Under the pieces are notes generated by a model. It ran no database searches and was not told the DNA's origin. It worked only from the letters and a program-made list of their open reading frames with translations. Positions 1 through 59,850 of a stretch of DNA of 59,850 nt are shown one piece after another. Within the stretch, counting starts at the first letter, position 1. Each line of letters opens with the position of its first letter. Both the position numbers and the translations under genes were made by a program. Origin of the DNA: an uncultured virus (IMG/VR IMGVR_UViG_3300036768_000388) (taxonomy: Duplodnaviria > Heunggongvirae > Uroviricota > Caudoviricetes); the IMG/VR virus record IMGVR_UViG_3300036768_000388, positions 1 to 59,850 of that record; one strand, written 5' to 3'.

Positions 1-38
1 GCTATCATAACAGAAGATTCTGTGATGACGGAGAATCG

Positions 39-557
39 ATGAGTTTTGTTGATCTGCAAGAGCAAGTTAAGGTACAAAAATATCAAATGTATATTGAGCC
101 ATCTTTACTAACTAAGTTAAAAATCAATGGTGTTGATATTAATGAATCTATTATGTTCTTTGCTACTCAAGTAGATCTAATGATAAATTGCCCACCTAAT
201 TATGGTAAAGATAAAAATGGTCTCAGAAAGATGAACGTTGATGTTAGGTTGCTTAAAGGGTATTATCCTAAGACAAAGTTATTGTTTAAGATTAGTGTAG
301 TTGAAAGATATGATTATTTCTCAGATCATAAGTACACCGTTAAAGTGTCTGAGCTGGTTCAAAGGTTTAAGAGACAATATTATTATAAGTATACTTTTAA
401 TTCATCTCAAGTTGAAAAAGAAATCTCAAAAAGACTAGAGAATAACCTATTAGGAACTAAGCATGAAGTATCCGATCTAATATCCCCTAAAGATGTACCG
501 AGAACGAGATGCATCTCACCTAAAGGTATGAAGCTATTTAAGCTTGAAGAGGAATAA
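39..557 (+). CDS. hypothetical protein
   Basis: 172-aa ORF, GGAG RBS upstream; no motif recognised. Confidence 0.7.
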   Translation: MSFVDLQEQVKVQKYQMYIEPSLLTKLKINGVDINESIMFFATQVDLMINCPPNYGKDKNGLRKMNVDVRLLKGYYPKTKLLFKISVVERYDYFSDHKYTVKVSELVQRFKRQYYYKYTFNSSQVEKEISKRLENNLLGTKHEVSDLISPKDVPRTRCISPKGMKLFKLEEE

Positions 558-840
558 TATGCTATTAGAGATAATCATTGCAGCAGCTTGTATACAAGGA
601 CCAGGATGCAGTTATGCTACATCTGCTTACTACAGGCAGAGCGTCGAGTTGCAGCAGATTGTTTCAAATGCTGAAAAATATGCTAACTCAATAGCAACTC
701 AATATCCAACGACTGTATATGCTCTTACACCAGTTTATACTTTAACTGTATCTAGAGTTGCTACATTTAAAGTTTATAAGACGTTAATGTTTGAAGTGAA
801 CATGAAGAATGAATATGTAGCATTGAGATGGAGTTACTGA
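544..840 (+). CDS. hypothetical secreted/membrane protein
   Basis: hydrophobic N-terminus (MLLEIIIAAAC); overlaps neighbouring ORFs. Confidence 0.6.
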   Translation: MKRNNMLLEIIIAAACIQGPGCSYATSAYYRQSVELQQIVSNAEKYANSIATQYPTTVYALTPVYTLTVSRVATFKVYKTLMFEVNMKNEYVALRWSY

Positions 841-1058
841 TGAAAGTTTGTTACTTAAATGATGAGAGTGTGCAGGTTAAAGTTAGAATAACCAACCAAG
901 ATGGCGATAACGAACACCCTACTCTAAGTCCTCACGAGATGAAGGTTTTCGAAGTCCATGCGCCTGAAGGATTAGTTCTGTTTGTAAAGAAGTGGGGCAA
1001 TCACATTGCCCTCTTATCGCACATGCTGTTGGTTGCACTTGATGAACTACATTCTTAG
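828..1058 (+). CDS. hypothetical protein
   Basis: 76-aa ORF overlapping the upstream stop. Confidence 0.55.
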   Translation: MELLMKVCYLNDESVQVKVRITNQDGDNEHPTLSPHEMKVFEVHAPEGLVLFVKKWGNHIALLSHMLLVALDELHS

Positions 1059-1103
1059 AAAAAAATACATGAGTTTGGCTTCTTCTGATATGAATTTATA
1101 TCA

Positions 1104-1164
1104 ATCTCACAGTAGCCGCAAGTTGGGCACCTATTCCAGAATATGAGTTCTGGGTGAGATAACA
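1104..1164 (+). pseudogene. tRNA-like relic (acceptor and T-like arm, no anticodon arm)
   Basis: ATCTCAC(1104-1110)/GTGAGAT(1154-1160) 7-bp stem stacked on a CCAGAA/TTCTGG hairpin, ending A-ACA. Confidence 0.3.
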
Positions 1165-1220
1165 TATGTACGAGTTTACATTTTGGGCAATTCATTTATA
1201 TATATTATACGAGGTTATTT

Positions 1221-1613
1221 ATGAAGTTAAAAGTAGACGACTTAAATTCAATACTAACACTAGTTAAAGCAACTGGTAACTACACATATAACAGGATTTA
1301 TAGCAGTAAGGATGCAGCTGCATATCGTCATGCGATGAAGGATTGCATCTCTACATTAGAAGAGGGTCTAGAGAACCTAGATCTAATTAGACATAAAGTA
1401 GAGTGTCTGAGATCGGAACCAAACTCTCTATATAAGGATAAACTCTTCAACAATAAGTCCTCAGAGAGAAGGTATTATTTGTTGGCAGTTAATCAGACGA
1501 TTGAGGTAATTGATAGTATTAAATTAAGATTTATAACTGGTGATACTGACTCATCTAATTATGTAAATAAAATAAGCGGTAATTACTTTTTACCAGCAAA
1601 GGTTTTTGTATGA
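1221..1613 (+). CDS. hypothetical protein
   Basis: GAGG RBS, 130 aa. Confidence 0.65.
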   Translation: MKLKVDDLNSILTLVKATGNYTYNRIYSSKDAAAYRHAMKDCISTLEEGLENLDLIRHKVECLRSEPNSLYKDKLFNNKSSERRYYLLAVNQTIEVIDSIKLRFITGDTDSSNYVNKISGNYFLPAKVFV

Positions 1614-1897
1614 TAGTTTCTCTAAATCAATTAGATGCTGCACTTTCACAGATGAAATATAAATTGCTTGGCTATGCAGCAGATAAAGAGGATGATCTAC
1701 AAGTTAATATAGAGTTTATTCCAGCTGACCCAGGTAATGGTCAGCTGGTTGATGTTATTTGTTTAAAGGCTTCAAGACCATCTAAGCCAGAGGATATTAA
1801 GGCTTATTCTATGGTTGTTGAAGTTATGCCGTACAGTGAGAATCAACCGCCAACGGCTTCTATTATAGAGGGTTTTAAAATTACAGCTAAGTATTAG
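1610..1897 (+). CDS. hypothetical protein
   Basis: ATGA overlap with the upstream gene. Confidence 0.7.
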   Translation: MIVSLNQLDAALSQMKYKLLGYAADKEDDLQVNIEFIPADPGNGQLVDVICLKASRPSKPEDIKAYSMVVEVMPYSENQPPTASIIEGFKITAKY

Positions 1898-2028
1898 AGG
1901 TAAATATGAGTTACTTCAAATTAAGAAAAGATCTAACAAAGATTTTTGCTAGTAAAACTCTATACAGAAGTGTATAAAAGCGTAAAAAGTAGATCTAATA
2001 ATTTCGCTAGATCTTGTAAAGAAATTAG

Positions 2029-2295
2029 TTAGATAATTTTACCTGGAGCAACTGATACTTGAGATACTGGACTTCCTGCAGTTGGGATACCAGGAGTAAC
2101 TTGAGCATTCTGAGTTATCTCCATAATGATATCCATAGCGATACCGCTGATAGCTTCTGCCATCTTTTGCCAGTGCTCATCAGCAATAGGGGTGTAACTT
2201 GAACCTTGGCCAGCAGCACTACCGAATTGTGCCTTAAGTCCATTGTAGATGGTCTCTTTCATCTTAGATTTAAGTGCATCTGGTTGCATTGGCAT
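2029..2295 (-). CDS. small putative virion protein (possibly baseplate/spike associated)
   Basis: own TATAAT (2325-2330) and GGAG RBS; helical MAEAIS..I..EIT.NAQV followed by GIPTAGSP..Q, a pattern I recall from small phage baseplate-region proteins. Confidence 0.5.
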   Translation of the reverse strand: MPMQPDALKSKMKETIYNGLKAQFGSAAGQGSSYTPIADEHWQKMAEAISGIAMDIIMEITQNAQVTPGIPTAGSPVSQVSVAPGKII

Positions 2296-2332
2296 ATGTA
2301 CAATCTCCTATAATTATAAGGAATATTATACT

Positions 2333-2788
2333 ATGAAAATAGAAGTTTATGCAGATGGCTCAGGAAACACATTTGACTCAGATGGTGGATTTGGCTTCCG
2401 GATTCTTATCGACAACTCCGTATATAAAGAAGGGAGCGGTTATTTACCTAAAGCTACAAACAACGTTGCAGAAATTACAGCTGCAATTGCAGGGCTTGAA
2501 GAGCTTAAGCGATGCATATCAAGTGATCCTATATTCTCAACGAGTGATATATCAATTACACTTGTATGCGATAGCCAACTCGTGCTCGGATACGCGTCAG
2601 GTAAGTACAAATGTAAAGCGCTACACCTTACACAACTATATGTTAAGCTTCGTCAACTCTATAAAGAACTTAATTGTGAAACCCGCTGGGTAAGAGGTCA
2701 TAGTGGTGAGGAACATAATGAGGCATGTGATAAGTTGGCTAAAGCAGCTCGTAATGAAAAAGGACTCACTAGCGGAAGCAAACCGTAA
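2333..2788 (+). CDS. rnhA: ribonuclease HI
   Basis: YADGS, TNNVAE, CDSQ, WVRGHSG..HNEACDKLA motifs; start moved to ATG 2333. Confidence 0.93.
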   Translation: MKIEVYADGSGNTFDSDGGFGFRILIDNSVYKEGSGYLPKATNNVAEITAAIAGLEELKRCISSDPIFSTSDISITLVCDSQLVLGYASGKYKCKALHLTQLYVKLRQLYKELNCETRWVRGHSGEEHNEACDKLAKAARNEKGLTSGSKP

Positions 2789-3188
2789 GTTTACAGAGTA
2801 TCATACATTAACGTACAATGATATGAGGATGGCTGAGATTTGAGTGGTTCTTAAAGTGATTACAATGTATAGATAAGAAAACAGAGTTGATCCAACTAGA
2901 CTGGGATGACCACATGAGATGGGATGGTATTGGACTTCATATAAGCAGAGAATTAAAGATGAACAAAACCACCCCTGACCTAAAAGCCATTTGTTATGGA
3001 AAACCTAGTTCACACTCACGACGCTTGCGTGAATTTACTGACACTACTGTGCTCGACCCCACATCCTGAGCATATATTTATATACCAGCGCTTGTGAGGT
3101 TACATAAGAATGTAACTCGAACTATAAAGCGTGTCCCAGTTTATGCAAATGGTTGCCCTTAACAAAGGTTCCGAGCAATTAAACTAGG

Positions 3189-3216
3189 CCACTACCCTCA
3201 AAAGAGGGCGGTGAGG
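3189..3216. terminator. hairpin after the nrdA stop
   Basis: CACTACCCTC-AAAA-GAGGGCGGTG stem-loop. Confidence 0.55.
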
Positions 3217-3219
3217 CTA

Positions 3220-4929
3220 TCAACCATGACAAGATAAGCACTCATCCCCTGTTTTATTTTTAGGTCCCTCTTCTGCTTGTCTAGTTCCAGCATCAGCTTT
3301 AAGAACAGATGATGAGCGACAATAATATAATGTTTTAACACCAAGTCTCCACGCTTCCATATGAACTTCATTGAACCATTTAGGGTCAACGTTAACTGGG
3401 AAGAATAGATTTAAACTCTGAGCCTGATCGATAAACTTTTGTCTCTGCGCGGCTTGCTGTATAAGCGCCATCTGGTTTATCTCTCTAGCTGTTAAGAATA
3501 CTCTCTTCTCTTGCTCTGTGAGGAACTTAAGATGTTGTACGCTTCCACCATTACCCACTACAGTTTTCCAAACTTCAGATGTATCTTGACCTTTGGCTTT
3601 TAGTAATGCTTCAAATGTTGGATTCTTAACTAAGAAAACACCTTTAGCTGTTTTATCTGCATAAGCGTTAGCTGGGATTGGCTCTATACCATAGCTAACT
3701 TCTCCACTAATGATAGAGTTAGAGCGAGTAGGAGCTATAGCCATGAGATGTGTATGTCTCATACCAGTACCAGAACACCACTCAGGTTCACCATGCGACC
3801 TAGCCATTTCCTGCGATGCAAGAACGGCCTTATCTCTGATCGTTTTAAATAGTAAGGCGTTTAATTGCATTGCACTAAATGATTCAAATGGGATCATTTG
3901 AGATTGCAATAGCGTATGCCATCCAAGAACACCGATACCAATAGCTCTTGATTTTTCTGCAAATCTAACAGATCTTTCAAAACCGGGTAAGTTTTTAGCT
4001 TTAGATATGAACTCAGAAACAACGCCATCTAAGAAATATACTGCAAGCTGCGGAAGGTCTGTATCTTTCCACTCATCCCATTTAGCTGCGTTTAGTGATG
4101 ATAAGCAGCAAACAAAGCTATGCTCATCATCTGTATGTAATGTGATCTCGCTGCAGATGTTAGTCATCTCAACTTTAAGGTTGTTCTTAATATACGCTTC
4201 AGGGTTAGCTCTATTAACCGTATCTTCAAACAGTAAGTATGGTTCACCTGTCTCTAATCTTGTCTTAAGGATCTCGATCCACAGCTTTCTAGCCTCTGCA
4301 TCCTTATTCTCAACCTTCTTCATGAAGCTGTCAGAGATGATTACACAGTGGTTTATATTAAGACATTGTCTATTGACGTCCCCAACTTGTCTACGAATAC
4401 GTAAGAATTCATTTATATCTAAGTGGTCTACGTGTAAGTTAACAGAACTAGCACCACGTCTAACGTTACCTTGTGATGTTGCTATAGTAGCTGAGTCAAA
4501 CACTTTAGCCCAAGGGATAACTCCCTCAGACTTACCGTTCTTACCTTCTCTAATTAAGGCGCCACGACCTCTAACTCTAGATAAACCTATACCAACACCA
4601 CCACCATGCTTTGATAACATAGCCATCTCATGTACAGATTTATATATACCATCTACTGAATCTGGAACTGCAAGACCAAAGCAAGATATTGGTAAACCAC
4701 GATCTGTTCCTAAGTTTGCAGCCACAGGTGTGGCAGGACAAAGCCAGTTTTTAGCCATAGCTTCATAAAACTTATCTTCTAAATCTAATCTAGATATTTG
4801 ACTAGCAGCAGCTTTAGCAACTCTGCGATACATGTCAAATACATTTTCACCCTCTAATAAATAACCATTTTTTAAAGTTTTTAAACCGGCTTCTGTAAGC
4901 CACTCTGGATAATCAATACCTCTAATCAT
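3220..4929 (-). CDS. nrdA: class I ribonucleotide reductase alpha subunit, short form without ATP cone
   Basis: PATP, ISCF, GGGVG, TNICSEI, APTxS, LYY and C-terminal CLSC motifs; likely start ATG 4929. Confidence 0.96.
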   Translation of the reverse strand: MIRGIDYPEWLTEAGLKTLKNGYLLEGENVFDMYRRVAKAAASQISRLDLEDKFYEAMAKNWLCPATPVAANLGTDRGLPISCFGLAVPDSVDGIYKSVHEMAMLSKHGGGVGIGLSRVRGRGALIREGKNGKSEGVIPWAKVFDSATIATSQGNVRRGASSVNLHVDHLDINEFLRIRRQVGDVNRQCLNINHCVIISDSFMKKVENKDAEARKLWIEILKTRLETGEPYLLFEDTVNRANPEAYIKNNLKVEMTNICSEITLHTDDEHSFVCCLSSLNAAKWDEWKDTDLPQLAVYFLDGVVSEFISKAKNLPGFERSVRFAEKSRAIGIGVLGWHTLLQSQMIPFESFSAMQLNALLFKTIRDKAVLASQEMARSHGEPEWCSGTGMRHTHLMAIAPTRSNSIISGEVSYGIEPIPANAYADKTAKGVFLVKNPTFEALLKAKGQDTSEVWKTVVGNGGSVQHLKFLTEQEKRVFLTAREINQMALIQQAAQRQKFIDQAQSLNLFFPVNVDPKWFNEVHMEAWRLGVKTLYYCRSSSVLKADAGTRQAEEGPKNKTGDECLSCHG

Positions 4930-5896
4930 TAAAAACGCTCTCCTCGCTCCAGTCAACTACACCTTTAGAATAATCAGCAACACGTCCCGCAAAGAAGTCT
5001 TGATGCGCTTCGCCGACCGTCATGTAATCGAACCAATCTAATCTTGCGACAGCCTCTTTATCTAAGTTTGTCCAATTAGATTTTAACCCTAAATCATGTA
5101 ACTTAGTGTTTGCTCTATACTTAATGAATGCTTTTAAATCTTTAGGATCTAAGCCAAGAATTGGCTTTCCATCTTGGAAGACAGAATCAATAAACTGTTC
5201 TTCTAATTTTACTGCATCTCTTGCAGCTTGAAAAATAGATCTTTTAAGCTCATCGTCCCATATATCAGGGTTCTCCGCAATTAGTTGGCGAAATAACCAG
5301 CATCCAGCTTTAGAGTGTAAAGACTCATCTCTAACAGAGAAAGTAATTATCTCTCCAACGCCCTTCATCTTATTATGTCTAGAGTAATTCAATAAGATTG
5401 CGAAAGATGAAAATAACTGAACACCCTCTGCGAAACCACTAAATATGGCTAGAGATAAAGCTTTATCTATAATGCTCTTACCGTTAGTCTCTATAAGGTG
5501 ATCGATCTTAGCTTTTCCTGCAGGATCTTGTAGAAATGCGGCAAAATCATCTAGACCTAAAGTTTCATTTAGATATGCATAAGACTTAGTGTGTATTGTC
5601 TCCATATTGGCAAACGCAGCTGCCATCATTTGGATCTCTGGTTTCTTAAACCAATTATGTACTTTTCCAAGCCAGTAATCATTACCGACTACGATTTCAA
5701 CTTGCGTGAAGCTCTTTAAAACTCCACCAATTAGTTTCTTCTCTTCTTCTGTTAAGTTAGTGTTCCAATCAGTTAAGTCTCTAGCCATAGAGATTTCAGT
5801 ATGAAGCCAGTGAACTTGTTGCTGAGCAAGCCAGTATTCGTAAGCTTGAGGATACTCAAAAGGATAATAAACCAATCTAGGTTTTAGTAAACCCAT
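4922..5896 (-). CDS. nrdB: class I ribonucleotide reductase beta subunit
   Basis: di-metal motifs ETIH..SY and DESLH, EGVQLFSSF, C-terminal DFF..RVADY. Confidence 0.96.
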   Translation of the reverse strand: MGLLKPRLVYYPFEYPQAYEYWLAQQQVHWLHTEISMARDLTDWNTNLTEEEKKLIGGVLKSFTQVEIVVGNDYWLGKVHNWFKKPEIQMMAAAFANMETIHTKSYAYLNETLGLDDFAAFLQDPAGKAKIDHLIETNGKSIIDKALSLAIFSGFAEGVQLFSSFAILLNYSRHNKMKGVGEIITFSVRDESLHSKAGCWLFRQLIAENPDIWDDELKRSIFQAARDAVKLEEQFIDSVFQDGKPILGLDPKDLKAFIKYRANTKLHDLGLKSNWTNLDKEAVARLDWFDYMTVGEAHQDFFAGRVADYSKGVVDWSEESVFND

Positions 5897-6035
5897 CAGC
5901 TTTGCCCTCCCATTTAATTGTTGTTATTGGTCGATACATATTTTACAAAGGATTCTGTAAACCACATTCAAACTTATCTCCTAAGTTACTTTTGCAAATA
6001 TTGTAGAATTTATCTTAACACGTGAGGGAGTAGAA

Positions 6036-6716
6036 ATGCAAGGTAATGACTCAATTAAACAATTTGAATTAATTTCTTCGTCAAATAACTTAGTGGAATT
6101 AGTCTCAATTACCCCTAACTCTGAAGAAGTTATAACCTATTGCGCTAGAGTTAGTAATCCAAATAATCAACTTAATTTTAATAACGCAGATAAATTAATT
6201 AACTATCTGATAGTGAATAAACACTGGAGCCCATTTGAAATGGCTCACATGACTCTGCAAATTAAAACATCAAGAGCTATTGCACCTCAAATATTAAGAC
6301 ATAGATCTTTTACATTTCAAGAGTTTAGTCAACGCTATGCTGCAGTGAATGAATCTGGTCTAGTGATGTACCAAGCTCGGCGTCAAGATAACAAGAATCG
6401 CCAGAACTCAATAGATGACCTATCAGATGAAGTAAAGCAAGAGTGGCTAAAGCGCCAAGAAGAGAATTGGAAGCAATCATTTGAGCATTATACTTGGGCA
6501 CTTAACAATGGCATAGCTAAAGAATGCGCCAGATCTATCCTCCCTATTGGGACTGGTACAACTCTATATATGTCGGGATCTATAAGATCTTGGATTCATT
6601 ATATTGAATTGAGGTCTTCTAATGGTACTCAGAAAGAGCACATGGATATTGCTATTGCTTGTAAAGATATCTTTAAAAGAGAACTGCCGGCGATTGCGGC
6701 AGCTCTTGGTTGGTAA
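6036..6716 (+). CDS. thyX: FAD-dependent thymidylate synthase
   Basis: HWSPFE, QILRHRSFTFQEFSQRY, KECAR..LP motifs. Confidence 0.96.
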   Translation: MQGNDSIKQFELISSSNNLVELVSITPNSEEVITYCARVSNPNNQLNFNNADKLINYLIVNKHWSPFEMAHMTLQIKTSRAIAPQILRHRSFTFQEFSQRYAAVNESGLVMYQARRQDNKNRQNSIDDLSDEVKQEWLKRQEENWKQSFEHYTWALNNGIAKECARSILPIGTGTTLYMSGSIRSWIHYIELRSSNGTQKEHMDIAIACKDIFKRELPAIAAALGW

Positions 6717-6781
6717 TTATTTTGGGCTTGGCACGAACCATCTTCGTACGGCTATTTGCCAGGAGTTGGTCTATGTCATTC

Positions 6782-7045
6782 TTAACATCTTTTTTCAACT
6801 ATTTTCCACTGGCCATTTTCAGAACAAGTTAACTCTTCTTTAAGCATCTTGTCTGCTATCTTTTTCGGATCTGGCTTATACGTTCCCGCATCTATTTGTC
6901 TTTGGAGGTTTTTTATTTTAGCTTCTTTAACTTTTTCAGCGGGTATTCCGACAACGTTTGAGCTAGTAGGCAGAATCTTAGCTGACTTTTGTAACTCAGC
7001 TTTTGCTTCTTCCAGTGACTTAATTAACTGTTCGATAATGTTCAT
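6782..7045 (-). CDS. FlgM-like anti-sigma-28 domain protein with LxKS-containing leader
   Basis: KIKNLQRQIDAGTYKPDPKKIADKML matches the FlgM C-terminal helices; start ATG 7045 with GGAG RBS and TGGTAGAAT promoter. Confidence 0.75.
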   Translation of the reverse strand: MNIIEQLIKSLEEAKAELQKSAKILPTSSNVVGIPAEKVKEAKIKNLQRQIDAGTYKPDPKKIADKMLKEELTCSENGQWKIVEKRC

Positions 7046-7064
7046 GTATAACTCCAATAACTTT

Positions 7065-7073
7065 ATTCTACCA
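7065..7073 (-). promoter_or_regulatory. extended -10 promoter (TGGTAGAAT) of the FlgM-like gene
   Basis: TGnTAnAAT about 20 nt upstream of the ATG. Confidence 0.55.
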
Positions 7074-7123
7074 TAAAAGACAATGAAAATTAACAAGTAC
7101 AATTCCACAAAAGGTGGTGCAAA

Positions 7124-7798
7124 ATGGACGATGAAATGGTTATTAAACCGAATGAAATCTGGGTAACTAAGTTTGACGAAGACCATGCACAAAAGTTCCG
7201 TCAACAGGTCTTAGAATCTGCAAAAACTGATCCGAATAAGCCTGTAGTTATCTATATTGATTCTTACGGTGGGTACGTTGACGCACTAGCTAAGATGATC
7301 GAAACACTAGATGAAATCCCTAACCCAGTAGTAACTGTATGTATGGGTAAAGCTATGTCTTGTGGAGCTATTCTTTTATCACATGGAGACGTGCGATTTC
7401 TAGGTGCTAATAGTAGAGTTATGGTTCATGAGGTTAGTTCTGGAACTTACGGTGATGTGCACGATATGCACGCAGACGTAAAAGAAACAGTTAGGTTGAA
7501 TGAGCATTTTATGGGCTTGTTAGCACGCAACTGTGGATTCAAGAGCTATGCAGAGTTGCGGTCTGTTATTAAGGACCAAGATGGAAGGGATAGGTATCTC
7601 TTTGGCGAAGATGCTATTAAATTCGGTATCGTAGATGTTATTGGTTTACCAAAAGTTGTAGGTAGATTAAACTATGAAGTTTCTAAACAAGCTAAGAAAT
7701 TAGCTTTTGAACCTCGCAATAAGCAATCTATCAGAACATCTCAATCTTCTAAAAAGAAAGTTAAAACTAAAAAATCTGATACTAAAAAACAAAGATAA
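7124..7798 (+). other. clpP: ClpP-like protease (paralog 1)
   Basis: IYIDSYGG, GKAMSCG (Ser), VMVHE (His), RDRY (Asp), AIKFGIVD. Confidence 0.9.
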
Positions 7799-7811
7799 TA
7801 TAGGAGGAGTT

Positions 7812-8141
7812 GTGTCAGACCAACAAGAAAAATCTCAGTCAGAGATCGATAGAACAGTGGCAATCACAGCAGAAGATTGTAATGCTGCTTTAGATTTCTG
7901 GAGACATTTTAATATTCCTATTAGCACAGAGTTACAGAATGCAATGGATTCTTTCTCAAGAGACCCATCTTTTGAGAATCAACAGAAAGTTAAATTCTAC
8001 GTGTGTAAGGCTATTGTAGAAACAGACCACCCTGCTTTTAAAGATGAGATGTTCTCTAAGATCGCAGAAGAGTGTGAAAACGTTAGCTTCCACATGCAAT
8101 TTGATAACGAACTAGAGTCAATATTAACAGAAAAAGAATAA
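7812..8141 (+). CDS. hypothetical protein
   Basis: GGAGG RBS before GTG 7812. Confidence 0.7.
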   Translation: MSDQQEKSQSEIDRTVAITAEDCNAALDFWRHFNIPISTELQNAMDSFSRDPSFENQQKVKFYVCKAIVETDHPAFKDEMFSKIAEECENVSFHMQFDNELESILTEKE

Positions 8142-8223
8142 TTTCCGGTACTTATAGTGGAGGACACCTAGGTATCACTTAGCTACCTAAGTGATATAAT
8201 AAGTTAAACAAGGGGAAATTACT

Positions 8224-8814
8224 CTGTCTAAGAAACTTAAGCGCAGAATACAAGAGTTGTGTGGTTTTAACGAATTAACTGACCGTGACGAAAGGATTGA
8301 ACGTGCTTATCAAATTCTCAACAGTGCCGAATTAAAGCAAGCTATATGCCTAAAGATATTAGGCACTACATTTAAAGATGTAGAGAAAGCTATGGATGCT
8401 ATCCTAAAAGAGCGCCATATTCCAGAAGAAAAAATGGAAGAGCTTGAAGAGGACTTTATTCCAGAAAAGTTCGACCCTGAAGTTACATTTATCGCAAATA
8501 AGCAAGCTGCTAGTCCCATTAAGAATAGAGGCTACACAACCCTATCTAGGGAAGATGTTGCTAGGCTTATGGCAGCTTCAAAAGCTGAACCAAAAGGTAT
8601 TGATAACACTCACCCTAAAACTAACTATCCAACTCTTTCTAGAGAAGAGTGCGAGCGATTAGTAAGAGAGTATTTTGAGTACAAACAAAAAGAAATAGAA
8701 CGTAAAAGACAACAAGAAGCGCAAGAGGAGATTCCATGGGTTTCAACGAAGACGACAGAATCCGCTCCAAAAACAAAATCCAAAACGAAGCGTATAAAAT
8801 GTACGAAGGATTAA
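8224..8814 (+). CDS. hypothetical protein with two Y.TLSRE...RL repeats
   Basis: frame is open back to a CTG at 8224 behind a GGGG RBS; YTTLSREDVARL / YPTLSREECERL. Confidence 0.6.
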   Translation: MSKKLKRRIQELCGFNELTDRDERIERAYQILNSAELKQAICLKILGTTFKDVEKAMDAILKERHIPEEKMEELEEDFIPEKFDPEVTFIANKQAASPIKNRGYTTLSREDVARLMAASKAEPKGIDNTHPKTNYPTLSREECERLVREYFEYKQKEIERKRQQEAQEEIPWVSTKTTESAPKTKSKTKRIKCTKD

Positions 8815-8934
8815 GAGCTTTCGGCTATAGTAACGAATATATTATAAAATACACCGAATTTGCCTTATCGTCCTCATCAGACAATTTCCGAAACGAGGTT
8901 CTTCACAAGATGATAGATCTTGCTAGGAGCTTAG

Positions 8935-9732
8935 ATGAGAGCAATTCGAGCAATTCAAGCAATTAGTTTTATATGTCTTATAAGCCATATTTCTTTTGCT
9001 AAGCAAATTAAAGTGGCTGTAATAGATACAGGTATCAGTGAATCAATGTTGAAATCGCCAACTCTTTGTGAAACAGGGCATAAGACTTTCGCTGGTATGT
9101 CTATATTAGATAATAACAATCATGGAACACATGTATCATCCCTAATCGATCAGAATGCTAAAAACTTCTTTGTAGGTGTAGATGGTAGTGATGAAAAGCT
9201 TCAATCAATTAAGATAGATTATTGTCAAATAATCATTAAATTCTACGATCCTAAGTCAACATCTAATTCTTTAGAAAGCACTATTCAATCGTTTAATTAT
9301 GCAATTGAGCAGAAAGTTGACATCATAAATTATTCTGCTGGCGGACTTAAACCTTCAATTCGAGAAAAGAAAGCAGTTATTAAAGCATTAGATGCTGGAA
9401 TAATTGTAGTTGTTGCTGCAGGTAATGAGGGATCTGACTTGAATGAGAAAGGTTACTATCCAGCATTATATGACTCTCGCTTGATTGTGGTTGGTAACTT
9501 AGAAAAACCTAAGCAAATTGCTAAGTCATCTAACTTTGGTTCTAAAGTTACTTCCTGGGAAATAGGAACGAATGTGTTGGGTAAATTGAAAGATGGTTCA
9601 TACGGCATGTTGACTGGTACTTCGCAAGCAGCTGCTATAAAAACTGGAAAATTAATTCGACAAATGGTCTCAAAACAGAACCAGTTACCTAGTCTACGAG
9701 GTAAAATTAAGGCTATACCGATGGAGTTTTAA
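8935..9732 (+). CDS. subtilisin-like S8 serine protease, secreted
   Basis: signal peptide, VAVIDTG, HGTHV, AAGN, GTSQA. Confidence 0.9.
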   Translation: MRAIRAIQAISFICLISHISFAKQIKVAVIDTGISESMLKSPTLCETGHKTFAGMSILDNNNHGTHVSSLIDQNAKNFFVGVDGSDEKLQSIKIDYCQIIIKFYDPKSTSNSLESTIQSFNYAIEQKVDIINYSAGGLKPSIREKKAVIKALDAGIIVVVAAGNEGSDLNEKGYYPALYDSRLIVVGNLEKPKQIAKSSNFGSKVTSWEIGTNVLGKLKDGSYGMLTGTSQAAAIKTGKLIRQMVSKQNQLPSLRGKIKAIPMEF

Positions 9733-10586
9733 TGGGTAAATTAAAAAAGATATTTAGTGGGTTTATTGAAGTTATTAGTCACGTATTATCATTCTTAGCG
9801 ATGACTACATTAGTTTTTGTGAGTTTTATTACTCTAGTTTTTGCTGTAGCAAAAGCCCCAGAAATACATAGCTACCTATTACGTCATAAAGTCGGTGAAA
9901 AAGTATACAAGATAACAAACGATACGCATAAAGGTAGCGGTACTGGATTCGCTATCAAGGGAGATAGTGGGACAACATATATTGCCACAAACGATCATAT
10001 ATGTGAAATTTCATCAGATAAGCAACATATGATCTTAATTTCAAAAGATGGCGAAATTATTCGTAGAAGGATTATAGAGAGATCTGGTTATTCAGATCTA
10101 TGTTTAATCGAAGCCCCACCTGAGGTTGAAGGCTTAGATATGGGGAGTAAACCTAGCATTGGGCAGATCATTGCTTCTATAGGTCATCCAAATGGTTACG
10201 ATCAAACTCTCTCGCGTGGTGAGATCATCATGAGAGAGACAATAGCAATCCCAAAAGGACCAATTAGTCAAATACTTTCTGATGGTTCGGAGAAACTTGC
10301 TCCAGCTGAGTACGGCGGAATCTTAGAGCAAGATTGTCGCTTACCAAAGAATGAAATCGATGTTAAAGAGATAAACATGATGTTTATGGTTATCAAGATA
10401 AAGCAATGTATAAATGTTACTTATAGAGCATATATCACTAACATGCTAATTCAACCTGGTTCATCTGGGTCACCTGCAGTTAATTTCTGGGGTAACGTTG
10501 TAGGTGTAGTTTTTGCTACAGACTCTGCTGGTTGGGCATCTGTCGTATCTTACGACGATCTAAGAGATCTACTTAAAAAGTACTAA
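9732..10586 (+). CDS. trypsin-like serine protease with N-terminal membrane anchor
   Basis: GSGTGF, TNDHIC, DLCL, PGSSGSP. Confidence 0.9.
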   Translation: MGKLKKIFSGFIEVISHVLSFLAMTTLVFVSFITLVFAVAKAPEIHSYLLRHKVGEKVYKITNDTHKGSGTGFAIKGDSGTTYIATNDHICEISSDKQHMILISKDGEIIRRRIIERSGYSDLCLIEAPPEVEGLDMGSKPSIGQIIASIGHPNGYDQTLSRGEIIMRETIAIPKGPISQILSDGSEKLAPAEYGGILEQDCRLPKNEIDVKEINMMFMVIKIKQCINVTYRAYITNMLIQPGSSGSPAVNFWGNVVGVVFATDSAGWASVVSYDDLRDLLKKY

Positions 10587-10627
10587 TAATAAATATCTGA
10601 TCGTATAACCCTCTATATGGAGGGTTT

Positions 10628-11551
10628 ATGTCTATAACTAAACCTATGCTAGCCGCAAGTATGGAAAACTCTAAAGGCGAGCAGATGTCTTTTAAAGATT
10701 TAAAATATCCTCTAATAGCTTCAATTAAATTAGATGGTATTCGCTGTCTTAGAGTTAACGGACAAACATTGTCCCGCTCATTCAAACCTATTCCTAATAA
10801 GTATGTTCAAAAGATGATGGCATCTTTACCAGATGGTTTAGATGGCGAGTTGGTTACGTATAATTCAGATGGTTCTGCAAGAACATTCAATGAGGTTCAG
10901 TCAGATATTATGTCTGAGGATGGTGAACCTAACTTTAAGTTTGAGATATTTGATTATGTTAAAGATACAGTTGATCGTCGATATGATGATCGTTTAGCTG
11001 ATCTAAATAAACTATCCAACTCTCTTCCTAGCTTCTGTTCACTTGTTGTTCAAGTTGTTATCAATAGTGTTGATGAGCTAGAGCAATACGAAGAGAGTGT
11101 TATTGCTCAAGGTCATGAAGGTGTGATGACAAGAAGCCTTAATGGTCCATATAAATGTGGCCGCGCTACATTTAAAAGTCAAGATTTAATTAAGATTAAG
11201 CGTTTCGTAGATAGCGAAGCGGTAATCATTGGATTTGAGGAGAAGTTAAGAAATGGAAACGAAGCAGAAGTTGATGAGCTTGGGCATACTAAACGTAGTA
11301 GTGCTAAAGCTGGCCTTATTCCCGCCGGAACACTTGGCACTCTACTTGTTCGTGATATTAAAGATGGTAGAGAATTTGGTATAGGTACTTACAAAGGCTT
11401 AAAGAAAGAAGATCTACAAGAGATTTGGAATAATAGAGATAAGTACCTTGGTAAGATCGTAAAGTATCAATATCAATTAGTTGGTACTAAAGATAACCCA
11501 CGAATTCCCTCATTTCAAGGGTTTAGAGATGAAAGGGATATGAGTGAGTAA
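10628..11551 (+). CDS. lig: ATP-dependent DNA ligase
   Basis: KLDGIR, DGEL, IFD, EGVM, KIK motifs and C-terminal OB fold. Confidence 0.95.
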   Translation: MSITKPMLAASMENSKGEQMSFKDLKYPLIASIKLDGIRCLRVNGQTLSRSFKPIPNKYVQKMMASLPDGLDGELVTYNSDGSARTFNEVQSDIMSEDGEPNFKFEIFDYVKDTVDRRYDDRLADLNKLSNSLPSFCSLVVQVVINSVDELEQYEESVIAQGHEGVMTRSLNGPYKCGRATFKSQDLIKIKRFVDSEAVIIGFEEKLRNGNEAEVDELGHTKRSSAKAGLIPAGTLGTLLVRDIKDGREFGIGTYKGLKKEDLQEIWNNRDKYLGKIVKYQYQLVGTKDNPRIPSFQGFRDERDMSE

Positions 11552-11613
11552 AGATTTTGCAATGACACTAATAGAAGAACATTTCAATAAAACAGTGAAT
11601 GGTAGGAGAAATT

Positions 11614-12186
11614 ATGAATAAGCTTTATATGCCACTCGATAACGAAACTGGGGGCTTAGGAGATGATGTATCTCTTTTGTCAACTTATCTTGAAGTAGTT
11701 GATGAGCAATTTAACGTTGTAGACTCTTTAGAACTTTATGTAAAACCTAATGATGGTGTTTATAGAGTTGAAGCAGAAGGTTTAAGTATTAATAAGATAA
11801 ATCTTATAGAACACGATAAGATTGCTTTAACTTATTCTGAAGCTGGTCAAAAGCTATTTAAGTTCTTGCAGAAGAACTCTCAAGATGGAAAGATTAAACT
11901 TATTCCCCTAGGCAAGAATGTTCAGTTTGATATTGCTGGTCTACAAAAACACCTACTATCTAAAACCAACATGGAGAAGTTTGTCTCTTATAGAGAGATC
12001 GACATTACTGGTCTAGCTATGGGATTACAAATCGTAGGCAAGCTACCACCAAAAATGTCATTATCCTTAACTTTACTCGCTGAATATCCTAAAGTCCATG
12101 ACTTGGTTCCTGATAATACACATGAGGCAAAGTATGATACTCAAGCAACAGTACTTGTGTATAAGAGGCTTCTGGAGATGCTATGA
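11614..12186 (+). CDS. DEDDh 3'-5' exonuclease
   Basis: DNETGG, KNVQFD, HEAKYD motifs. Confidence 0.85.
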   Translation: MNKLYMPLDNETGGLGDDVSLLSTYLEVVDEQFNVVDSLELYVKPNDGVYRVEAEGLSINKINLIEHDKIALTYSEAGQKLFKFLQKNSQDGKIKLIPLGKNVQFDIAGLQKHLLSKTNMEKFVSYREIDITGLAMGLQIVGKLPPKMSLSLTLLAEYPKVHDLVPDNTHEAKYDTQATVLVYKRLLEML

Positions 12187-12476
12187 ATAAAACCTCTAAA
12201 GAGATAATGTGCTTGAAACGTCTAGAAGAATTAACAAATCAATTAGATGACGTATTAATGTTCTTGAGAGATGAGGGGTTAATAAACGACAGTTACATCA
12301 AGAAAGCTAAGCTATCTCCAGATTGTGCAAAAGAGGTTCAATTAATTCTCTCTGACCTAAAGAGAGATAGTAAGTTGCAGATGTTGAACTTCAACTGGTC
12401 CCTGCTTCCTATAGAGAATATATCTTTATATATCGTTACTGATAGGAACAGTAGGGAGTTTGTTTTTAATGGGTAA
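12183..12476 (+). CDS. hypothetical protein
   Basis: ATGA overlap. Confidence 0.65.
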   Translation: MNKTSKEIMCLKRLEELTNQLDDVLMFLRDEGLINDSYIKKAKLSPDCAKEVQLILSDLKRDSKLQMLNFNWSLLPIENISLYIVTDRNSREFVFNG

Positions 12477-12495
12477 ACACCTAGAATAATCTCTT

Positions 12496-12586
12496 TAGGG
12501 AGATATGTGAGAGTTTAATGAAAGAATACGGTGGCGATGATATTTACTTCATCGCGCTACAAAACTATATAACGCATATCTTTCTG
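12496..12586 (+). ncRNA. candidate rod-shaped small RNA
   Basis: 14-bp closing stem with G-U pairs, inner GCGATGA/TCATCGC stem, TAGAAT at 12482-12487. Confidence 0.3.
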
Positions 12587-12652
12587 GGCCAGATTTTGAT
12601 ATTTGTATAATAATCGTAAGAAGCGTTTTGTAATTTTTTATTCGGAGGTTTT

Positions 12653-13069
12653 ATGTCTAAGAGTCAAAAGCAATCAGTAGTAGATGAAGTAATGTTAGCT
12701 TTACCTAACTTTGTTAAGTACTCTGATAATGCAATATTACTACTTTCTTCTCAGCAGTTAGAGAACATTAAAGCTAATGTCTTTAGCGGTATTATTAATG
12801 GCACAATTGAGTATAGTAAAGATATCAATAACCATGCAGAAGTGCGATCTTATGCAAGAAGTATGGTTATGAATCATCTTAAGAAAGCTAAAGAATTAAA
12901 TGGTGGAAATACTTATACTAGTTCTAGCACTGGCGGCGCTAATCACGTTAACTCAAAGAGCAGTACTTTATCTACTTCTAAAGTATCTAGACAAAGACTA
13001 GCCCCTAAAGGCGTTAATCCAGATCTTTTGACAGAAGAGTTAAAAGAGTATGCACAAACACTTGTCTAA
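12653..13069 (+). CDS. hypothetical protein
   Basis: TATAAT 12606-12611, GGAGG RBS. Confidence 0.75.
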   Translation: MSKSQKQSVVDEVMLALPNFVKYSDNAILLLSSQQLENIKANVFSGIINGTIEYSKDINNHAEVRSYARSMVMNHLKKAKELNGGNTYTSSSTGGANHVNSKSSTLSTSKVSRQRLAPKGVNPDLLTEELKEYAQTLV

Positions 13070-13187
13070 TGATATTTCATTAGGTGATTATGCAGATATA
13101 GTTCAAAAATTTGAATTATTTCTTTACAAGTTAAATATTGGCTTTCATTTAAAGCCAATTAGCTGTTATTCTTTCTCATTGAAGCAT

Positions 13188-13258
13188 AGCGGGGATCGAG
13201 CAGCGTCGACTCACCGGTCTAATAAGCCGGAAAGCATATCTGGTTAGACTCCGCAACT
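13188..13258 (+). pseudogene. degenerate initiator-type tRNA-Met (loop CT-AAT-AA, T arm lost)
   Basis: GCGGGG..GAGCAGC..ACTC, CCGGT/GCCGG anticodon stem, CTCCGCAAC 3' end as in bacterial tRNA-fMet. Confidence 0.6.
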
Positions 13259-13410
13259 AATTTTATGAAAAATACTAAACACTTACATATATGGCCTGCA
13301 ATAGACTTTATTAAGCTTTTAAATAAACTTAAACCACGTGATCCTTTAGATAAACCATTATCTATGAGCTCTGTTGAGCAGTTCTGCAATCGCGTGTATA
13401 AAGGTACCCG

Positions 13411-14418
13411 ATGAGCGATATAAAATTACAAAAAGTTATATTAGGACCAGATTGGATAGATTTAAGTTTTGGTGAACCTGTCGTTATTACAGAAGCATTG
13501 TATAGAAACTTAAATCGCATGGGAGATCCCATGCAGATGCCATCATTTCATGATTTGTGTAATTGGACGTATCAACCTGCATCTGGTAAGCCAGATCTAG
13601 TTAAGATATTAGAGGATAAGTATGACTCAAAGGTGGTTGTCGCCAACGGTGCTAAACAAGCCCTCGGTGCTGCATTATTTGCATTTAAAAGCGCAGGATA
13701 CTCTGATATATGGTATGACACCCCCTATTATCCTGCCAACCCTAGCCTTATTGAGTCTGTTGGACTCACTAGGAGTGAGTTTGGAACAGCATCATCGTTA
13801 CTAGTTACTAGCCCAAATAATCCAGATGGACTGAATTACTCTAATCAAGAGATAGATTGCTTTTCTAGAAAAGTGCCTATCATACATGACGCAGCATACT
13901 ACTCTCCTATATATTTACCAGAAGGTCAAGAAGTTAAACATCTAGGTAATATACAGATATTCTCCGCATCAAAGATGTATGGGTTAAGTGGCTTAAGAAT
14001 AGGTTATGCTGTTTGCCATGATGAGAGATTCTATAAAGATATGGTTAACTATATAGAAGCAACTACAGCTGGTGTTTCTACTCTATCTCAAGATGTTGTT
14101 CGCAACATAGAGATTCTTTTTAAAGAGAATCCAACATGGTATCAGCAATTTGTAAAAGAAGCTAGATCTCGTCTTCTTGATTCTAGAAAAGAGTTACTTA
14201 ACTTAGATCCAGATGTATTGGAAGTTATACAACCACAAAGCAACAGCATGTTTGCTTGGTGTAAGGTGGGACCAAAATTAGATAACACATCTGCAAAAGT
14301 ATACATGCTTCCTGGAGAGATATTTGGTAGAACTGGATATATGCGTTTAAATATAGCATTACCGAGTGATGTTATACGCAAAGCAGTGTCAAGACTGAAT
14401 TCTAATAAGAGGAGCTAG
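13411..14418 (+). CDS. PLP-dependent aminotransferase class I/II
   Basis: NGAKQAL, SPNNPDG, HDAAY, SASKMYGLSGLRIGY (PLP lysine), MRL. Confidence 0.92.
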   Translation: MSDIKLQKVILGPDWIDLSFGEPVVITEALYRNLNRMGDPMQMPSFHDLCNWTYQPASGKPDLVKILEDKYDSKVVVANGAKQALGAALFAFKSAGYSDIWYDTPYYPANPSLIESVGLTRSEFGTASSLLVTSPNNPDGLNYSNQEIDCFSRKVPIIHDAAYYSPIYLPEGQEVKHLGNIQIFSASKMYGLSGLRIGYAVCHDERFYKDMVNYIEATTAGVSTLSQDVVRNIEILFKENPTWYQQFVKEARSRLLDSRKELLNLDPDVLEVIQPQSNSMFAWCKVGPKLDNTSAKVYMLPGEIFGRTGYMRLNIALPSDVIRKAVSRLNSNKRS

Positions 14419-14447
14419 GTAGATCGTAGAGCTTTAAAAAGAAGTTT

Positions 14448-14630
14448 TTGGGGCGCGCTTTTGGAAGGTTAGTTGGAGTCATGCTCGGTGCTGGAGCCGG
14501 TTCATTGCTATACCAAACTATCGGCAGCTCTTCAACTTTATCTATTGGGCTTGCAACATTATTAGCTATTGCTGGTTTTATATTAATTTGGTTCGCAGAA
14601 TATGAAAGAGAGAGAGTTCTAAATGACTAA
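14448..14630 (+). CDS. small two-TM membrane protein
   Basis: two hydrophobic segments; start uncertain. Confidence 0.5.
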   Translation: MGRAFGRLVGVMLGAGAGSLLYQTIGSSSTLSIGLATLLAIAGFILIWFAEYERERVLND

Positions 14631-15030
14631 ATCTGAGTTACTTTCTAAAATGAAAGAGCACCAACAAGCGTATGCTAAATACGCAGCAGAATTGAAAGCT
14701 ATCTCTGCAGCTGAAGAGCAAAAAGCGTATGAAGAGAGACAGCTTGCAAGATTGGAAGAGTATAAGGCTAAATATAGATTCTTTGTAAATAATGATGATA
14801 CTATTAAAGAAATAGATTGGGAAGAAGTAGAGAAGTTAATAAAAACCTCTTTCAATCAAAACTTAGGATATTCTTTAGGGTTTGACCAAAACGGTATGGA
14901 AGGTCTAGGATATGGAGATTCTAGTGGTGGACAATTCATTCCCATGGTTGAAGACGAGATTGAGGGTCAAAGATTTCTTGCTAGAGATAAGCGAAGAAAA
15001 GAATTCGCGGCTAAATTAAAACCAAAGTAG
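14623..15030 (+). CDS. hypothetical coiled-coil protein
   Basis: 135-aa ORF. Confidence 0.7.
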   Translation: MTKSELLSKMKEHQQAYAKYAAELKAISAAEEQKAYEERQLARLEEYKAKYRFFVNNDDTIKEIDWEEVEKLIKTSFNQNLGYSLGFDQNGMEGLGYGDSSGGQFIPMVEDEIEGQRFLARDKRRKEFAAKLKPK

Positions 15031-15035
15031 GTTGT

Positions 15036-15836
15036 ATGTATAATAATGAAGTTACTTATGCTAAAGAGTTCGACACAGAGAAGAATAAACAGGCCTATGA
15101 AGAGCTAGAAGCAAAATACTTCGACAGATCATACTGTGCACCATCTTGCCCTATTGGCTGGGCACCAGAAGTTCTAGATCTTTTAGAGAGAATCGATAAA
15201 GAGCTAGGTATTGAGCGGAATACTTCTACTATTAGAGGATACTATGTTGAAGGTACTCCATTTGAATGGTTTCTCAAAGAGCCAATCACCAACTTCTTTT
15301 CCTCCTTAAAAGAGATGATTACTGGCGACGAGAGTGTTAGGAACTACTATCCAACCTTTAGATCAAAGGTTCTTAGATTAGTTAAGGACACTACGATGCC
15401 TATTTTGTATGGCAATAAAGCTATTAGAGTTAAATACATTAATAACCTAATTAATAATTTAAAAAAACCTAAATTTAGATTGGATCAAGTTAAGGAGAAG
15501 TACGGTGAGTTAAATATCCACTACGCTTGTCCTGACCACTTTAAAGATTGGGTTGACAAAGAGATCAGAAAGACCATTATTAAGCTATCGCAAAAAGGTT
15601 GTTATTACCCACTTGAATCTTTATATAATTACGCAACTATTGAGTATGTGTCAGATACAGACTCTGTAGATAGAGATATAGTTGAAGTTATAGAGTACAC
15701 TAATTATAAAAATGAACCTGCTAAAAAGATTAGAAAAACAACATATCGCTCACTTATGAGTGAGATGGGTATTAACATGAAAGATATTGCTATTAAGGCA
15801 ATGGTCTTAGAAGGTAGTAAAAAGGGAATGCCGTAG
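15036..15836 (+). CDS. conserved phage hypothetical protein (GW...QVKEKxG.L family)
   Basis: CPIGW and LDQVKEKYGELNIHY motifs. Confidence 0.7.
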   Translation: MYNNEVTYAKEFDTEKNKQAYEELEAKYFDRSYCAPSCPIGWAPEVLDLLERIDKELGIERNTSTIRGYYVEGTPFEWFLKEPITNFFSSLKEMITGDESVRNYYPTFRSKVLRLVKDTTMPILYGNKAIRVKYINNLINNLKKPKFRLDQVKEKYGELNIHYACPDHFKDWVDKEIRKTIIKLSQKGCYYPLESLYNYATIEYVSDTDSVDRDIVEVIEYTNYKNEPAKKIRKTTYRSLMSEMGINMKDIAIKAMVLEGSKKGMP

Positions 15837-16361
15837 TGGGTATAACTGTAAAAATGCAGACAGAGATGTTGAAGAGTGAAAGCTTATATAAGTTTAACTA
15901 TCATAGAGTAATATACAATAAATTCATGCATAAGGGTTATGGTGTATTATATGGGTATAAACTTCAGTATCACCGCAGGTTATAGATACGACCCACTTAG
16001 TAAGAAATATAGCTCTACTCTTATGGGATTAATAGGAAGGGCTGGAAATGCTCTGGCGAAGGCTATATCATTGACAGTTATCATATAGGTAAAACTGATG
16101 AGTAATATACCAAATATTTTAAAAAAGTTAACTGATATTAGACGTAAAGGGGACCCAACAATCGGTCTCCAGTATAATAATTTCAATACTCATATAGGTA
16201 TTAGTTCTCATATCTACTCTGTAGATATTGCTAGAACGCCAAGAATTGTTTCTAATGATTTAGAATTTATTGACGTCATGGCTAAAGTATACAAGATAAA
16301 TTCTTGTGCTCGCTATGTGAACTTAAAGATGAGAAATTTTACTGGAGGGACATTAGTATGA
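15837..16361 (+). pseudogene. fragmented ORF remnants
   Basis: coding-like stretches broken by stops, followed by an 87-aa ORF at 16098-16361. Confidence 0.35.
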
Positions 16362-17350
16362 GTGGTGAAGGTAAGTTTATTCTAAAGAAAAAGACTTCTT
16401 TTGAAGATATGTCTAATGGCTCTGTAACTGAGTTACCTGAGAGTGATCTATGCTTCCAAGATGGTAAGAACATCTACCAATATAAATTTGAAAAACCAGA
16501 AGACGATCGTCAATACGAGATTAAGCCTGGAACATTCATCTTGCAAGATACCTCTCAAGGTGTTGAGATGCGTAAGCTTGAGTTTAAGAAGAGATCTCTA
16601 TTAGAGACAGTTGCAAACACTTCTAGAATTATGGCAGAAGCTAAGAAGTTCTTCTCACGTTTACATATATATGAAAAATTAGGTCGCAATAAGAAGCGTG
16701 GAGTACTACTATACTCTAATCCTGGTATGGGTAAAACTTCAGCTATTGAAAAGGTTTGTTTAGACTTACTAGTAGAAGATCCAGGTACGGTTATTGTAGT
16801 TTGGCCCACTTCTGAAATCGAAGCAGATAGAATTGTCAAGATGTTGAGTACAAACTCTAAGTACACTAAAGAGTGCACTCGCATGGTATTAATTATCGAG
16901 GACATTGGTGGCGGAGAGTCAGAGAGACATAGATCTAACAGTGTAGTTGATTCTGGCTTATTAAATCTACTAGATGGAGTTGGCTTAATCTTTAAGCTTC
17001 CTACATTCATCATCGCTACTACAAACCACCCTGAGAGCTTATTATCATCTTTAGCTGATAGACCTGGTCGTTTTGACTTAATGCTTAAATTACAACCACC
17101 TTCTCATGAAGAGAAGATTAAGTTAATGGAGTTCATCTGTAAACGCGAACTTTCTCAAGAAGAAAAAGATTGTTTAGGTGTTAAAGGTACAGAAGATTTC
17201 TCTGTTGCTCACTTAGAAGAGATTGCAGTGCGAGCTGAACTTGATGATAAAACTCATGCTGAAGTAATTAAAGAGATTATCGACCACAAAGAATTATTCA
17301 AACGTGACTTTGAAGAGCGCGAGAGAAGAATGGGGATGGGCTTTGATTAA
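16358..17350 (+). CDS. AAA+ ATPase
   Basis: PGMGKT Walker A, LIIEDI Walker B, LLNLLDG, ATTN, RPGRFD; GGAGG RBS before ATG 16358. Confidence 0.9.
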   Translation: MSGEGKFILKKKTSFEDMSNGSVTELPESDLCFQDGKNIYQYKFEKPEDDRQYEIKPGTFILQDTSQGVEMRKLEFKKRSLLETVANTSRIMAEAKKFFSRLHIYEKLGRNKKRGVLLYSNPGMGKTSAIEKVCLDLLVEDPGTVIVVWPTSEIEADRIVKMLSTNSKYTKECTRMVLIIEDIGGGESERHRSNSVVDSGLLNLLDGVGLIFKLPTFIIATTNHPESLLSSLADRPGRFDLMLKLQPPSHEEKIKLMEFICKRELSQEEKDCLGVKGTEDFSVAHLEEIAVRAELDDKTHAEVIKEIIDHKELFKRDFEERERRMGMGFD

Positions 17351-17364
17351 GTCCATGAATTCTA

Positions 17365-17574
17365 ATGGAAAATTGGAAGAACTATTTTGAAGTAAAAGAA
17401 GTTGATGAGAGTGAAGAAGAACATTGGGCGTTAGATGTGTTCGAATATCACTTAATTAATAAACATACTGGTGAAGTTCTTGGTATATATAAAGATAAGA
17501 GATATGCTGAGAAGCAAGCAAAATATAAGTATAAGAAGATTCTCAGTAAGCTTGAAAAGAGTTTATTAGGTTAA
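17365..17574 (+). CDS. hypothetical protein
   Basis: 69-aa ORF. Confidence 0.6.
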   Translation: MENWKNYFEVKEVDESEEEHWALDVFEYHLINKHTGEVLGIYKDKRYAEKQAKYKYKKILSKLEKSLLG

Positions 17575-17610
17575 ATCCATATTGTGTTTAGATTTGTCCT
17601 AAAGCCCTTA

Positions 17611-17780
17611 GCATACTGGGAAGGTATGCCGGAAATTGGTTTTAGCGAAAGCCATGCAGCACTCTAGTAGTGGCCGTAGCGACTGAGGACCGTAAAGCAT
17701 GATGCAGGTTGAGTGGTGGGCGCGCTTTTGTGCCCATATTCCTTTTATGAACTTGTATGGAGGATAGAGATTTCATAAGG
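17611..17780. ncRNA. candidate multi-hairpin RNA
   Basis: ORF-free stretch, richer in GC than its surroundings, with at least four consecutive hairpins. Confidence 0.3.
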
Positions 17781-17861
17781 ACTCAAGTGTAGCTAGATAT
17801 AACTATATCGGCAAATCTATAAAATCCAGACATGGAATTATGTATCGAAAACTTAGTTGTA

Positions 17862-18665
17862 CTACTCAGGCTTCTTGGGCTCAGTGCCGTCTTGAACGAT
17901 GGGTGAATCATCTACAAATAGATGTGGATCAGCCGCTTCTTTCTTAACTTCATTAAATTCTAATTTAGGTACTTTAACTTTATTAATCCTAGAATAAAGA
18001 TCCCTAATAAGATCCTTCATCTCTTTAATGTTTGGCTCTCTCTTAAGAGCAGCATATCTCATCTTTCTTAAGTTACCGCGCTTTTTAGGTTCTAAGATCT
18101 TATCAGCTAACCCTAACGACACCGCTTCGTACGCAGACATATGTAGATCACGCTGACATACATCTTCCCAGAAATCTGCAGGCATGCGACTGTTCTCTTC
18201 ATATATGTGATATAAGATCTTCATTAGCCTTCTATCTTCTGTAGCTTTAACTTGAATATCTGTATGTCTACCATCAGATGAAGTTGATAGTTCATGAACC
18301 ATTACAGTAGCATTTGGATATAGATACCTCTCGTCGCAGGCAGCCATTATGAAAGTGGCTGAGGACATGATTGCTCCACCACCGTAGAACTTAATTTGAC
18401 ATGGGCATGCTAGGATCTCATCGTGTAGTCGTAGCATAGCGTAAATGTCGCCTCCGTAAGAAGACATATGTAACTCAATTGGTTTACCTGGTGCATCCTT
18501 AGCCATTCTATGAAGTGCTCTAATAGCATACTCAACTGAGGCTGTAGAAAAGTCAGTACTTTCATTAGGTTCAGCTGAGTCTAAGTTAATACCAAAGTAG
18601 ATACGGCGATTTTTTAAGTCGACCCCGTAGGCTAAATTGTCAGTTAACTCAGTAAATGTAGCCAT
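17862..18665 (-). CDS. clpP: ClpP-like protease (paralog 2)
   Basis: RRIY, LHMSSYGG, AIMSSA, VMVHE, RD..MSA.EA..LGLAD; own TATAAT 18699-18704. Confidence 0.88.
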   Translation of the reverse strand: MATFTELTDNLAYGVDLKNRRIYFGINLDSAEPNESTDFSTASVEYAIRALHRMAKDAPGKPIELHMSSYGGDIYAMLRLHDEILACPCQIKFYGGGAIMSSATFIMAACDERYLYPNATVMVHELSTSSDGRHTDIQVKATEDRRLMKILYHIYEENSRMPADFWEDVCQRDLHMSAYEAVSLGLADKILEPKKRGNLRKMRYAALKREPNIKEMKDLIRDLYSRINKVKVPKLEFNEVKKEAADPHLFVDDSPIVQDGTEPKKPE

Positions 18666-18721
18666 TTAAACTTACTCCCTGGTAAAATAGATATAGGTAT
18701 TATACCTGGTGAGGAACGAAC

Positions 18722-19189
18722 GTGAAGAAAGAAGAGCTAATCTATCTAACTTTGAGGCAACTAAAAGACAGTCTAAAGACTTCGCCTCAAAACTTCAGAA
18801 TTGAAGATCCTGAGTTGGGTAGTATTAATGGCGGCTTTCATGGACCTACGATTATCTGGCAGTTTAAAGTTGAGATAAAGCCAGGTGAATTTATAACTGA
18901 TCCACTCAATGCTACTAAGACTGTAATAGTTACACATAATAGAGTTCGCAATGAGATAACTTGCCTAATATACTTCAGAGAAGTTAATGCTGCAAGCTCC
19001 GCTATGATGCCAGAAACACAAGCAGTATTTAAGTTACACAAATGGTCATTCATCAATAGAACGTATCGACAGTTCGAATCAATTAGAAAAGACTTAATTA
19101 AGATGCGTAGACAAAAAGAGTATGTTGATTACTTGCAAAAACTTAATAAGATCTTCCCTTCAACTCACGAAGAAGACTTATTTAAGTAG
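18722..19189 (+). CDS. hypothetical protein
   Basis: GAGG RBS, TGGTAAAAT upstream. Confidence 0.7.
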   Translation: MKKEELIYLTLRQLKDSLKTSPQNFRIEDPELGSINGGFHGPTIIWQFKVEIKPGEFITDPLNATKTVIVTHNRVRNEITCLIYFREVNAASSAMMPETQAVFKLHKWSFINRTYRQFESIRKDLIKMRRQKEYVDYLQKLNKIFPSTHEEDLFK

Positions 19190-19270
19190 ATAATCCGAAA
19201 CAAATAACCTCTGTAATTAGAAAATACCTAATGTTGTATTTTCTGAATTTATATTAACTTAGAGGTTATC

Positions 19271-19597
19271 ATGTCAAAGAAACTAAAAGTAGAAAGTATA
19301 GAAGAATATCTTGCAAGAGGTAACACCATTAAGATTCTTCCCACTGTTGAATATAAGCGCCAACCGGATGTTATCCGTAAAACCGTTGTTGGTCCAGCGA
19401 TATTCTTAACGCTTGAGGAAGCAGATTTATATTATGGTGAAGCAAAAGAGAATCTAAAACCAAAGAAACAAAAACAATCACCACGCATTGACATCAATGC
19501 TCTACCGGAAGCTTTAAGAGCTAAAATACTTAAAAGAATTAAGGAGGAATCTCTTGGCGAAGAAGAAGACTTCTACGAAGAAGAAGATCAAGACTAA
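19271..19597 (+). CDS. putative SutA-like RNA polymerase-binding protein
   Basis: IEEYLARGNTIKIL resembles the SutA core (EEFLxRGGKVxxI); acidic tail. Confidence 0.5.
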   Translation: MSKKLKVESIEEYLARGNTIKILPTVEYKRQPDVIRKTVVGPAIFLTLEEADLYYGEAKENLKPKKQKQSPRIDINALPEALRAKILKRIKEESLGEEEDFYEEEDQD

Positions 19598-19928
19598 ATT
19601 AGGTCAAGGACTTATTAAGGGTTTGAAAGAGGCAGTTGCTGCCGCAGCTGCTCCTGCTGAAAAACCTAAAGAAGAACTTAAGACGATGGATCCAATTGAT
19701 CCTGGCCTAGTTACATTAGCTATGTCTCAAGCAGATCTAGCTATGTATATAAATTTAATGCATGTTTGTGCTCAGACTTTTGAGAAACTTGCTGCTACTG
19801 CAGCAGAGCAAAATGAAGAGGCTAGTTTTAATGTATATGCTGCACGCTATAAATTAACTATTAATTTTGCCCAACAACTAGCTGCCTTAGCTAAGGTTGG
19901 AGAACCTGAAAATAGAAACGTGCACTAG
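19554..19928 (+). CDS. hypothetical protein
   Basis: GGAGG RBS before TTG; basic N-terminus. Confidence 0.7.
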   Translation: MAKKKTSTKKKIKTKLGQGLIKGLKEAVAAAAAPAEKPKEELKTMDPIDPGLVTLAMSQADLAMYINLMHVCAQTFEKLAATAAEQNEEASFNVYAARYKLTINFAQQLAALAKVGEPENRNVH

Positions 19929-19981
19929 AATCCGATTTTAATTATTATTAAATAAAGACAACATTCCATTAGGAGGAGATA

Positions 19982-21118
19982 ATGAAGCCAAGTAACATTC
20001 CAGTGGTGTTAGATTTAGCACTTGAAGCAAGACGCCAAGGTAGAACGCTTAACCCAATCTTTACAGGTGAAGCTGGTCTTGGTAAATCAGAAATTACCCA
20101 ATCATGGGTTAAAAAACAACGCGAACGCAACCCTAGTTTCGGATTTGTTGACTTACGTATCGCTTACATGGAAGCACCAGATTTAATCGGTTTACCTGTT
20201 GAAGAAGTTGTTAACGGTAAAGGTCGCACTCGCCATTTCTTACCAGAGTTCTGGCCAACTGAAGGTGAAGGTTTGATTCTTCTTGAAGAACCGAATCGTG
20301 GTACGACAGGTGTAATGAACTGTCTAATGCAGCTTCTTACTGATTTTAAAGTACATAACTACACATTACCTGCCGGTTGGTTAATCGCAGCCTGTATCAA
20401 CCCTGACTCATCTGAGTACGATGTTAATACGATGGATGCTGCTCTTAAAGACCGTTTCGTTGAATTCGAGGTTGAATTCGATCACATGTCGTTCATCGAC
20501 TTTATGTCTGATGCTGACTGGCATGAATCTGTTCAAATGTTCGTTTCTTCTGGTATTTGGACTTATAAAACAACAAAAGAGCTCGGTAAAGATGGAAAAT
20601 ATATCTCTCCACGTACTTGGTCAAAAGTAAATGCAGCTGAAAAAGCCGGTGTAAATAAAAACCGTGCATTACACAGATTGACTGTTCAGTCTATCTTAGG
20701 TAAAGACATTGGTAATGAATACCATAAGTTCTGTTACGATTCAGCTCCAGTAACAGCTTCAGATATCTTGAAAGATAAAACTGCAGCATTCAAACGCTTA
20801 GTTACTCAATCAGATCCTTCAACATACCAAGGCGACATGATCGCTGCGACAGTTGAATCGATCGAAAAAGCTTACGGCGGATTGAAGAAAGATTGCAAAA
20901 ACGATCAGATCGACGAAGATACAATGGTAGAAGTTGCTAAGATTATCCCTGCTGACCACGCTGTAAATCTGATAAAAGGATGTGGATATAAGCAAAGTAG
21001 AGGTCAAATAACTACATTCTTTAAAGAGTTTACAACTCGTCATCCAGACTTAGTAAAAGTTCTAAAAGACAACATAAAAATTAGTCGCGCAACTAGCGTA
21101 CCTACAAAAACTAAGTAA
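19982..21118 (+). CDS. MoxR-like AAA+ ATPase
   Basis: GEAGLGKS, DLIGLP, LLEEPNR, ALKDRF, SPRTW. Confidence 0.9.
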   Translation: MKPSNIPVVLDLALEARRQGRTLNPIFTGEAGLGKSEITQSWVKKQRERNPSFGFVDLRIAYMEAPDLIGLPVEEVVNGKGRTRHFLPEFWPTEGEGLILLEEPNRGTTGVMNCLMQLLTDFKVHNYTLPAGWLIAACINPDSSEYDVNTMDAALKDRFVEFEVEFDHMSFIDFMSDADWHESVQMFVSSGIWTYKTTKELGKDGKYISPRTWSKVNAAEKAGVNKNRALHRLTVQSILGKDIGNEYHKFCYDSAPVTASDILKDKTAAFKRLVTQSDPSTYQGDMIAATVESIEKAYGGLKKDCKNDQIDEDTMVEVAKIIPADHAVNLIKGCGYKQSRGQITTFFKEFTTRHPDLVKVLKDNIKISRATSVPTKTK

Positions 21119-21133
21119 CCCATGGTCAGAGGG

Positions 21134-21139
21134 TATAAT
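21134..21139 (+). promoter_or_regulatory. -10 promoter of the kinase-GIY-YIG gene
   Basis: GGGTATAAT followed by GAGG RBS. Confidence 0.55.
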
Positions 21140-21153
21140 CTTTAAGAGGCTTT

Positions 21154-22344
21154 ATGGAAAAACGAAAGATTTACTTAGTAAGTGGTATATCTGGCTCAGG
21201 GAAGAGCTGGGTATGCTCGCAATTAACAGACAAAGCTATATATATCGATGCTGATTCACTCTCAGTTGAAGATGCCATAGATTTTATGGTTAAAAATAAA
21301 GGTCCATTTTTGTATGATTTACACAAACCTGTGTCAACCTTTATAAGGAAGAACAGCGATATTTTTGATATTTGTTTAGTAGTGATACTAGGTGATTACT
21401 TAGAAATTAAAAGCAACTTAAAAAAAAGAAACCCTGCTTGGACTTATAGCGTTGGCATGAAAACTAGATGGAACAGAATGCACAATTTATCAAAGCACGT
21501 TAAAGCAGTATTTAGTGGGTCAGCAAGAGACGTCCTTAAATTCTTAAAAAGAGATTTAGACGATCGAGTTCATAAAATATATAAAGCCACTTCACCGAGT
21601 GGAAAGGTTTACATAGGTAAAACATCAATGGAATTATCACAAAGAATAGCCAGTCATAAATATGACGCCTTTAAACGTCAAAGACCGTGGGCATTCAGCG
21701 CTGCACTAAGAAAGTATGGTGATCAAATTACATGGGAAATACTAGTAGACAACATTCAGTCCTCCAAAGAGATCTCCTTCTTAGAAAAGAAATATATTAA
21801 GGAGTATCAATCCACTAACCCTAATTATGGGTACAATTTAACGTTCGGTGGAGATGGAGGTGGTCGCTTAATAGGAGAGTTTGCTCTAAAAAAGTCTAAT
21901 AATCTAAAAAAATACTATGCCTCAGATAGAGGACAACAGATGAAAGAGCATTTGCGCAATACATCACTCGCAATGCGCAGCACTAATATTAATAATACTA
22001 TTAATGAAAAAGTTAAGCAAAAAAGATCATCTATAGAGTCAAGAAAAAAGACATCAGAAGCCAATAAAAAACTTTACTCAGATCCAGCAATGCGAGAAAA
22101 AATGTCTCAAATTAATAAGGCTTCATATAGTGATTTAGAAGTTAAACGAAAAGTTGCTTTAGCAGTTCGCGCAGCTAGAGCGAAAAAATTTGATGTTTTT
22201 AAATTAGATGGTACATATGTTGGGCAATGGGATAGCGCTTCGACTTGTGCAGAAGACCTTAATATCTCAAGAAACGGAATATCGAATTGCCTTCATGGTA
22301 GGCAGCAAACAGTTGGCGGTTTTAAAGTTAAATATGTTTATTAA
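21154..22344 (+). mobile_element. free-standing GIY-YIG homing endonuclease with N-terminal P-loop kinase domain and C-terminal NUMOD1-like HTH
   Basis: GISGSGKS; KIY..10..YIG, R, E, GYN; FKLDG..V..W.S...A......I..C..G. Confidence 0.82.
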
Positions 22345-22357
22345 AACCTAATGGTTT

Positions 22358-22399
22358 CCCAGGCAGGTGAACCTCCTCCCTAGCCTGCCTGGGTTTTTC
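22358..22399 (+). terminator. Rho-independent terminator
   Basis: CCCAGGCAGG...CCTGCCTGGG followed by TTTTT. Confidence 0.8.
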
Positions 22400-22432
22400 T
22401 CTCTACTGAGGGACATGTGAACTGATATTCAT

Positions 22433-22642
22433 ATGTTTATCGAGTATAAAATTGGCGATCAAGCTTGGCAAGCAGATAAACACCATGTTAAGCATATAGA
22501 AGATAATATGGGTCATTTAATAGAGATTGATTATGCCCATAGATATTACCAGCTATTTGGACGTCTCGCTGGGGTTAGGTACGATGGAATAGATGCCCTA
22601 GGTCTTCCAAACGATGTTTCCTCCATAATTAAGGGTGGGTAG
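22433..22642 (+). CDS. hypothetical protein
   Basis: 69-aa ORF. Confidence 0.5.
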   Translation: MFIEYKIGDQAWQADKHHVKHIEDNMGHLIEIDYAHRYYQLFGRLAGVRYDGIDALGLPNDVSSIIKGG

Positions 22643-22919
22643 TGATGGACATGGACGTAGTCATTTATATTCCTGTCTTGAAGAGTTTGAGAAGATTATA
22701 GTTGAAGAATATGAAGGTCTTAACAGTGCGGCTCCGAAAGCTTTTCGCAGTAATGATGAACAATATCGCTACGGCAAATTTAGCTATATCAATATAGCAG
22801 CTCTCTGCAGAGATCAAGTAGATAAATTTAAGGTGGAGCTAGAATCTGAGAAATACCTTCTTGGTCAAGATATGAACATTGAAGTGCAGTGTAGACTTGT
22901 TTATTTCTTCGATAACTAA
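22635..22919 (+). CDS. hypothetical protein
   Basis: 94-aa ORF. Confidence 0.5.
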   Translation: MGSDGHGRSHLYSCLEEFEKIIVEEYEGLNSAAPKAFRSNDEQYRYGKFSYINIAALCRDQVDKFKVELESEKYLLGQDMNIEVQCRLVYFFDN

Positions 22920-22956
22920 AACCCGATACGATAGAATCCTGTAGTAAGGAGATAGT

Positions 22957-24342
22957 ATGTCATCAAGACTTAGAGACCCAAAACAAATTAAAGAACAAAT
23001 GGACAAAGAGTTCGTCTCGGTAGAGGATAAATCGCAATGTTTAGCGACAGCCATCTACGAAACATCTAAGTCGCACCCTTTCTTAGGTTCAGTTCTTCAA
23101 TGTTTAACGATTCAATATTCTCACCAATTACCAACTGCTGGTATCTTGTTCAATACAGATGCTAAGCGCTGGGATATGCTAGTTAATCCATACTTTTTCT
23201 GTAAAAAATTAAATGCAGCTCAACGCAAAGCTGTTCTAATCCACGAATTGTCACACATCACGCATAAACATCCACTACGTGTACCATTCTTAAAGATTTC
23301 TGCTCGTAAGCGCATGCTTATGAATATTGCAGCTGATATGGCCATCAATCAGTTTATCAAAGATCTTCCATCTGGATGTCAACATTGTCCTCCAATCGAA
23401 GCTAAACAACCTTGCCCAGACGAAATGTGTCCAGGTCGTTGCATTGATGTTAAAGATTACTACGATGTTGATGAAAAAACGCAAAATAAACTTCCATGGC
23501 CTACAAACCAAACAATGGAAGCTTATTATGAGCGTTTAATCAAAAGATTCGAAGACCCAGATAAAGATGATAAAGGCGAAGGTAACGCTGGTGGCGGTAC
23601 AAATACATCTGATCTACCAGACACTATCGATGAGCACATGTGGGACGGAGCTGGTGATGAGAAAGAGATGCTTGACGCTACTGAGGAGTTAGTTAAGCGT
23701 GCGATGGTTAAATCTCGCTTATCTTACGACGATTTGCCAGGTCACATTAAAGATCTTTTAGAAGAGATCAAGACTCGCCGTGCAGAATTAAATTACAAAG
23801 CTTTGATTATGGCTGCTATGAAGAAGCACGCTTCTGGTCACAACCGTAAATCAACTTGGAATCGTAAAAATAAACGTCTTGGATTTAAAGCTCCAGGTAC
23901 TAAAGTAGGTGATTTACCTAAGCTCGAGTTATATCTCGATACTTCTGGCTCTATCTCTACGGAAGAGCTAAATGAATTCCTTGAGATCGTTGATCAATTC
24001 TTAAAAGTTGGTGCTCGTAAATGTAACCTATCTTTCTTCCATACAGAGTTGTACGGTAGACAGCCGTATAAGATGGGCACAAATATTAACAAGAATGATA
24101 TTCAGTCTGGCGGCACAGAGTTAACTCCAGTTCTACAAGATATTTTTCAACGACGTGGCGATTTAAGTATCATCATCACTGATGGTTACTACAGCGATGT
24201 CCCTATTGAATCATGGATGAAGCCTGGTCAACAATTTCCGCAAATTCTTTGGATTATCTCTAAGGGGGGCATAGAAAAACACCCTTTAGCGAGAGTCGGC
24301 AATACGGTCAAGGTGCCAGACTCTTCTTCAAGTAAGAAGTAA
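22957..24342 (+). CDS. metallopeptidase-vWA protein (DUF2201-like), partner of the MoxR ATPase
   Basis: HELSH (HExxH), NIAADMAIN, DTSGS MIDAS, GGT, TDG. Confidence 0.9.
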   Translation: MSSRLRDPKQIKEQMDKEFVSVEDKSQCLATAIYETSKSHPFLGSVLQCLTIQYSHQLPTAGILFNTDAKRWDMLVNPYFFCKKLNAAQRKAVLIHELSHITHKHPLRVPFLKISARKRMLMNIAADMAINQFIKDLPSGCQHCPPIEAKQPCPDEMCPGRCIDVKDYYDVDEKTQNKLPWPTNQTMEAYYERLIKRFEDPDKDDKGEGNAGGGTNTSDLPDTIDEHMWDGAGDEKEMLDATEELVKRAMVKSRLSYDDLPGHIKDLLEEIKTRRAELNYKALIMAAMKKHASGHNRKSTWNRKNKRLGFKAPGTKVGDLPKLELYLDTSGSISTEELNEFLEIVDQFLKVGARKCNLSFFHTELYGRQPYKMGTNINKNDIQSGGTELTPVLQDIFQRRGDLSIIITDGYYSDVPIESWMKPGQQFPQILWIISKGGIEKHPLARVGNTVKVPDSSSSKK

Positions 24343-24344
24343 AT

Positions 24345-25097
24345 GTGAGTAAACCTGGATTAGGTGGAATGATGGGTAGACTTTTTCATATTGCTGATAT
24401 TCACGGAGAGTTAAAACTCCTAAATAAACTATTAGAAACTCTACATAAAGATCATGCTTTAGATCTCTCTAAAGATAAGATCATATTTACTGGCGACTAT
24501 TGTGATAGAGGTCCAGATACTTATGGAGTTATCGAGAGACTTAAGAAGTTAAATGAGGCACATCCAGATAATGTTATCTGCTTAGCTGGTAACCATGAGT
24601 GGATCAATATCTTATACTTCACGAGACACCTACCTGATGATGTTTGGTTGTTCGATAATAATGGTGGACCACAAACTCTTCAGAGTTATCAGATGGCTGG
24701 CTTCAGTAAGATGACTCACGACCACATTCAATGGCTTTCCAACTTACCCTTTAAACATGAAGAGCCTGGCTTCTTCTTTTCTCATGCCCCAGTTCCAAGG
24801 GAAAATAGTAGGAATATAGCGAATAGGGGTTTAGAGATAACCCCTGATGAGTTAATCTGGGGAATTTGGGATGGAGTAGGTGATGAATTCAACATGGCTA
24901 GAGATCACGGGAACGGCATTATAGGTGTTTGTGGGCATATCCATGCAATCAGAAAAGGCCAATTTTACCCTCGCTTCTATCTCCATTATATTTATGGAGA
25001 TTGTGGAGCGGGATGTTCACCAAAAGCTCCTTTATGTGCAATTAATGTTATAACAAGGGAAGTTATCTATGCTTGGCCAGATCAAAAAGTGCAGTAA
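24345..25097 (+). CDS. calcineurin-like metallophosphoesterase (Ser/Thr phosphatase type)
   Basis: DIHG, GDYCDRG, GNHE, HA, GH motifs. Confidence 0.92.
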   Translation: MSKPGLGGMMGRLFHIADIHGELKLLNKLLETLHKDHALDLSKDKIIFTGDYCDRGPDTYGVIERLKKLNEAHPDNVICLAGNHEWINILYFTRHLPDDVWLFDNNGGPQTLQSYQMAGFSKMTHDHIQWLSNLPFKHEEPGFFFSHAPVPRENSRNIANRGLEITPDELIWGIWDGVGDEFNMARDHGNGIIGVCGHIHAIRKGQFYPRFYLHYIYGDCGAGCSPKAPLCAINVITREVIYAWPDQKVQ

Positions 25098-25166
25098 GCA
25101 TGAAATCTCTAAGCCAATATAAGCTACGATTAATTCCTTACCCAATCCAGTGGTAAAATAAGCCTC

Positions 25167-25745
25167 ATGAGCGATATGAAAGAAGTATGCGAACAATTAG
25201 AAAAGAAGTGCCCTCGTTGCGGTAAAGCATCAGCCAACTCATCTAATCCTAGCGGAAGATGCTCATCTTGTCTTAAAAAACTTAAGATAGCTAAGAAAAC
25301 ACCTGGTTCAGCTCAGAGGGCACAAACTAAGGCGGACGATGCATTAAGACGTCAAAAGGGTAAGAACGGCACAGCTTCAAAGAAGCATTCTGGTTTGGGT
25401 ACGCGTAAATCTATAGTGAAGCAGATTCAGTCAGCTGAGAAGAAGACTGGTCAAAAACTATCACTGGATCGTAAGGACAACTCAAAAGGTTACGCATCAT
25501 CTAATACAAGAGCAGTCCCTGAACATCTTAATCGCGGTAGACATCATGTTGATGAGAAGAAACTTAAAGCTTGGAAGAAACGCTTAAAGAAGCACGATCT
25601 AACTGCAGAAGAGTTCTATACTCTTATGAAGGCTAAATTTGCAGCCGACGAAGTAGTGTCAGAACTAATCAAATCACTTGGACCTGAAGGTCTAGATAAC
25701 TATATCAACGCTTTTGACGAAGACGTTGAAAACACCACAGAATAA
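25167..25745 (+). CDS. basic zinc-finger protein with an HNH-like segment
   Basis: CPRC..CSSC; SLDRKDNSKGY..SN.R......N; TAAAAT 7 nt before the ATG. Confidence 0.65.
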   Translation: MSDMKEVCEQLEKKCPRCGKASANSSNPSGRCSSCLKKLKIAKKTPGSAQRAQTKADDALRRQKGKNGTASKKHSGLGTRKSIVKQIQSAEKKTGQKLSLDRKDNSKGYASSNTRAVPEHLNRGRHHVDEKKLKAWKKRLKKHDLTAEEFYTLMKAKFAADEVVSELIKSLGPEGLDNYINAFDEDVENTTE

Positions 25746-25794
25746 TACGATTGTAGAATCCCCTTAAAGGATTATATTAAAGGGTAAAATTTAT

Positions 25795-26373
25795 ATGTTT
25801 GCAACCATTTTATTATGGTTCGCAAGCGCTTTTATTGAGTTTCTATATAGTGGTAACGTTACATAACTGATGTCTATTATTAGCTCAATACTATTTACTA
25901 TCACCTACTTACTGAGGAAGAGAATGAGAGCAGTAGAAGTGCTAAGTAAAGTTACAGGTCTAACGCAAGGCCTATTTAACGAAATTTCCTCTAAGACTAG
26001 AGGTATGCTTCCTAAAAATATCTTTGAATGTCAAGCTGAATCCGACGAATATGAAGTTCTTCTTAATCAGAAGAATGAAGTTCTTCAAATTAAGAACGCA
26101 TACACAACTTGGGATAAAGATATCATCAACTCTCTAATAACAGAACCTGTTCCTCAACCTGCCCAACCTAAAGTTCAGGCTAATCTACCACAATTAACTC
26201 CAAATGTAGTCAATACATTAGTATTATCCACTTTATTAGATCCAAGCTCACTATCTGTTGCTTGTAGTGATAAGTTTGCAAAAGAAGCAAAAGAATGTGA
26301 AGTTACGCTTATAAAGTATTATCAAGATTATTTAAAAGAAGATTGGACTAAAAAAATACAAGACAGAATATAA
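25795..26373 (+). pseudogene. membrane protein interrupted by a single in-frame TAA
   Basis: ATG 25795 (MFATILLWFASAF...) is in frame with the 25870 ORF across TAA 25864-25866. Confidence 0.55.
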
Positions 26374-26419
26374 GAAAGCTATAGTCTTACAGCACTGTAG
26401 GGAAATAAGGGGTAACTAA

Positions 26420-26935
26420 ATGATTTCTTACAAAAAGATGTCTTTATTCGACACTCCGCAAGAAAGCATCATCATACATACCTGTAATTCTCAGGGTGTT
26501 TGGAGGTCTGGTATCGCAAAACCTTTTAAAGAGAAATATCCATTAAGCTTCATTGATTATAATGGTTTTTGTACTAATGCAAATAAAACTAGAGGTTCTG
26601 CATGCGGTAGAGCATCGCTGTCCCAGTTTCATGAAACTGAGCCTCACTGGGTTGGATGGATCGTAACTTCACATACCTATGGAGATCTTAAAGATCCGCC
26701 TGAGTTAATTAAGATAAATACAACTATGGCATTGATGGAGCTATGTAAGAAGATCTATATGGCTCACTCTAAAGAAGAATACCCTGAGATCAATGTTTAT
26801 TCAAATAAGTTTAACTCAGGTCTATTTGCAGTCCCATGGGAAGAGTCTGAGCTTATCTTGAATACAGTTTTAAAAGACTTTAAACGAATCAATTGGATAG
26901 TCTGTGACCCAGACTTATATGATTATAAGGGGTAA
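26420..26935 (+). CDS. Poa1p-like macrodomain protein (ADP-ribose processing)
   Basis: IIHTCNSQGVWRSGIA..FK.KYP, NKFNSGLFAVPWE. Confidence 0.85.
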   Translation: MISYKKMSLFDTPQESIIIHTCNSQGVWRSGIAKPFKEKYPLSFIDYNGFCTNANKTRGSACGRASLSQFHETEPHWVGWIVTSHTYGDLKDPPELIKINTTMALMELCKKIYMAHSKEEYPEINVYSNKFNSGLFAVPWEESELILNTVLKDFKRINWIVCDPDLYDYKG

Positions 26936-26937
26936 TT

Positions 26938-27228
26938 ATGATTGTACTTTTAACTTTATTAATGTTTGTGTTTTTTATTGTCTCATTAAGTTTAGAGATT
27001 TCTAAAATAAATAATAAACACTCTAAACTAATTAAGAACGCAAAAGTTAAAGTTATTAGTGGTTTTCATATTAATAGTGAGGGTACTATAATTGGTTACA
27101 ACCGTAAGAATCACACCCACTCAGGTGGACTTTTTTCAGATGCTTTATATGTATCTGAGCACTGGGTTGTAAAATTAACCACTGGTGAAGAAATTACAGT
27201 GCGTTTTGACGAAGTAGATCCAATATAA
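26938..27228 (+). CDS. membrane-anchored hypothetical protein
   Basis: N-terminal TM followed by a KOW-like VKVISGFH...GTI. Confidence 0.55.
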   Translation: MIVLLTLLMFVFFIVSLSLEISKINNKHSKLIKNAKVKVISGFHINSEGTIIGYNRKNHTHSGGLFSDALYVSEHWVVKLTTGEEITVRFDEVDPI

Positions 27229-27370
27229 GAAACTATTGGTACAGTATAATCAACCGAGAAGGTCCCTAAATAGATACTACGCGGCATCTTGGTCAAAAGA
27301 GTATCTGAAAAGTAAGTGAAGACCTAAAACTAATACCCGTTTTCTCTATCTGTTCATTATCTACCTACAC

Positions 27371-27676
27371 ATGGGCTCGAAAGAGTGTATATTCCTTTTA
27401 ATGAATAATATCCTCATGAGTTGGAATAAAGATACTTATTGTTATAAATATAAGCGCGAAGTTAAATTTAACCATACTGAGTGGTCTTATTCAGATTGCT
27501 ACGACGAAGATTTATACCATGACTTAATGAATGATAGGTGGTTGTTTTATAACTGGTGTGACTTCGGAAACCCTAAGAGTATAGAAGAACTACATCAATA
27601 CAGAATCTTGACACTACTACACAAACTAAAACTTAAAAACCCTATAAAAGTAATAGACCAAATTAGTTGGTATTAA
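27371..27676 (+). CDS. hypothetical protein
   Basis: 101-aa ORF. Confidence 0.45.
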   Translation: MGSKECIFLLMNNILMSWNKDTYCYKYKREVKFNHTEWSYSDCYDEDLYHDLMNDRWLFYNWCDFGNPKSIEELHQYRILTLLHKLKLKNPIKVIDQISWY

Positions 27677-27677
27677 G

Positions 27678-27741
27678 ATGGCGCAGCGCACACCAACAGG
27701 AATCGAGTCTGGATAGCCCGTAGACAGCCGGGTGCGCTTCC
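27678..27741 (-). pseudogene. degenerate tRNA-Asp-like (GTC) element without a D arm
   Basis: minus strand AGCGCAC-CCGGCT-GTC-TACGGG...TCGATTCC...GTGCGCT-GCGCCA. Confidence 0.4.
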
Positions 27742-27777
27742 ACTTAATCTAAACCAAATCCGTCTTGATCCATTTTT

Positions 27778-27854
27778 TGCATCGCTAGTGTAATTGTTAG
27801 TGCGACAGCCTCCAAAACTGTTTGACTAATTCGATTCCTAGGCGGTGTGCGCCA
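27778..27854 (+). tRNA. degenerate tRNA-Trp (CCA), probably a pseudogene
   Basis: GCATCGC/GCGGTGT acceptor, ACAG-C-CTCCAAA-A-CTGT anticodon arm, TTCGATTCC T loop, CCA end; D and T stems damaged. Confidence 0.65.
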
Positions 27855-27871
27855 TCTTGTATAACAGAATA

Positions 27872-28282
27872 ATGTCTACTGCTATTTTTGTATATTTAAT
27901 ACTTACTTTAACTTTCAGCGTTTCGCTATCTATAGCACTATCAGAATCCCCTAGATTCGATGAGAAAATTAGCGCAATATCTATAATTTTCTGTACAATA
28001 TTTTGGCCAATATTCTTAATAGCTATTGGGATTCTTAGTGCAATAGATATTTATAGAGATTACTTATCTAAACAGGCAAATAAGATATTCAACAAATATC
28101 ATTTTGGTGCAACTAAAACTGACACATTTATGACCCTACTATCGGAAGCATCGGATAAAGACTTAAAGATTATCTTAAGAGCAGCTGATAAAAAGGTGAT
28201 AAGTATAAATGATAAACACATAGACTTATTAAAAAAAGAGATACAGAATAGAAAATTTGAAAAAGAGGTTTTAGATGGCTAA
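27872..28282 (+). CDS. two-TM membrane protein
   Basis: two hydrophobic helices, FWPI motif; TATAAC 6 nt before ATG 27872. Confidence 0.7.
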   Translation: MSTAIFVYLILTLTFSVSLSIALSESPRFDEKISAISIIFCTIFWPIFLIAIGILSAIDIYRDYLSKQANKIFNKYHFGATKTDTFMTLLSEASDKDLKIILRAADKKVISINDKHIDLLKKEIQNRKFEKEVLDG

Positions 28283-28466
28283 AAAGAAAAAGTCTGAAGA
28301 GGTTGTTGCGGATCAACAAGCTGAGAAATCAGCTGCTGCACCTAAGTCTTTAGGTATCAAAGTTAGATTAGAGAAGTCAATTTCTGGCAGATTAACTGTT
28401 ACCGTTAAACTTTTAGATGGCGATAATGTTATTGCAGAAGATTACGATTTTGTACAGGTAGATTAA
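28275..28466 (+). CDS. hypothetical protein
   Basis: GAGG RBS. Confidence 0.65.
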   Translation: MAKKKKSEEVVADQQAEKSAAAPKSLGIKVRLEKSISGRLTVTVKLLDGDNVIAEDYDFVQVD

Positions 28467-28504
28467 AGAAAATACAGATGAAGGTGTGGTGAACCTAAGG
28501 AGGA

Positions 28505-29002
28505 TTGTTGAAATTGCGATACTTAAACGACCCAGTATTGAGAACAGAGAGTGAGCCTGTAATAGAAGTAGAACTAACAGATATATTATCATATATCCCT
28601 GAAATGATTAAAATCATGAATGCTGAGGGTGGTGTTGGATTAGCAGCTAACCAAGTAGGTATAGCTAAAAGATTCTTCATAATTAAATTAGATGAAGAGG
28701 TTAAGTTAATAATTAACCCAACTATCCTTGAAATAGGCAATACTTCTAAATATGAAGAGGGTTGCTTATCTATACCTGGAGCTTCTGCTGAAACCTATAG
28801 AGCTAGGTATATAAAGATTAAGTATAAAGATAATTCATTCAACGATGTTGAACAAGAATTTAATGGTCTTGCAGCAATTGCGATTCAACATGAGATAGAT
28901 CACATTAATGGTAAACTATATATAGATCATCTGGAGCCAATGAGAAGATTACTAATAGCTAATAAACATAGGGATTTTCTTAATAAGAAAGGGAGAAAGT
29001 AG
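28505..29002 (+). CDS. def: peptide deformylase
   Basis: GVGLAANQ, EGCLS, QHEIDH. Confidence 0.96.
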   Translation: MLKLRYLNDPVLRTESEPVIEVELTDILSYIPEMIKIMNAEGGVGLAANQVGIAKRFFIIKLDEEVKLIINPTILEIGNTSKYEEGCLSIPGASAETYRARYIKIKYKDNSFNDVEQEFNGLAAIAIQHEIDHINGKLYIDHLEPMRRLLIANKHRDFLNKKGRK

Positions 29003-29544
29003 TGGATATAGGGATGCTTTTAATTAGTTTTGTTTTAGGTATAATTCTTGGATTCTTAGTATCTATTGGAGTTATTCTTTACTTAGGTAAAAAGTCGCTC
29101 TCTAAAAAATTAGAGAATAAGTTGGAATCTGTTAAGAAAGCTACTAAACAGATCGAATCTGTATCAGAACGCATGAAGAAAGTTAAAGAGATAACTAACG
29201 AGCAGTTGGGTATGCAGGCTAGAGCAACCATGCCTCAAAAAAATGGACTAGATGGTAAGTATAAAAATGGACTCATCTCTGAGATCAAGAGACTTGAACA
29301 AGAGAAACATGAGATCTTAAAATCTATATTAAAAGATGGTTTCGATCTAGAGATCACAACGATCGATGAAACTGGAGTAGTTACTTCAATGAAACTATCT
29401 CAATTTATGGCAGATCAAGGTATTGTCTTCTCTAAAGAAGAAACTATAAAAGAAAAAACTATAAAAGAAGAAACTATAAAAGAAGTTAAAACTAAACAAG
29501 TCGGAAAATTCACTATTATTAAGGGTGGAAAAACTTCTCACTAG
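29002..29544 (+). CDS. membrane-anchored coiled-coil protein
   Basis: N-terminal TM, KEETI repeats. Confidence 0.7.
   Translation: MDIGMLLISFVLGIILGFLVSIGVILYLGKKSLSKKLENKLESVKKATKQIESVSERMKKVKEITNEQLGMQARATMPQKNGLDGKYKNGLISEIKRLEQEKHEILKSILKDGFDLEITTIDETGVVTSMKLSQFMADQGIVFSKEETIKEKTIKEETIKEVKTKQVGKFTIIKGGKTSH
29434..29485 (+). repeat. 15-bp tandem repeat, about 3.5 copies
   Basis: AAAGAAGAAACTATA units encoding KE(E/K)TI. Confidence 0.85.
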
Positions 29545-29552
29545 GGGAAGTT

Positions 29553-29873
29553 GTGGTAATTGTTACTAAAAATCAATACATCTTGGCTTCTAAGATTCAT
29601 CTCATCACTATGGGTGAGCAAGTTAACTTTAGAGAAGTTGCTGTAAATGGTAAAGCTAACACCGTGAAAGAGTCCTACTTTCAAATCACAATTGTATATT
29701 CACCTAACGATATTAATACTCTCAAAACAATCACCATAAATCATCAGATGGGCTTTTACAACATGAGATTAATTTTTTGTAAATCTGCCTTAGACCGTTA
29801 TCCGAATAAATATACAAAAAACATGAGAAAAGATTATTTGCGGCAGAAACTGAAGCCGAGAGAAGGTTTTTAA
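29553..29873 (+). CDS. hypothetical protein (3' part may be degraded)
   Basis: GGGG RBS; followed by about 440 bp of short ORF fragments. Confidence 0.45.
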   Translation: MVIVTKNQYILASKIHLITMGEQVNFREVAVNGKANTVKESYFQITIVYSPNDINTLKTITINHQMGFYNMRLIFCKSALDRYPNKYTKNMRKDYLRQKLKPREGF

Positions 29874-30314
29874 GTGATGGTGTATAAATTATATGACTTA
29901 GACTTATCTAGCTTAAATGATGAGCAGTTAGAGGCATATTATAGTTTTGTAAACTAGTTTTAATGCACTCAGCTCAAGCTGAAAGTTTAACTCATATTTA
30001 CAAAGAATGGGTCCACACTGAGCAGCAAATAATTAACGACACAAAATGCCGACATATAGTCTGCATTTTTATAAAGAAATTGACGGTTTCATGATAATTA
30101 TATACACTATATGCAGAATGGAAAAAGATCTGAAACGAGATAGAAACATTTTGAAAGTAGGGTGGGACACACCCGAATATACACCTGTGGAGAGAGGAGT
30201 CACTAATGTTGTATAAATATATGCGCTCTTTCTGTACCGAAGACATGATCTCCCTGAATCAAGAGCATACTAAAAACACTCTAGTTCTTCTAGAGGCAAT
30301 AATGGAGAAGCACA

Positions 30315-30779
30315 ATGACAAATAAAAAGCAAGAAACTGAAGGTTTAGATTTTGAAGTAAATTTAGAAGAAGAGACTGTTGAAGTTAAAAACTTCAACAA
30401 ATATAATCGTACTATCACTAATGAAGATATCTTAAAGTACGAACCAATGATAGAAAAGTATATGAGAGATTCAGTTGTTAAAAACTGGAATGAAGCTTCC
30501 CTTAAAAAAGGTCAAGGCGATATCTCATTAGGTAACACAGGTATGTCAATTAACGACATTAGGCAACACCTAAGAGCTGAAGTTTGTGTTGCACTATATA
30601 ACTATAATCCAGATTATAAAACAAAAGAAGGTCGATCTGTTAAAGAATCTACTTTTGTGTTTCAACATTTATTTAACCGCGTCGGTCAAATGATGAAGCG
30701 ATTAACTAAGAAGCGATATGGATATGGTGTCTGGACTCAAAATATAGAAGAAACTCTATGGGAAACCGATAGGGACTAA
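30315..30779 (+). CDS. sigma-factor region 2-only protein (candidate phage sigma)
   Basis: ILKYEPMI..., DIRQ......ALYNYNP....KESTFVFQHLFN resembles sigma70-family regions 2.1-2.4; no region 4. Confidence 0.6.
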   Translation: MTNKKQETEGLDFEVNLEEETVEVKNFNKYNRTITNEDILKYEPMIEKYMRDSVVKNWNEASLKKGQGDISLGNTGMSINDIRQHLRAEVCVALYNYNPDYKTKEGRSVKESTFVFQHLFNRVGQMMKRLTKKRYGYGVWTQNIEETLWETDRD

Positions 30780-30780
30780 T

Positions 30781-31492
30781 ATGACATTAATACCAGTAGA
30801 TGGCAAAATACCTATACAGGTTCAGAAGACTTTTATAGAAAGCAATGCGAGACCTTTGCTGTCCATCTAATACTAGATGATAACAACATACTCCTACCTA
30901 TGAATATAGATGTGTTGAGCTTACCTACGGACCCAATAATGTCTAGAATACCCTCTATTAAATATTGGCCTCAAAATGGTCAACTTATAGCTGGATCATT
31001 TGTTGCTAGCATGGTTACCAGTGGACGATTACCTTACAACGATGTGGATATTCACTTTAGATCCATAGCAGCAGATGTAAATTATTTATTCATTGGAATG
31101 GTTTAAGGATGGTAGGAAGGAGTTAGTTTGGAGCACATATGCACATATGCACATATGCACATATACTGCACGGTCGATGGAACTAAGATAAACTTAATAT
31201 GGGGAATAAGATATGAAGGTCCGCATGATCTTCTGTCAGGATTTGACATGAGGTGTTGCTCACTAGCTTACTGTCCAATAGAAAGAAATTCTTCCGTATA
31301 GAAGGAGCTATCGATGATATTTTCACTAAAACACTAGTATTTAATCTATGCCCACGTGGAGCAACGATAAACAGATTAGTTAAATACATAGAGAAAGGCT
31401 GCAAATATCAAAGGCTGTTCTTCGCTTAACTCATTCGTAGCGAAAAGTACAATCCTGTCTTAGAAGCTACAACCGAATATAAAGGAGATTAA
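30781..31492 (+). pseudogene. disrupted nucleotidyltransferase-like gene
   Basis: IAGS...YNDVDIHF, then two stops, KINLI...FDMRCC, a frameshift, RLVKYIEKG. Confidence 0.65.
31133..31164 (+). repeat. 8-bp tandem repeat, 4 copies (GCACATAT)
   Basis: read directly from the sequence. Confidence 0.9.
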
Positions 31493-31493
31493 G

Positions 31494-32282
31494 GTGAATA
31501 TTTATGAAACTGCTTCTGAAGCATATCTTGGAACACTAAAAGATGTCTACTTCAACCCTGACGTCAAAAGCTCGCCACGAGGCCAAGCTGTACGGGAAAA
31601 ACTCGACTACAGCTTCCGCGTGCTGCACCCTACTAATGATCCTATCGTCACTAAAGATAGTAAGCGCAACGAAGTAATTGCAAGCTACACCAGGAAGGAG
31701 GTGGAGCTGTATGATTCCTGCACGAATCTTGCAGAGGATTTTGGACGAGCATCAAAGTTTTGGCTATCTCTAGCTAACCCTGACGGTACTGTCAACTCGG
31801 CATACGGACACCTAATCTGGGCTAAGCGGAGCCACGGATCTGACTTTGAAACCGAAACATTCGTCACAGCTCCGGCAACAAAGCCTGGCGAAGGTAGCGT
31901 TTACGCAACGCGCGGCGTCAGACGTACCCCATGGGAATGGTGCGTAGAGTCTCTAAAAAGAGATAAAGACACTAGACAGGCAGTTCTTCGTTTTTCACTA
32001 CCAGAACATTTTTGGATGGGTAATAAAGACCAGACCTGCACTCTTAATGGTAACTTTTTAATTCGCAACGATCAACTACACTTTTCTATAGTTATGCGCT
32101 CAAATGACCTAACTCTTGGCCTAGTATATGACATGCCATGGTTCATGGGACTTATGGATAGGATGATAGTTGAGTTAAAGCCATCATATCCTAGTCTTAC
32201 CAAAGGTCACTATACGCACTTTGTACATAGTTTGCATATTTATGAAAGAGATGAAGAAAAAGTTCTAAAAATGTTGGGATAG
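31494..32282 (+). CDS. ThyA-fold enzyme, T4 gp42-like dCMP hydroxymethylase type
   Basis: NSAYG..IW, DTRQA, DQTCT (catalytic Cys), MRSND..LG..YD (Asp at the specificity site), SLHIYE. Confidence 0.75.
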   Translation: MNIYETASEAYLGTLKDVYFNPDVKSSPRGQAVREKLDYSFRVLHPTNDPIVTKDSKRNEVIASYTRKEVELYDSCTNLAEDFGRASKFWLSLANPDGTVNSAYGHLIWAKRSHGSDFETETFVTAPATKPGEGSVYATRGVRRTPWEWCVESLKRDKDTRQAVLRFSLPEHFWMGNKDQTCTLNGNFLIRNDQLHFSIVMRSNDLTLGLVYDMPWFMGLMDRMIVELKPSYPSLTKGHYTHFVHSLHIYERDEEKVLKMLG

Positions 32283-32284
32283 TT

Positions 32285-32458
32285 ATGTCTAAGATTGTTA
32301 ATAAAAGTTTAACAGATGGTAATTTAGTCAACGATATAGAAAATTCTACTTTTTCCACTACTAGTGGAAGTATTGCGCCAAACACTAACTTGCAAGATTT
32401 ATTTAAAACTCTCTCTCGATTAGAGAACTATCTAAAGAAGAAACAGAAGAGATGTTAA
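32285..32458 (+). CDS. small hypothetical protein (57 aa, not in the ORF track)
   Basis: MSKIVNKSLTDG...KKKQKRC fills the gap between two genes. Confidence 0.5.
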   Translation: MSKIVNKSLTDGNLVNDIENSTFSTTSGSIAPNTNLQDLFKTLSRLENYLKKKQKRC

Positions 32459-33181
32459 ATGACACTAACGAGTAGTGAAAAACAATTAATATTAGATAAT
32501 GAGATTAGGTTAGATTCTATTCTAGGTCTCTTAGAGTCTGTTAGAAACTTTAATCTAGATGATGTATTGATTGCCTACTCTAACCCTTCTTTCTTTGAAA
32601 CTGAACCAAGAATTGTAACTAACACTTACGGTGTTCCAAAGAAGTATAAGGTTACTCACATTGATAAATACGGTGTTCCTTATATTAAGGAGCTAAATAA
32701 GAAGGGTAAGCCTACTAGACACTTGATCGCAACTATCTCTTTTTTAAAAGATAGATATGGCACTTTAAGTGTAAGCCAAAACTATAAATATGAGATAGAT
32801 CCAGATTATGCAGATGCAATCATATTAGGTGATGTTGATGGTTTTAATGCTTCAAAAAAACATAAAATCAAGTCCGATCTATTTAAAGAGATAACTAATC
32901 ATAACAAATCATCAATAATTAAGTTTCCTTCAATAGAAGAGGCTGTTGTCTTTATATCCACTCTTAAACCTGGCGATGTACTTTGGACAACTTATAAAAA
33001 TTACTTAACAGTACTCAATGTTATTCCGAAACTAGATCCATACACGTTAAAATCCGATTTTGAAGTTGAATTTCAAAGGGGTAGCGGGAAGATAGTTAAG
33101 ATGAGTGCTTGGGACATATCAATCAAAACTTTTTACCGAAACGCTCCAAGAACTTATAAAGAGTTAAAAGATCTGAAATAA
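32459..33181 (+). CDS. hypothetical protein, paralog of 34671-35483
   Basis: shared PK.Y.....DK.GV..., DP.Y.D...LGD, NKS, K.GD.L blocks. Confidence 0.75.
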   Translation: MTLTSSEKQLILDNEIRLDSILGLLESVRNFNLDDVLIAYSNPSFFETEPRIVTNTYGVPKKYKVTHIDKYGVPYIKELNKKGKPTRHLIATISFLKDRYGTLSVSQNYKYEIDPDYADAIILGDVDGFNASKKHKIKSDLFKEITNHNKSSIIKFPSIEEAVVFISTLKPGDVLWTTYKNYLTVLNVIPKLDPYTLKSDFEVEFQRGSGKIVKMSAWDISIKTFYRNAPRTYKELKDLK

Positions 33182-33202
33182 TATACAAATAAGAGGTACA
33201 AA

Positions 33203-33667
33203 ATGTCACAAAATCTTAATCTTCCAGTAAAAAAAGGCGATGATTTTATTGGCGAATTAGAGATAATGGATCTATCAGAGTTGAGGGATAAACAATTCTT
33301 AGTTGCTGTAAATCAAGGCGACCGTAGTGGAGTTAAATTTCTTTGCTCTACTATTCGCGGACCATACTCTTTTGAAGAGATGTGTGAGGCAATCGGTGTT
33401 ATGTGGAAAATCCATCAACACCATGGTAAAGCAATCATCTTACAAAAAGATGCAGCCGCAGCACCTAAATATCTAGATGAAAATACAATCGATTATATCG
33501 AAGCAAACTTCGAAGACATTATTACAGAGTCAATGCTTAATGGTGTTTTTGATGATGATAAAGAGTATACTTGTCGCGCTGGTGTAGTTGAGGGTGACAA
33601 TTCAGATAACCCTCTAGCAGAGAAGAAAGAAGAAATCTCCGGTAACATCGAAGAGGATATATTGTAA
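33203..33667 (+). CDS. hypothetical protein
   Basis: GAGG RBS. Confidence 0.75.
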   Translation: MSQNLNLPVKKGDDFIGELEIMDLSELRDKQFLVAVNQGDRSGVKFLCSTIRGPYSFEEMCEAIGVMWKIHQHHGKAIILQKDAAAAPKYLDENTIDYIEANFEDIITESMLNGVFDDDKEYTCRAGVVEGDNSDNPLAEKKEEISGNIEEDIL

Positions 33668-34203
33668 TGTTATTAAACAAGGTCCCAGTTCTTGACAAAG
33701 GGTATGTAGCTCTTGTTGATTGTAGTAATACAACTCGCAAGCTTCGTGACATTGGCCAAGAGTTTTTCGACAATGGCGAGTACCCAACCTCCCTAGAAGA
33801 ACTTGGGACCTTAACTTTAGTTATTAAGTGTCCACTATTTGTTCAATTAAATATATCTAAATTTAATCTTAAGATAATCAATGTACCAGATAAAGAACAA
33901 CACGCATATTCACCATCAGTTGGCGAAATCGGTTCTCCCGACAGAACTACTAACGAAGAGATTGCTGCTGATATTTCTCGCACAACTTCTGCCCTACTCA
34001 TCAATCCAAAAGCATACCAAGCTGATGGATGTGATAGATTCGTTTCGCAAATAATAACACCTATAAATGTATACACAACTATAATAGTTCATGGTTCGTA
34101 TAACGAATGGTGTAAATTTGCTTGTCAACAAGGATTTACACCTGGGCCAATTAAGGCCTATCATCAAGCAATTGAACAAATAATAACTTCGGAGTGGATG
34201 TAA
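33667..34203 (+). CDS. degenerate ThyX-fold protein
   Basis: VPVLDKGYVALVD, IKCPLFV, YTTIIV.GS resemble ThyX; RHR/SxRY motif absent. Confidence 0.55.
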   Translation: MLLNKVPVLDKGYVALVDCSNTTRKLRDIGQEFFDNGEYPTSLEELGTLTLVIKCPLFVQLNISKFNLKIINVPDKEQHAYSPSVGEIGSPDRTTNEEIAADISRTTSALLINPKAYQADGCDRFVSQIITPINVYTTIIVHGSYNEWCKFACQQGFTPGPIKAYHQAIEQIITSEWM

Positions 34204-34445
34204 TGGCAAGACTAAAGGCAAAGAAAAAGCACGTATTTCAAGACCCTACTGTTGAAGAAATAGTAGAGATGGAGATAGAGGTTAAAGATCCTGTCACTGG
34301 AAAGATGATTAAGCAGAAAGTTAAAGTTAAAAAACTTAAAGCAATCAAGAGAGAGGAAAAAGTATTTGTTGGTGCTACATCTATTATAGATGAGATTGAG
34401 AAGAATGAATCTTTAGATGATATTGAAGTGGATACAGAGGAGTAA
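34203..34445 (+). CDS. hypothetical protein
   Basis: TAATG coupling to the upstream gene. Confidence 0.65.
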   Translation: MARLKAKKKHVFQDPTVEEIVEMEIEVKDPVTGKMIKQKVKVKKLKAIKREEKVFVGATSIIDEIEKNESLDDIEVDTEE

Positions 34446-34670
34446 TGGTTACGTATTAGTAGGGCTTCTTATAGGTATTCTAATCTTTATCGTGTTTAAA
34501 ATTAGCCCTAACCCAAAAGAAGAACATTCAAATCAAATCGTAGTGAAGAAGAAACAATACCCTCCTCATCAGTGGTTTTGGCAAGAAGTAGTAGATCAAA
34601 ATGGAGTAAAGCACGGGGCGCGAACGCATTGTTTGTAAAGTCTGTGATCCAATTAAGTCCGGAGATTTAG

Positions 34671-35483
34671 ATGAATGATAAGTTCAAACTAACTCAAGAG
34701 CAAATACTTGAGATTCAGCAATTAAGGGAAAATAACCCAGTATGTAGATACCTAGATATGATGGAAAATTGTAAGTTCTCCATCGGTGATATTTTAGTTA
34801 AATATTCAGGTCGTAAAGACTGGAATAATTCTGGCAAGATTCGGTGGGAGTTGGAGATGTTAAGCCCTAATTCTACTATGCCTAAGAGATACGTCTATGT
34901 TTATGAAGATAAACACGGTGTTGGTTTTGTAAAAAGATTGAATATTAAAACTGGAGAACTATGTAAAGAAACAATATGTTTAGCTGATGTAGTTGGTACT
35001 CATAGCAACCTAACAAAATTCCAAGTTGATCCTGAATACATGGACTCAGTATTGTTAGGCGATGGATCTTTTGATATTAAGAAACTACACAAACAATCTC
35101 TAGAGAAAAAACAAAGAGTTAAAGAGCTAAATAAGAGCGCAGCTTTTGTTAGTTCAAAGCTTTCAGAGGTAAATAATTTTCTATCGCAAATTAAAGCCGG
35201 AGACACACTCTACTATTCTAGAAATAAAGATTACAGCGGAAACTGTTTTAGAGAGTTAAAAGTAGATAAGATGGCTAAATCATGCATTGCAAGGCTTGAC
35301 CAGTACACTAAACAACATTATACCGATGTAGTAAACTCAGGTAAATTCATTATAGATGATAATAAAGTATACAGATTTATTGAAACAAATATTTGGGTAG
35401 ATGATTCTGTATCTTCTCTTGATTTCTTAGATACCGCAATATGGTTAAATAAACCCATCGAATTAAAGGATAATGTAGTTTAA
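34671..35483 (+). CDS. hypothetical protein, paralog of 32459-33181
   Basis: same blocks as its paralog; GGAG RBS. Confidence 0.75.
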   Translation: MNDKFKLTQEQILEIQQLRENNPVCRYLDMMENCKFSIGDILVKYSGRKDWNNSGKIRWELEMLSPNSTMPKRYVYVYEDKHGVGFVKRLNIKTGELCKETICLADVVGTHSNLTKFQVDPEYMDSVLLGDGSFDIKKLHKQSLEKKQRVKELNKSAAFVSSKLSEVNNFLSQIKAGDTLYYSRNKDYSGNCFRELKVDKMAKSCIARLDQYTKQHYTDVVNSGKFIIDDNKVYRFIETNIWVDDSVSSLDFLDTAIWLNKPIELKDNVV

Positions 35484-35929
35484 TGAGGCCGTCGAAGATT
35501 CAAAATTATATGGATATTGCAGAAATCATTGCAGAGCGTTCACATGACGCTGAGACAAAGGTTGGTGCGCTACTCATTAATAATGAGTCTGGGGCTATTA
35601 TAGCAACTGGCTATAATGGATTCGTTCGCGGAGCAGACGATTCTAAATTACCAAACACTAGACCAGAAAAATATGAGTACATACTACATGCGGAGCAAAA
35701 TCTAATTGCTAATTGTGCTAGACATGGTATCTCTATGGATAATTGCTCTTTAATATGTACACTAAGTCCATGTAAACTATGCATGAGGATGTTATTGAAT
35801 TCTGGTATCACTAAAGTTGTGAGCAAAAACCTATATAAAGATTTCAATGATATCTTAAAGATGGGCGACATCAATGTTGAAGTAAAGCAAGAATCAGATG
35901 GGTTTTGGCACTTAACGTATAAGGTTTAA
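35483..35929 (+). CDS. dCMP deaminase
   Basis: KVGA, GYNG, HAEQN, SPCKLC. Confidence 0.93.
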   Translation: MRPSKIQNYMDIAEIIAERSHDAETKVGALLINNESGAIIATGYNGFVRGADDSKLPNTRPEKYEYILHAEQNLIANCARHGISMDNCSLICTLSPCKLCMRMLLNSGITKVVSKNLYKDFNDILKMGDINVEVKQESDGFWHLTYKV

Positions 35930-35930
35930 T

Positions 35931-36350
35931 ATGAGTAAGATAGAGACGATTGTTTTTATAGGCTCAAATCCAAGCGAAAGATCTTACAGATTAGAGCCAT
36001 TTTGGCACAACACTAAGAGTATGACAATGCTAACAAACTGGATAAACTCTATTCCAACTGCCGCATATCAAATGACATTTTTAAATGTCAGTAATCAAAC
36101 TACACCAGGTAATAGACCTTTAAAAATATCAGAGATAAAGTCCAACTTACCTAGACTTAAACTTGATTTAGAGTTGTGTAAACCAGTAAAAATAATAGCG
36201 TTAGGTAAAACTGCAGCAAAAGCATTGACACTGCTTGGCCATAACTTCTATGAGATGCCACACCCAAGTGGTTTAAATAGACAGCTAAATAATAAAGAAT
36301 TCATTGAAGAAAAAATAAAAGGGCTAGCTAGTTACCTAGCCAGCCCTTAA
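35931..36350 (+). CDS. uracil-DNA glycosylase superfamily protein
   Basis: FIGSNPS, IIALGK.A, PHPSG.N. Confidence 0.8.
   Translation: MSKIETIVFIGSNPSERSYRLEPFWHNTKSMTMLTNWINSIPTAAYQMTFLNVSNQTTPGNRPLKISEIKSNLPRLKLDLELCKPVKIIALGKTAAKALTLLGHNFYEMPHPSGLNRQLNNKEFIEEKIKGLASYLASP
36310..36348 (-). terminator. terminator at the convergence of the + and - modules
   Basis: minus strand AAGGGCTGGCTAG-GTAA-CTAGCTAGCCCTT followed by a T tract. Confidence 0.75.
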
Positions 36351-36367
36351 CTAATTTTTATTAAATA

Positions 36368-36655
36368 TTAGTTTGCAGCTTGTGCTTGAGCAATAATCTC
36401 ATTACCAGCAGCTTTATTAGAAAGCTCTGCAATGATTCTACGCTTTGCATCCAATGTAAGAGCTTGAGCTCCAGCAGTTTCAACAGCAGCGATTAAGCTT
36501 TGTGCAGCTTTCTTATTAGCAAGAGCAACTTCAATAGCTCTCTTAAGTTTAGCACTTAAAGGTGCGGCAGTAACTAATTTAGCTTCTAACTCGTCAGCTA
36601 ATGCTTTTCTAGTTAAAGCGTTAAGTAAACGTCTCTTAGTTTTTGCAGTTAACAT
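36368..36655 (-). CDS. small Ala/Lys-rich protein with three ~30-aa repeats
   Basis: LTAKTKRRL / LSAKLKRAI / LTLDAKRRI units; GGAG RBS. Confidence 0.75.
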   Translation of the reverse strand: MLTAKTKRRLLNALTRKALADELEAKLVTAAPLSAKLKRAIEVALANKKAAQSLIAAVETAGAQALTLDAKRRIIAELSNKAAGNEIIAQAQAAN

Positions 36656-36688
36656 AAAAACTCCTTGTACAGCTATAATATCACAAAG

Positions 36689-37084
36689 TTACTTCAAACC
36701 TTTGATACCAGCTATGATACCAACTATTGTAGCAACAATACCTAACCACTTACCGATCTGAAATAACTTATCTTTTCTGTAATGGTCAACAGCTTCTTTC
36801 TTAATTTTTTCTTGTTCAAGCGGAGATAGACGGTCATCTATTGTCTTAACTACTTTTTCTAGTAGTTCTGTTCTGTGCATGTGTTCTCTTAGAGATTCAG
36901 TATTTTCTTGAAGAATATTGTTCATGCGCTTGAGCTCTTCGTACATTCCTTCATCTTGCTTTTGATGGTCATCGAAAGCTGCTTTCTGCAAAGCAACTTC
37001 TTTATCGATTTTATGAACTGTACTTGCTACATCATCAAGCTTCTCTTGGATATAACTTATCTTCTGCTCTAAGTCCTTAGCCAT
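36689..37084 (-). CDS. coiled-coil protein with C-terminal TM (holin/XhlA-like)
   Basis: long coiled coil followed by WLGIVATIVGIIAGI. Confidence 0.6.
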   Translation of the reverse strand: MAKDLEQKISYIQEKLDDVASTVHKIDKEVALQKAAFDDHQKQDEGMYEELKRMNNILQENTESLREHMHRTELLEKVVKTIDDRLSPLEQEKIKKEAVDHYRKDKLFQIGKWLGIVATIVGIIAGIKGLK

Positions 37085-37189
37085 GCCTTTAGCCCCACTG
37101 AATTAAACATCTCTCTCTAAAATTATACTATAGTTGGTACTTAGTTAGTAATAAGTTGGTATAAATTCTGAAACCATATGTGACCAAAC

Positions 37190-37520
37190 CTCTAAAACCA
37201 AAGTTTGGCAGAATCACCATAACTGTCTTTAAGTTAAATAATCTAGATCTAACTATATGTGGTTATATGAACACACGATGGCCTTAATTTCTGAATTAGA
37301 ATATAGAAAACAGACAAAATATTCAATGATTAATAATGCACAGATCATTCTAGATGGCGCCAAATTAATACCCCTGGTCCCTTTGACGCCTTTTGCAAAT
37401 TGCATGCCCTATAAATCAATATATTATTCTATAGGAGTGTATCGGTTATGCGTGGTCTATAAGTGGGAGCACAACGATAGGTTACCAAAAATGGATTAAT
37501 AGATCTGCGCCTAACTAGTA
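37190..37520 (+). pseudogene. pyrimidine-dimer DNA glycosylase-like (DenV-related) pseudogene
   Basis: NH...L*VK*SRSNYMWLYEH..AL..E..YR, TPFANCMP, YR, then a frameshifted KW..R..P. Confidence 0.7.
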
Positions 37521-37612
37521 CTCTCCCGAGTATATTGACAAGGCCCGTACCACTGAACATGAATTCCCGTGGACGGGTGTCTTCGTCAGTCTAGGACAAA
37601 AGGAGGAGTTGG
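37511..37612. ncRNA. candidate rod-like RNA with a central bubble
   Basis: nested stems CTAACT/AGTTGG, TCTCC/GGAGG, TGAC/GTCA, AAGGC/GTCTT, CCCGT-CCAC/GTGGACGGG. Confidence 0.4.
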
Positions 37613-37647
37613 ATGGCTAACGAGTAGAATCTAAGTATAAATATATA

Positions 37648-37842
37648 ATGAAGAACTTAATCGAACAAAGAATACAAGAACTCTCTAATGAGATTCAATC
37701 TCTAGCCCAAGAACGGGAAGCTATGAAAGCTAGAGATGAAGAGATTGAGGTTAGGATGCATCAGTTGGTTGGTGCGATATTCGAACTGCAGAATCTTATT
37801 AATCTGGAGAATCAACCTTCTGAGCCGATTGATCAAGCTTAG
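37648..37842 (+). CDS. small coiled-coil protein
   Basis: heptad pattern; TAGAAT upstream. Confidence 0.65.
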   Translation: MKNLIEQRIQELSNEIQSLAQEREAMKARDEEIEVRMHQLVGAIFELQNLINLENQPSEPIDQA

Positions 37843-38194
37843 TTTTAGCTTTATCTAAAACGTCTTCAGCTAGTTTAGTTTCACCCTTCTGCATATATCT
37901 ACCTAAGTATCCACCTAATGCAGCTAAAAGAAATTGAAATGAATAGTCAGCAGCCATCTTAATTTGAGCTAATGTAGCATCAGTTAAAACAAAAGCACCA
38001 GCAAGTTTAGCAATACCGGAAGCCAACATGAAGACTATACAGAGACCAAATAAGCCAGCAGAAAATACGACCAAAGCTGCAGTAATAGAACCTTGTCCAG
38101 TCTTAGGGTCTCTAACCGTTGGAACAGGTATTCCGCGCTTATTCATGTCATTAACAAAACTAATCCACTTGCTTTTTAAGTCATTAAATGCCAT
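37799..38194 (-). CDS. holin-like membrane protein
   Basis: 2-3 TM segments and a charged C-terminus; TGGTACAAT promoter, start ATG 38194. Confidence 0.55.
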   Translation of the reverse strand: MAFNDLKSKWISFVNDMNKRGIPVPTVRDPKTGQGSITAALVVFSAGLFGLCIVFMLASGIAKLAGAFVLTDATLAQIKMAADYSFQFLLAALGGYLGRYMQKGETKLAEDVLDKAKTKLDQSAQKVDSPD

Positions 38195-38238
38195 AAGTCT
38201 AATCCTATAGATATATTGTACCATGAAGGAGTGAGGGT

Positions 38239-38617
38239 ATGGAGTTGGCAACTGTAATTGATCTTAAGTTTAAAGAAATTATTAAGAAACTAATGGAACA
38301 ACCTCTACCCATTTAAAGCGTCTTATAAACTAGCAGGTATTGTTAAGAAGGTAGATGAAGAGAATGCTAGATTTGAAGAAGCTAGACAAGCTTCACTCAA
38401 ATCTTTTGTAACTAAAGATGATGCCGGCAATCTTGAAGTAGATGCGAACAATAACGTAAAGTTTACTCAAGAAAACTTAATTGAGTTTTCAAAGCAATTA
38501 GTCGAACTAGGTCAAGAAGAGATCGAATTTCAATCTATCAAGATTTCTGATTTAGGTGATAAAGTTGAGTTAACACCATCAGAAATGTTAGTTATTGCTG
38601 ATCTTTTTGTGGGATAA
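38239..38617 (+). pseudogene. DUF1617-like phage protein with a +1 frame break at 38311-38316
   Basis: MELATV...PLPI then TAA; the +1 frame continues KASYKLAGIVKKVDEE...ELTPSEM. Confidence 0.7.
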
Positions 38618-39107
38618 GTTTTAAAAAATCTGAACACATCTTAGCGGGTGTGACCATTGAGTAATTGTCATAGCCTGCGAATTTTCCACCTAGTTCATTG
38701 CAAAAATATTTATTTTCAGATTGCCAAGCATTTTCTTTAGGGAAATCTCTCTTTAAAGTCAAATGTAAAAAGAATCTCCAAGCAAAATAAGCAATTCCTG
38801 GCCAGTCATACTTCTTTCCCCAATAAGCTTTTACTTTTTCAAATACGGCTTGATGCTTCCAACTTTGACAACATTTAATCTTATAGCATTCTTCATTAAT
38901 TTTTAACCAATTCTCATAAGGAACAATCCTTACGCCAGTGTCTAGAGTGGATTCAAATACTAGAGGCTCTAATCCTTCTTCTTCAATTAGTATTGCCATA
39001 TGAGAAGGAACTTTAGCTAAATCTTTAACTAATAAACCACTAGCCCAAGCAATAATCTTTGAGCCAATCTTTTTATTCCTAGAAAATAAATAATATAAAT
39101 TTGCCAT
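38592..39107 (-). CDS. permuted papain-like NlpC/P60 (YiiX/YebB-like) enzyme
   Basis: SHMAI, ES, YDW, YFCNEL, TP motifs. Confidence 0.8.
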   Translation of the reverse strand: MANLYYLFSRNKKIGSKIIAWASGLLVKDLAKVPSHMAILIEEEGLEPLVFESTLDTGVRIVPYENWLKINEECYKIKCCQSWKHQAVFEKVKAYWGKKYDWPGIAYFAWRFFLHLTLKRDFPKENAWQSENKYFCNELGGKFAGYDNYSMVTPAKMCSDFLKLIPQKDQQ

Positions 39108-39116
39108 ATATAATTC

Positions 39117-39599
39117 CTACTCCCATCCATTTTGGGTCAAAAAATTAGATATTGCTGATATAACTTCATCAAGAATATCTGAATGATTAGGGTGCATTGG
39201 TTTAATCGCTGAACAAATTCCTCGGACTGTTTTTAATGCTCCCCCTTCTAATAATATTTTAATAGAAGCCATTTGAGAAGCTAATGTTGCAACATCTGCA
39301 GGAGTGCCTTCTCGAACTAATTTCAAGTTTCGAGCACCAATTTTGTCTACAGCAATAGGTAAAAGTTTTTCACCAAATTTTCTTTGAGCTGTTTGTTGGA
39401 ATAAATCTTTTTCTTCTGTATTAAGTCCTACAGGAGGAACGAGCTTATTGCCTTGAAGAATCCAATTAATTCCTGGTTCAGGGATTAGGTCTTCAATGTC
39501 AACAATCATTTTAGATCGAGCAATCTCTCTAATTTCATCTTCTTCAACATTAATAATTTCTGCAACTTTATTATCAATTAAAATAGCATACTTCCTCAT
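39117..39599 (-). CDS. putative fibre assembly chaperone
   Basis: YAILID..V..II, P.PGINW; follows the fibre genes. Confidence 0.5.
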   Translation of the reverse strand: MRKYAILIDNKVAEIINVEEDEIREIARSKMIVDIEDLIPEPGINWILQGNKLVPPVGLNTEEKDLFQQTAQRKFGEKLLPIAVDKIGARNLKLVREGTPADVATLASQMASIKILLEGGALKTVRGICSAIKPMHPNHSDILDEVISAISNFLTQNGWE

Positions 39600-39601
39600 A
39601 A

Positions 39602-40150
39602 TTACTCATCCTTTTTGGTTACAGCTAGGAATTCAACTTCTTCTTTTAATCTGAAGAAGCTGTCATAAATTCCTAAGTGGTTTAGGTATATCTTGCTGAC
39701 AAAAGACTGTCCTAATCTTGTGATTGTTGCTTCAACCATAATAGTTCTTTCGCCATCCAACTCATTAGATAGTCCAAGGTTGGCTTGAGTAGGAGCAGCG
39801 ATCCACCTTTTGTTCACTAGAGTTCCATTAACTGTATGAACTAGCGTTTGATTCCAATTATTTGTTATATCTAGAAAATAAATCTTAAAAACACAAGAAC
39901 TTGAAGCCAATGTTTGTTCTGATTTATCTTGTAATGTAGCTACTATCTGAATACCATCAAAAGTTTGGGTATTAAATTTAGCCCAAAGCTTAACCTTTTG
40001 AGAATCAGGATTAAAGGCTCTATGTTTTTTAGTGAATAAGATAGAATTATAATCAGCACTCATAGTGATTACTAATTTTCTACCAGTTCTTAATTTTAAT
40101 GGCTGGCAGTATTTACTATTAATTGTAGATTTAATCCTTCTTGATGCCAT
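39602..40150 (-). CDS. putative virion protein
   Basis: inside the structural operon; beta-rich. Confidence 0.55.
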   Translation of the reverse strand: MASRRIKSTINSKYCQPLKLRTGRKLVITMSADYNSILFTKKHRAFNPDSQKVKLWAKFNTQTFDGIQIVATLQDKSEQTLASSSCVFKIYFLDITNNWNQTLVHTVNGTLVNKRWIAAPTQANLGLSNELDGERTIMVEATITRLGQSFVSKIYLNHLGIYDSFFRLKEEVEFLAVTKKDE

Positions 40151-40152
40151 AC

Positions 40153-40575
40153 TTATCCATTATAAAAATGTGATTGTAATTTAAGTACCCAATCATTTTT
40201 AATTTTTTGAGTTATAAGAGGGTTTGTTAAAGCCATTAATTTTAAAACAGCTAATTCAAAACTCAAAGTATTAATGTCATCAAGGATTAATTTTAGTTCA
40301 GGATCTTGGGTTAATGCCACTAAATTAGGAACAGTCCATACTCCTGCTCGAACACGAGCCATATTTTCTGTAGCCATTTCAGCAATAATTTTGTCCTTAA
40401 CAGCAGCTCTCTTCATATATTTTTCGTAATCTTTTTCAGTTTGAGTCTTAAAAGTTTGAGCTACAATTCCGTCAAATTCATTTCTCAAACTTTGCTTATC
40501 TCCTTCAGATAAATTAGATATTGCAACTTCTAATTGCTCTCTGGTTTTGATAAAAATACCATTCCAATTAATCAT
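40153..40575 (-). CDS. hypothetical or chaperone-like protein
   Basis: coupled to the upstream fibre gene. Confidence 0.55.
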   Translation of the reverse strand: MINWNGIFIKTREQLEVAISNLSEGDKQSLRNEFDGIVAQTFKTQTEKDYEKYMKRAAVKDKIIAEMATENMARVRAGVWTVPNLVALTQDPELKLILDDINTLSFELAVLKLMALTNPLITQKIKNDWVLKLQSHFYNG

Positions 40576-41204
40576 TAGGCCACCTTCTTTAAGAAAAATA
40601 AGGATCCAAGACGAATGCTTACAGAGGTTCCAGTTTCAGATCTGAATTGAACGGCAACAGTTCCAGCAGTAGTTACGGTTAGATATCCGCTTCCTTTAAC
40701 TAGAAAATTTGTATTTGCAGCATTTACAGATGCAGAAACTACGTTGTCTGTAGCTGTAATCTGATCATATTGAAAATCCTTAGCAGTTCCAGCAGCTGCT
40801 TGAGAAATATACCACTTAGCTAAGACAGCACTTAAAGCTGCAGTACCAGCTCCTACACGAACACCAACTCCAGTAGTAGTAGCAGTAGATTGACAAATAG
40901 CAAAGACATCGAATTTATAAGTCCCTATAGGCAGACTTACAGAAGTTAATTCAGTCACATTTGCATAGGTTGTAGAGGTACTATTTTGATTTGTAGTTGT
41001 TATTCTATATACATATTCAAAGAAAGATAGGGGGGTGATTTGACTCCAACCAGTTGTAGCTACAGTTGTTTTTAAAAATAAGAAGGACCCATCAGTTACT
41101 ATTGCTAGTGAACCTATTGGGGCATCAACTCCTGAAGTAGCTGGTGAAGCATCTACTTCGTGAATCTCAATTTCATTTAAGGTAATAACGCCTAAACTAG
41201 CCAA
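40575..41204 (-). CDS. short fibre protein
   Basis: N-terminal P..G..APIGS....LK....GW block shared with 41206-42912; Thr-rich beta C-terminus. Confidence 0.65.
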   Translation of the reverse strand: MASLGVITLNEIEIHEVDASPATSGVDAPIGSLAIVTDGSFLFLKTTVATTGWSQITPLSFFEYVYRITTTNQNSTSTTYANVTELTSVSLPIGTYKFDVFAICQSTATTTGVGVRVGAGTAALSAVLAKWYISQAAAGTAKDFQYDQITATDNVVSASVNAANTNFLVKGSGYLTVTTAGTVAVQFRSETGTSVSIRLGSLFFLKKVA

Positions 41205-41205
41205 G

Positions 41206-42912
41206 CTATCTCATCCTATTTAAGACTATTTTCCAAGTAATATCTGCACCTGCAACACCAGTTACTCGAATGTCAACAGATGTTCCATTGACTATTGGGG
41301 TAATTGTAGCAGCACTTATTGCAGCATCTTCAGAAGTATAATCTGTTTGCACTGTTAATATTGAAACTGTACCTGCATTATTTTTTACACGAATTGTTCT
41401 TTCATAAGCTACGGACTCATTAGCACCATTTGTTCTCAATCCTGTTACCATGACTTTTAATAATTCCACCGAATTTGTAGAAGTAGTAACAGAAGCAATT
41501 ACAGTATTTACTGCACCACTAGTTGTTGTGCTATTTGCACTAATATTAAATTTGACATTGTTCTCTTGTAAATGTAATAATGATTCTGGGGTATTGTTTC
41601 CAATACCTAATCTAGTATTTGCTTCATCAAACGCAGAATTTGAACCTAGATTAATTTTACCTTTAGTAGCATTGCTTGTTGAAGATAAATTTAAATTATT
41701 AGAAGCTGCATTACCACCGTTAAGAGTTTGACCCCCTGCTCTACCTGCTAATAAAGTATATTGAGTGTGATCGTCATCCAATAGCCCTGGCAATGTTCCG
41801 TGATCAAGATCAGAAATTTGAGAAGAAGTAATACTAATAGGAGTATTAGCTGCACTAGTAATTTGACCTTGAGCATTAACAGTAATTGTAGGTACAGATC
41901 CAGCTAATCCATAAGAGTTAGCTGTTACACCTGTATTAGAAATTGCTATTGAAGGATTTCCAGCAACACCGTCTCCATTGGTTATAGAAATTCCTGTACT
42001 AGCTTGGATACTTCTAGAAACAAATGTATCTAAGGCTGTTTGTACTAAGATCCCGTTGGAATTAAATGCTGCTAAAGCTGCTAATGTAGGATCTGCAGCT
42101 TGTTTTTCAGAATCTAATTCATTAATTGCTGCCTGAACATTTGTTGCAGAAATATTTCCTGCAGGAGTATTAGTTATTTGAGAAGCATTATAGTCACCGC
42201 TTTGAGCAGTTACAGCTCCAGACCGTCCAAAAACAGAAGTTACATCTGAAGGAGATATTTCAATATAAATTGAACCAGACCAACGATAAGTCTTATTATT
42301 ATCTAATGTTACATAGATCTTTCCATTTTCACCAGTAACAGGTAACGAAGCAAAATTTGCGTATTCTTCAACATCATCTACGAAACTAGGTAGTTGCGCA
42401 GAAGGAACCTTACCATTAGAATCTAGTGTTGCTAAACCATTAGGTTGGGCTTTTTGGGCTGTGATTCTAGCATCAGCTGCACTATTAAAATCTGAAACCT
42501 GAGAAGCTGTAATACTAATAGGAGTATTAGCTGCACTAGTAATTCTTCCTTTTGCGTCAACAGTAATTGTAGGCACAGATCCAGCTAATCCATAAGAGTT
42601 AGCTGTTACACCTGTGTTTGTTAAATCTGCTGTGATCTGATTAGCAACATCATTATAAGAAAGATTAATATTTGAAGTGTTCGCAAGTGCAGCACCAATA
42701 GCATCTTGAATATCCTCAGTAGTTGTTGTTGCTAAGACAGTCCAAGCCGTATCTGCTGTTCCACTCTTAATATAAGCAGTAGCTGTAGTCCCATCTTCAA
42801 AAATAGCCATTGATCCTAATGGAGCAACTGTACCTAAAGCTGCAGAAGGATCTGCATCAACCTCTAAAAATTGTTTATTATTTAATGTAATTAAACCGGT
42901 TACATTTGCCAT
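41206..42912 (-). CDS. long fibre protein
   Basis: GVTA.SY....TV...G.IT repeats, GLATLDSNGKVPSAQLP, VTSVFGRSGAV, NVQAAI.EL motifs. Confidence 0.8.
   Translation of the reverse strand: MANVTGLITLNNKQFLEVDADPSAALGTVAPLGSMAIFEDGTTATAYIKSGTADTAWTVLATTTTEDIQDAIGAALANTSNINLSYNDVANQITADLTNTGVTANSYGLAGSVPTITVDAKGRITSAANTPISITASQVSDFNSAADARITAQKAQPNGLATLDSNGKVPSAQLPSFVDDVEEYANFASLPVTGENGKIYVTLDNNKTYRWSGSIYIEISPSDVTSVFGRSGAVTAQSGDYNASQITNTPAGNISATNVQAAINELDSEKQAADPTLAALAAFNSNGILVQTALDTFVSRSIQASTGISITNGDGVAGNPSIAISNTGVTANSYGLAGSVPTITVNAQGQITSAANTPISITSSQISDLDHGTLPGLLDDDHTQYTLLAGRAGGQTLNGGNAASNNLNLSSTSNATKGKINLGSNSAFDEANTRLGIGNNTPESLLHLQENNVKFNISANSTTTSGAVNTVIASVTTSTNSVELLKVMVTGLRTNGANESVAYERTIRVKNNAGTVSILTVQTDYTSEDAAISAATITPIVNGTSVDIRVTGVAGADITWKIVLNRMR
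41828..42615 (-). repeat. two near-identical 107-bp direct repeats (41828-41934 and 42509-42615)
   Basis: identical blocks flanking a short divergent core. Confidence 0.85.
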
Positions 42913-42913
42913 C

Positions 42914-43357
42914 TTACTCTCCTAATCTTTCGATCTCAACAGAACCCATCCATTTTGTTAGGTTATTGGTTGCGCCTCTTACTTGTAATTTTACTACGTT
43001 TCCATCGGGGAATAATCTTGCATTAAAGCTATCATTGGACTTACTTGAAAAATCACTCTGCTCTATTTTTACTGCCTGAACATTCCCCAAATCTTTATAA
43101 AAAACAGAAGTCCTCTTTAATCCTGCTCTATTATTGTTTTCTTTACCTATAATTGAGAAGGTCATCATAACTGTTGAATTATTTTCTAATTCATATTCAT
43201 AAATTGTTTCCCAATTAGTAGAAGAAAATTCCCCACTAATTAAGGTAAATCTTTCAATAAATTCGTTCAAAGCATTTAGAATCTCATCAGCATCTTCGAT
43301 ATTATGAAGACGCTGTCTGAATCTCTGTCTTGCTCTTAAAGAAATTGGAACCCCCAT
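42914..43357 (-). CDS. virion protein resembling the C-terminal domain of the long fibre
   Basis: RT......G.V.......D.SS....G..V..(R/Q)V.G......W pattern shared. Confidence 0.55.
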   Translation of the reverse strand: MGVPISLRARQRFRQRLHNIEDADEILNALNEFIERFTLISGEFSSTNWETIYEYELENNSTVMMTFSIIGKENNNRAGLKRTSVFYKDLGNVQAVKIEQSDFSSKSNDSFNARLFPDGNVVKLQVRGATNNLTKWMGSVEIERLGE

Positions 43358-43743
43358 TATTCACCTAATGTGATAGCTACCACACCCTTTCTTACATGTG
43401 AGTCCGCAATTACTGTGATTTCTACCGTATAATGCGTTAAATCCTGGATAGCATCTGCTAATACCGGAGACATGTAATAAAAACCGTTCACGTCTGCCGC
43501 TATTCCGGATTCTGTGATACCGATCGTCACCCCATTTTGGTCTCTAATCACGAAAGATAGCGTTCCTAAACTTGAAGTCATTTGTTGACCATCTTTTGTC
43601 ATCCAGAAAGTCCCCTGAAGCTGATTACTAGCGTTGATAGAGAAGATAGCTCTCGGCTCATAGGTAGGGTTAGCTATCAATGGAATCGCAGGCCCTACTG
43701 GAGTAAAAAGAAAGTTATTATTGACCAGAAAGTTCAAAGCCAT
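43357..43743 (-). CDS. putative virion protein
   Basis: operon position; beta-rich. Confidence 0.55.
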   Translation of the reverse strand: MALNFLVNNNFLFTPVGPAIPLIANPTYEPRAIFSINASNQLQGTFWMTKDGQQMTSSLGTLSFVIRDQNGVTIGITESGIAADVNGFYYMSPVLADAIQDLTHYTVEITVIADSHVRKGVVAITLGE

Positions 43744-43744
43744 C

Positions 43745-45802
43745 TTATGCCTCCTGAATCACTGGTCTTAGTTCTTGTGCGGGTAACGAGTTGTTAGTGT
43801 ATCTCAAAAGTGTTCCAACCGTATTTGGGATGGTTCCAAGAGTTAGCCAATTTGCTCCGTTATCTATAGAGTATTCAAAGAACGAGCTGTTTGCCACAGT
43901 TGTGTGGTTGGCAACGAGCGTATCGCTTAAATCTCTTACTGTGTGTCGAAGATTTGGGACCGACCCGCTGTAAGCCTTCTTCAACCTGTAAACAACCTGA
44001 TTGGTTGCAGGGTTGGTATCGTCATGGTTGTATTCCCAATTTGAAGAGATCTCATTGAGATCTTGAAGACCTAAAATGAATTCATATATCTGAGCTGGAA
44101 TCGAAGCACCAAGTCTAAGCGTGTCGAAAAGAATCTTGAACTGAACCTGAGTCCCAGAAGTAAAAGCTGATAGATCTTCTGCCAATGGCAAAGACACCCA
44201 TCCTCCTGAGATAACTCCAAAACCTGAAGTTCTATAATAAACTTTTAAGTCGCCAGTAGACTCAAGATATTTGTTTAGGGTTGTTATAAACTTATAAATG
44301 CTAGCAGGGGTATCTAAAACTTTTGTCACGATAAACGAATAATCAAACCTAGCATCGCTTCTCAAATCTGTTAGAAAGACTCCTCTTTGACCTGCGATGT
44401 TTACTGAGCCTAGTGTTGCTAACCATCCTCCTTGTTCAAGGCTAATTCCATTTATAGCGTTCATCTGATACTCGACGATATCGTTGGTAAAACCCTCAAA
44501 ATATTTATTAGTGTTCCCGCCAAAGATAGCGTCGATAGAGTTGTTAACAACCTGCTTCATTACGAATACGTTTGAATGAGTTATGTAGATGGCCCGATCT
44601 AGGGCTGTAGACCATGCGGTAAATACTGCCGAAGGAGCTACTATCTGGTTCGGAGCCCCAAGAAGATTTGAGGTTACAAGACTAGGCCAAATAGTAATGC
44701 CTGCGGTCAGATCAGAGATTCGGCCAAGATAAAGATTTGACGTTGTTGCAAAAAACACGCAATCCTGTCCGGCGTTGGAGGTGTGCCCAGGAACCGCAAA
44801 ATACTCATTGTCATTGCCTAACAGTGTGCCGGTTAACACAGGAAGATTTCCTGTTTTGAAAAGCCAGTTCGAACCAGTGGTGCCAAAGGCTCGGCCAACC
44901 TGTCCGGCAGAGATGTCAGTCGTAAAGTTTAAGACAGCTCCGCCTGATGTCGCCGAGATCTGATAGCTGACTCCAGCGACAGGATTTCTCACAAAGTAGG
45001 TAGTCCCTGCAGTTATACCGGCACCACCGGTGATAGAGGTAAAAACAATGGGATCATTGTCTAAGAAAGTATGGCCAGCATGTGAGATGATGTCTGTAGC
45101 GGCTACCCCTGTTACTGGGGCGGTAGAGTAGGTGGGCGTAGCTATCGCGTCGTAGACGTAGTATTGGTGTGTTGCGGACACTCCGTTATGTGCATATATT
45201 CTATTTTGAGTTTTATCCAAGATAAAACCCACAGTAGTTGTTTGAAGCTGACCTACTCCAATAGACGCCGGATCTTGCAAAAAATATACTGCTTTTTGAT
45301 TGGTGCCTGTAGCGAAAGGGATAGTAGGAAATCCAAGTGGTGCGAAGTCTGTAAGGTTTATATTATTCACCATGTATAAACCTCCGTTGATCAGTATAGA
45401 TCCTGTTGTAGCTAAGAAAATCTTCCATCCTGTGTTTCCATTATCAATAACTTTCAGTCCTCTATATGTGTGGGTAGTGGCGGCAACATCGGCTACTGCA
45501 AATTGAATTCTTCCTATGTATGCCAATGAGCCCGTAGTAAAATCAATAGTGTGCAGAAAGCACTGTATAAGTCCGCCAGTTTCTGTGTTTATAGTGAAAA
45601 TCCTACCGTTGTCAGATATGAAAACATTTATAGCAGTCTGGCCTACGGTGTCAGTAATAATATCAATAAACTTATTGAGCGAGGGTCCTAAACAACTTTT
45701 TCCACTTAAGGTTTTTTGAAGAATTCTACCTTGAATAGTGGTCCTAGTTTGATCATAGGTCCCTCCTACTGAAGCTAATAAGTCCGCATTAATAAATTTC
45801 AT
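43745..45802 (-). CDS. large virion structural protein
   Basis: Gly/Thr-rich; H.F..ND.I.F...G...GTTYFV module; GGAG RBS before ATG 45802. Confidence 0.65.
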   Translation of the reverse strand: MKFINADLLASVGGTYDQTRTTIQGRILQKTLSGKSCLGPSLNKFIDIITDTVGQTAINVFISDNGRIFTINTETGGLIQCFLHTIDFTTGSLAYIGRIQFAVADVAATTHTYRGLKVIDNGNTGWKIFLATTGSILINGGLYMVNNINLTDFAPLGFPTIPFATGTNQKAVYFLQDPASIGVGQLQTTTVGFILDKTQNRIYAHNGVSATHQYYVYDAIATPTYSTAPVTGVAATDIISHAGHTFLDNDPIVFTSITGGAGITAGTTYFVRNPVAGVSYQISATSGGAVLNFTTDISAGQVGRAFGTTGSNWLFKTGNLPVLTGTLLGNDNEYFAVPGHTSNAGQDCVFFATTSNLYLGRISDLTAGITIWPSLVTSNLLGAPNQIVAPSAVFTAWSTALDRAIYITHSNVFVMKQVVNNSIDAIFGGNTNKYFEGFTNDIVEYQMNAINGISLEQGGWLATLGSVNIAGQRGVFLTDLRSDARFDYSFIVTKVLDTPASIYKFITTLNKYLESTGDLKVYYRTSGFGVISGGWVSLPLAEDLSAFTSGTQVQFKILFDTLRLGASIPAQIYEFILGLQDLNEISSNWEYNHDDTNPATNQVVYRLKKAYSGSVPNLRHTVRDLSDTLVANHTTVANSSFFEYSIDNGANWLTLGTIPNTVGTLLRYTNNSLPAQELRPVIQEA

Positions 45803-45810
45803 CTTCTCTC

Positions 45811-46818
45811 CTATATAATCGACCAAGGTGCATTGGTTCTTCTATATCTTGTTCCATCGAGTATGTAATTAAAATCTCTTCTAACTGTAAATCCTGGAAA
45901 TTTAGCACTTGTCCATTCAATTCTAATTATTCTTTGATTTTTAGTACCAAAATCCGCATAAGTATAAGTTGGATCAACATCATCTGATGCTAAAATCATT
46001 TGCCTTAAATTATTTACAAATACATGTTGAGTTCCAGAAGGAGTTCCGTCTTCTGTACCTATACTTAATCCACTATTTGATTGTAATTGAGTTAAGATTG
46101 ATGTTAACAATATTTGAGTAGCATCATCATCAACCTTTAAAGTTCCATTAAGTAGTTGTGTTAAAATAGAAGTAAGAAGAACTTGAGCGTCTGTATCTTT
46201 AACGGAAACTTTTCCATTAGAGTCAACTTGAGCTTTATTAGCACCATCACTAATCCCTACTCTAAGATCTAATTCTGAATCTACTCTAAGGGAATGCTTA
46301 ATTCCGGTTTTAGTACCATCTTCAGATCCAGTAGCATTAATAGAGTCAGGAGTAGTTGGATCATATCCGTTGGCCTCAATTTGAATATCACCAATATTTA
46401 CAGATGCATTAACAGGTAAGGGATTTTCATTGTCATAACGTCTACCGTATTTATCTACTAATACTGTTCTTTGAGCAACTGTAGGTTCTTCTTCGTAAAC
46501 TGCTCTAGTGAACTCTTCAAGAGGTACAGATGGTCTTTTTTGCTCATTTGCAGCAATAAAGCAATTTTTAGCTAATGTGTAAGCAGACAGATCAGATCTA
46601 GCATCTATATTTCCCTTTTTAGGACCTATAGCAATTTGTGTCGGTGATATTACTCTTTTGACTTCTATATCATTTAGATTAGGTAAGGTATTTCCACCAA
46701 TATACACTTCTTGCTTTACTTTAAACAAGCTTGCATCTGGAACTACTAATATTCCATCGACAGACCCATCAGCCAATATATACTGATTAGGGACTGCGAT
46801 AAAGCGTTTCTCTAACAT
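45811..46818 (-). CDS. putative virion protein
   Basis: NPLPV motif, duplicated Q.LLTSILTQL. Confidence 0.6.
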   Translation of the reverse strand: MLEKRFIAVPNQYILADGSVDGILVVPDASLFKVKQEVYIGGNTLPNLNDIEVKRVISPTQIAIGPKKGNIDARSDLSAYTLAKNCFIAANEQKRPSVPLEEFTRAVYEEEPTVAQRTVLVDKYGRRYDNENPLPVNASVNIGDIQIEANGYDPTTPDSINATGSEDGTKTGIKHSLRVDSELDLRVGISDGANKAQVDSNGKVSVKDTDAQVLLTSILTQLLNGTLKVDDDATQILLTSILTQLQSNSGLSIGTEDGTPSGTQHVFVNNLRQMILASDDVDPTYTYADFGTKNQRIIRIEWTSAKFPGFTVRRDFNYILDGTRYRRTNAPWSII

Positions 46819-46882
46819 AATTTCCTTACCTAACCAAACACCTATGACCCTTCATAGGCTTTCGTATCTCTATTTTATCAGA

Positions 46883-48082
46883 TTAATAACCTGACGAACC
46901 ATCGTCACGGTCAGTAATCTTTATACTATTCCAATAAGCTATCTCATCCTCTTCAGATGCGAAACGTTGGCTAATTGGCTTAGTAGCTTCCACTAACCAA
47001 TTATTAATACAATTATTCCATTGGTTTTCTGCCTTTTTAGCCATCTCTTCGTTAACAACTAAGTGACCAAACATTTGCTCGTCAGTTGGTTGTGGTGGGG
47101 GAGGGGCCATCATAGTTTGAACTACTGGGTGAGCATCTTTACCAAGCATTTGCTTACTCATCATTAAGTTGGCTAACTGATTAGCCGCAGCCAATTCACC
47201 AGAATGTGCCGTAGCTTTAGCCAATCTAAGTATCTCTTCTTCTGCAGAAGGTATTTGATTATGGCTTACCCAAGCTGTTTTAGTGAGGCCTCGCTTTTTA
47301 TTCTCTTCTGCAATCTCTTCTGGAGACCAGATTTTAACAGGTTGCTTCTTATTAGCAGCACGTTGAATTCTTGCCGTTAAGTCTGCAGACTGCTTTGCAC
47401 TCATTTGCCCTGGTTTAGAGCTATAAGACTTCACATTAACATTTGGTCCGACACCACGAGTTTCACCAGTATTGTTCATTTTTCTTCTAGCATTATCTGC
47501 AAGAGAATATTGCCCTGCACCTTTAGGACCATAGTTTGACTTATTTACACAAGTGTCGCAATCCTCTTCTCCGCAGTCGCACTCTTCTTTTTTCATACCA
47601 GTTAATCCACCATAACCAACTTCACTAAGCAGTTTATTAGGACCACCTGTAAGGGTTTTAGGTCCAGTTTGAGGTTCTGGTGCAACTGGAGCAGTATTTG
47701 TGGGTGTCGCTGGTTTCTGATTTTGAGGATTTTTCATTTGATCTATAGTGATAGGTTGAAGACCTAATTCAGCTCTTCTTCTATTTCTATCAACTAACTT
47801 AGATTTAGCTCTTTGCTCCCAAAGCATCTTAGTGTGCGCATCAGCTTTATTTAAGCCAGAAATATCCTCTAAAGATTTAATAAGTTTATCGGCTAGATCG
47901 TTAGCTTTATCTTTAGGCTTATAGAAGTATCTAGTCGATAAAGTACTTTTCTTTAAATCTTCTACTAGACCTTTAGATGAGAAGCTTTTAGTTAACTGTT
48001 GAACCATCTCTATGGGAGTTTGAGGTGGGATAATTACTTCAACTTCATCTTCACTAATTTGTGTAAATTGTATCCTACTCAT
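46883..48082 (-). CDS. putative internal head protein
   Basis: many [LMV]xK[SA]-type sites; low complexity. Confidence 0.55.
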   Translation of the reverse strand: MSRIQFTQISEDEVEVIIPPQTPIEMVQQLTKSFSSKGLVEDLKKSTLSTRYFYKPKDKANDLADKLIKSLEDISGLNKADAHTKMLWEQRAKSKLVDRNRRRAELGLQPITIDQMKNPQNQKPATPTNTAPVAPEPQTGPKTLTGGPNKLLSEVGYGGLTGMKKEECDCGEEDCDTCVNKSNYGPKGAGQYSLADNARRKMNNTGETRGVGPNVNVKSYSSKPGQMSAKQSADLTARIQRAANKKQPVKIWSPEEIAEENKKRGLTKTAWVSHNQIPSAEEEILRLAKATAHSGELAAANQLANLMMSKQMLGKDAHPVVQTMMAPPPPQPTDEQMFGHLVVNEEMAKKAENQWNNCINNWLVEATKPISQRFASEEDEIAYWNSIKITDRDDGSSGY

Positions 48083-49127
48083 TATCTTCCTCTTCTAAAC
48101 CTAGATCTAAATCAAAGTATTTTTTTAATGGCTTTCTAGCATGCTTTTGCTCTGGCTTTTCAGACACCTTATCTTTTAATTTTTTCTTAGCAATTTCTTC
48201 AGCATGCTTTAGTTTAAGTTCCATTTCTTTTTTCTTAAACTCAAGTTCCATTTGAATTAACTGTTTCTTTTGTTCTAACATTAACTTACGTTCTTCAACA
48301 TCCATCTCAGCCATCTGTTTTTGAACTTCTGTGTTAGGCATCTGAGCTAATGCAGATTGATACTGTAAATCTAGCATTCTCCTTTGATGCTCCTTATCAG
48401 AACCATATGGTGATGATGCTTTAGCATTCTCGTACTCAAGGTCTAACATTCTCTTCTTGTGAGTCTTCTCTGTCTCAGGATCTGGGGACATCATTTGGGC
48501 ATGTTGAAACTCTAAATCTTTCATGCGTTGAGCATGTTGTCTTTCTAACTCCATTACAGCTTTTTTGTGCTCAATATCTGCTTGACCCATTTGCTTAGCA
48601 TTATCTACATTAACATCTGACATAGCGTAAGTAGCATGAGCTTTAGCTTCCTTAGTTTGATCAAACTCTGGTGAGTGATGACCATACATAATATAAGCAA
48701 TCTCAGGATCTGAGTATCCTTCATCTTTTAAAGCTTGAATTATTTTCTCATCTTCTTCAGATAAGTCTTGCTCACCTTCATCCGACACTACTTCGTCGCC
48801 TCGCTCTTCTGGCTGTTCATCTAAAGCTGTTTCATCAATCTGATCTCCATCATCTTGCGTTTCTGGTTGAGAAATATCATCATCTTGAAGATTATCATCC
48901 CCTTCAAAATCTTCCACTTCTGGTTTTTCTTGAGGTTCTTCAGGCTCTTCTTGGGGAGGGTTAGTAGCTTCTGTAAGATCCATAATAGAGTTAAGATTGT
49001 TTAAACCCTTCTTAAGATCTTTCCACTTATCTTTAAGTTTCTTTTTTGGATCTTTTTTAAGTGGCTCTTTACCTTCAACAATCTCTTGTTTTCCGTCTTC
49101 TGTAATTTCAATCATGTCATCAGCCAT
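48075..49127 (-). CDS. acidic coiled-coil putative internal head protein
   Basis: H..RM.DL.(Y/F)..A repeats; likely start ATG 49127. Confidence 0.55.
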   Translation of the reverse strand: MADDMIEITEDGKQEIVEGKEPLKKDPKKKLKDKWKDLKKGLNNLNSIMDLTEATNPPQEEPEEPQEKPEVEDFEGDDNLQDDDISQPETQDDGDQIDETALDEQPEERGDEVVSDEGEQDLSEEDEKIIQALKDEGYSDPEIAYIMYGHHSPEFDQTKEAKAHATYAMSDVNVDNAKQMGQADIEHKKAVMELERQHAQRMKDLEFQHAQMMSPDPETEKTHKKRMLDLEYENAKASSPYGSDKEHQRRMLDLQYQSALAQMPNTEVQKQMAEMDVEERKLMLEQKKQLIQMELEFKKKEMELKLKHAEEIAKKKLKDKVSEKPEQKHARKPLKKYFDLDLGLEEEDNE

Positions 49128-49137
49128 GTTATCCACC

Positions 49138-49977
49138 TTAAACATAATCTATCAAGAATTTCTTCTGATAGTACCCTCTTGCAGCATCTTGTTGCTGTTG
49201 AATAATTTTCTCCAAGTCAGCTAAACGATTTTGTAAGAAAGCTGGACCTAGAGTTGAAGTACTTTGAGATGTACCATCAATACTTATACTAACCCCATTA
49301 TGAGGAAATAAGATTGGTCCCATAATAGATAACATCTTAAATGCTGCCATATTCTCTATTAAGCCTACAAGTAAAGCTGGAACCTTACCACCCTCAAATC
49401 CTGCTCTATATTCTACTAAGATTGCTCCAGGCCAAGTTGAAATTCCACCTGCACCCATTGAATGGTATGCAAAACCAGAATAAACGCTTGCTATAAATCC
49501 AGAAACAGTAACTCCCATTGCTGGAACTAACTGTATAGTTTGCTCTTGAGGTTGTGTATGTATATATTCTAATGGAATATCAATCAGTGGAAAAGATCCA
49601 GGGCTGTTTGGTACACCGTTATTAAAAGTAAGTTGAAACTTAGATACGTCTAATATTGGTCCATGATTAACTTTCATATAACCCCAACTCCACCATTGAA
49701 GTTGACCACTATAGTCATGTCTCTCTCTAAAAGTCACTGGACTAATATAAATATCTAACTGATGCTCAATCTCAGATATCGATTGGTCGATATATTGTTG
49801 AAGTGCTGCATCTGATACTTCTTCACCAGTAAGAAAAGATCTTAACGGCAGACCAAACAATACAGTCTGTCTTAAAGAAGCTGGAGTTGGAATAGGTAAA
49901 TATCTTGTAGGAGTAGATTCTTGGTCTATTTCGAACGCTGGAAATGGTGAGTGCGTTTGTGTTTTAGTAATACTCAT
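49138..49977 (-). CDS. head-tail connector / head completion protein
   Basis: E..LDI.I.P....E..DY, VEY.AG, SISIDG.SQS pattern of the gene that follows the capsid in A511/K-like myoviruses. Confidence 0.65.
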   Translation of the reverse strand: MSITKTQTHSPFPAFEIDQESTPTRYLPIPTPASLRQTVLFGLPLRSFLTGEEVSDAALQQYIDQSISEIEHQLDIYISPVTFRERHDYSGQLQWWSWGYMKVNHGPILDVSKFQLTFNNGVPNSPGSFPLIDIPLEYIHTQPQEQTIQLVPAMGVTVSGFIASVYSGFAYHSMGAGGISTWPGAILVEYRAGFEGGKVPALLVGLIENMAAFKMLSIMGPILFPHNGVSISIDGTSQSTSTLGPAFLQNRLADLEKIIQQQQDAARGYYQKKFLIDYV

Positions 49978-51686
49978 TATTCTTCATCTCCATCAAATTC
50001 TATATTTGGTGTTGCAGGCTGTACCGGTTTTGGCGTTCCCGCAGGTCTTCTTATTACACTTCTTGCAGAACTTATGCGCTGCAATCTTTCCATTCTATTT
50101 TGAGCTTCAGGGTGTTTTGAATTACTCATCATTGAATGAACATCTATCTTAGGTTGTTGAGGCATCTGCTTTTGAGAAGAAAACTTCTTTTGAGAAGAAA
50201 ACTTCTTTTGAGCTTGTCTAACTTCATGAGGTATTTGATCCATGTTTTTCATAGCAGTCATCTGCAATCCACGAATTTTATTTGCTGCGTGGGTTGCAAA
50301 ACTTGCTTTACTTGGATTATCATGATCGTAATCATTTATAGCTTGAATAAGGCCATGCATACCAGCTTCATGTAACATAGACATATCAATGTCTGGGTTT
50401 TTAGCTGGATCAAGCCCAAGTTTTTGTAAAGTCTTGTGAGCATTCATACCAATCAATGGGTGGTAATGTTCAAAAAACTTTTCAAACTTAGGGTCTTTTT
50501 GAGGACCTTCTCCTAAGATTCGACTAATATCTCTTTTAGAACCTTCATCATAGTTCATCATGTCATCGATATTGCCAACTTTCTTAGCTTTGTTATTATA
50601 ATCTTTAGCATACTGTTGGATAAAGTCTTTGTTACCCATAGCAAAAGAAGAAGCAGGATCTTGTTTGGTAGTTGCTTGAGTTCCTTCTTCACCTTTAGTT
50701 CCGCCAGCATGTTGCATACCCTCTTCTAAAGAGTATCCTTCACCACCATGGTCACCACCAGCAATAACATTTCTTATCTGTGCATCTTTAGCAGCAGCAT
50801 GAATATCTTTAGCAGATTTACCTTTTTGGTGAGCTTCATGGTGTGCCATAACAGCATTTTGCAAATGCTCTGGATTTTTAGATGACCATTCTTTTTCAAA
50901 ATTCTCATCCATCTCCATTTGAGATATTGGGTCTGCATTCTTATATTTATCTGAAGAAGTTAATGCTTTGTATGCAGAATTTCTATCTGCATGAGCTTGA
51001 TTTCTTGCCTCAACAATGTGACCATGTCTAGCTAACTGTGGATTTTTAGAAGGATCTGCTTTTAGGGCAGCAGTTTCACGAGCTCTTTGCTCCCAAGGTC
51101 TAGTATATGCACGCATAGCCATGAGGTCTTCACGGCTAGGCTGCATGAATCTGCTTTTCTTACCAGTTACTTCTTCTTTGGGTTCTTTTTGTACTTGCGC
51201 TTTAGGGGTAACACTTTTGCCTTGTGCTCCTGCTGCAGCTGGCTCTTCACCATCTTCTTCGGATCCGAATCCGCCGCCATCATCTTCTCCCATGCTGCCA
51301 TAATCTTCTCCAATACTTGCTTGATGAGCATCTTCATCTTCATCATCACTGTATTCCTCATAATCTTCTCCTCGTCCATAAGTTGGATCATTTTCTTTTA
51401 ACCAAGCGTCGCCTTCAGATTCTTCTTGATCTGGGTCAAACTCTCTATATCCTTCACCATATTCATCGTCTTCTTGATCGCTTGCATACGGATCTTCATT
51501 AGGATCATATTCGTCACTAAGTTTTTTAGCTTTTTCAAGCTCTTCAGATTTAGTCATTTTTTGATAAATATAATTAGTTAATGCCCAGAATTTATCTCCA
51601 TCTGATTCAGATAAAGATTTTCCAGCAGCATCTTTTGCTTTTTGCCATCTAGCTTCGTCAGCTTTTGTTCTAATAAATGCAGGCAT
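49977..51686 (-). CDS. head-module protein with a C-terminal FliA/sigma-28-like region 2 domain
   Basis: HYHPLI...AH, L.EAGMHGLIQAINDYD, SFATHA..KIRG, MDQIP.EVR at about 50205-50490. Confidence 0.72.
   Translation of the reverse strand: MPAFIRTKADEARWQKAKDAAGKSLSESDGDKFWALTNYIYQKMTKSEELEKAKKLSDEYDPNEDPYASDQEDDEYGEGYREFDPDQEESEGDAWLKENDPTYGRGEDYEEYSDDEDEDAHQASIGEDYGSMGEDDGGGFGSEEDGEEPAAAGAQGKSVTPKAQVQKEPKEEVTGKKSRFMQPSREDLMAMRAYTRPWEQRARETAALKADPSKNPQLARHGHIVEARNQAHADRNSAYKALTSSDKYKNADPISQMEMDENFEKEWSSKNPEHLQNAVMAHHEAHQKGKSAKDIHAAAKDAQIRNVIAGGDHGGEGYSLEEGMQHAGGTKGEEGTQATTKQDPASSFAMGNKDFIQQYAKDYNNKAKKVGNIDDMMNYDEGSKRDISRILGEGPQKDPKFEKFFEHYHPLIGMNAHKTLQKLGLDPAKNPDIDMSMLHEAGMHGLIQAINDYDHDNPSKASFATHAANKIRGLQMTAMKNMDQIPHEVRQAQKKFSSQKKFSSQKQMPQQPKIDVHSMMSNSKHPEAQNRMERLQRISSARSVIRRPAGTPKPVQPATPNIEFDGDEE
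50169..50212 (-). repeat. 18-bp tandem duplication (QKKFSS)
   Basis: read directly from the sequence. Confidence 0.85.
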
Positions 51687-52768
51687 TATTTATTACCTCC
51701 AAATTTAGCTCTTAATGCAGGTGGTAAATTATTTAAAGCGTCAGTACTTACACTTGACTGTGCTGGTGCAGGCTGTTCGTTTTTGTTCCCAAATTTTTGT
51801 TTCAATTCATCTGGTAAATGGTTAAATGATCCGCCCATTTTATGAGGTTGAGTTTTTAATTCAATGCCTTCATAGTGGTGACCTGGTTTAACTTTACCTC
51901 TTAACTTGAAACCCTCTGGATCCGCAGCATGTGCATCTTTAATGGACTGCATCCATTTAGCATTATGTTCAGAATTGTGCCAATTTGCCATCTTATCTGC
52001 AAAGTCTTTTAAATCATTCTCATCTAAAGAATCTTGCTTATATTCTGCAAAATCATGAATAGGGTGCTTATCGAATGGGTGAGGTACAAATTTGTCTTGT
52101 TTGCCTGGATCAGTTATATGTAAATAAGCTTCTTTGCTATCAATTTTAGCTGGATTACCTAATTGAATTTCTTCAAATGGATAACCACCTTTATGAGGTG
52201 ATCGCTTAGAGTCAGCATGCCCTTCATGTGGCGGCATTTCTAAATAATGATAATCAGGAACTGATCTAGGGTTTTTATCGCGTGGAGTAGAATTAAGTCT
52301 ACGTCTTAATCCCTTAGTACCTTCCTTTAACTTTCCAGTTTCAGGGCGTCTTTCTGTTGTTGTATAATTTGTTTCCCACGGCTCCAATGGTACATAATCT
52401 AACCCCAATTGTCCATTTGAATGGGCTCCAGCTCTCGCAGCAAGATGCATCATAGGGATGATTTTATTGAGATGTTGGTCTGCAACCTCTCTGTTGCCGT
52501 TTTTTAATGCAGCTTTATAATGAGAAATATGATGACCTAAGGCGTCACGCATCATTTCAATATCTTTATTTTTAAGTTGATTACCAAAGGCTGTAACTGC
52601 AGCATTAGCACTGCGACCCATTGTTGCTTGCGGTCTAGCCATTTTTTCTAATGACTCTAATACCTTCTCAGCAATAATTTCATCTTTAATAACCTCTATT
52701 AAAGATTGTAAATTTGGATTGTCGGCTGCCTTCTTTAGTAGCAACTCTTTGAAACTTTTAAGTTCCAT
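51686..52768 (-). CDS. putative internal head protein
   Basis: LLKKA and LEKM leader; operon position. Confidence 0.55.
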   Translation of the reverse strand: MELKSFKELLLKKAADNPNLQSLIEVIKDEIIAEKVLESLEKMARPQATMGRSANAAVTAFGNQLKNKDIEMMRDALGHHISHYKAALKNGNREVADQHLNKIIPMMHLAARAGAHSNGQLGLDYVPLEPWETNYTTTERRPETGKLKEGTKGLRRRLNSTPRDKNPRSVPDYHYLEMPPHEGHADSKRSPHKGGYPFEEIQLGNPAKIDSKEAYLHITDPGKQDKFVPHPFDKHPIHDFAEYKQDSLDENDLKDFADKMANWHNSEHNAKWMQSIKDAHAADPEGFKLRGKVKPGHHYEGIELKTQPHKMGGSFNHLPDELKQKFGNKNEQPAPAQSSVSTDALNNLPPALRAKFGGNK

Positions 52769-52778
52769 TAGTCACCTC

Positions 52779-53117
52779 TTACAAAGAACGAACGTTATCT
52801 CTAGCAACTTGAACCCAGGCAGCAGCTCCAGCAATAACGATAGTTGCAACATTACCTTGACGAACCACCACACCAGAAGACGAATCTACGTCAACTGGGA
52901 CACCACCACCAGCATTAAAAATAGCTATTTCTCCACTAGCCATAGTCATAGCTAAAGTACCATCTATAGTAACTGTAGTTGCTCCATTAGCTCTAACTCT
53001 GAATGTTTGGAATGGTTTTAATGTTAATGTACCTTGTTGGTTAGTGAGTTTCTCTTCCCATACATGACCAACATCTGCTTGGCGAGCCGCCTCATTAGCT
53101 AAATTACTTGAACGCAT
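52779..53117 (-). CDS. small putative virion protein
   Basis: own TATAAT 53147-53152 and AAGGAG RBS; beta-rich. Confidence 0.6.
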   Translation of the reverse strand: MRSSNLANEAARQADVGHVWEEKLTNQQGTLTLKPFQTFRVRANGATTVTIDGTLAMTMASGEIAIFNAGGGVPVDVDSSSGVVVRQGNVATIVIAGAAAWVQVARDNVRSL

Positions 53118-53186
53118 CTATGTCTCCTTAGATAGACTATAGAGACATTATACCTTGTTTATTACCTGAAAAATAAGTTCGGGTGG

Positions 53187-53741
53187 TTATGGCTTTCTAA
53201 AGATTTCAAAAAGTGACTTTTTAAGTCTATTTTTAGCAGAAATACCAAGTGGGGCTAACATATTCTCATATTTAATAACTTCGGCCCAGGCGTCTTCTTC
53301 TGAGGCCCAATCGTACTTCTCGTTGGCCTCTACCTCAATAAATCGCTTCTTTTCATTGAGATTCTCATCATAAACTACATAGTATACTAGAACAGCTTTT
53401 TCAAGGAGTGCAATCTTACAGGTCTTAAAGATAGAGAAATTCCTCTTATATCCTAATAACTCGCAAAAAGCATTTATAGAGTGGCCTGACTTCCCATCAG
53501 TTGGGACATTTACTTCTACACGATTATTATTATTGGTGTCTGATGTCTTACGCTTAATGGTGAGCTCACCCATATGGTCATGGTAACGATATCTGATAAA
53601 CTCACCTTTATCGTTAGTGAAGTAATCATCATAAGAGCTAACCATCATCCATTCTGGATTTAAAGGCTGGACAAGTTTAATAAAATCGTCCATACCAATA
53701 TTGTCAGCAAAGTACTTTGTTTCTAGCTCTTTAAAGTGCAT
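53187..53741 (-). CDS. CYTH (triphosphate tunnel) domain protein
   Basis: ELETK (ExExK), D.YF, R.R, LTIK, R.E, FIEVE. Confidence 0.8.
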   Translation of the reverse strand: MHFKELETKYFADNIGMDDFIKLVQPLNPEWMMVSSYDDYFTNDKGEFIRYRYHDHMGELTIKRKTSDTNNNNRVEVNVPTDGKSGHSINAFCELLGYKRNFSIFKTCKIALLEKAVLVYYVVYDENLNEKKRFIEVEANEKYDWASEEDAWAEVIKYENMLAPLGISAKNRLKKSLFEIFRKP

Positions 53742-53749
53742 AAAACTAC

Positions 53750-54592
53750 TTATTTAGGCGTAGGTATTTTAAGAGAATCGCGCTTCTCTTTAGAGAAAAG
53801 ATTCTCTCTATCTCTATGTTCTGCCCCACATTGTTTACATTTATATTTTTGATATTTACCAGTAGATGTGTAATAAAAACCATTTTTAAAAAATGAAGTG
53901 CTTCCACATTTACATACATGATCTTCATCATCGTGGTAAAGATTAAAGTTAATAGAATTGTCCCAAGGAATAAGTTTGTAGAATAGCTCTTCTAAAGCTA
54001 AAACGTCATGCTTATTGTATTGTTCCATTTCTTTCCATGCTTCAAGGTTGCCCTTTAAACATTGCGTCCACAATTCGTGGCCTGGAAATTTATTATGTTT
54101 TAATTTTTTATATTGAGTATTTAATTTGTCAGTCATATACTCTAGCTTATTAGATGTAAAGCCGAAGTGTTTAGATGCAATAACTTTTGTATCTATATGT
54201 TTATATCCGCTAGGTGGCTGAAAACCATTCATAATGAATCTAGCATTAAGCTTCTTTTTATCGAATTTAATACCGTTTTGTGTAACAACTATATCAGCCT
54301 GATCTAGTAGATTCCAAATATCTTTTAAGATAAGAGAGTCATCTTCGACATTCTTGGCATTCCTTTGATCTCTGTACATTACTTTATCTGGTCCGTCATG
54401 AAGCCATTTTGCACTCCAACTAAGAATATGCCAATCTTGAACAACTTGATTTAAAGCAACATTGTTTTCCCACAATCCCCATACGTGCGCTAAGATCGGA
54501 GCTGTTTCTATATCAAATAGAAGCACTTTGGGACCTTTAACAGGTGCTAATTGTTGGACTGGCTGTTTCTTTGCTTTCTTTTTCTTTGCCAT
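53750..54592 (-). CDS. RNase H-like 3'-5' exonuclease (YprB-like) with a C-terminal Zn ribbon
   Basis: FDIET, QNG..FD, IDT, YN..DV, CKCG...CKQCG. Confidence 0.85.
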   Translation of the reverse strand: MAKKKKAKKQPVQQLAPVKGPKVLLFDIETAPILAHVWGLWENNVALNQVVQDWHILSWSAKWLHDGPDKVMYRDQRNAKNVEDDSLILKDIWNLLDQADIVVTQNGIKFDKKKLNARFIMNGFQPPSGYKHIDTKVIASKHFGFTSNKLEYMTDKLNTQYKKLKHNKFPGHELWTQCLKGNLEAWKEMEQYNKHDVLALEELFYKLIPWDNSINFNLYHDDEDHVCKCGSTSFFKNGFYYTSTGKYQKYKCKQCGAEHRDRENLFSKEKRDSLKIPTPK

Positions 54593-55278
54593 TATCTTTC
54601 CAATCCTAGAGCATTAAGAATTTCTGAATGAACTTGCTCTATATTTTTACCATCTACATTTACTCTAACAGTATTAAAACGATGAGACATATCTTCCATG
54701 TTTCTAGACACATTAGTTATAAAATCATTTCCTCTTGATTCCATTGCGTCACCCATTTCAAACTCTTGCTTAGTAGTTTTAGCTTTTGCTAATCCAGATA
54801 GAGCATTACCGCGAAGATATATTACCTTGTCGTAAATAAGCTCAGGTTTAAATGAGAATAAATCATGTCCTACATTAGCTGAATCATTAGCTGAATCTAC
54901 GTTTTGACATGCCATTGAATAAATATCTTGCCAAGAGTTCCCACACGCCATACCGTAAGCGTAACCACTCAATATACCTCTATCTTGAATAATAAAATCG
55001 TACTCTTTGAGGGCAGGAACAATAATTCGTTCAAGGTGGATAGAACGAATTGCTTGACTGATAAACTCTCTAGCTGTTTTAGTTAATACCGCATCATATT
55101 TATTATGAAGCATTATGTCTCTAAGTACCATTGTCAATGGTTCTAATGGAGTGCCAGGTTCTTTTGTTTGTAAAACACTATAACCTTTCGATCGTAAATA
55201 ATCCACTAATTTTTGTGTTTGCGTAGTTTTACCTACACCCTCAGTACCTTCTAAACAGATATATTTTGCCTTTTTCAT
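54592..55278 (-). CDS. tmk: thymidylate (dNMP) kinase
   Basis: EGTEGVGKTTQ, KEPG, DRG..S..AY; likely start ATG 55278. Confidence 0.93.
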   Translation of the reverse strand: MKKAKYICLEGTEGVGKTTQTQKLVDYLRSKGYSVLQTKEPGTPLEPLTMVLRDIMLHNKYDAVLTKTAREFISQAIRSIHLERIIVPALKEYDFIIQDRGILSGYAYGMACGNSWQDIYSMACQNVDSANDSANVGHDLFSFKPELIYDKVIYLRGNALSGLAKAKTTKQEFEMGDAMESRGNDFITNVSRNMEDMSHRFNTVRVNVDGKNIEQVHSEILNALGLER

Positions 55279-55299
55279 AGAGGCATTATACAAATATCG

Positions 55300-55851
55300 T
55301 TATATATGTTTCTTAAGCTCTCTAAAAAGAGATAGTAGGTTCTCAACACTTTTAGCCATGCGAGCTTTTTGTTGTTCTACAGCTGTTTTAATGTGCATTA
55401 GATTAGGGTGTTTACCTGCCATCACTTCTTGGTGATGAGTAAACAATGCAGCATGCGCATCAGGATTTTTATTCCACATCTCTTCAGTAACACCATAATG
55501 CTGACCATAAATAGGAGAATATTTGTATTTGATTTTTGGTTGAGCCTGTGGTTGAGCCTGTGGTTGAGCCTGTGGTTGAACCTGCGGTTGAGCCTGCGGT
55601 TGAGCCTGTACAGGCCGCATTTGTTGAACCTGTTGCGGTTGTTTAGTTTCTTTTACTTTTCTCTGTTTTGGTTGAGGACCATGGGTGATTGCTTTAATGT
55701 TAGCTAGTGCTTGTTGTTTCTGTTCTTCAGAAATGCTTTCATCGTGTAACATAGCAGCATTTCTAAGCAATGCTTTAATAGCACTATAATTAGGCTTTGC
55801 CTTCATTAACTCTTCATTACAGAATTGCTCTAGTTCATTATTATCAAACAT
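55300..55851 (-). CDS. Gln/Pro-rich putative internal head protein
   Basis: LMKA and MAKS sites flanking QAQP repeats. Confidence 0.6.
   Translation of the reverse strand: MFDNNELEQFCNEELMKAKPNYSAIKALLRNAAMLHDESISEEQKQQALANIKAITHGPQPKQRKVKETKQPQQVQQMRPVQAQPQAQPQVQPQAQPQAQPQAQPKIKYKYSPIYGQHYGVTEEMWNKNPDAHAALFTHHQEVMAGKHPNLMHIKTAVEQQKARMAKSVENLLSLFRELKKHI
55537..55609 (-). repeat. 12-bp tandem repeat, 6 copies (QAQP)
   Basis: CAGGCTCAACC(A/G) units. Confidence 0.9.
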
Positions 55852-55858
55852 AGTTTAA

Positions 55859-55990
55859 TTATACCAGATATCGTTCCAATAACTCTTCTTGAGCATCTCT
55901 GATAGAGATCTCTGCATTACGCAGAAGTATCTTGATGGCATGCCTGTTCACTGTTTTGGCTAATTCTTCGATCTCATGAAGCTCAATCAT
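55859..55990 (-). CDS. 43-aa ORF similar to the N-terminus of 55300-55851 (not in the ORF track)
   Basis: EELAKTVNRHAIKILLRNA versus EELMKAKPNYSAIKALLRNA; ATGA overlap with the HNH stop. Confidence 0.55.
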   Translation of the reverse strand: MIELHEIEELAKTVNRHAIKILLRNAEISIRDAQEELLERYLV

Positions 55991-57186
55991 GACTCTATCT
56001 TATCACGCTTAATATTTGCTTTTAAGAAGTCTAGGACTTCTTGTGAAGTGCCTTTAAAGTCAGCATCTTTAGCAATAGAAATTGCTCGCTTATGATAGCG
56101 CTCAGTATTGCTGTCTGGAGTTCCACCTCTGCTTCGCAGTCTGTCCTCAAGAACCTTTAAATCCTCTAAAATAACAATCAGTTTAATATTAAAAATAGAG
56201 CCATATCGTTTTTTAAAGGATGTTGCTTTTCGCCAGGGATCGTATAATATAGGCCTTTTATCGTCCTTCAACATCAAGTGAAGATGCTGTTCTTTAGGAA
56301 CATCGTCGTACGGGATGTAATCGAATAACTCTACTAGCTGCGTACACACCCAACTTTTTCCTATGCCGGGAGGACCTGTCACCAAGTAGAGATCTCTGTT
56401 GTTGTAGGCGTTGATTGAGTTAGCACCAATCCACTCATCAAACTGAGCTTTAGTGTTGTCGCCGTTTCCATACTTCGAATGGAAGGAATTTGGGCCGGTG
56501 TTGTGATGATACTTACATAAAAGTACACCATTATCAACATCGAATCTCTTATCGACTGCCCAATTGAAGCCATCTTTATGATGGGCTGTTAATTGGGCAC
56601 GTCTTCTTTCTAAGCATCCAGGGAATTGGCAGTGCTTGTCACGCTGGTAGACCGCCTTCTCCCAGTCTTTATAAATTTTAGAACAGCGTATGCGCAATGC
56701 CTCTTCTGTTGCCCATCCATCAAAATCTTGCTCTGAGATGCCTAGGTACGAGCGTGAGCTTTTAATGTATCGAGTCCGCTTCTCAGAAGCAGACAGTCCG
56801 TCCATATAGAGATATTGCTTTTGTGAAAGCAACTCCTTGTTCTGTGGCGTATGTGTTTTTCCCTTAAAAAGGGAACCGATTGTGCCAACTTTTGACCAAT
56901 GATTGTCGCGCATCTTCTGCTTAGTCTCTTCTGACTTTATTTTGCTCTGATTCTTCTTTGCTTCAATCATTTTAGAAGAGTTATGAAAGCATTTTAGGCA
57001 ACTTTTATTCTTGCGAGAAGACCGCAGCGAAATCTGTCGCTCAGCATTACAACTAGGGCAATTATCAATAACTTTGATATCTTTTTTAAGACCCGTGGAC
57101 TGGAACTCTTTATTAGAGCGTCTACTAAGTTTATTAGGGTCGAGGTCGTAACCAAAAACTTCTAGGGTGCGTTGACGATTAAACAT
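55987..57186 (-). mobile_element. free-standing HNH homing endonuclease with a C-terminal P-loop kinase domain
   Basis: Zn ribbon, NUMOD3-like KSEETKQKM and GKTHT, RD..CQ..GC..AHH..NGVLLC..HH, then GPPGIGKS. Confidence 0.82.
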
Positions 57187-57203
57187 AAAATCTCCGTATT
57201 TTT

Positions 57204-57209
57204 ATTATA
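57204..57209 (-). promoter_or_regulatory. -10 promoter of the HNH-kinase gene
   Basis: GTATAAT followed by GGAG RBS. Confidence 0.55.
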
Positions 57210-57231
57210 CTACGGGGCATTGTATGTTTAC

Positions 57232-57263
57232 AAATAAAAAAGGCCGGATCGCTCCGGCCTTTC
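57232..57263 (-). terminator. terminator of the major capsid gene
   Basis: AAAGGCCGGA-GCGA-TCCGGCCTTTTTT. Confidence 0.88.
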
Positions 57264-57288
57264 AATTAGTTAATTTTATTCAACTAAA

Positions 57289-58740
57289 TCATTTTCCAAC
57301 GTTCTCTAAGAGACAGTTGAAGCGTGGTGTGTATACGAATAATGCTCCGTACATAACAATCGCGAACTCAAGAGCCGTAGTAACGATAGCAAAGTTGATC
57401 TTAGAGAGTGGAGCTAATTGCTTGAACTTCATGCACTCAGCAGACATATCAAGTAAGAAAGCCTCACCAAGACCAGCTTGTTTACGACCAGCTAAACGGT
57501 AAATAGTATTACCTTGATTAGCAAAGTTACCAACAAACTTCTCAGAACCAACAGCACCACCAGCAGCTGACATGTACACTTTAATGTACTTAACGCCAGC
57601 AGGCATTCCAGAAACTGTCAAGTCAATGTTTTGACCAGCAGTAATAGTTGCAGCAGCAGCTTGAACTGGGATAGATTCGCCAGCATCATTAACAAGAGTA
57701 ACTTTAATTTGGTATGTACCAGCTGCTAAAGCTGATCCAGAACCTGCACCTGCAGAAGCGATAGCTAATGCACCTGGTTGTGGAGCGAGTGCGCTAACTG
57801 CAAGAGCTCTAGCACCAGCACGTGGTCTCAAGAACAAGTTTGGTTTGAAATCGATTTTACCAGCAGTTGTAGTCATGCTTGATACATCATAACCAACAGT
57901 TTGGCCAGATAAACCAGGAGCAGAGCGGAACTGAGGGTAGAATTGCTTAACGAAAGCTGATAAAGCAGCTGGCTCGATGTGCAATTCAGAAGGAGAACCG
58001 AAGTTCTCAAGAGCGATAACCGCAAGACGCTCAATATCGTCTTGAGCGATCACTTGACCACCAAGATCTTGAGCGATAGATTGAGCATCGCCGTAACCTT
58101 CGAAGTCACCAGCACGCATTAATACGTCTGTGTCACCCTTTTTAAGTTGTTTTAAGATACCAGACATTGCAATGCTGTTTGAAGGGAGAGAAGCATCTGA
58201 TCCATCGTTAGCACCGTCAAGACGGTTTAAGAAATGAGCATGTCCCCAGTACATTTCGCGCTCAACATTTTTTAAAAGGTGCATAGTACCTTCTTTAGCT
58301 TGTTGTGCAACGATGTCGCCGACAGTAGTTCTAACCAAAGTCATTTGGTGAGAAACTTTACGACGAGTTCCGAAGAACACGATCTTTTGACCGTCACGCA
58401 CGTAAGTTGAATCTTCTTCGATAGGTGCTCCACCTTCGCCGATATATGGAGCTGAATCAGATCCATAAGAGATCAAGCGATTGTATTGCTCGAAAAGATT
58501 GTAAGCTTTATCAACAGATATAGCTGGCCACATCTTCAAGTTCTTCATGTCAAAAGTAACACTTTTTAATGTTGCTTCTAACGACTCAGCTTGAAGGACA
58601 CCACCATAAGTAAGGTCCGTTGGTTTTCCTGCACCGCCGTACCCAGCAGTGATGGCTTTATTTAAGTTCTCAACGTCAGTTTGTGACACGAGACCTTGAT
58701 CTAGCCCCTGTAGAATTTGATTAACTGCATCAGTCATCAT
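57289..58740 (-). CDS. major capsid protein, A511/K/SPO1-like, with an Ig-like insertion
   Basis: NK-AITAGYG leader, GG.L..ESL...L...T, EGG....DS.Y.R, QLAPL.K, YGAL...P; RBS spacing favours ATG 58740. Confidence 0.88.
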   Translation of the reverse strand: MMTDAVNQILQGLDQGLVSQTDVENLNKAITAGYGGAGKPTDLTYGGVLQAESLEATLKSVTFDMKNLKMWPAISVDKAYNLFEQYNRLISYGSDSAPYIGEGGAPIEEDSTYVRDGQKIVFFGTRRKVSHQMTLVRTTVGDIVAQQAKEGTMHLLKNVEREMYWGHAHFLNRLDGANDGSDASLPSNSIAMSGILKQLKKGDTDVLMRAGDFEGYGDAQSIAQDLGGQVIAQDDIERLAVIALENFGSPSELHIEPAALSAFVKQFYPQFRSAPGLSGQTVGYDVSSMTTTAGKIDFKPNLFLRPRAGARALAVSALAPQPGALAIASAGAGSGSALAAGTYQIKVTLVNDAGESIPVQAAAATITAGQNIDLTVSGMPAGVKYIKVYMSAAGGAVGSEKFVGNFANQGNTIYRLAGRKQAGLGEAFLLDMSAECMKFKQLAPLSKINFAIVTTALEFAIVMYGALFVYTPRFNCLLENVGK

Positions 58741-58759
58741 TTTTCGCATTCTCCTTTGA

Positions 58760-59461
58760 TTACGAAATCTCGTATTTTTTAATAATTTGTTCTAAGTTTT
58801 GGCCCATTTCAGCTTTGATAACATCATCAGAGCTTACTTTAATACCAGACTTTTTAAGTTCAATCAACTTGTTTGCAACTTGTGCTTTAGAAAGAGGCTC
58901 AGCAGCACCTTCATCAGCTGATTTAAACAGCGGAGCAGTTCTTGCAGAAATTCCCTTAGGAGCTACAGGTTGATCTGCAATCTTATTGACTAAGTCAAGG
59001 ATTGTAGATAATTTATCTTCCAGAGGTCTAACACGTTCTTCAACGTAAGACTTCATTAAAGACTCTGATTCATCATAAGATTTTTTAAGTTCAGCCTTGT
59101 GCATATCAAGAAGTTTTTGTGCAATCTTCTTTTCTTTTTCTTCATGCTCAGGGTCATCTTTATGAGGCTCATCTTCGTCCTCATCTTTTTTATCTTCTTT
59201 TTTATCCATGCAGTCAGCTTTAGTGGCTTCATTTTTGCCCTTTTTAGCTTCGTCCATGTCTTCTTTTTCGTCTTCGTCTTTTTCGTCGTCTGCTTTTTTA
59301 GCATGAAGATCACCATCAGAAGGTTTTCCGTCGATACCATCGCCCGGACCTTCGATCTTAATCTCAGTAGCAGCAAAACGAGACTTACGTAACTCGTCCA
59401 ATTCTTGAAGAGTTTCGTCGATTAAATCTGTTAAGCTTTTAGTTAGTTTTGCGTCCATCAT
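58760..59461 (-). CDS. scaffold protein
   Basis: charged coiled coil directly upstream of MCP, with at least six LxK[SA] sites. Confidence 0.7.
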   Translation of the reverse strand: MMDAKLTKSLTDLIDETLQELDELRKSRFAATEIKIEGPGDGIDGKPSDGDLHAKKADDEKDEDEKEDMDEAKKGKNEATKADCMDKKEDKKDEDEDEPHKDDPEHEEKEKKIAQKLLDMHKAELKKSYDESESLMKSYVEERVRPLEDKLSTILDLVNKIADQPVAPKGISARTAPLFKSADEGAAEPLSKAQVANKLIELKKSGIKVSSDDVIKAEMGQNLEQIIKKYEIS

Positions 59462-59483
59462 TTTCTCCTTAGTTTAGACGATA

Positions 59484-59850
59484 TTACTCGCCCATTCCAA
59501 TAAGATCACTATGACCACGCACTACAGCTGTAAAAGATGCATCGCTATTTTCAAGTGCGATATCGTTCGCCATAGATGCACACATTGCCAAAACTTTCGC
59601 AGCAACAACTGAATCCAAAACATCCGCAATAGTGCCAGCAGTGTTAACAGCAGACTTAATGCGAATTTTTCCAGGGTTGCCTACTCCAATTCCTAAGAAT
59701 GGAGAAACTGAACTATCAACACCGCCAACAACCGCAGGGCTGAAAGAAGCATCAACGTATCCAATAGTTAGATCGTTAGATCCGTTTTCAATAACGACAG
59801 CTGTTTGACTTTGTGAATTCACAGTCAATCCAAGCATCTTCGCATTGCGA
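59484..59850 (-). CDS. head-module protein, 5' end outside the window
   Basis: frame is open to the window edge. Confidence 0.6.
   Translation of the reverse strand, partial: RNAKMLGLTVNSQSQTAVVIENGSNDLTIGYVDASFSPAVVGGVDSSVSPFLGIGVGNPGKIRIKSAVNTAGTIADVLDSVVAAKVLAMCASMANDIALENSDASFTAVVRGHSDLIGMGE

Follow-up and report, generated by a model that had tools for sequence, protein, structure and literature searches.

A FlgM-like gene and a sigma-28-like gene in one phage genome raise the question of whether their products form a working pair that travels in the virion, as an earlier note on this DNA had proposed, or whether they act on transcription independently of each other. The window analyzed here comprises 59,850 nt (positions 1 to 59,850 of the IMG/VR record IMGVR_UViG_3300036768_000388, an uncultured Caudoviricetes virus) and covers about one third of the genome of a ~175-kb uncultured phage, which is myovirus-like. 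Its major capsid protein (57289..58749, minus strand; phrog_752, E 4.1e-56) shares 31% identity with the capsid proteins of SPO1 and CP-51 and, by this measure, appears distantly SPO1-like. Judging from profile matches, the phage really carries both a FlgM homologue and a protein in which a flagellar-type sigma factor is represented by its core-binding half alone; their homologies, gene order and spread among relatives were established directly. Most likely, both are transcription-takeover genes that act separately inside the infected cell. We tentatively favor an arrangement in which a 569-aa protein and a small helix-turn-helix (HTH) protein would make up a split sigma factor, while a FlgM-type anti-sigma factor acts separately, most likely on host FliA.

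The FlgM-family protein and its surroundings

The FlgM-family gene (P0001; 6782..7045, minus strand, stop included) encodes an 87-aa protein exactly as first described and is preceded by a GGAG ribosome site 8 nt 5' of its ATG. The proposed resemblance to the C-terminal helices of FlgM is borne out by Pfam FlgM (PF04316; E 4.7e-10, 40 bits with a cut-off of 25), which aligns residues 34-69 with profile positions 22-55 of 55, while the match to NCBIfam FlgM TIGR03824 (E 1.8e-8, 35.1 bits) stays under the equivalog cut-off of 40.75. The two C-terminal helices that form the core span aa 34-72 (6830..6946, minus strand; 6839-6946 in the genome scan). All 52 homologues carry a precomputed PF04316 assignment, and the best two PDB rows for the family profile are FlgM chains (9wsf_B, E 0.018; 1rp3_B, E 0.049). 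The homologue additionally features a phage-specific N-terminal helix and a C-terminal 'SENGQW' motif, and in the related genomes G001 and G006 it forms the front part of a ~265-aa ORF. A literature search of titles and abstracts returned no published description of a phage-encoded FlgM.

In the P. aeruginosa sigma-28/FlgM structure, as described in PMC12784957, FlgM contacts all three sigma domains including domain 2, with domain 4 as the main interface, and the sigma-4 contacts are given as V77, I80, I84, V96, A97, L100, L101 and E104. In our own register, taken from a consensus alignment, I44, L47, I51 and I63 of the 87-aa protein align with V77, I80, I84 and V96, and A64, M67, L68 and E71 with A97, L100, L101 and E104; all seven named contact residues as well as E104 are conservatively kept. 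Since the phage protein retains the hydrophobic face with which FlgM contacts sigma-28 domain 4, we infer that, assuming the host has a FliA, it most likely sequesters this factor, which would shut down the late flagellar genes.

The gene is an isolated minus-strand gene, flanked by thyX and by a divergently oriented ClpP-like serine protease gene (7124..7798, plus strand; phrog_94, E 3.6e-27; ATP-dependent protease families); ribonucleotide reductase adjoins, and the surroundings are nucleotide-metabolism genes. An extended -10-like site, TGGTAGAAT (7065..7073, minus strand), read from the upstream sequence by consensus resemblance only, lies 5' of it. The ClpP-like/FlgM-like neighborhood is kept in G001, G007 and G008. 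The FlgM helices are absent from the positional homologues in G007 and G008, indicating that FlgM-type activity is not essential to the clade. Among four near-complete relatives having the sigma-like gene, one carries the Pfam FlgM core; the co-occurrence that had been suggested as a check is therefore not obligate.

A sigma domain 2 and a candidate partner in trans

The sigma-domain-2 protein (P0002, 569 aa; 49977..51686, minus strand) was characterized by its family profile and by PDB and NCBIfam matches to its domain. At E<=1e-3 the family numbers 264 proteins among 8000 scored candidates and 417 representatives in the exhaustive library. Sigma domain 2 (regions 2.1-2.4) together with the following 'D-x-I-P-x-E-V-R' helix occupies aa ~399-505 (50172..50492, minus strand) according to PDB, NCBIfam and fold matches; the FliA/sigma-28-like region 2 noticed earlier is therefore present, but it is followed by about 65 residues rather than standing at the very end. 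In phmmer searches against the PDB the protein matches WhiG (6pfv, E 3.3e-5) and FliA (9wsm, 8.7e-5) as well as 6pmi (2e-4), and the family profile reaches E 1.2e-6 and 1e-5, with significant rows for sigma-28-group chains only. The five best NCBIfam models are all FliA/WhiG (E 1e-10 to 2e-4), with FliA_WhiG TIGR02479 at E 1e-10. Structurally, the AF2 model can be superposed on WhiG as well as on sigma-28 (9wsm_F; rmsd 2.0 over 79 columns, 32% identity), with 28-32% identity to FliA/WhiG in local Foldseek alignments; it also agrees in fold with SigB (VIA-align Z 8.7) and with an RpoS region 1.2+2 fragment.

Of the profile searches called for at the outset, Pfam Sigma70_r2 gave no match to the window's 569-aa protein, while NCBIfam FliA_WhiG and PDB did, and the sigma homology accordingly rests on these matches and on transitive evidence through the family profile and relatives. 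The profile reaches true FliA/WhiG sigma factors (P0298, 3.1e-11; P0323, 1.2e-7; library-wide E), four free-standing domain-2-only relatives of 118-135 aa all score above the Pfam Sigma70_r2 cut-off, and the homologue in G009 passes it with 29.1 bits. As no further Sigma70_r2 match occurs in G001, G006, G007 and G008, the sigma-like domain 2 is the only one of these phages.

Nowhere is the family more conserved than in sigma domain 2, where L438, H439, E440, A441, G442, H444, G445 and L446 as well as F463, H466, A467, K470, G473, L474, D483, P486 and R490 are invariant. Across 73 sequences with overall identity down to 52%, there is no variation in core-binding region 2.2 or at the DNA-facing residues. 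The counterparts of R472 and D483 in P. aeruginosa sigma-28 are R82 and D93, for which PMC12784957 describes links with transcription and with the flipped template base. A decoy that only blocks the sigma-docking site on beta-prime, turning host transcription off or tethering the polymerase without reading promoters, would be in keeping with region 2.2 as the best conserved stretch, with the lack of a domain 4 in the protein and with the failure to assign it a phage-specific promoter motif. We nevertheless consider this unlikely, because the DNA-facing residues of helices 2.3 and 2.4 and of the following helix, which a mere decoy would not need, are equally invariant. The free-standing domain-2-only relatives and a conserved 4.2-like partner moreover suggest a working sigma factor, and no polymerase of these phages' own was seen in the parts examined, so that they would need the host enzyme.

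Sigma70_r4 and r4_2 have no match anywhere in the window at E<=1, in agreement with the initial description of the protein as region-4-less; that description, however, overlooks a 109-135-aa Cys-rich protein with a sigma-4.2-like HTH, which was found in nine of nine related records. By synteny, its gene should lie in the source phage just past the window end: in every case it sits 9-11 kb upstream of the sigma-like gene and in the same orientation, with the prohead protease gene (phrog_1028, E 8.5e-11) immediately following. A search with a profile of the protein recovers it in five of five further records (E 1e-57 to 1e-78), whereas in G001-G004 it was detected only through weak Sigma70_r4 matches of the ORF (17-23 bits, below cut-off). 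Weak matches of this kind also occur in G006, G009 and G010, with that of G010 above cut-off at 25.3 bits. Its best NCBIfam rows all align with the final ~30 positions of sigma models, and in the PDB it is no closer to SigA region 4 (E 0.12 and worse) than to Xre-type CylR2 (E 0.004); the AF2 model is unusable (pLDDT 48).

The presence of this small protein throughout the clade makes a split sigma factor a more likely design than a sigma factor devoid of region 4. From the homologies we infer that the 569-aa protein would act as a "half sigma": its domain 2, of FliA/WhiG origin, would bind the beta-prime clamp helices in the core RNA polymerase of the host and, with the following helix, may read a -10-type promoter element. 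The small HTH protein would probably provide the absent domain 4 in trans, an arrangement like that of T4 gp55 and gp33.

The FlgM homologue might instead serve a checkpoint internal to the phage, holding one half of its own split FliA-type sigma factor (the 4.2-like half or domain 2) inactive until a set time and thereby copying bacterial FliA/FlgM. Both parts derive from one bacterial regulatory pair, P. aeruginosa FlgM touches all three sigma domains, domain 2 included, in the structure described in PMC12784957, and the carriers of the FlgM core (the window, G001 and G006) have the sigma-like and 4.2-like genes, the latter expected by synteny for the window. We regard such a checkpoint as rather unlikely, given that G007 and G008 have both sigma-like and 4.2-like genes without a FlgM core, that the FlgM-like and sigma-like genes lie 43 kb apart in different transcription units, and that the main FlgM interface described in PMC12784957 is domain 4, yet the phage 4.2-like protein is barely recognizable as sigma. 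The proposal that a FlgM-type protein aimed at domain 4 would largely spare a protein lacking it agrees with the structure as described there.

Gene context, promoter-like sites and the question of packaging

The sigma-like gene belongs to a run of genes encoding 112, 360, 569 and 279 aa. The stop of the 360-aa ORF (51686..52768, minus strand; no Pfam or PHROG family at significant E) overlaps its start, and its own stop overlaps the start of the 279-aa structural (adaptor-like) gene (49138..49977, minus strand; phrog_772, E 5.8e-28), whose homologue in Bacillus phage CP-51 directly follows the capsid gene. Its assignment to the head module holds insofar as it lies between the capsid and adaptor-like genes, but this interval also includes an HNH-like ORF, a thymidylate kinase and a DNA polymerase exonuclease subunit. 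Both candidate sigma halves are encoded in late structural operons, a position that is odd for a late-gene switch and fits packaging about as well.

A promoter-like GTATAAT (53147..53153, minus strand), read from the upstream sequence within AAGGTATAATG, heads this run. In L002 the same motif (position 8472) precedes the homologue of the 112-aa gene, and in L013 it is found as TAAGGTATAATGG at 2953, where the downstream gene was not mapped. Many promoter-like sites have a -10-type element but no evident -35; in G006, 14 of 99 upstream regions contain GTATAAT compared to 1.13 expected, with T-(G/A)-G just before TATAAT. TRGTATAAT is spread over all parts of G006 and is not late-specific; it matches the usual extended -10 element recognized by primary sigma factors of hosts and lends no specific support to a split sigma. 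The sigma-28 -10 consensus GCCGATAA was not enriched (29 matches, 30.3 expected).

Outside its sigma domain, the 569-aa protein begins with a leader of ~48 aa (MPAFIRTK...WALTNYIYQKM; 51543..51686, minus strand), which the family alignment reveals in 14 of 25 members and not in the other 11. The same leader heads otherwise different proteins, namely P0322 (730 aa), P0324 (190 aa) and a 244-aa ORF of the unrelated G005 that lies 5 kb from an ADP-ribosyltransferase ORF (PF03496, E 2.4e-28). It is present as a single copy in the window and absent from the whole G006 genome, its sigma-like gene included. An acidic, D/E-rich stretch follows at aa ~57-170 (51177..51518, minus strand), which is predicted to be disordered (AF2 pLDDT mostly <60), and then a conserved helical middle module at aa ~180-390 (50517..51149, minus strand; pLDDT about 87-97 for residues 180-310). 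The tail behind the sigma domain (aa 506-569; 49980..50171, minus strand) is of low confidence (pLDDT 44-78) and without region 4; with the TIGR02479 match covering residues 406-535, up to profile position 126 of 224, it may be what is left of sigma domain 3. Many relatives, 320-450 aa long, align with profile positions ~45-375 only, without the sigma domain, and ten of ten such middle-module relatives have no PHROG family; the protein may therefore work mainly through its uncharacterized part. A purely structural or assembly role, with the sigma domain a vestige that takes no part in transcription, would suit the head-module position and the missing domain in these relatives, but is very improbable in view of the sigma domain being the most conserved part over the 73 sequences.

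The earlier note had envisaged both proteins as packaged and injected, the FlgM mimic silencing host FliA at once and the domain-4-less protein escaping it and redirecting core polymerase from time zero. For the 569-aa protein such delivery would be compatible with translational coupling to structural genes through overlaps on both sides between the capsid and adaptor-like genes, with its long acidic disordered stretch, with the sigma-4.2-like gene also sitting in the head module, and with TRGTATAAT being genome-wide rather than late-specific. The leader, found on unrelated cargo in other phages such as the G005 ORF, recalls the capsid-targeting sequences of T4 internal proteins. However, it is missing from the 11 family members and from G006, and the K-S/K-A motifs that had been likened to a putative capsid maturation site occur at composition level (observed/expected 3/2.0 in the 87-aa, 13/9.2 in the 569-aa and 3/5.0 in the capsid protein). 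The FlgM-like gene, for its part, is found among opposite-strand nucleotide-metabolism genes and with its own TGGTAGAAT site, and its Pfam core recurs in just the one of four near-complete relatives. Joint virion delivery thus finds no support, nor does a working pair, and we judge the injection of both proteins improbable.

Comparison with known systems

The split sigma factor that we favor most resembles T4, where gp55 docks at the sigma domain 2 site and gp33 takes the domain 4 flap site, the two being termed "a split sigma" in PMC2988020; SPO1 gp34/gp33 provide a further phage parallel (PMC9429907). As described for T4 (PMC2988020), a domain-2-only phage protein would bind the beta-prime coiled coil, a second small protein would stand in for domain 4 and promoters would have a -10-type element only. 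T4 gp55 (7d7d_F) aligns with the AF2 model of the 569-aa protein at Z 7.1 and rmsd 3.7 over 99 residues, but with 5% identity, whereas the phage domain is recognizably FliA/WhiG-derived (28-32%) and follows a large conserved module near the C-terminus of the 569-aa protein. Furthermore, gp33 reads no DNA, while the candidate partner has a sigma-4.2-like HTH, and here both genes are found in the head module with no known sliding-clamp link.

With bacterial FliA/FlgM the phage shares a protein that passes Pfam FlgM and keeps the named sigma-4 contacts as well as a sigma-like domain nearest to FliA/WhiG models. It differs in that the genes are phage-encoded, that in the sigma-like protein domain 4 is undetectable and domain 3 reduced to a remnant at most, and that the FlgM homologue is not expected to be secreted through the flagellar export gate. 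T4 AsiA is a small phage protein that binds domain 4 of a host sigma factor and re-programs transcription; the 87-aa protein would likewise bind domain 4, but AsiA targets the primary sigma factor with a fold of its own, whereas the 87-aa protein would be a captured homologue of the host anti-sigma-28.

T4 Alt is a packaged and injected protein that acts on transcription. According to PMC5312081 and PMC7598289, the N4 virion RNA polymerase and the virion polymerases of phiKZ and AR9 are made late, packaged and injected, and act on transcription at the start of infection. All of these are polymerases or modifying enzymes whose packaging was proven by proteomics. We know of no packaged sigma-like factor. 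A cellular parallel is Bacillus subtilis SigO-RsoA, a two-subunit sigma factor with the domain-2 and domain-4 functions on separate polypeptides; its two genes are adjacent and not of FliA type, whereas the candidate phage halves are encoded 9-11 kb apart and domain 2 is of FliA/WhiG type.

The sigma-like protein and its domain 2

The 569-aa open reading frame (ORF) at 49977-51686 (minus strand) belongs to no Pfam family, and a scan with Pfam Sigma70_r2 returned nothing in the window, this protein included. A phmmer search with its residues 393-519 against the PDB nevertheless retrieved WhiG (E = 3.3e-5) and FliA (8.7e-5 and 2e-4), and a profile built from 25 family sequences reached 1.2e-6 and 1e-5 against the same database, with no other kind of protein significant. 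In NCBIfam the five best models are all of the FliA/WhiG type (FliA_WhiG, E = 1e-10), and other sigma classes score 0.05 or worse. The AF2 model, computed from a 73-sequence alignment, reaches a mean pLDDT of 73.8, its ordered parts being residues 1-57, 180-310 and 375-490. The top Foldseek matches to this model are exclusively sigma factors, and local Foldseek fits superimpose it on sigma-28 (rmsd 2.0 over 79 columns, 32% identity) as well as on WhiG. VIA-align, which is independent of Foldseek, ranks SigB (Z 8.7) and an RpoS fragment of regions 1.2 and 2 (8.0) at the top, together with pro-sigma-K, SigE, WhiG, sigma-32, SigI, T4 gp55 (7.1) and sigma-28 (6.8). The tool itself describes such Z values as middling where models are helical, and the ranking corroborates the sequence result rather than proving it alone.

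An exhaustive profile search returned 417 representatives of the family at E ≤ 1e-3, which marks the clade as abundant in metagenomes. Among the best 150 of the 417 the search reaches true sigma factors, P0298 (3.1e-11) and P0323 (1.2e-7; both E-values library-wide), for which the best NCBIfam models belong to the FliA/WhiG family; P0323 passes the TIGR02479 cut-off of 189.6 with 265 bits, whereas P0298 stays below it with 125.9 bits. The same best 150 of 417 include five free-standing proteins of 118-135 aa consisting of domain 2 only, four of which pass the Pfam Sigma70_r2 cut-off, and the homologue of the 569-aa protein in the related record G009 passes it as well (29.1 bits). Residues ~399-505 of the 569-aa protein are a sigma domain 2 (regions 2.1-2.4) of the FliA/WhiG kind.

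A remnant of domain 3 may follow this domain. The TIGR02479 match extends to profile position 126 of 224, the helices modelled by AF2 at residues 516-543 are of low confidence, and Pfam Sigma70_r3 gives no match in the protein at E ≤ 1. As to domain 4 (regions 4.1-4.2), which in sigma factors reads the -35 element and binds the flap, neither PF04545 nor PF08281 matches anything in the window at E ≤ 1, in a scan whose controls produced matches in 14 of 14 genomes. Since domain 4 is missing and the whole protein scores only 41.8 bits against TIGR02479, far under the cut-off, the 569-aa protein is not a FliA but carries only a FliA-derived domain 2. PHROGs holds no family for it at E ≤ 0.001, the sole match being phrog_20559 (E = 0.018), whose function is not known.

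Across 73 sequences with overall identities down to 52%, domain 2 shows no variation in the core-binding region 2.2 (LHEAGMHGL-Q) or in the DNA-facing helices. The phmmer alignment places R472 and D483 on R82 and D93 of Pseudomonas aeruginosa sigma-28, and the accessible text of PMC12784957 reports that R82 mutants lose transcription and that D93 holds the flipped template base. This correspondence argues for a domain that would still handle promoter DNA and not the polymerase alone.

Upstream of domain 2, residues ~57-170 are extremely acidic and disordered, and residues ~180-390 form a helical module that is well predicted by AF2. Many relatives of 320-450 aa among the best 150 of the 417 representatives consist of this middle module without the sigma domain, and all ten that were scanned are without a PHROG family. 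For the module itself VIA-align gave no convincing fold, the rows over residues 211-315 being generic long-helix matches with Z < 8. In several VIA-align rows the aligned range begins near residue 178 and, as a lead only, the modelled helix 185-209 may pack on domain 2 in the manner of region 1.2 of other sigmas. The clade seems to have kept only the polymerase-docking half of a flagellar-type sigma, now fused to a large module of unrecognised kind. Phage-encoded sigma and anti-sigma factors are classic takeover tools, and to our knowledge those described either have no relation to host factors or copy them in full length. A literature search of listings and abstracts, outside which most subscription journals fall, found no phage-encoded FlgM and no FliA-type phage sigma, and does not prove their absence.

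The phage clade and the question of packaging

The window, 59,850 bases long, corresponds to an entire IMG/VR virus record, which CheckV rates as 34% complete, so that a full genome of ~175 kb is to be expected; many homologue-bearing contigs of 165-179 kb are consistent with this size, and three relatives rated 100% complete fit it with 175-177 kb. The GC content is 33-40%, and no tRNA genes were found in the window. The capsid gene (57289-58749, minus; phrog_752, E = 4.1e-56) encodes a protein with 31% identity to those of SPO1, CP-51 and other Bacillus myoviruses. At the DNA level the region matches no cultured phage: in 50,697 phage records, neither blastn nor tblastn found a match to the region or to the 569-aa protein, and tblastn with the 87-aa FlgM homologue yielded one chance-level row (E = 0.8). 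At the sensitivity of these searches, neither gene was found in cultured relatives. Contigs of the clade have been binned in metagenome-assembled genomes labelled Saprospiraceae, Cytophagales and Nitrososphaerales (loci L013 and L014; protein P0088). We rejected all three as hosts because the labels disagree with one another and because GGAG/GAGG/AGGA ribosome-binding sites, which are rare in Bacteroidota, precede 41 of the 74 window genes; the labels were treated as binning artefacts.

On the minus strand, the capsid gene is followed by a strong terminator-like hairpin (57263-57238) with a TTGTAA-18-TATAAT site, an HNH-like ORF, a 183-aa ORF, the genes for thymidylate kinase and a DNA polymerase exonuclease subunit (phrog_403, E = 3.3e-103), a 184-aa ORF, a AAGGTATAATG site, a 112-aa ORF, a 360-aa ORF, the 569-aa gene and finally a 279-aa gene (phrog_772, E = 5.8e-28). 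At each of its ends the 569-aa gene overlaps its neighbour by start and stop codons. In CP-51 the phrog_772 homologue directly follows the capsid gene, which places the 569-aa gene in a stretch inserted into the row of head and neck genes. Thymidylate kinase and the separate exonuclease subunit (53750-55293) are themselves inserted between capsid and neck genes. Three homing-endonuclease-like ORFs of the GIY-YIG and HNH families occur in the window (21154-22344, 22957-24342 and 55987-57186), the last of them directly after the capsid gene.

The first 48 residues of the 569-aa protein (51543-51686, minus) form a leader that is present in 14 of 25 aligned family members. The same ~48-aa leader heads the otherwise different proteins P0322 (730 aa) and P0324 (190 aa), as well as a 244-aa ORF in the unrelated, GC-richer record G005 (L006:9953-10687), and judged from this distribution it may serve in targeting or docking. 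When the leader alone was used in a word search, only family members were recovered. The leader-bearing ORF of G005 stands 5 kb from an ADP-ribosyltransferase ORF (L006:3946-4914; PF03496, E = 2.4e-28).

These features bear on the proposal of an earlier note that the sigma-like protein and the FlgM homologue are packaged and injected together as a pair. The position of the 569-aa gene among structural genes, the acidic disordered stretch and the shared leader would all suit a packaged protein, but the leader is missing in the remaining 11 of the 25 members and in the whole genome of the relative G006, and is carried by no other ORF of the window; for the FlgM homologue nothing speaks in favour of packaging. 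The K-S/K-A motifs that had been likened to a capsid maturation site occur in the numbers that composition predicts, and no such site of the capsid is known, which removes this argument. The placement of the 569-aa gene inside the head module was fair, but the module here also carries metabolic genes. Overall, we consider a virion-injected pair improbable.

A candidate partner and promoter-like sites

A Sigma70_r4 scan of five records gave weak matches of 17-23 bits, under the cut-off, and in four of the five the match is a small ORF ~9 kb upstream of the sigma-like gene; the fifth, unrelated record G005 has its match in another place. The protein in question, P0175 in the related record G001, comprises 134 aa with four invariant cysteines, has a sigma-4.2-like helix-turn-helix at its C-terminal end and ends in "SDIELAALLNVSVDTIKKIEKQALVKMR". 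It matches Pfam Sigma70_r4 with E = 1.3e-4 over profile positions 25-50 only, and the version in G010 passes the cut-off (25.3 bits). The best NCBIfam rows of this small helix-turn-helix protein all cover just the final ~30 positions of models for sigma factors (best E = 3.3e-5). In the PDB, the best match to its profile is CylR2, a protein of the Xre type (E = 0.004), while chains of SigA region 4 score no better than 0.12, and the AF2 model of the small protein (pLDDT 48) is unusable; for these two reasons the sigma-4 identity is plausible and not settled.

The profile of the small protein finds it in five of five further records at E ≤ 1e-57, including all four near-complete genomes. It is thus clade-wide, with 109-135 aa (L010:1255-1659, L053:1414-1821 and L051:1471-1800), and its gene always lies 9-11 kb upstream of the sigma-like gene on the same strand, with a 551-aa gene matching head maturation proteases (phrog_1028, E = 8.5e-11) directly 3' of it. 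By synteny, the copy belonging to our phage would lie ~2 kb past the right end of the window. Sigma70_r2 has no other match in G001, G006, G007 and G008. With a single domain-2 protein and a single 4.2-like protein, the clade is without a full sigma, and the small protein may supply the half that the sigma-like protein lacks.

The layout of a domain-2 protein with a separate 4-like protein recalls the split sigma of T4, in which, according to the accessible text of PMC2988020, gp55 sits on the beta-prime coiled coil and gp33 on the flap. The 569-aa protein itself is domain-2-only, and the sigma-4 nature of its candidate partner is ambiguous. Structural alignment to gp55 (7d7d_F) gives only 5% identity; the 569-aa protein is at best a functional counterpart of gp55 and stands outside its family. 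A complex prediction for the sigma domain 2 (residues 385-569) and the helix-turn-helix protein, with the FlgM homologue as partner, was run without controls; its score of 0.00 and mark of 0.32 speak neither for nor against binding. We tentatively propose that the FliA-derived half sigma would work with the small 4.2-like protein on the host core polymerase, a reading that in our estimate falls just short of even. If it holds, the clade would represent a second, independent origin of the gp55/gp33 design, with its ancestry still visible.

In a much bolder version, both FliA-derived halves, encoded in the head-morphogenesis module of this widespread ~175-kb clade, would also be packaged: the domain-2 half with its optional N-terminal targeting leader and acidic tail, and as the other half the Cys-rich 4.2-like protein encoded beside the prohead protease. 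The injected DNA would then bring its own promoter-specificity subunit for the host core polymerase, and the FlgM captured by a sub-clade would remove the host sigma most like the phage factor. This would be the first virion-delivered sigma factor; we regard it as improbable.

Promoter-like sites do not discriminate between these readings. The sigma-28 -10 consensus is not enriched. Over the whole window GTATAAT occurs 21 times against 14.1 expected, which 6 of 100 shuffles equal, so that the count is not significant; TATAAT is concentrated about twofold between genes (18 of 73 sites lie in intergenic DNA, which makes up 12.8% of the window), and for GTATAAT the intergenic concentration alone is notable. 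In the complete genome G006, 14 of the 99 upstream regions contain GTATAAT, where 1.13 would be expected, and TATAAT is preceded by T-(G/A)-G (T at -3 and G at -1 in 14 of 21 sites each) with no evident -35 element. Window sites of the T-(G/A)-G-TATAAT type include 53147-53153, 55858-55864, 57204-57210, 37122-37128, 12605-12611, 21133-21139, 27244-27250 and others. Ahead of the 112-aa gene the site is kept in L002, and L013 contains the same motif at a place whose downstream gene is unmapped. Such extended -10-type sites occur in all parts of the genome; they would suit a sigma made of domain 2 and the next helix, equally suit the host primary sigma, and carry no weight either way.

The FlgM homologue

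Pfam FlgM (PF04316) matches the 87-aa ORF at 6782-7045 (minus) with E = 4.7e-10 and 40 bits, above the cut-off of 25, and residues 34-69 fall on profile positions 22-55 of 55. With 35.1 bits it remains below the cut-off of 40.75 of the NCBIfam equivalog TIGR03824, and it is therefore a member of the family and not a certified equivalog. PHROGs offered no useful match. Word-based searching retrieved 52 relatives, 75-153 aa long, all of which have a precomputed FlgM domain, and their alignment shows three parts: an N-terminal helix, which is specific to the phage family (MNIIEQLIKSLEEAKAEL), a variable linker, and a core reading "VK-K-LQ-QIDAGTYKPDPKKIADKML" that is followed by a phage-specific "TCSENGQW" motif. 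In the FlgM family the N-terminal half is disordered and acts as a signal for flagellar export. The top two PDB matches of the family profile are FlgM chains, from P. aeruginosa (9wsf_B, E = 0.018) and Aquifex (1rp3_B, E = 0.049); phmmer with the 87-aa protein alone gave no PDB match at E ≤ 10.

In P. aeruginosa FlgM, the accessible text of PMC12784957 names V77, I80, I84, V96, A97, L100 and L101 as hydrophobic residues that pack on sigma domain 4. In our own register, derived from the consensus alignment, the residues of P. aeruginosa FlgM and the 87-aa protein pair as V77/I44, I80/L47, I84/I51, V96/I63, A97/A64, L100/M67, L101/L68 and E104/E71. All seven hydrophobics named there are conservatively kept, and the two C-terminal amphipathic helices with the hydrophobic face for sigma-28 domain 4 are present. 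The 87-aa protein is a real FlgM-family protein, and its predicted sigma-4-binding face is intact.

The gene stands alone on the minus strand between thyX (6036-6716) and a ClpP-like protease gene (7124-7798; phrog_94, E = 3.6e-27), with ribonucleotide reductase genes just past these neighbours; thyX we take to be such from recognition of its RHRSFTFQEFSQRY motif only. A TGGTAGAAT site and a GGAG site lie upstream. This neighbourhood is also kept in G001, G007 and G008, and the position gives no hint of a virion protein. The nucleotide-metabolism block around it (3220-6716 and 10628-11551) comprises the large and small subunits of ribonucleotide reductase, thyX and an ATP-dependent DNA ligase. 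In G001 (L007:1414-2211) and G006 (L042:1342-2142) the FlgM part forms the N-terminal portion of a longer ORF (~265 aa) that continues into an additional C-terminal region; the ORF of the window ends at 87 aa, 65 bases short of the end of thyX.

To what extent the FlgM core accompanies the sigma-like gene can be read from the relatives. Five large contigs have identical lengths in both lists of homologues (178,764, 177,092, 165,558, 96,825 and 177,578) and presumably carry both genes, and both are present in G001 and G006. Pfam FlgM was detected in only one of four relatives that are at least 91% complete and carry the sigma-like gene; that it was found in none of five fragments has little weight. 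With the phage FlgM-family profile, a positional counterpart is found in every one of the four near-complete relatives; in G007 and G008 the ORF retains the "NGQW" motif as well as the N-terminal helix but misses the FlgM helices, and in G009 it is a scrambled version. The sigma-like and 4.2-like genes are clade-wide, whereas the FlgM core is restricted to a sub-clade, so the two do not form an obligate pair. What the earlier note had said of the resemblance of both proteins stands: the translation of the 87-aa ORF is as quoted and passes PF04316, and the reading of the 569-aa protein as a FliA-like region 2 lacking region 4 agrees with the PDB, NCBIfam and fold matches and with the empty region-4 scan. 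The connection drawn between the two is wrong or at least unsupported.

A FlgM-type anti-sigma would instead act separately from the half sigma, most likely on host FliA. Judged by the preserved sigma-4 face, binding of host FliA by such a separately acting protein is somewhat probable, and binding of a phage target in its place is unlikely. The sub-clade carries the host's own anti-sigma-28, of which the literature search found no phage example, and should the homologue block host FliA, it would provide the phage with a switch for bacterial motility, which is directly testable. The ClpP-like serine protease encoded next to it has a lysine-rich tail, and its gene is distant from the head module, where relatives have a separate protease (L002:1413-3068); the phage may carry two kinds of protease.

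Follow-up and report, generated by a model that had tools for sequence, protein, structure and literature searches.

The flagellar type III export signal of bacterial FlgM resides in the disordered N-terminal region of the protein. Phages have small regulators of their own that act on host sigma factors: T4 AsiA is an early anti-sigma-70 protein whose target is region 4 of the primary sigma, which it remodels so that MotA-dependent transcription can follow. The internal proteins IPI-III of T4 are a different class of small phage protein; they carry an N-terminal capsid-targeting sequence that is common to several prohead proteins and is removed by the head protease. To our knowledge, the phage anti-sigma factors described so far are unrelated to the anti-sigma families of their hosts. 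Our literature searches turned up no account of a FlgM homologue in a phage, and PHROGs has no family for the FlgM-like protein studied here. A relative of this protein has received the automatic label "anti-sigma28 factor" from one metagenome annotation pipeline. There is also a precedent for phages that turn down host flagellin: the TldR repressors, reported to be RNA-guided DNA-binding derivatives of TnpB, have this effect in temperate phages (PMC13418256; bioRxiv 10.1101/2025.07.22.666180).

Here we describe a domain of the FlgM family in a phage setting, where it is both trimmed and extended. The protein, P0001, is a minimal FlgM-type domain: it consists of a first helix, a variable loop and a C-terminal helix-loop-helix, to which an extra beta-hairpin is added.

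The stretch of DNA that was analysed, from here on the window, takes up a whole IMG/VR virus record; its 59,850 bases represent about 34% of the genome according to the completeness estimate. The major capsid protein has a match in PHROG 752 and shares about 31% identity with the capsids of SPO1-like Bacillus phages. Other genes include nrdA/nrdB, thyX, a ClpP-like protease and two further secreted or membrane proteases. The G+C of the window is 33-40%, and no tRNA genes were detected in it.

The relatives of the window are uncultured phage contigs of about 147-179 kb, and one of these records, with 174,974 bases, is rated 100% complete. When P0001, a region-4-like protein of the relatives and P0112, a conserved core protein, were compared by tblastn with 50,697 GenBank phage records, no match was obtained; the phage clade has no cultured representative among these records. 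The region-4-like protein is 134 aa long, combines a zinc-cysteine part with a part that resembles sigma-70 region 4, and has its gene next to that of the head protease in relatives. The flgM-like family comprises at least 109 proteins from uncultured phages of about 150-180 kb.

The features of the flgM-like locus are, in order of position:

6036..6716, plus strand: thyX, convergent with the flgM-like gene (Pfam Thy1, E 1.1e-46)
6684..6702, no strand assigned: GC-rich hairpin within the thyX 3' end, some 80 nt past the flgM-like stop codon, called on the plus strand
6782..7045, minus strand: coding sequence of the FlgM-domain protein P0001, 87 aa, stop codon included in the coordinates (Pfam FlgM; start as in the relatives)
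6785..6835, minus strand: C-terminal module, residues 71-87 (ELTCSENGQWKIVEKRC), predicted beta-hairpin (AF2 strands 70-74 and 80-84, pLDDT about 60)
6836..6940, minus strand: FlgM helix-loop-helix core, residues 36-70 (KVKEAKIKNLQRQIDAGTYKPDPKKIADKMLKE; Pfam match 34-69, AF2 helices 36-53 and 60-69)
6941..6976, minus strand: variable linker, residues 24-35, with predicted disorder (residues 25-32 have a pLDDT below 50)
6977..7042, minus strand: N-terminal helix, residues 2-23 (IIEQLIKSLEEAKAELQK), with conserved residues (AF2 helix, pLDDT about 85-90)
7052..7055, minus strand: GGAG resembling a Shine-Dalgarno sequence, with 6 nt between it and the ATG (GAGG in the same place in the relative L002)
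7065..7073, minus strand: extended -10-like TGGTAGAAT, a consensus match of putative function with no convincing -35
7124..7798, plus strand: ClpP-like serine protease, divergent from the flgM-like gene (Pfam CLP_protease, E 2e-28; PHROG 'head maturation protease', E 3.6e-27)

The gene starts at ATG 7045-7043, ends at TAA 6784-6782 and has a product of 87 aa. For the same open reading frame an alternative frame of 140 aa, beginning at a TTG, is also listed. This longer frame is an over-extension, as the original prediction had it, because all 36 aligned relatives begin at the Met that is equivalent to ATG 7045.

The expression signals that had been named upstream of this ATG, GGAG and TGGTAGAAT, can both be read in the sequence. 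A strong Shine-Dalgarno sequence is present in 40 of the 75 ORFs of the window, and in the closest relative (L002) TGGTAAAAT is retained upstream of the gene together with the Shine-Dalgarno sequence. Because a good -35 is absent, the flgM-like gene received no promoter call in a simple sigma-70 scan. Over the whole window TGNTANAAT is not enriched, with 15 occurrences against 19.95 expected; in intergenic DNA it is about five times denser (0.81 vs 0.17 per kb), on small numbers (6 and 9 sites). Past the stop codon, the GC-rich hairpin is followed by TTCTCTTTT when read on the minus strand, and it is a possible terminator for the convergent pair of thyX and the flgM-like gene.

The ORF layout agrees with the proposal of a lone minus-strand unit that diverges from a clpP-like gene: the distance is 78 bp to the divergent ClpP-like gene and 65 bp to the convergent thyX. 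P0001 is not encoded within a flagellar regulon; its gene is surrounded by nrdAB, thyX, ClpP-like and ligase genes, and the capsid gene is far away. The order thyX, flgM-like, clpP-like of the window is kept in the two records in which we read the locus, L002 and L006, one of 146.7 kb and the other the complete genome of 175 kb. In the complete genome, homing-endonuclease-like genes are inserted in the locus.

That a phage gene carries a genuine FlgM-type core was borne out by a profile search. P0001 scores 40 bits against the Pfam FlgM model PF04316 (cut-off 25, E 4.7e-10), with residues 34-69 aligned to positions 22-55 of the 55 in the profile. The score against TIGR03824, the NCBIfam equivalog model for FlgM, is 35.1 bits and thus under the cut-off of 40.75, so P0001 should not be named a FlgM equivalent.

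In a word-indexed search, 52 of 100 candidates qualified as homologues at E <= 0.01, and all 52 have a precomputed FlgM domain. An exhaustive HMMER scan of 1.84 billion representatives returned 68 proteins at E <= 0.001, including 33 at E <= 1e-10. Two of the 68, the Sushi-repeat protein P0067 and P0108, match only by the C..GQW hairpin; these are chance matches and were left out before the counts over 109 proteins were made. The FlgM core is found in 108 of the 109 relatives. When a profile of 37 family members was compared with the PDB, the top two hits were FlgM structures, 9wsf_B and 1rp3_B, at weak E-values (0.037 and 0.075).

For comparison we used a canonical FlgM of 98 aa (L013), which scores 73 bits with Pfam over residues 37-91 and is encoded beside fliW, csrA and a flagellin-family gene. 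Residues 12-72 of P0001 and residues 35-94 of this protein are collinear, with 36% identity over 61 residues and one gap; the 30-residue core of one relative reaches 53% identity. The pattern I..G.Y..D...IA..M, which had been proposed as a check, is conserved in an alignment of 37 rows: Y56, I63 and A64 are invariant, while I51, G54, D59 and M67 are at least 90% conserved. The end of the core at MLKE also agrees with the original prediction.

A 2026 paper presents the crystal structure of the sigma28-FlgM complex of Pseudomonas aeruginosa and names seven hydrophobic contacts of FlgM with sigma region 4 (PMC12784957). The first helix contributes V77, I80 and I84, and the C-terminal helix contributes V96, A97, L100 and L101. 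In order, they map to I44, L47, I51, I63, A64, M67 and L68 of P0001, and all seven positions are hydrophobic. The mapping was done via the family-profile/structure alignment, with a chain numbering that is offset by two and was verified against P70. Among the 37 sequences, I63 and A64 are invariant and L47, I51 and M67 reach at least 90% conservation, while positions 44 and 68 (I44 and L68) are taken by different hydrophobic residues.

The AlphaFold model of P0001 has a pLDDT of 71.8 and consists of a helix at residues 2-23, a disordered loop, helices at 36-53 and 60-69, and a hairpin at 70-84. Foldseek found no match to this model in the PDB at E <= 0.001, and the FlgM chain 1sc5_B is at rank 15 with E 6.9. 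In a fold scan of 48,161 chains that is independent of Foldseek, two FlgM chains take ranks 3 and 6 with Z-values of 3.3 and 3.1, which are not significant on their own, and no chain reaches a Z of 5.

P0001 is without the disordered N-terminal region of FlgM: its alignment with FlgM begins at residue 12, and its first 23 residues are a confidently predicted helix. In canonical FlgM 36 residues precede the FlgM domain, compared with about 11 in P0001, so that about 25 are missing. The N-terminus had been described as swapped; it is shortened instead, since the protein is collinear with canonical FlgM and most of the stretch before the domain is missing.

The N-terminal helix is well conserved. 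In the 37-row alignment L18 never varies, and conservation is 90% or more at I4, L7, I8, K9, L11, K15 and K20; 92 of the 109 relatives have the motif of this helix in their first 20 residues. There are ten relatives with a short linker. In nine of these the Pfam FlgM match starts at residue 8-14 and extends from profile position 5-11 to position 54-55 of 55; in the tenth it is limited to profile positions 27-55. The start of these matches indicates that the second half of the N-terminal helix is the FlgM domain's own first helix. P0001 carries an insertion of 12-15 residues after this first helix.

Two motifs, LIKS and LQKS, had been singled out in this helix as parts of a leader. The first holds up, as L7, I8 and K9 are at least 90% conserved, but the second does not, since the position after EL.K is variable. 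Among the 88 of 109 proteins that have the EL.K pattern, the residue that follows it is N in 49, A in 19, D in 6, S in 5, G in 5, T in 3 and P in 1. In the same 88 proteins no cleavage motif is conserved at this site, and the proposed cleavage between K20 and S21 is unproven.

The linker that follows differs widely in length and in sequence between relatives. The C-terminal segment had been taken for a short ENGQW tail. It does follow the core, but it is a conserved module with a predicted hairpin rather than a mere tail: conservation in the 37-row alignment is at least 90% for C74, S75, N77, G78, Q79 and W80, and a motif of the NGQW type occurs in 106 of the 109 relatives. The motif is found after the core in 89 relatives and before it in 22, and 11 have more than one copy. 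No known family accounts for the CSxNGQW hairpin and the module has no counterpart in FlgM. A weak match to the Sushi family was dismissed as due to chance.

In general the flgM-like family is hypervariable and mosaic. The longer relatives are chains of short conserved modules that come in variable order, with disordered charged stretches between them. Some of these modules are shared with two other proteins of the window:

46883..48082, minus strand: P0112, a conserved core protein that has 212 homologues or more and no family assignment
58760..59461, minus strand: P0233, an acidic helical protein and putative scaffold, directly upstream of the major capsid gene

Because it is encoded directly upstream of the capsid gene, P0233 is probably the scaffold, an assignment made solely from position and composition. 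Its EPHKDDP..LDMHK module recurs in 11 of the 109 FlgM-like relatives (BLAST E <= 0.002, best 2.7e-11). When the flgM-like family was compared with P0233 by hhalign, the probability was 0.6%. Seven of the 109 relatives have a module of P0112, SNYGPKGxGQY..KKQPVK, fused to their FlgM-like unit (best E 1.6e-26). One relative carries a DUF6321 domain, on which we found no papers in the literature.

P0112 was also considered as a second FlgM-like protein, after a BLAST hint at E 0.013, and was rejected: hhalign gives 5-15% on a helix of 13-14 residues only. None of 23 members of its family matches Pfam FlgM at E <= 5. The N-terminal domain of P0112 has a generic alpha/beta fold (Z <= 5.8), and the protein Atlas gave no lead.

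A further link to head proteins is seen in two contigs, L012 (4.8 kb, binned with a Deltaproteobacteria genome) and G003 (a viral record of 86.9 kb). Here the FlgM core is located near the C-terminus of a protein of 533-661 aa whose N-terminal domain resembles a head maturation protease, and a long disordered stretch lies between the two. In G003 the fusion gene is divergent and placed beside scaffold-like and capsid genes. The protease scan covered the L012 protein, which matches phrog_1028 weakly, at E 0.0065. A homologue of the L012 protein in the closest relative (G001) has a protease match at E 3.5e-11, but it is without the FlgM core. The FlgM match in the protease fusion scores 22.7 bits, which is under the Pfam cut-off.

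Further, six-frame segments of the window, 28,165 aa in all, contain the pattern L[ITM]K[SA]L[ETQ] only three times: once each in P0001, in P0112 and close to the N-terminus of P0233. This pattern is post hoc, as it was defined from the same three proteins, and it is a lead and not a test. In profile comparison the shared motif has a low probability. The NGQW and N-helix motifs do not form a common tag on the head proteins of the complete 175-kb relative. Taken together, the sharing of modules and the protease fusions are an indirect and unexpected support for a link with head proteins, and the capsid targeting of P0001 that had been proposed is unproven.

A flagellated host, which the original prediction implied, is not established. 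The contig of the closest relative falls in a metagenome bin labelled Cytophagales, phage binning being weak evidence of a host. This bin, whose completeness is unstated, gave no match to flagellin and contains no FlgM besides that of the phage. Such a host would offer no flagellar target. The ribosome-binding sites and -10-like motifs of the window are not Bacteroidota-like in appearance, and the Bacteroidota -7 motif TAnnTTTG shows no intergenic enrichment in it (1.35 vs 1.08 per kb).

Our preferred reading, which we hold tentatively and rate as quite possible, if a little short of probable, is that P0001 is a cytoplasmic, non-exportable anti-sigma factor directed against a FliA-type sigma of the host. 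The infected cell would produce the protein, presumably early, under a sigma-70-type promoter of its own that lies in the nucleotide-metabolism/replication region of the genome. It would be retained in the cytoplasm, presumably with no secretion, and it may clamp region 4 of a FliA/sigma-28-type (group 3) sigma in the way that FlgM does. The sigma factor would be sequestered irreversibly; late flagellar and motility transcription would then be shut off, and the host would be unable to relieve the block by secretion. With flagellin and the late motility genes stopped, resources might be saved or the cell surface changed.

In favour of the anti-sigma reading we count the contact residues, the Pfam score, the FlgM domains of the 52 homologues, the FlgM structures among the profile and fold hits, the full-length domain matches of the short-linker relatives and the collinearity with canonical FlgM. 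We also count the location among nrdAB, thyX, ClpP-like and ligase genes, the conserved locus and the -10-like motif that the nearest relative retains. We count against it the conserved hairpin that FlgM does not have, the sub-cut-off score with TIGR03824, the null result of Foldseek, the Cytophagales bin of the nearest relative and a promoter known from its consensus only. The modules shared with the scaffold and the protease fusions are not expected of a purely cytoplasmic regulator. These last observations would be natural for a prohead- or virion-associated protein, packaged with the scaffold-related proteins, perhaps processed by a head protease, and possibly delivered ready-made into the next cell to act there as an anti-sigma factor. 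This comes close to the capsid targeting of the original prediction, on new grounds; we consider it unlikely. The P0233 module in the 11 relatives, the fusions in the independent contigs L012 and G003, the post hoc motif common to P0233, P0112 and P0001 and the hypervariable, mosaic nature of the family all speak for it. However, the gene is about 50 kb from the head genes, alone behind a -10 of sigma-70 type and with neighbours of early/middle type. The overlap of the N-terminal helix with the FlgM domain explains its conservation without a targeting role, no cleavage motif is conserved after K20, and the complete relative has no common head tag. In addition, the protease match of L012 is weak, and the firmer homologue in G001 lacks the FlgM core. 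In a variant that we regard as very unlikely, the non-secretable FlgM domain would be removed into assembling heads, and would thereby couple head assembly to transcription or be injected as a pre-made anti-sigma factor. Uptake into the head could go via the modules common with the scaffold, and in sister phages via the fusion to the head protease. The coupling would have a parallel in bacteria, where the export of FlgM is coupled to completion of the hook.

Equally unlikely, in our view, is another partner for the helix-loop-helix: it could be region 4 of the host's primary or another alternative sigma, with an action like that of T4 AsiA, or the 134-aa region-4-like phage protein, in which case P0001 might time late transcription. 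G001 and G002 do encode such a protein, of 134-135 aa, whose sigma70_r4-like HTH scores 22.8 and 18.8 bits (cut-off 24.1). Its conservation is extreme: it belongs to 504 proteins found at E <= 0.001, the best 120 of which are listed at 75-88% identity, many with a precomputed PF04545. No sigma region 2 was found in five phage records. A host that is possibly non-flagellated would need a non-flagellar target. A complex prediction with the flgM-like family alignment and the region-4-like protein gave a score of 0.00, which speaks neither for nor against binding. What makes this explanation doubtful is that the seven conserved contacts are those used on sigma-28 and that it is FlgM in particular that the sequence resembles. 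The window lacks the region-4-like gene; in relatives this gene and the flgM-like gene are not neighbours, and it could equally encode an ordinary late activator. It is least likely of all, and in our view hardly probable, that the resemblance to FlgM comes with no sigma role, a lysine-rich helix-loop-helix having been co-opted as a generic protein- or DNA-binding peptide among shuffled, disordered modules. This would fit a match that spans just about 35-50 residues, structure searches that are not significant and a family made of short modules in varying order. It fits poorly with 40 bits against a curated Pfam model, with the identity to canonical FlgM over the 61 aligned residues and the 30-residue core, and with a core that is the one element present in 108 of the 109 relatives.

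The reading of P0001 as a non-exportable anti-sigma factor can be tested directly, by binding to FliA, by loss of motility and by the lack of secretion. If it is true, a widespread clade of large uncultured phages reuses a captured and trimmed host regulator in a form that the host cannot dispose of. The protein is then also a possible clue to the host of an abundant group of uncultured phages. Further, the mosaic modules that recur in scaffold-like, core and protease-fusion proteins could show how disordered phage proteins are assembled from parts.

Compared with the known systems, P0001 shares some properties with each and differs from all of them. TldR is the precedent for acting on flagellin, whereas P0001 would target the sigma factor itself. 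With the T4 internal proteins IPI-III the family has in common that its members are small and hypervariable, with a constant N-terminal segment, and that modules are common with head proteins. In contrast to IPI-III, the N-terminal helix of P0001 overlaps a known domain, and no cleavage motif is common to the family. Like T4 AsiA, P0001 would by analogy act on region 4 of a host sigma, although the two have no sequence relationship and no co-activator is evident for P0001.

The closest resemblance is to bacterial FlgM (PF04316), known from the structures 1RP3 and 1SC5 of Aquifex aeolicus and 9WSF of Pseudomonas aeruginosa. P0001 has the same C-terminal domain, keeps the seven contacts with sigma region 4, is of similar size and aligns collinearly. 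It differs in being phage-encoded, outside any flagellar operon, and in its shorter N-terminus, where about 25 of the 36 residues ahead of the domain are gone. In return, P0001 has gained the CSxNGQW hairpin and variable insertions, and its relatives have acquired fusions such as the one with DUF6321.

The flgM-like gene lies beside a run of three consecutive protease genes in the window:

7124-10586, plus strand: ClpP-like, subtilisin-like S8 and trypsin-like proteases

The ClpP-like protease has a lysine-rich tail, and its Ser/His/Asp motifs are visible in the sequence. The subtilisin-like S8 protease carries a hydrophobic segment at its N-terminus, and the N-terminus of the trypsin-like protease is hydrophobic as well. 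The same set of three is found in L002, the locus of the nearest relative.

Conserved gene neighbourhoods are broken up by homing-endonuclease-like genes, which in the complete relative G002 are found on both sides of the flgM-like gene:

window 21154-22344: homing-endonuclease-like ORF, confirmed by a PHROGs match
L006 (G002) 5118-5591 and 6406-7002: homing-endonuclease-like ORFs, recognised by eye

Another window protein, P0112, belongs to the conserved core of the phage clade, is without family assignment and has at least 212 homologues:

window 46883-48082, minus strand: P0112

Its N-domain is small and of alpha/beta type, and its C-domain is helical; it also contains a disordered proline-rich stretch, the SNYGPKG..KKQPVK module and, in some members of the family, a CxC..CxxC cluster.

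In G002 an NGQW-type module (MEYLALSANGQWSLHK) is found at the start of an ORF without the FlgM core:

G002 162155-162448 (within L040), minus strand: 97-aa ORF

The gene call is uncertain, as the region is crowded with overlapping ORFs.

The 146.7-kb contig of the phage clade that contains L011 and L002 has been deposited inside a Cytophagales metagenome-assembled genome, where it could mislead analyses of the host or the gene content of that bin.

In the two relatives G001 and G002, outside the window, the gene for a region-4-like protein immediately precedes that for the head-maturation protease:

L024 (G001) 2002-2406 and L010 (G002) 1414-1821: region-4-like protein of 134-135 aa

Four conserved cysteines and a histidine are followed by a sigma-70 region-4-like helix-turn-helix. 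The protein is extremely conserved: 504 proteins are found at E <= 0.001, and the best 120 of these 504 show 75-88% identity. It possibly acts as a late transcription factor.

Two head-maturation-protease-like proteins, each from a different further contig, have a FlgM-type helix-loop-helix near the C-terminus, preceded in the viral record G003 by a cysteine cluster:

L004 (G003) 4441-6426: protease-FlgM fusion
L012 668-2269: protease-FlgM fusion
L012 2336-3853: TROVE/Ro60-like protein with a vWA domain, adjoining the fusion gene

The TROVE/Ro60-like gene sits on a short contig from a Deltaproteobacteria genome bin.

A separate observation concerns the capsid protein, whose N-terminal region KAITAGYGGAGKPTD..GGVLQAESLE (window 58500-58749, minus strand) reappears near the C-terminus of the G001 head protease (L024 2433-4088), where the counterpart reads KAMTAGYGGAASPTS..GAVIQSESLE. 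An analogous pair, KALEAGS..GAAL, is present in G003. The repeat may mark a shared site of maturation cleavage or docking.
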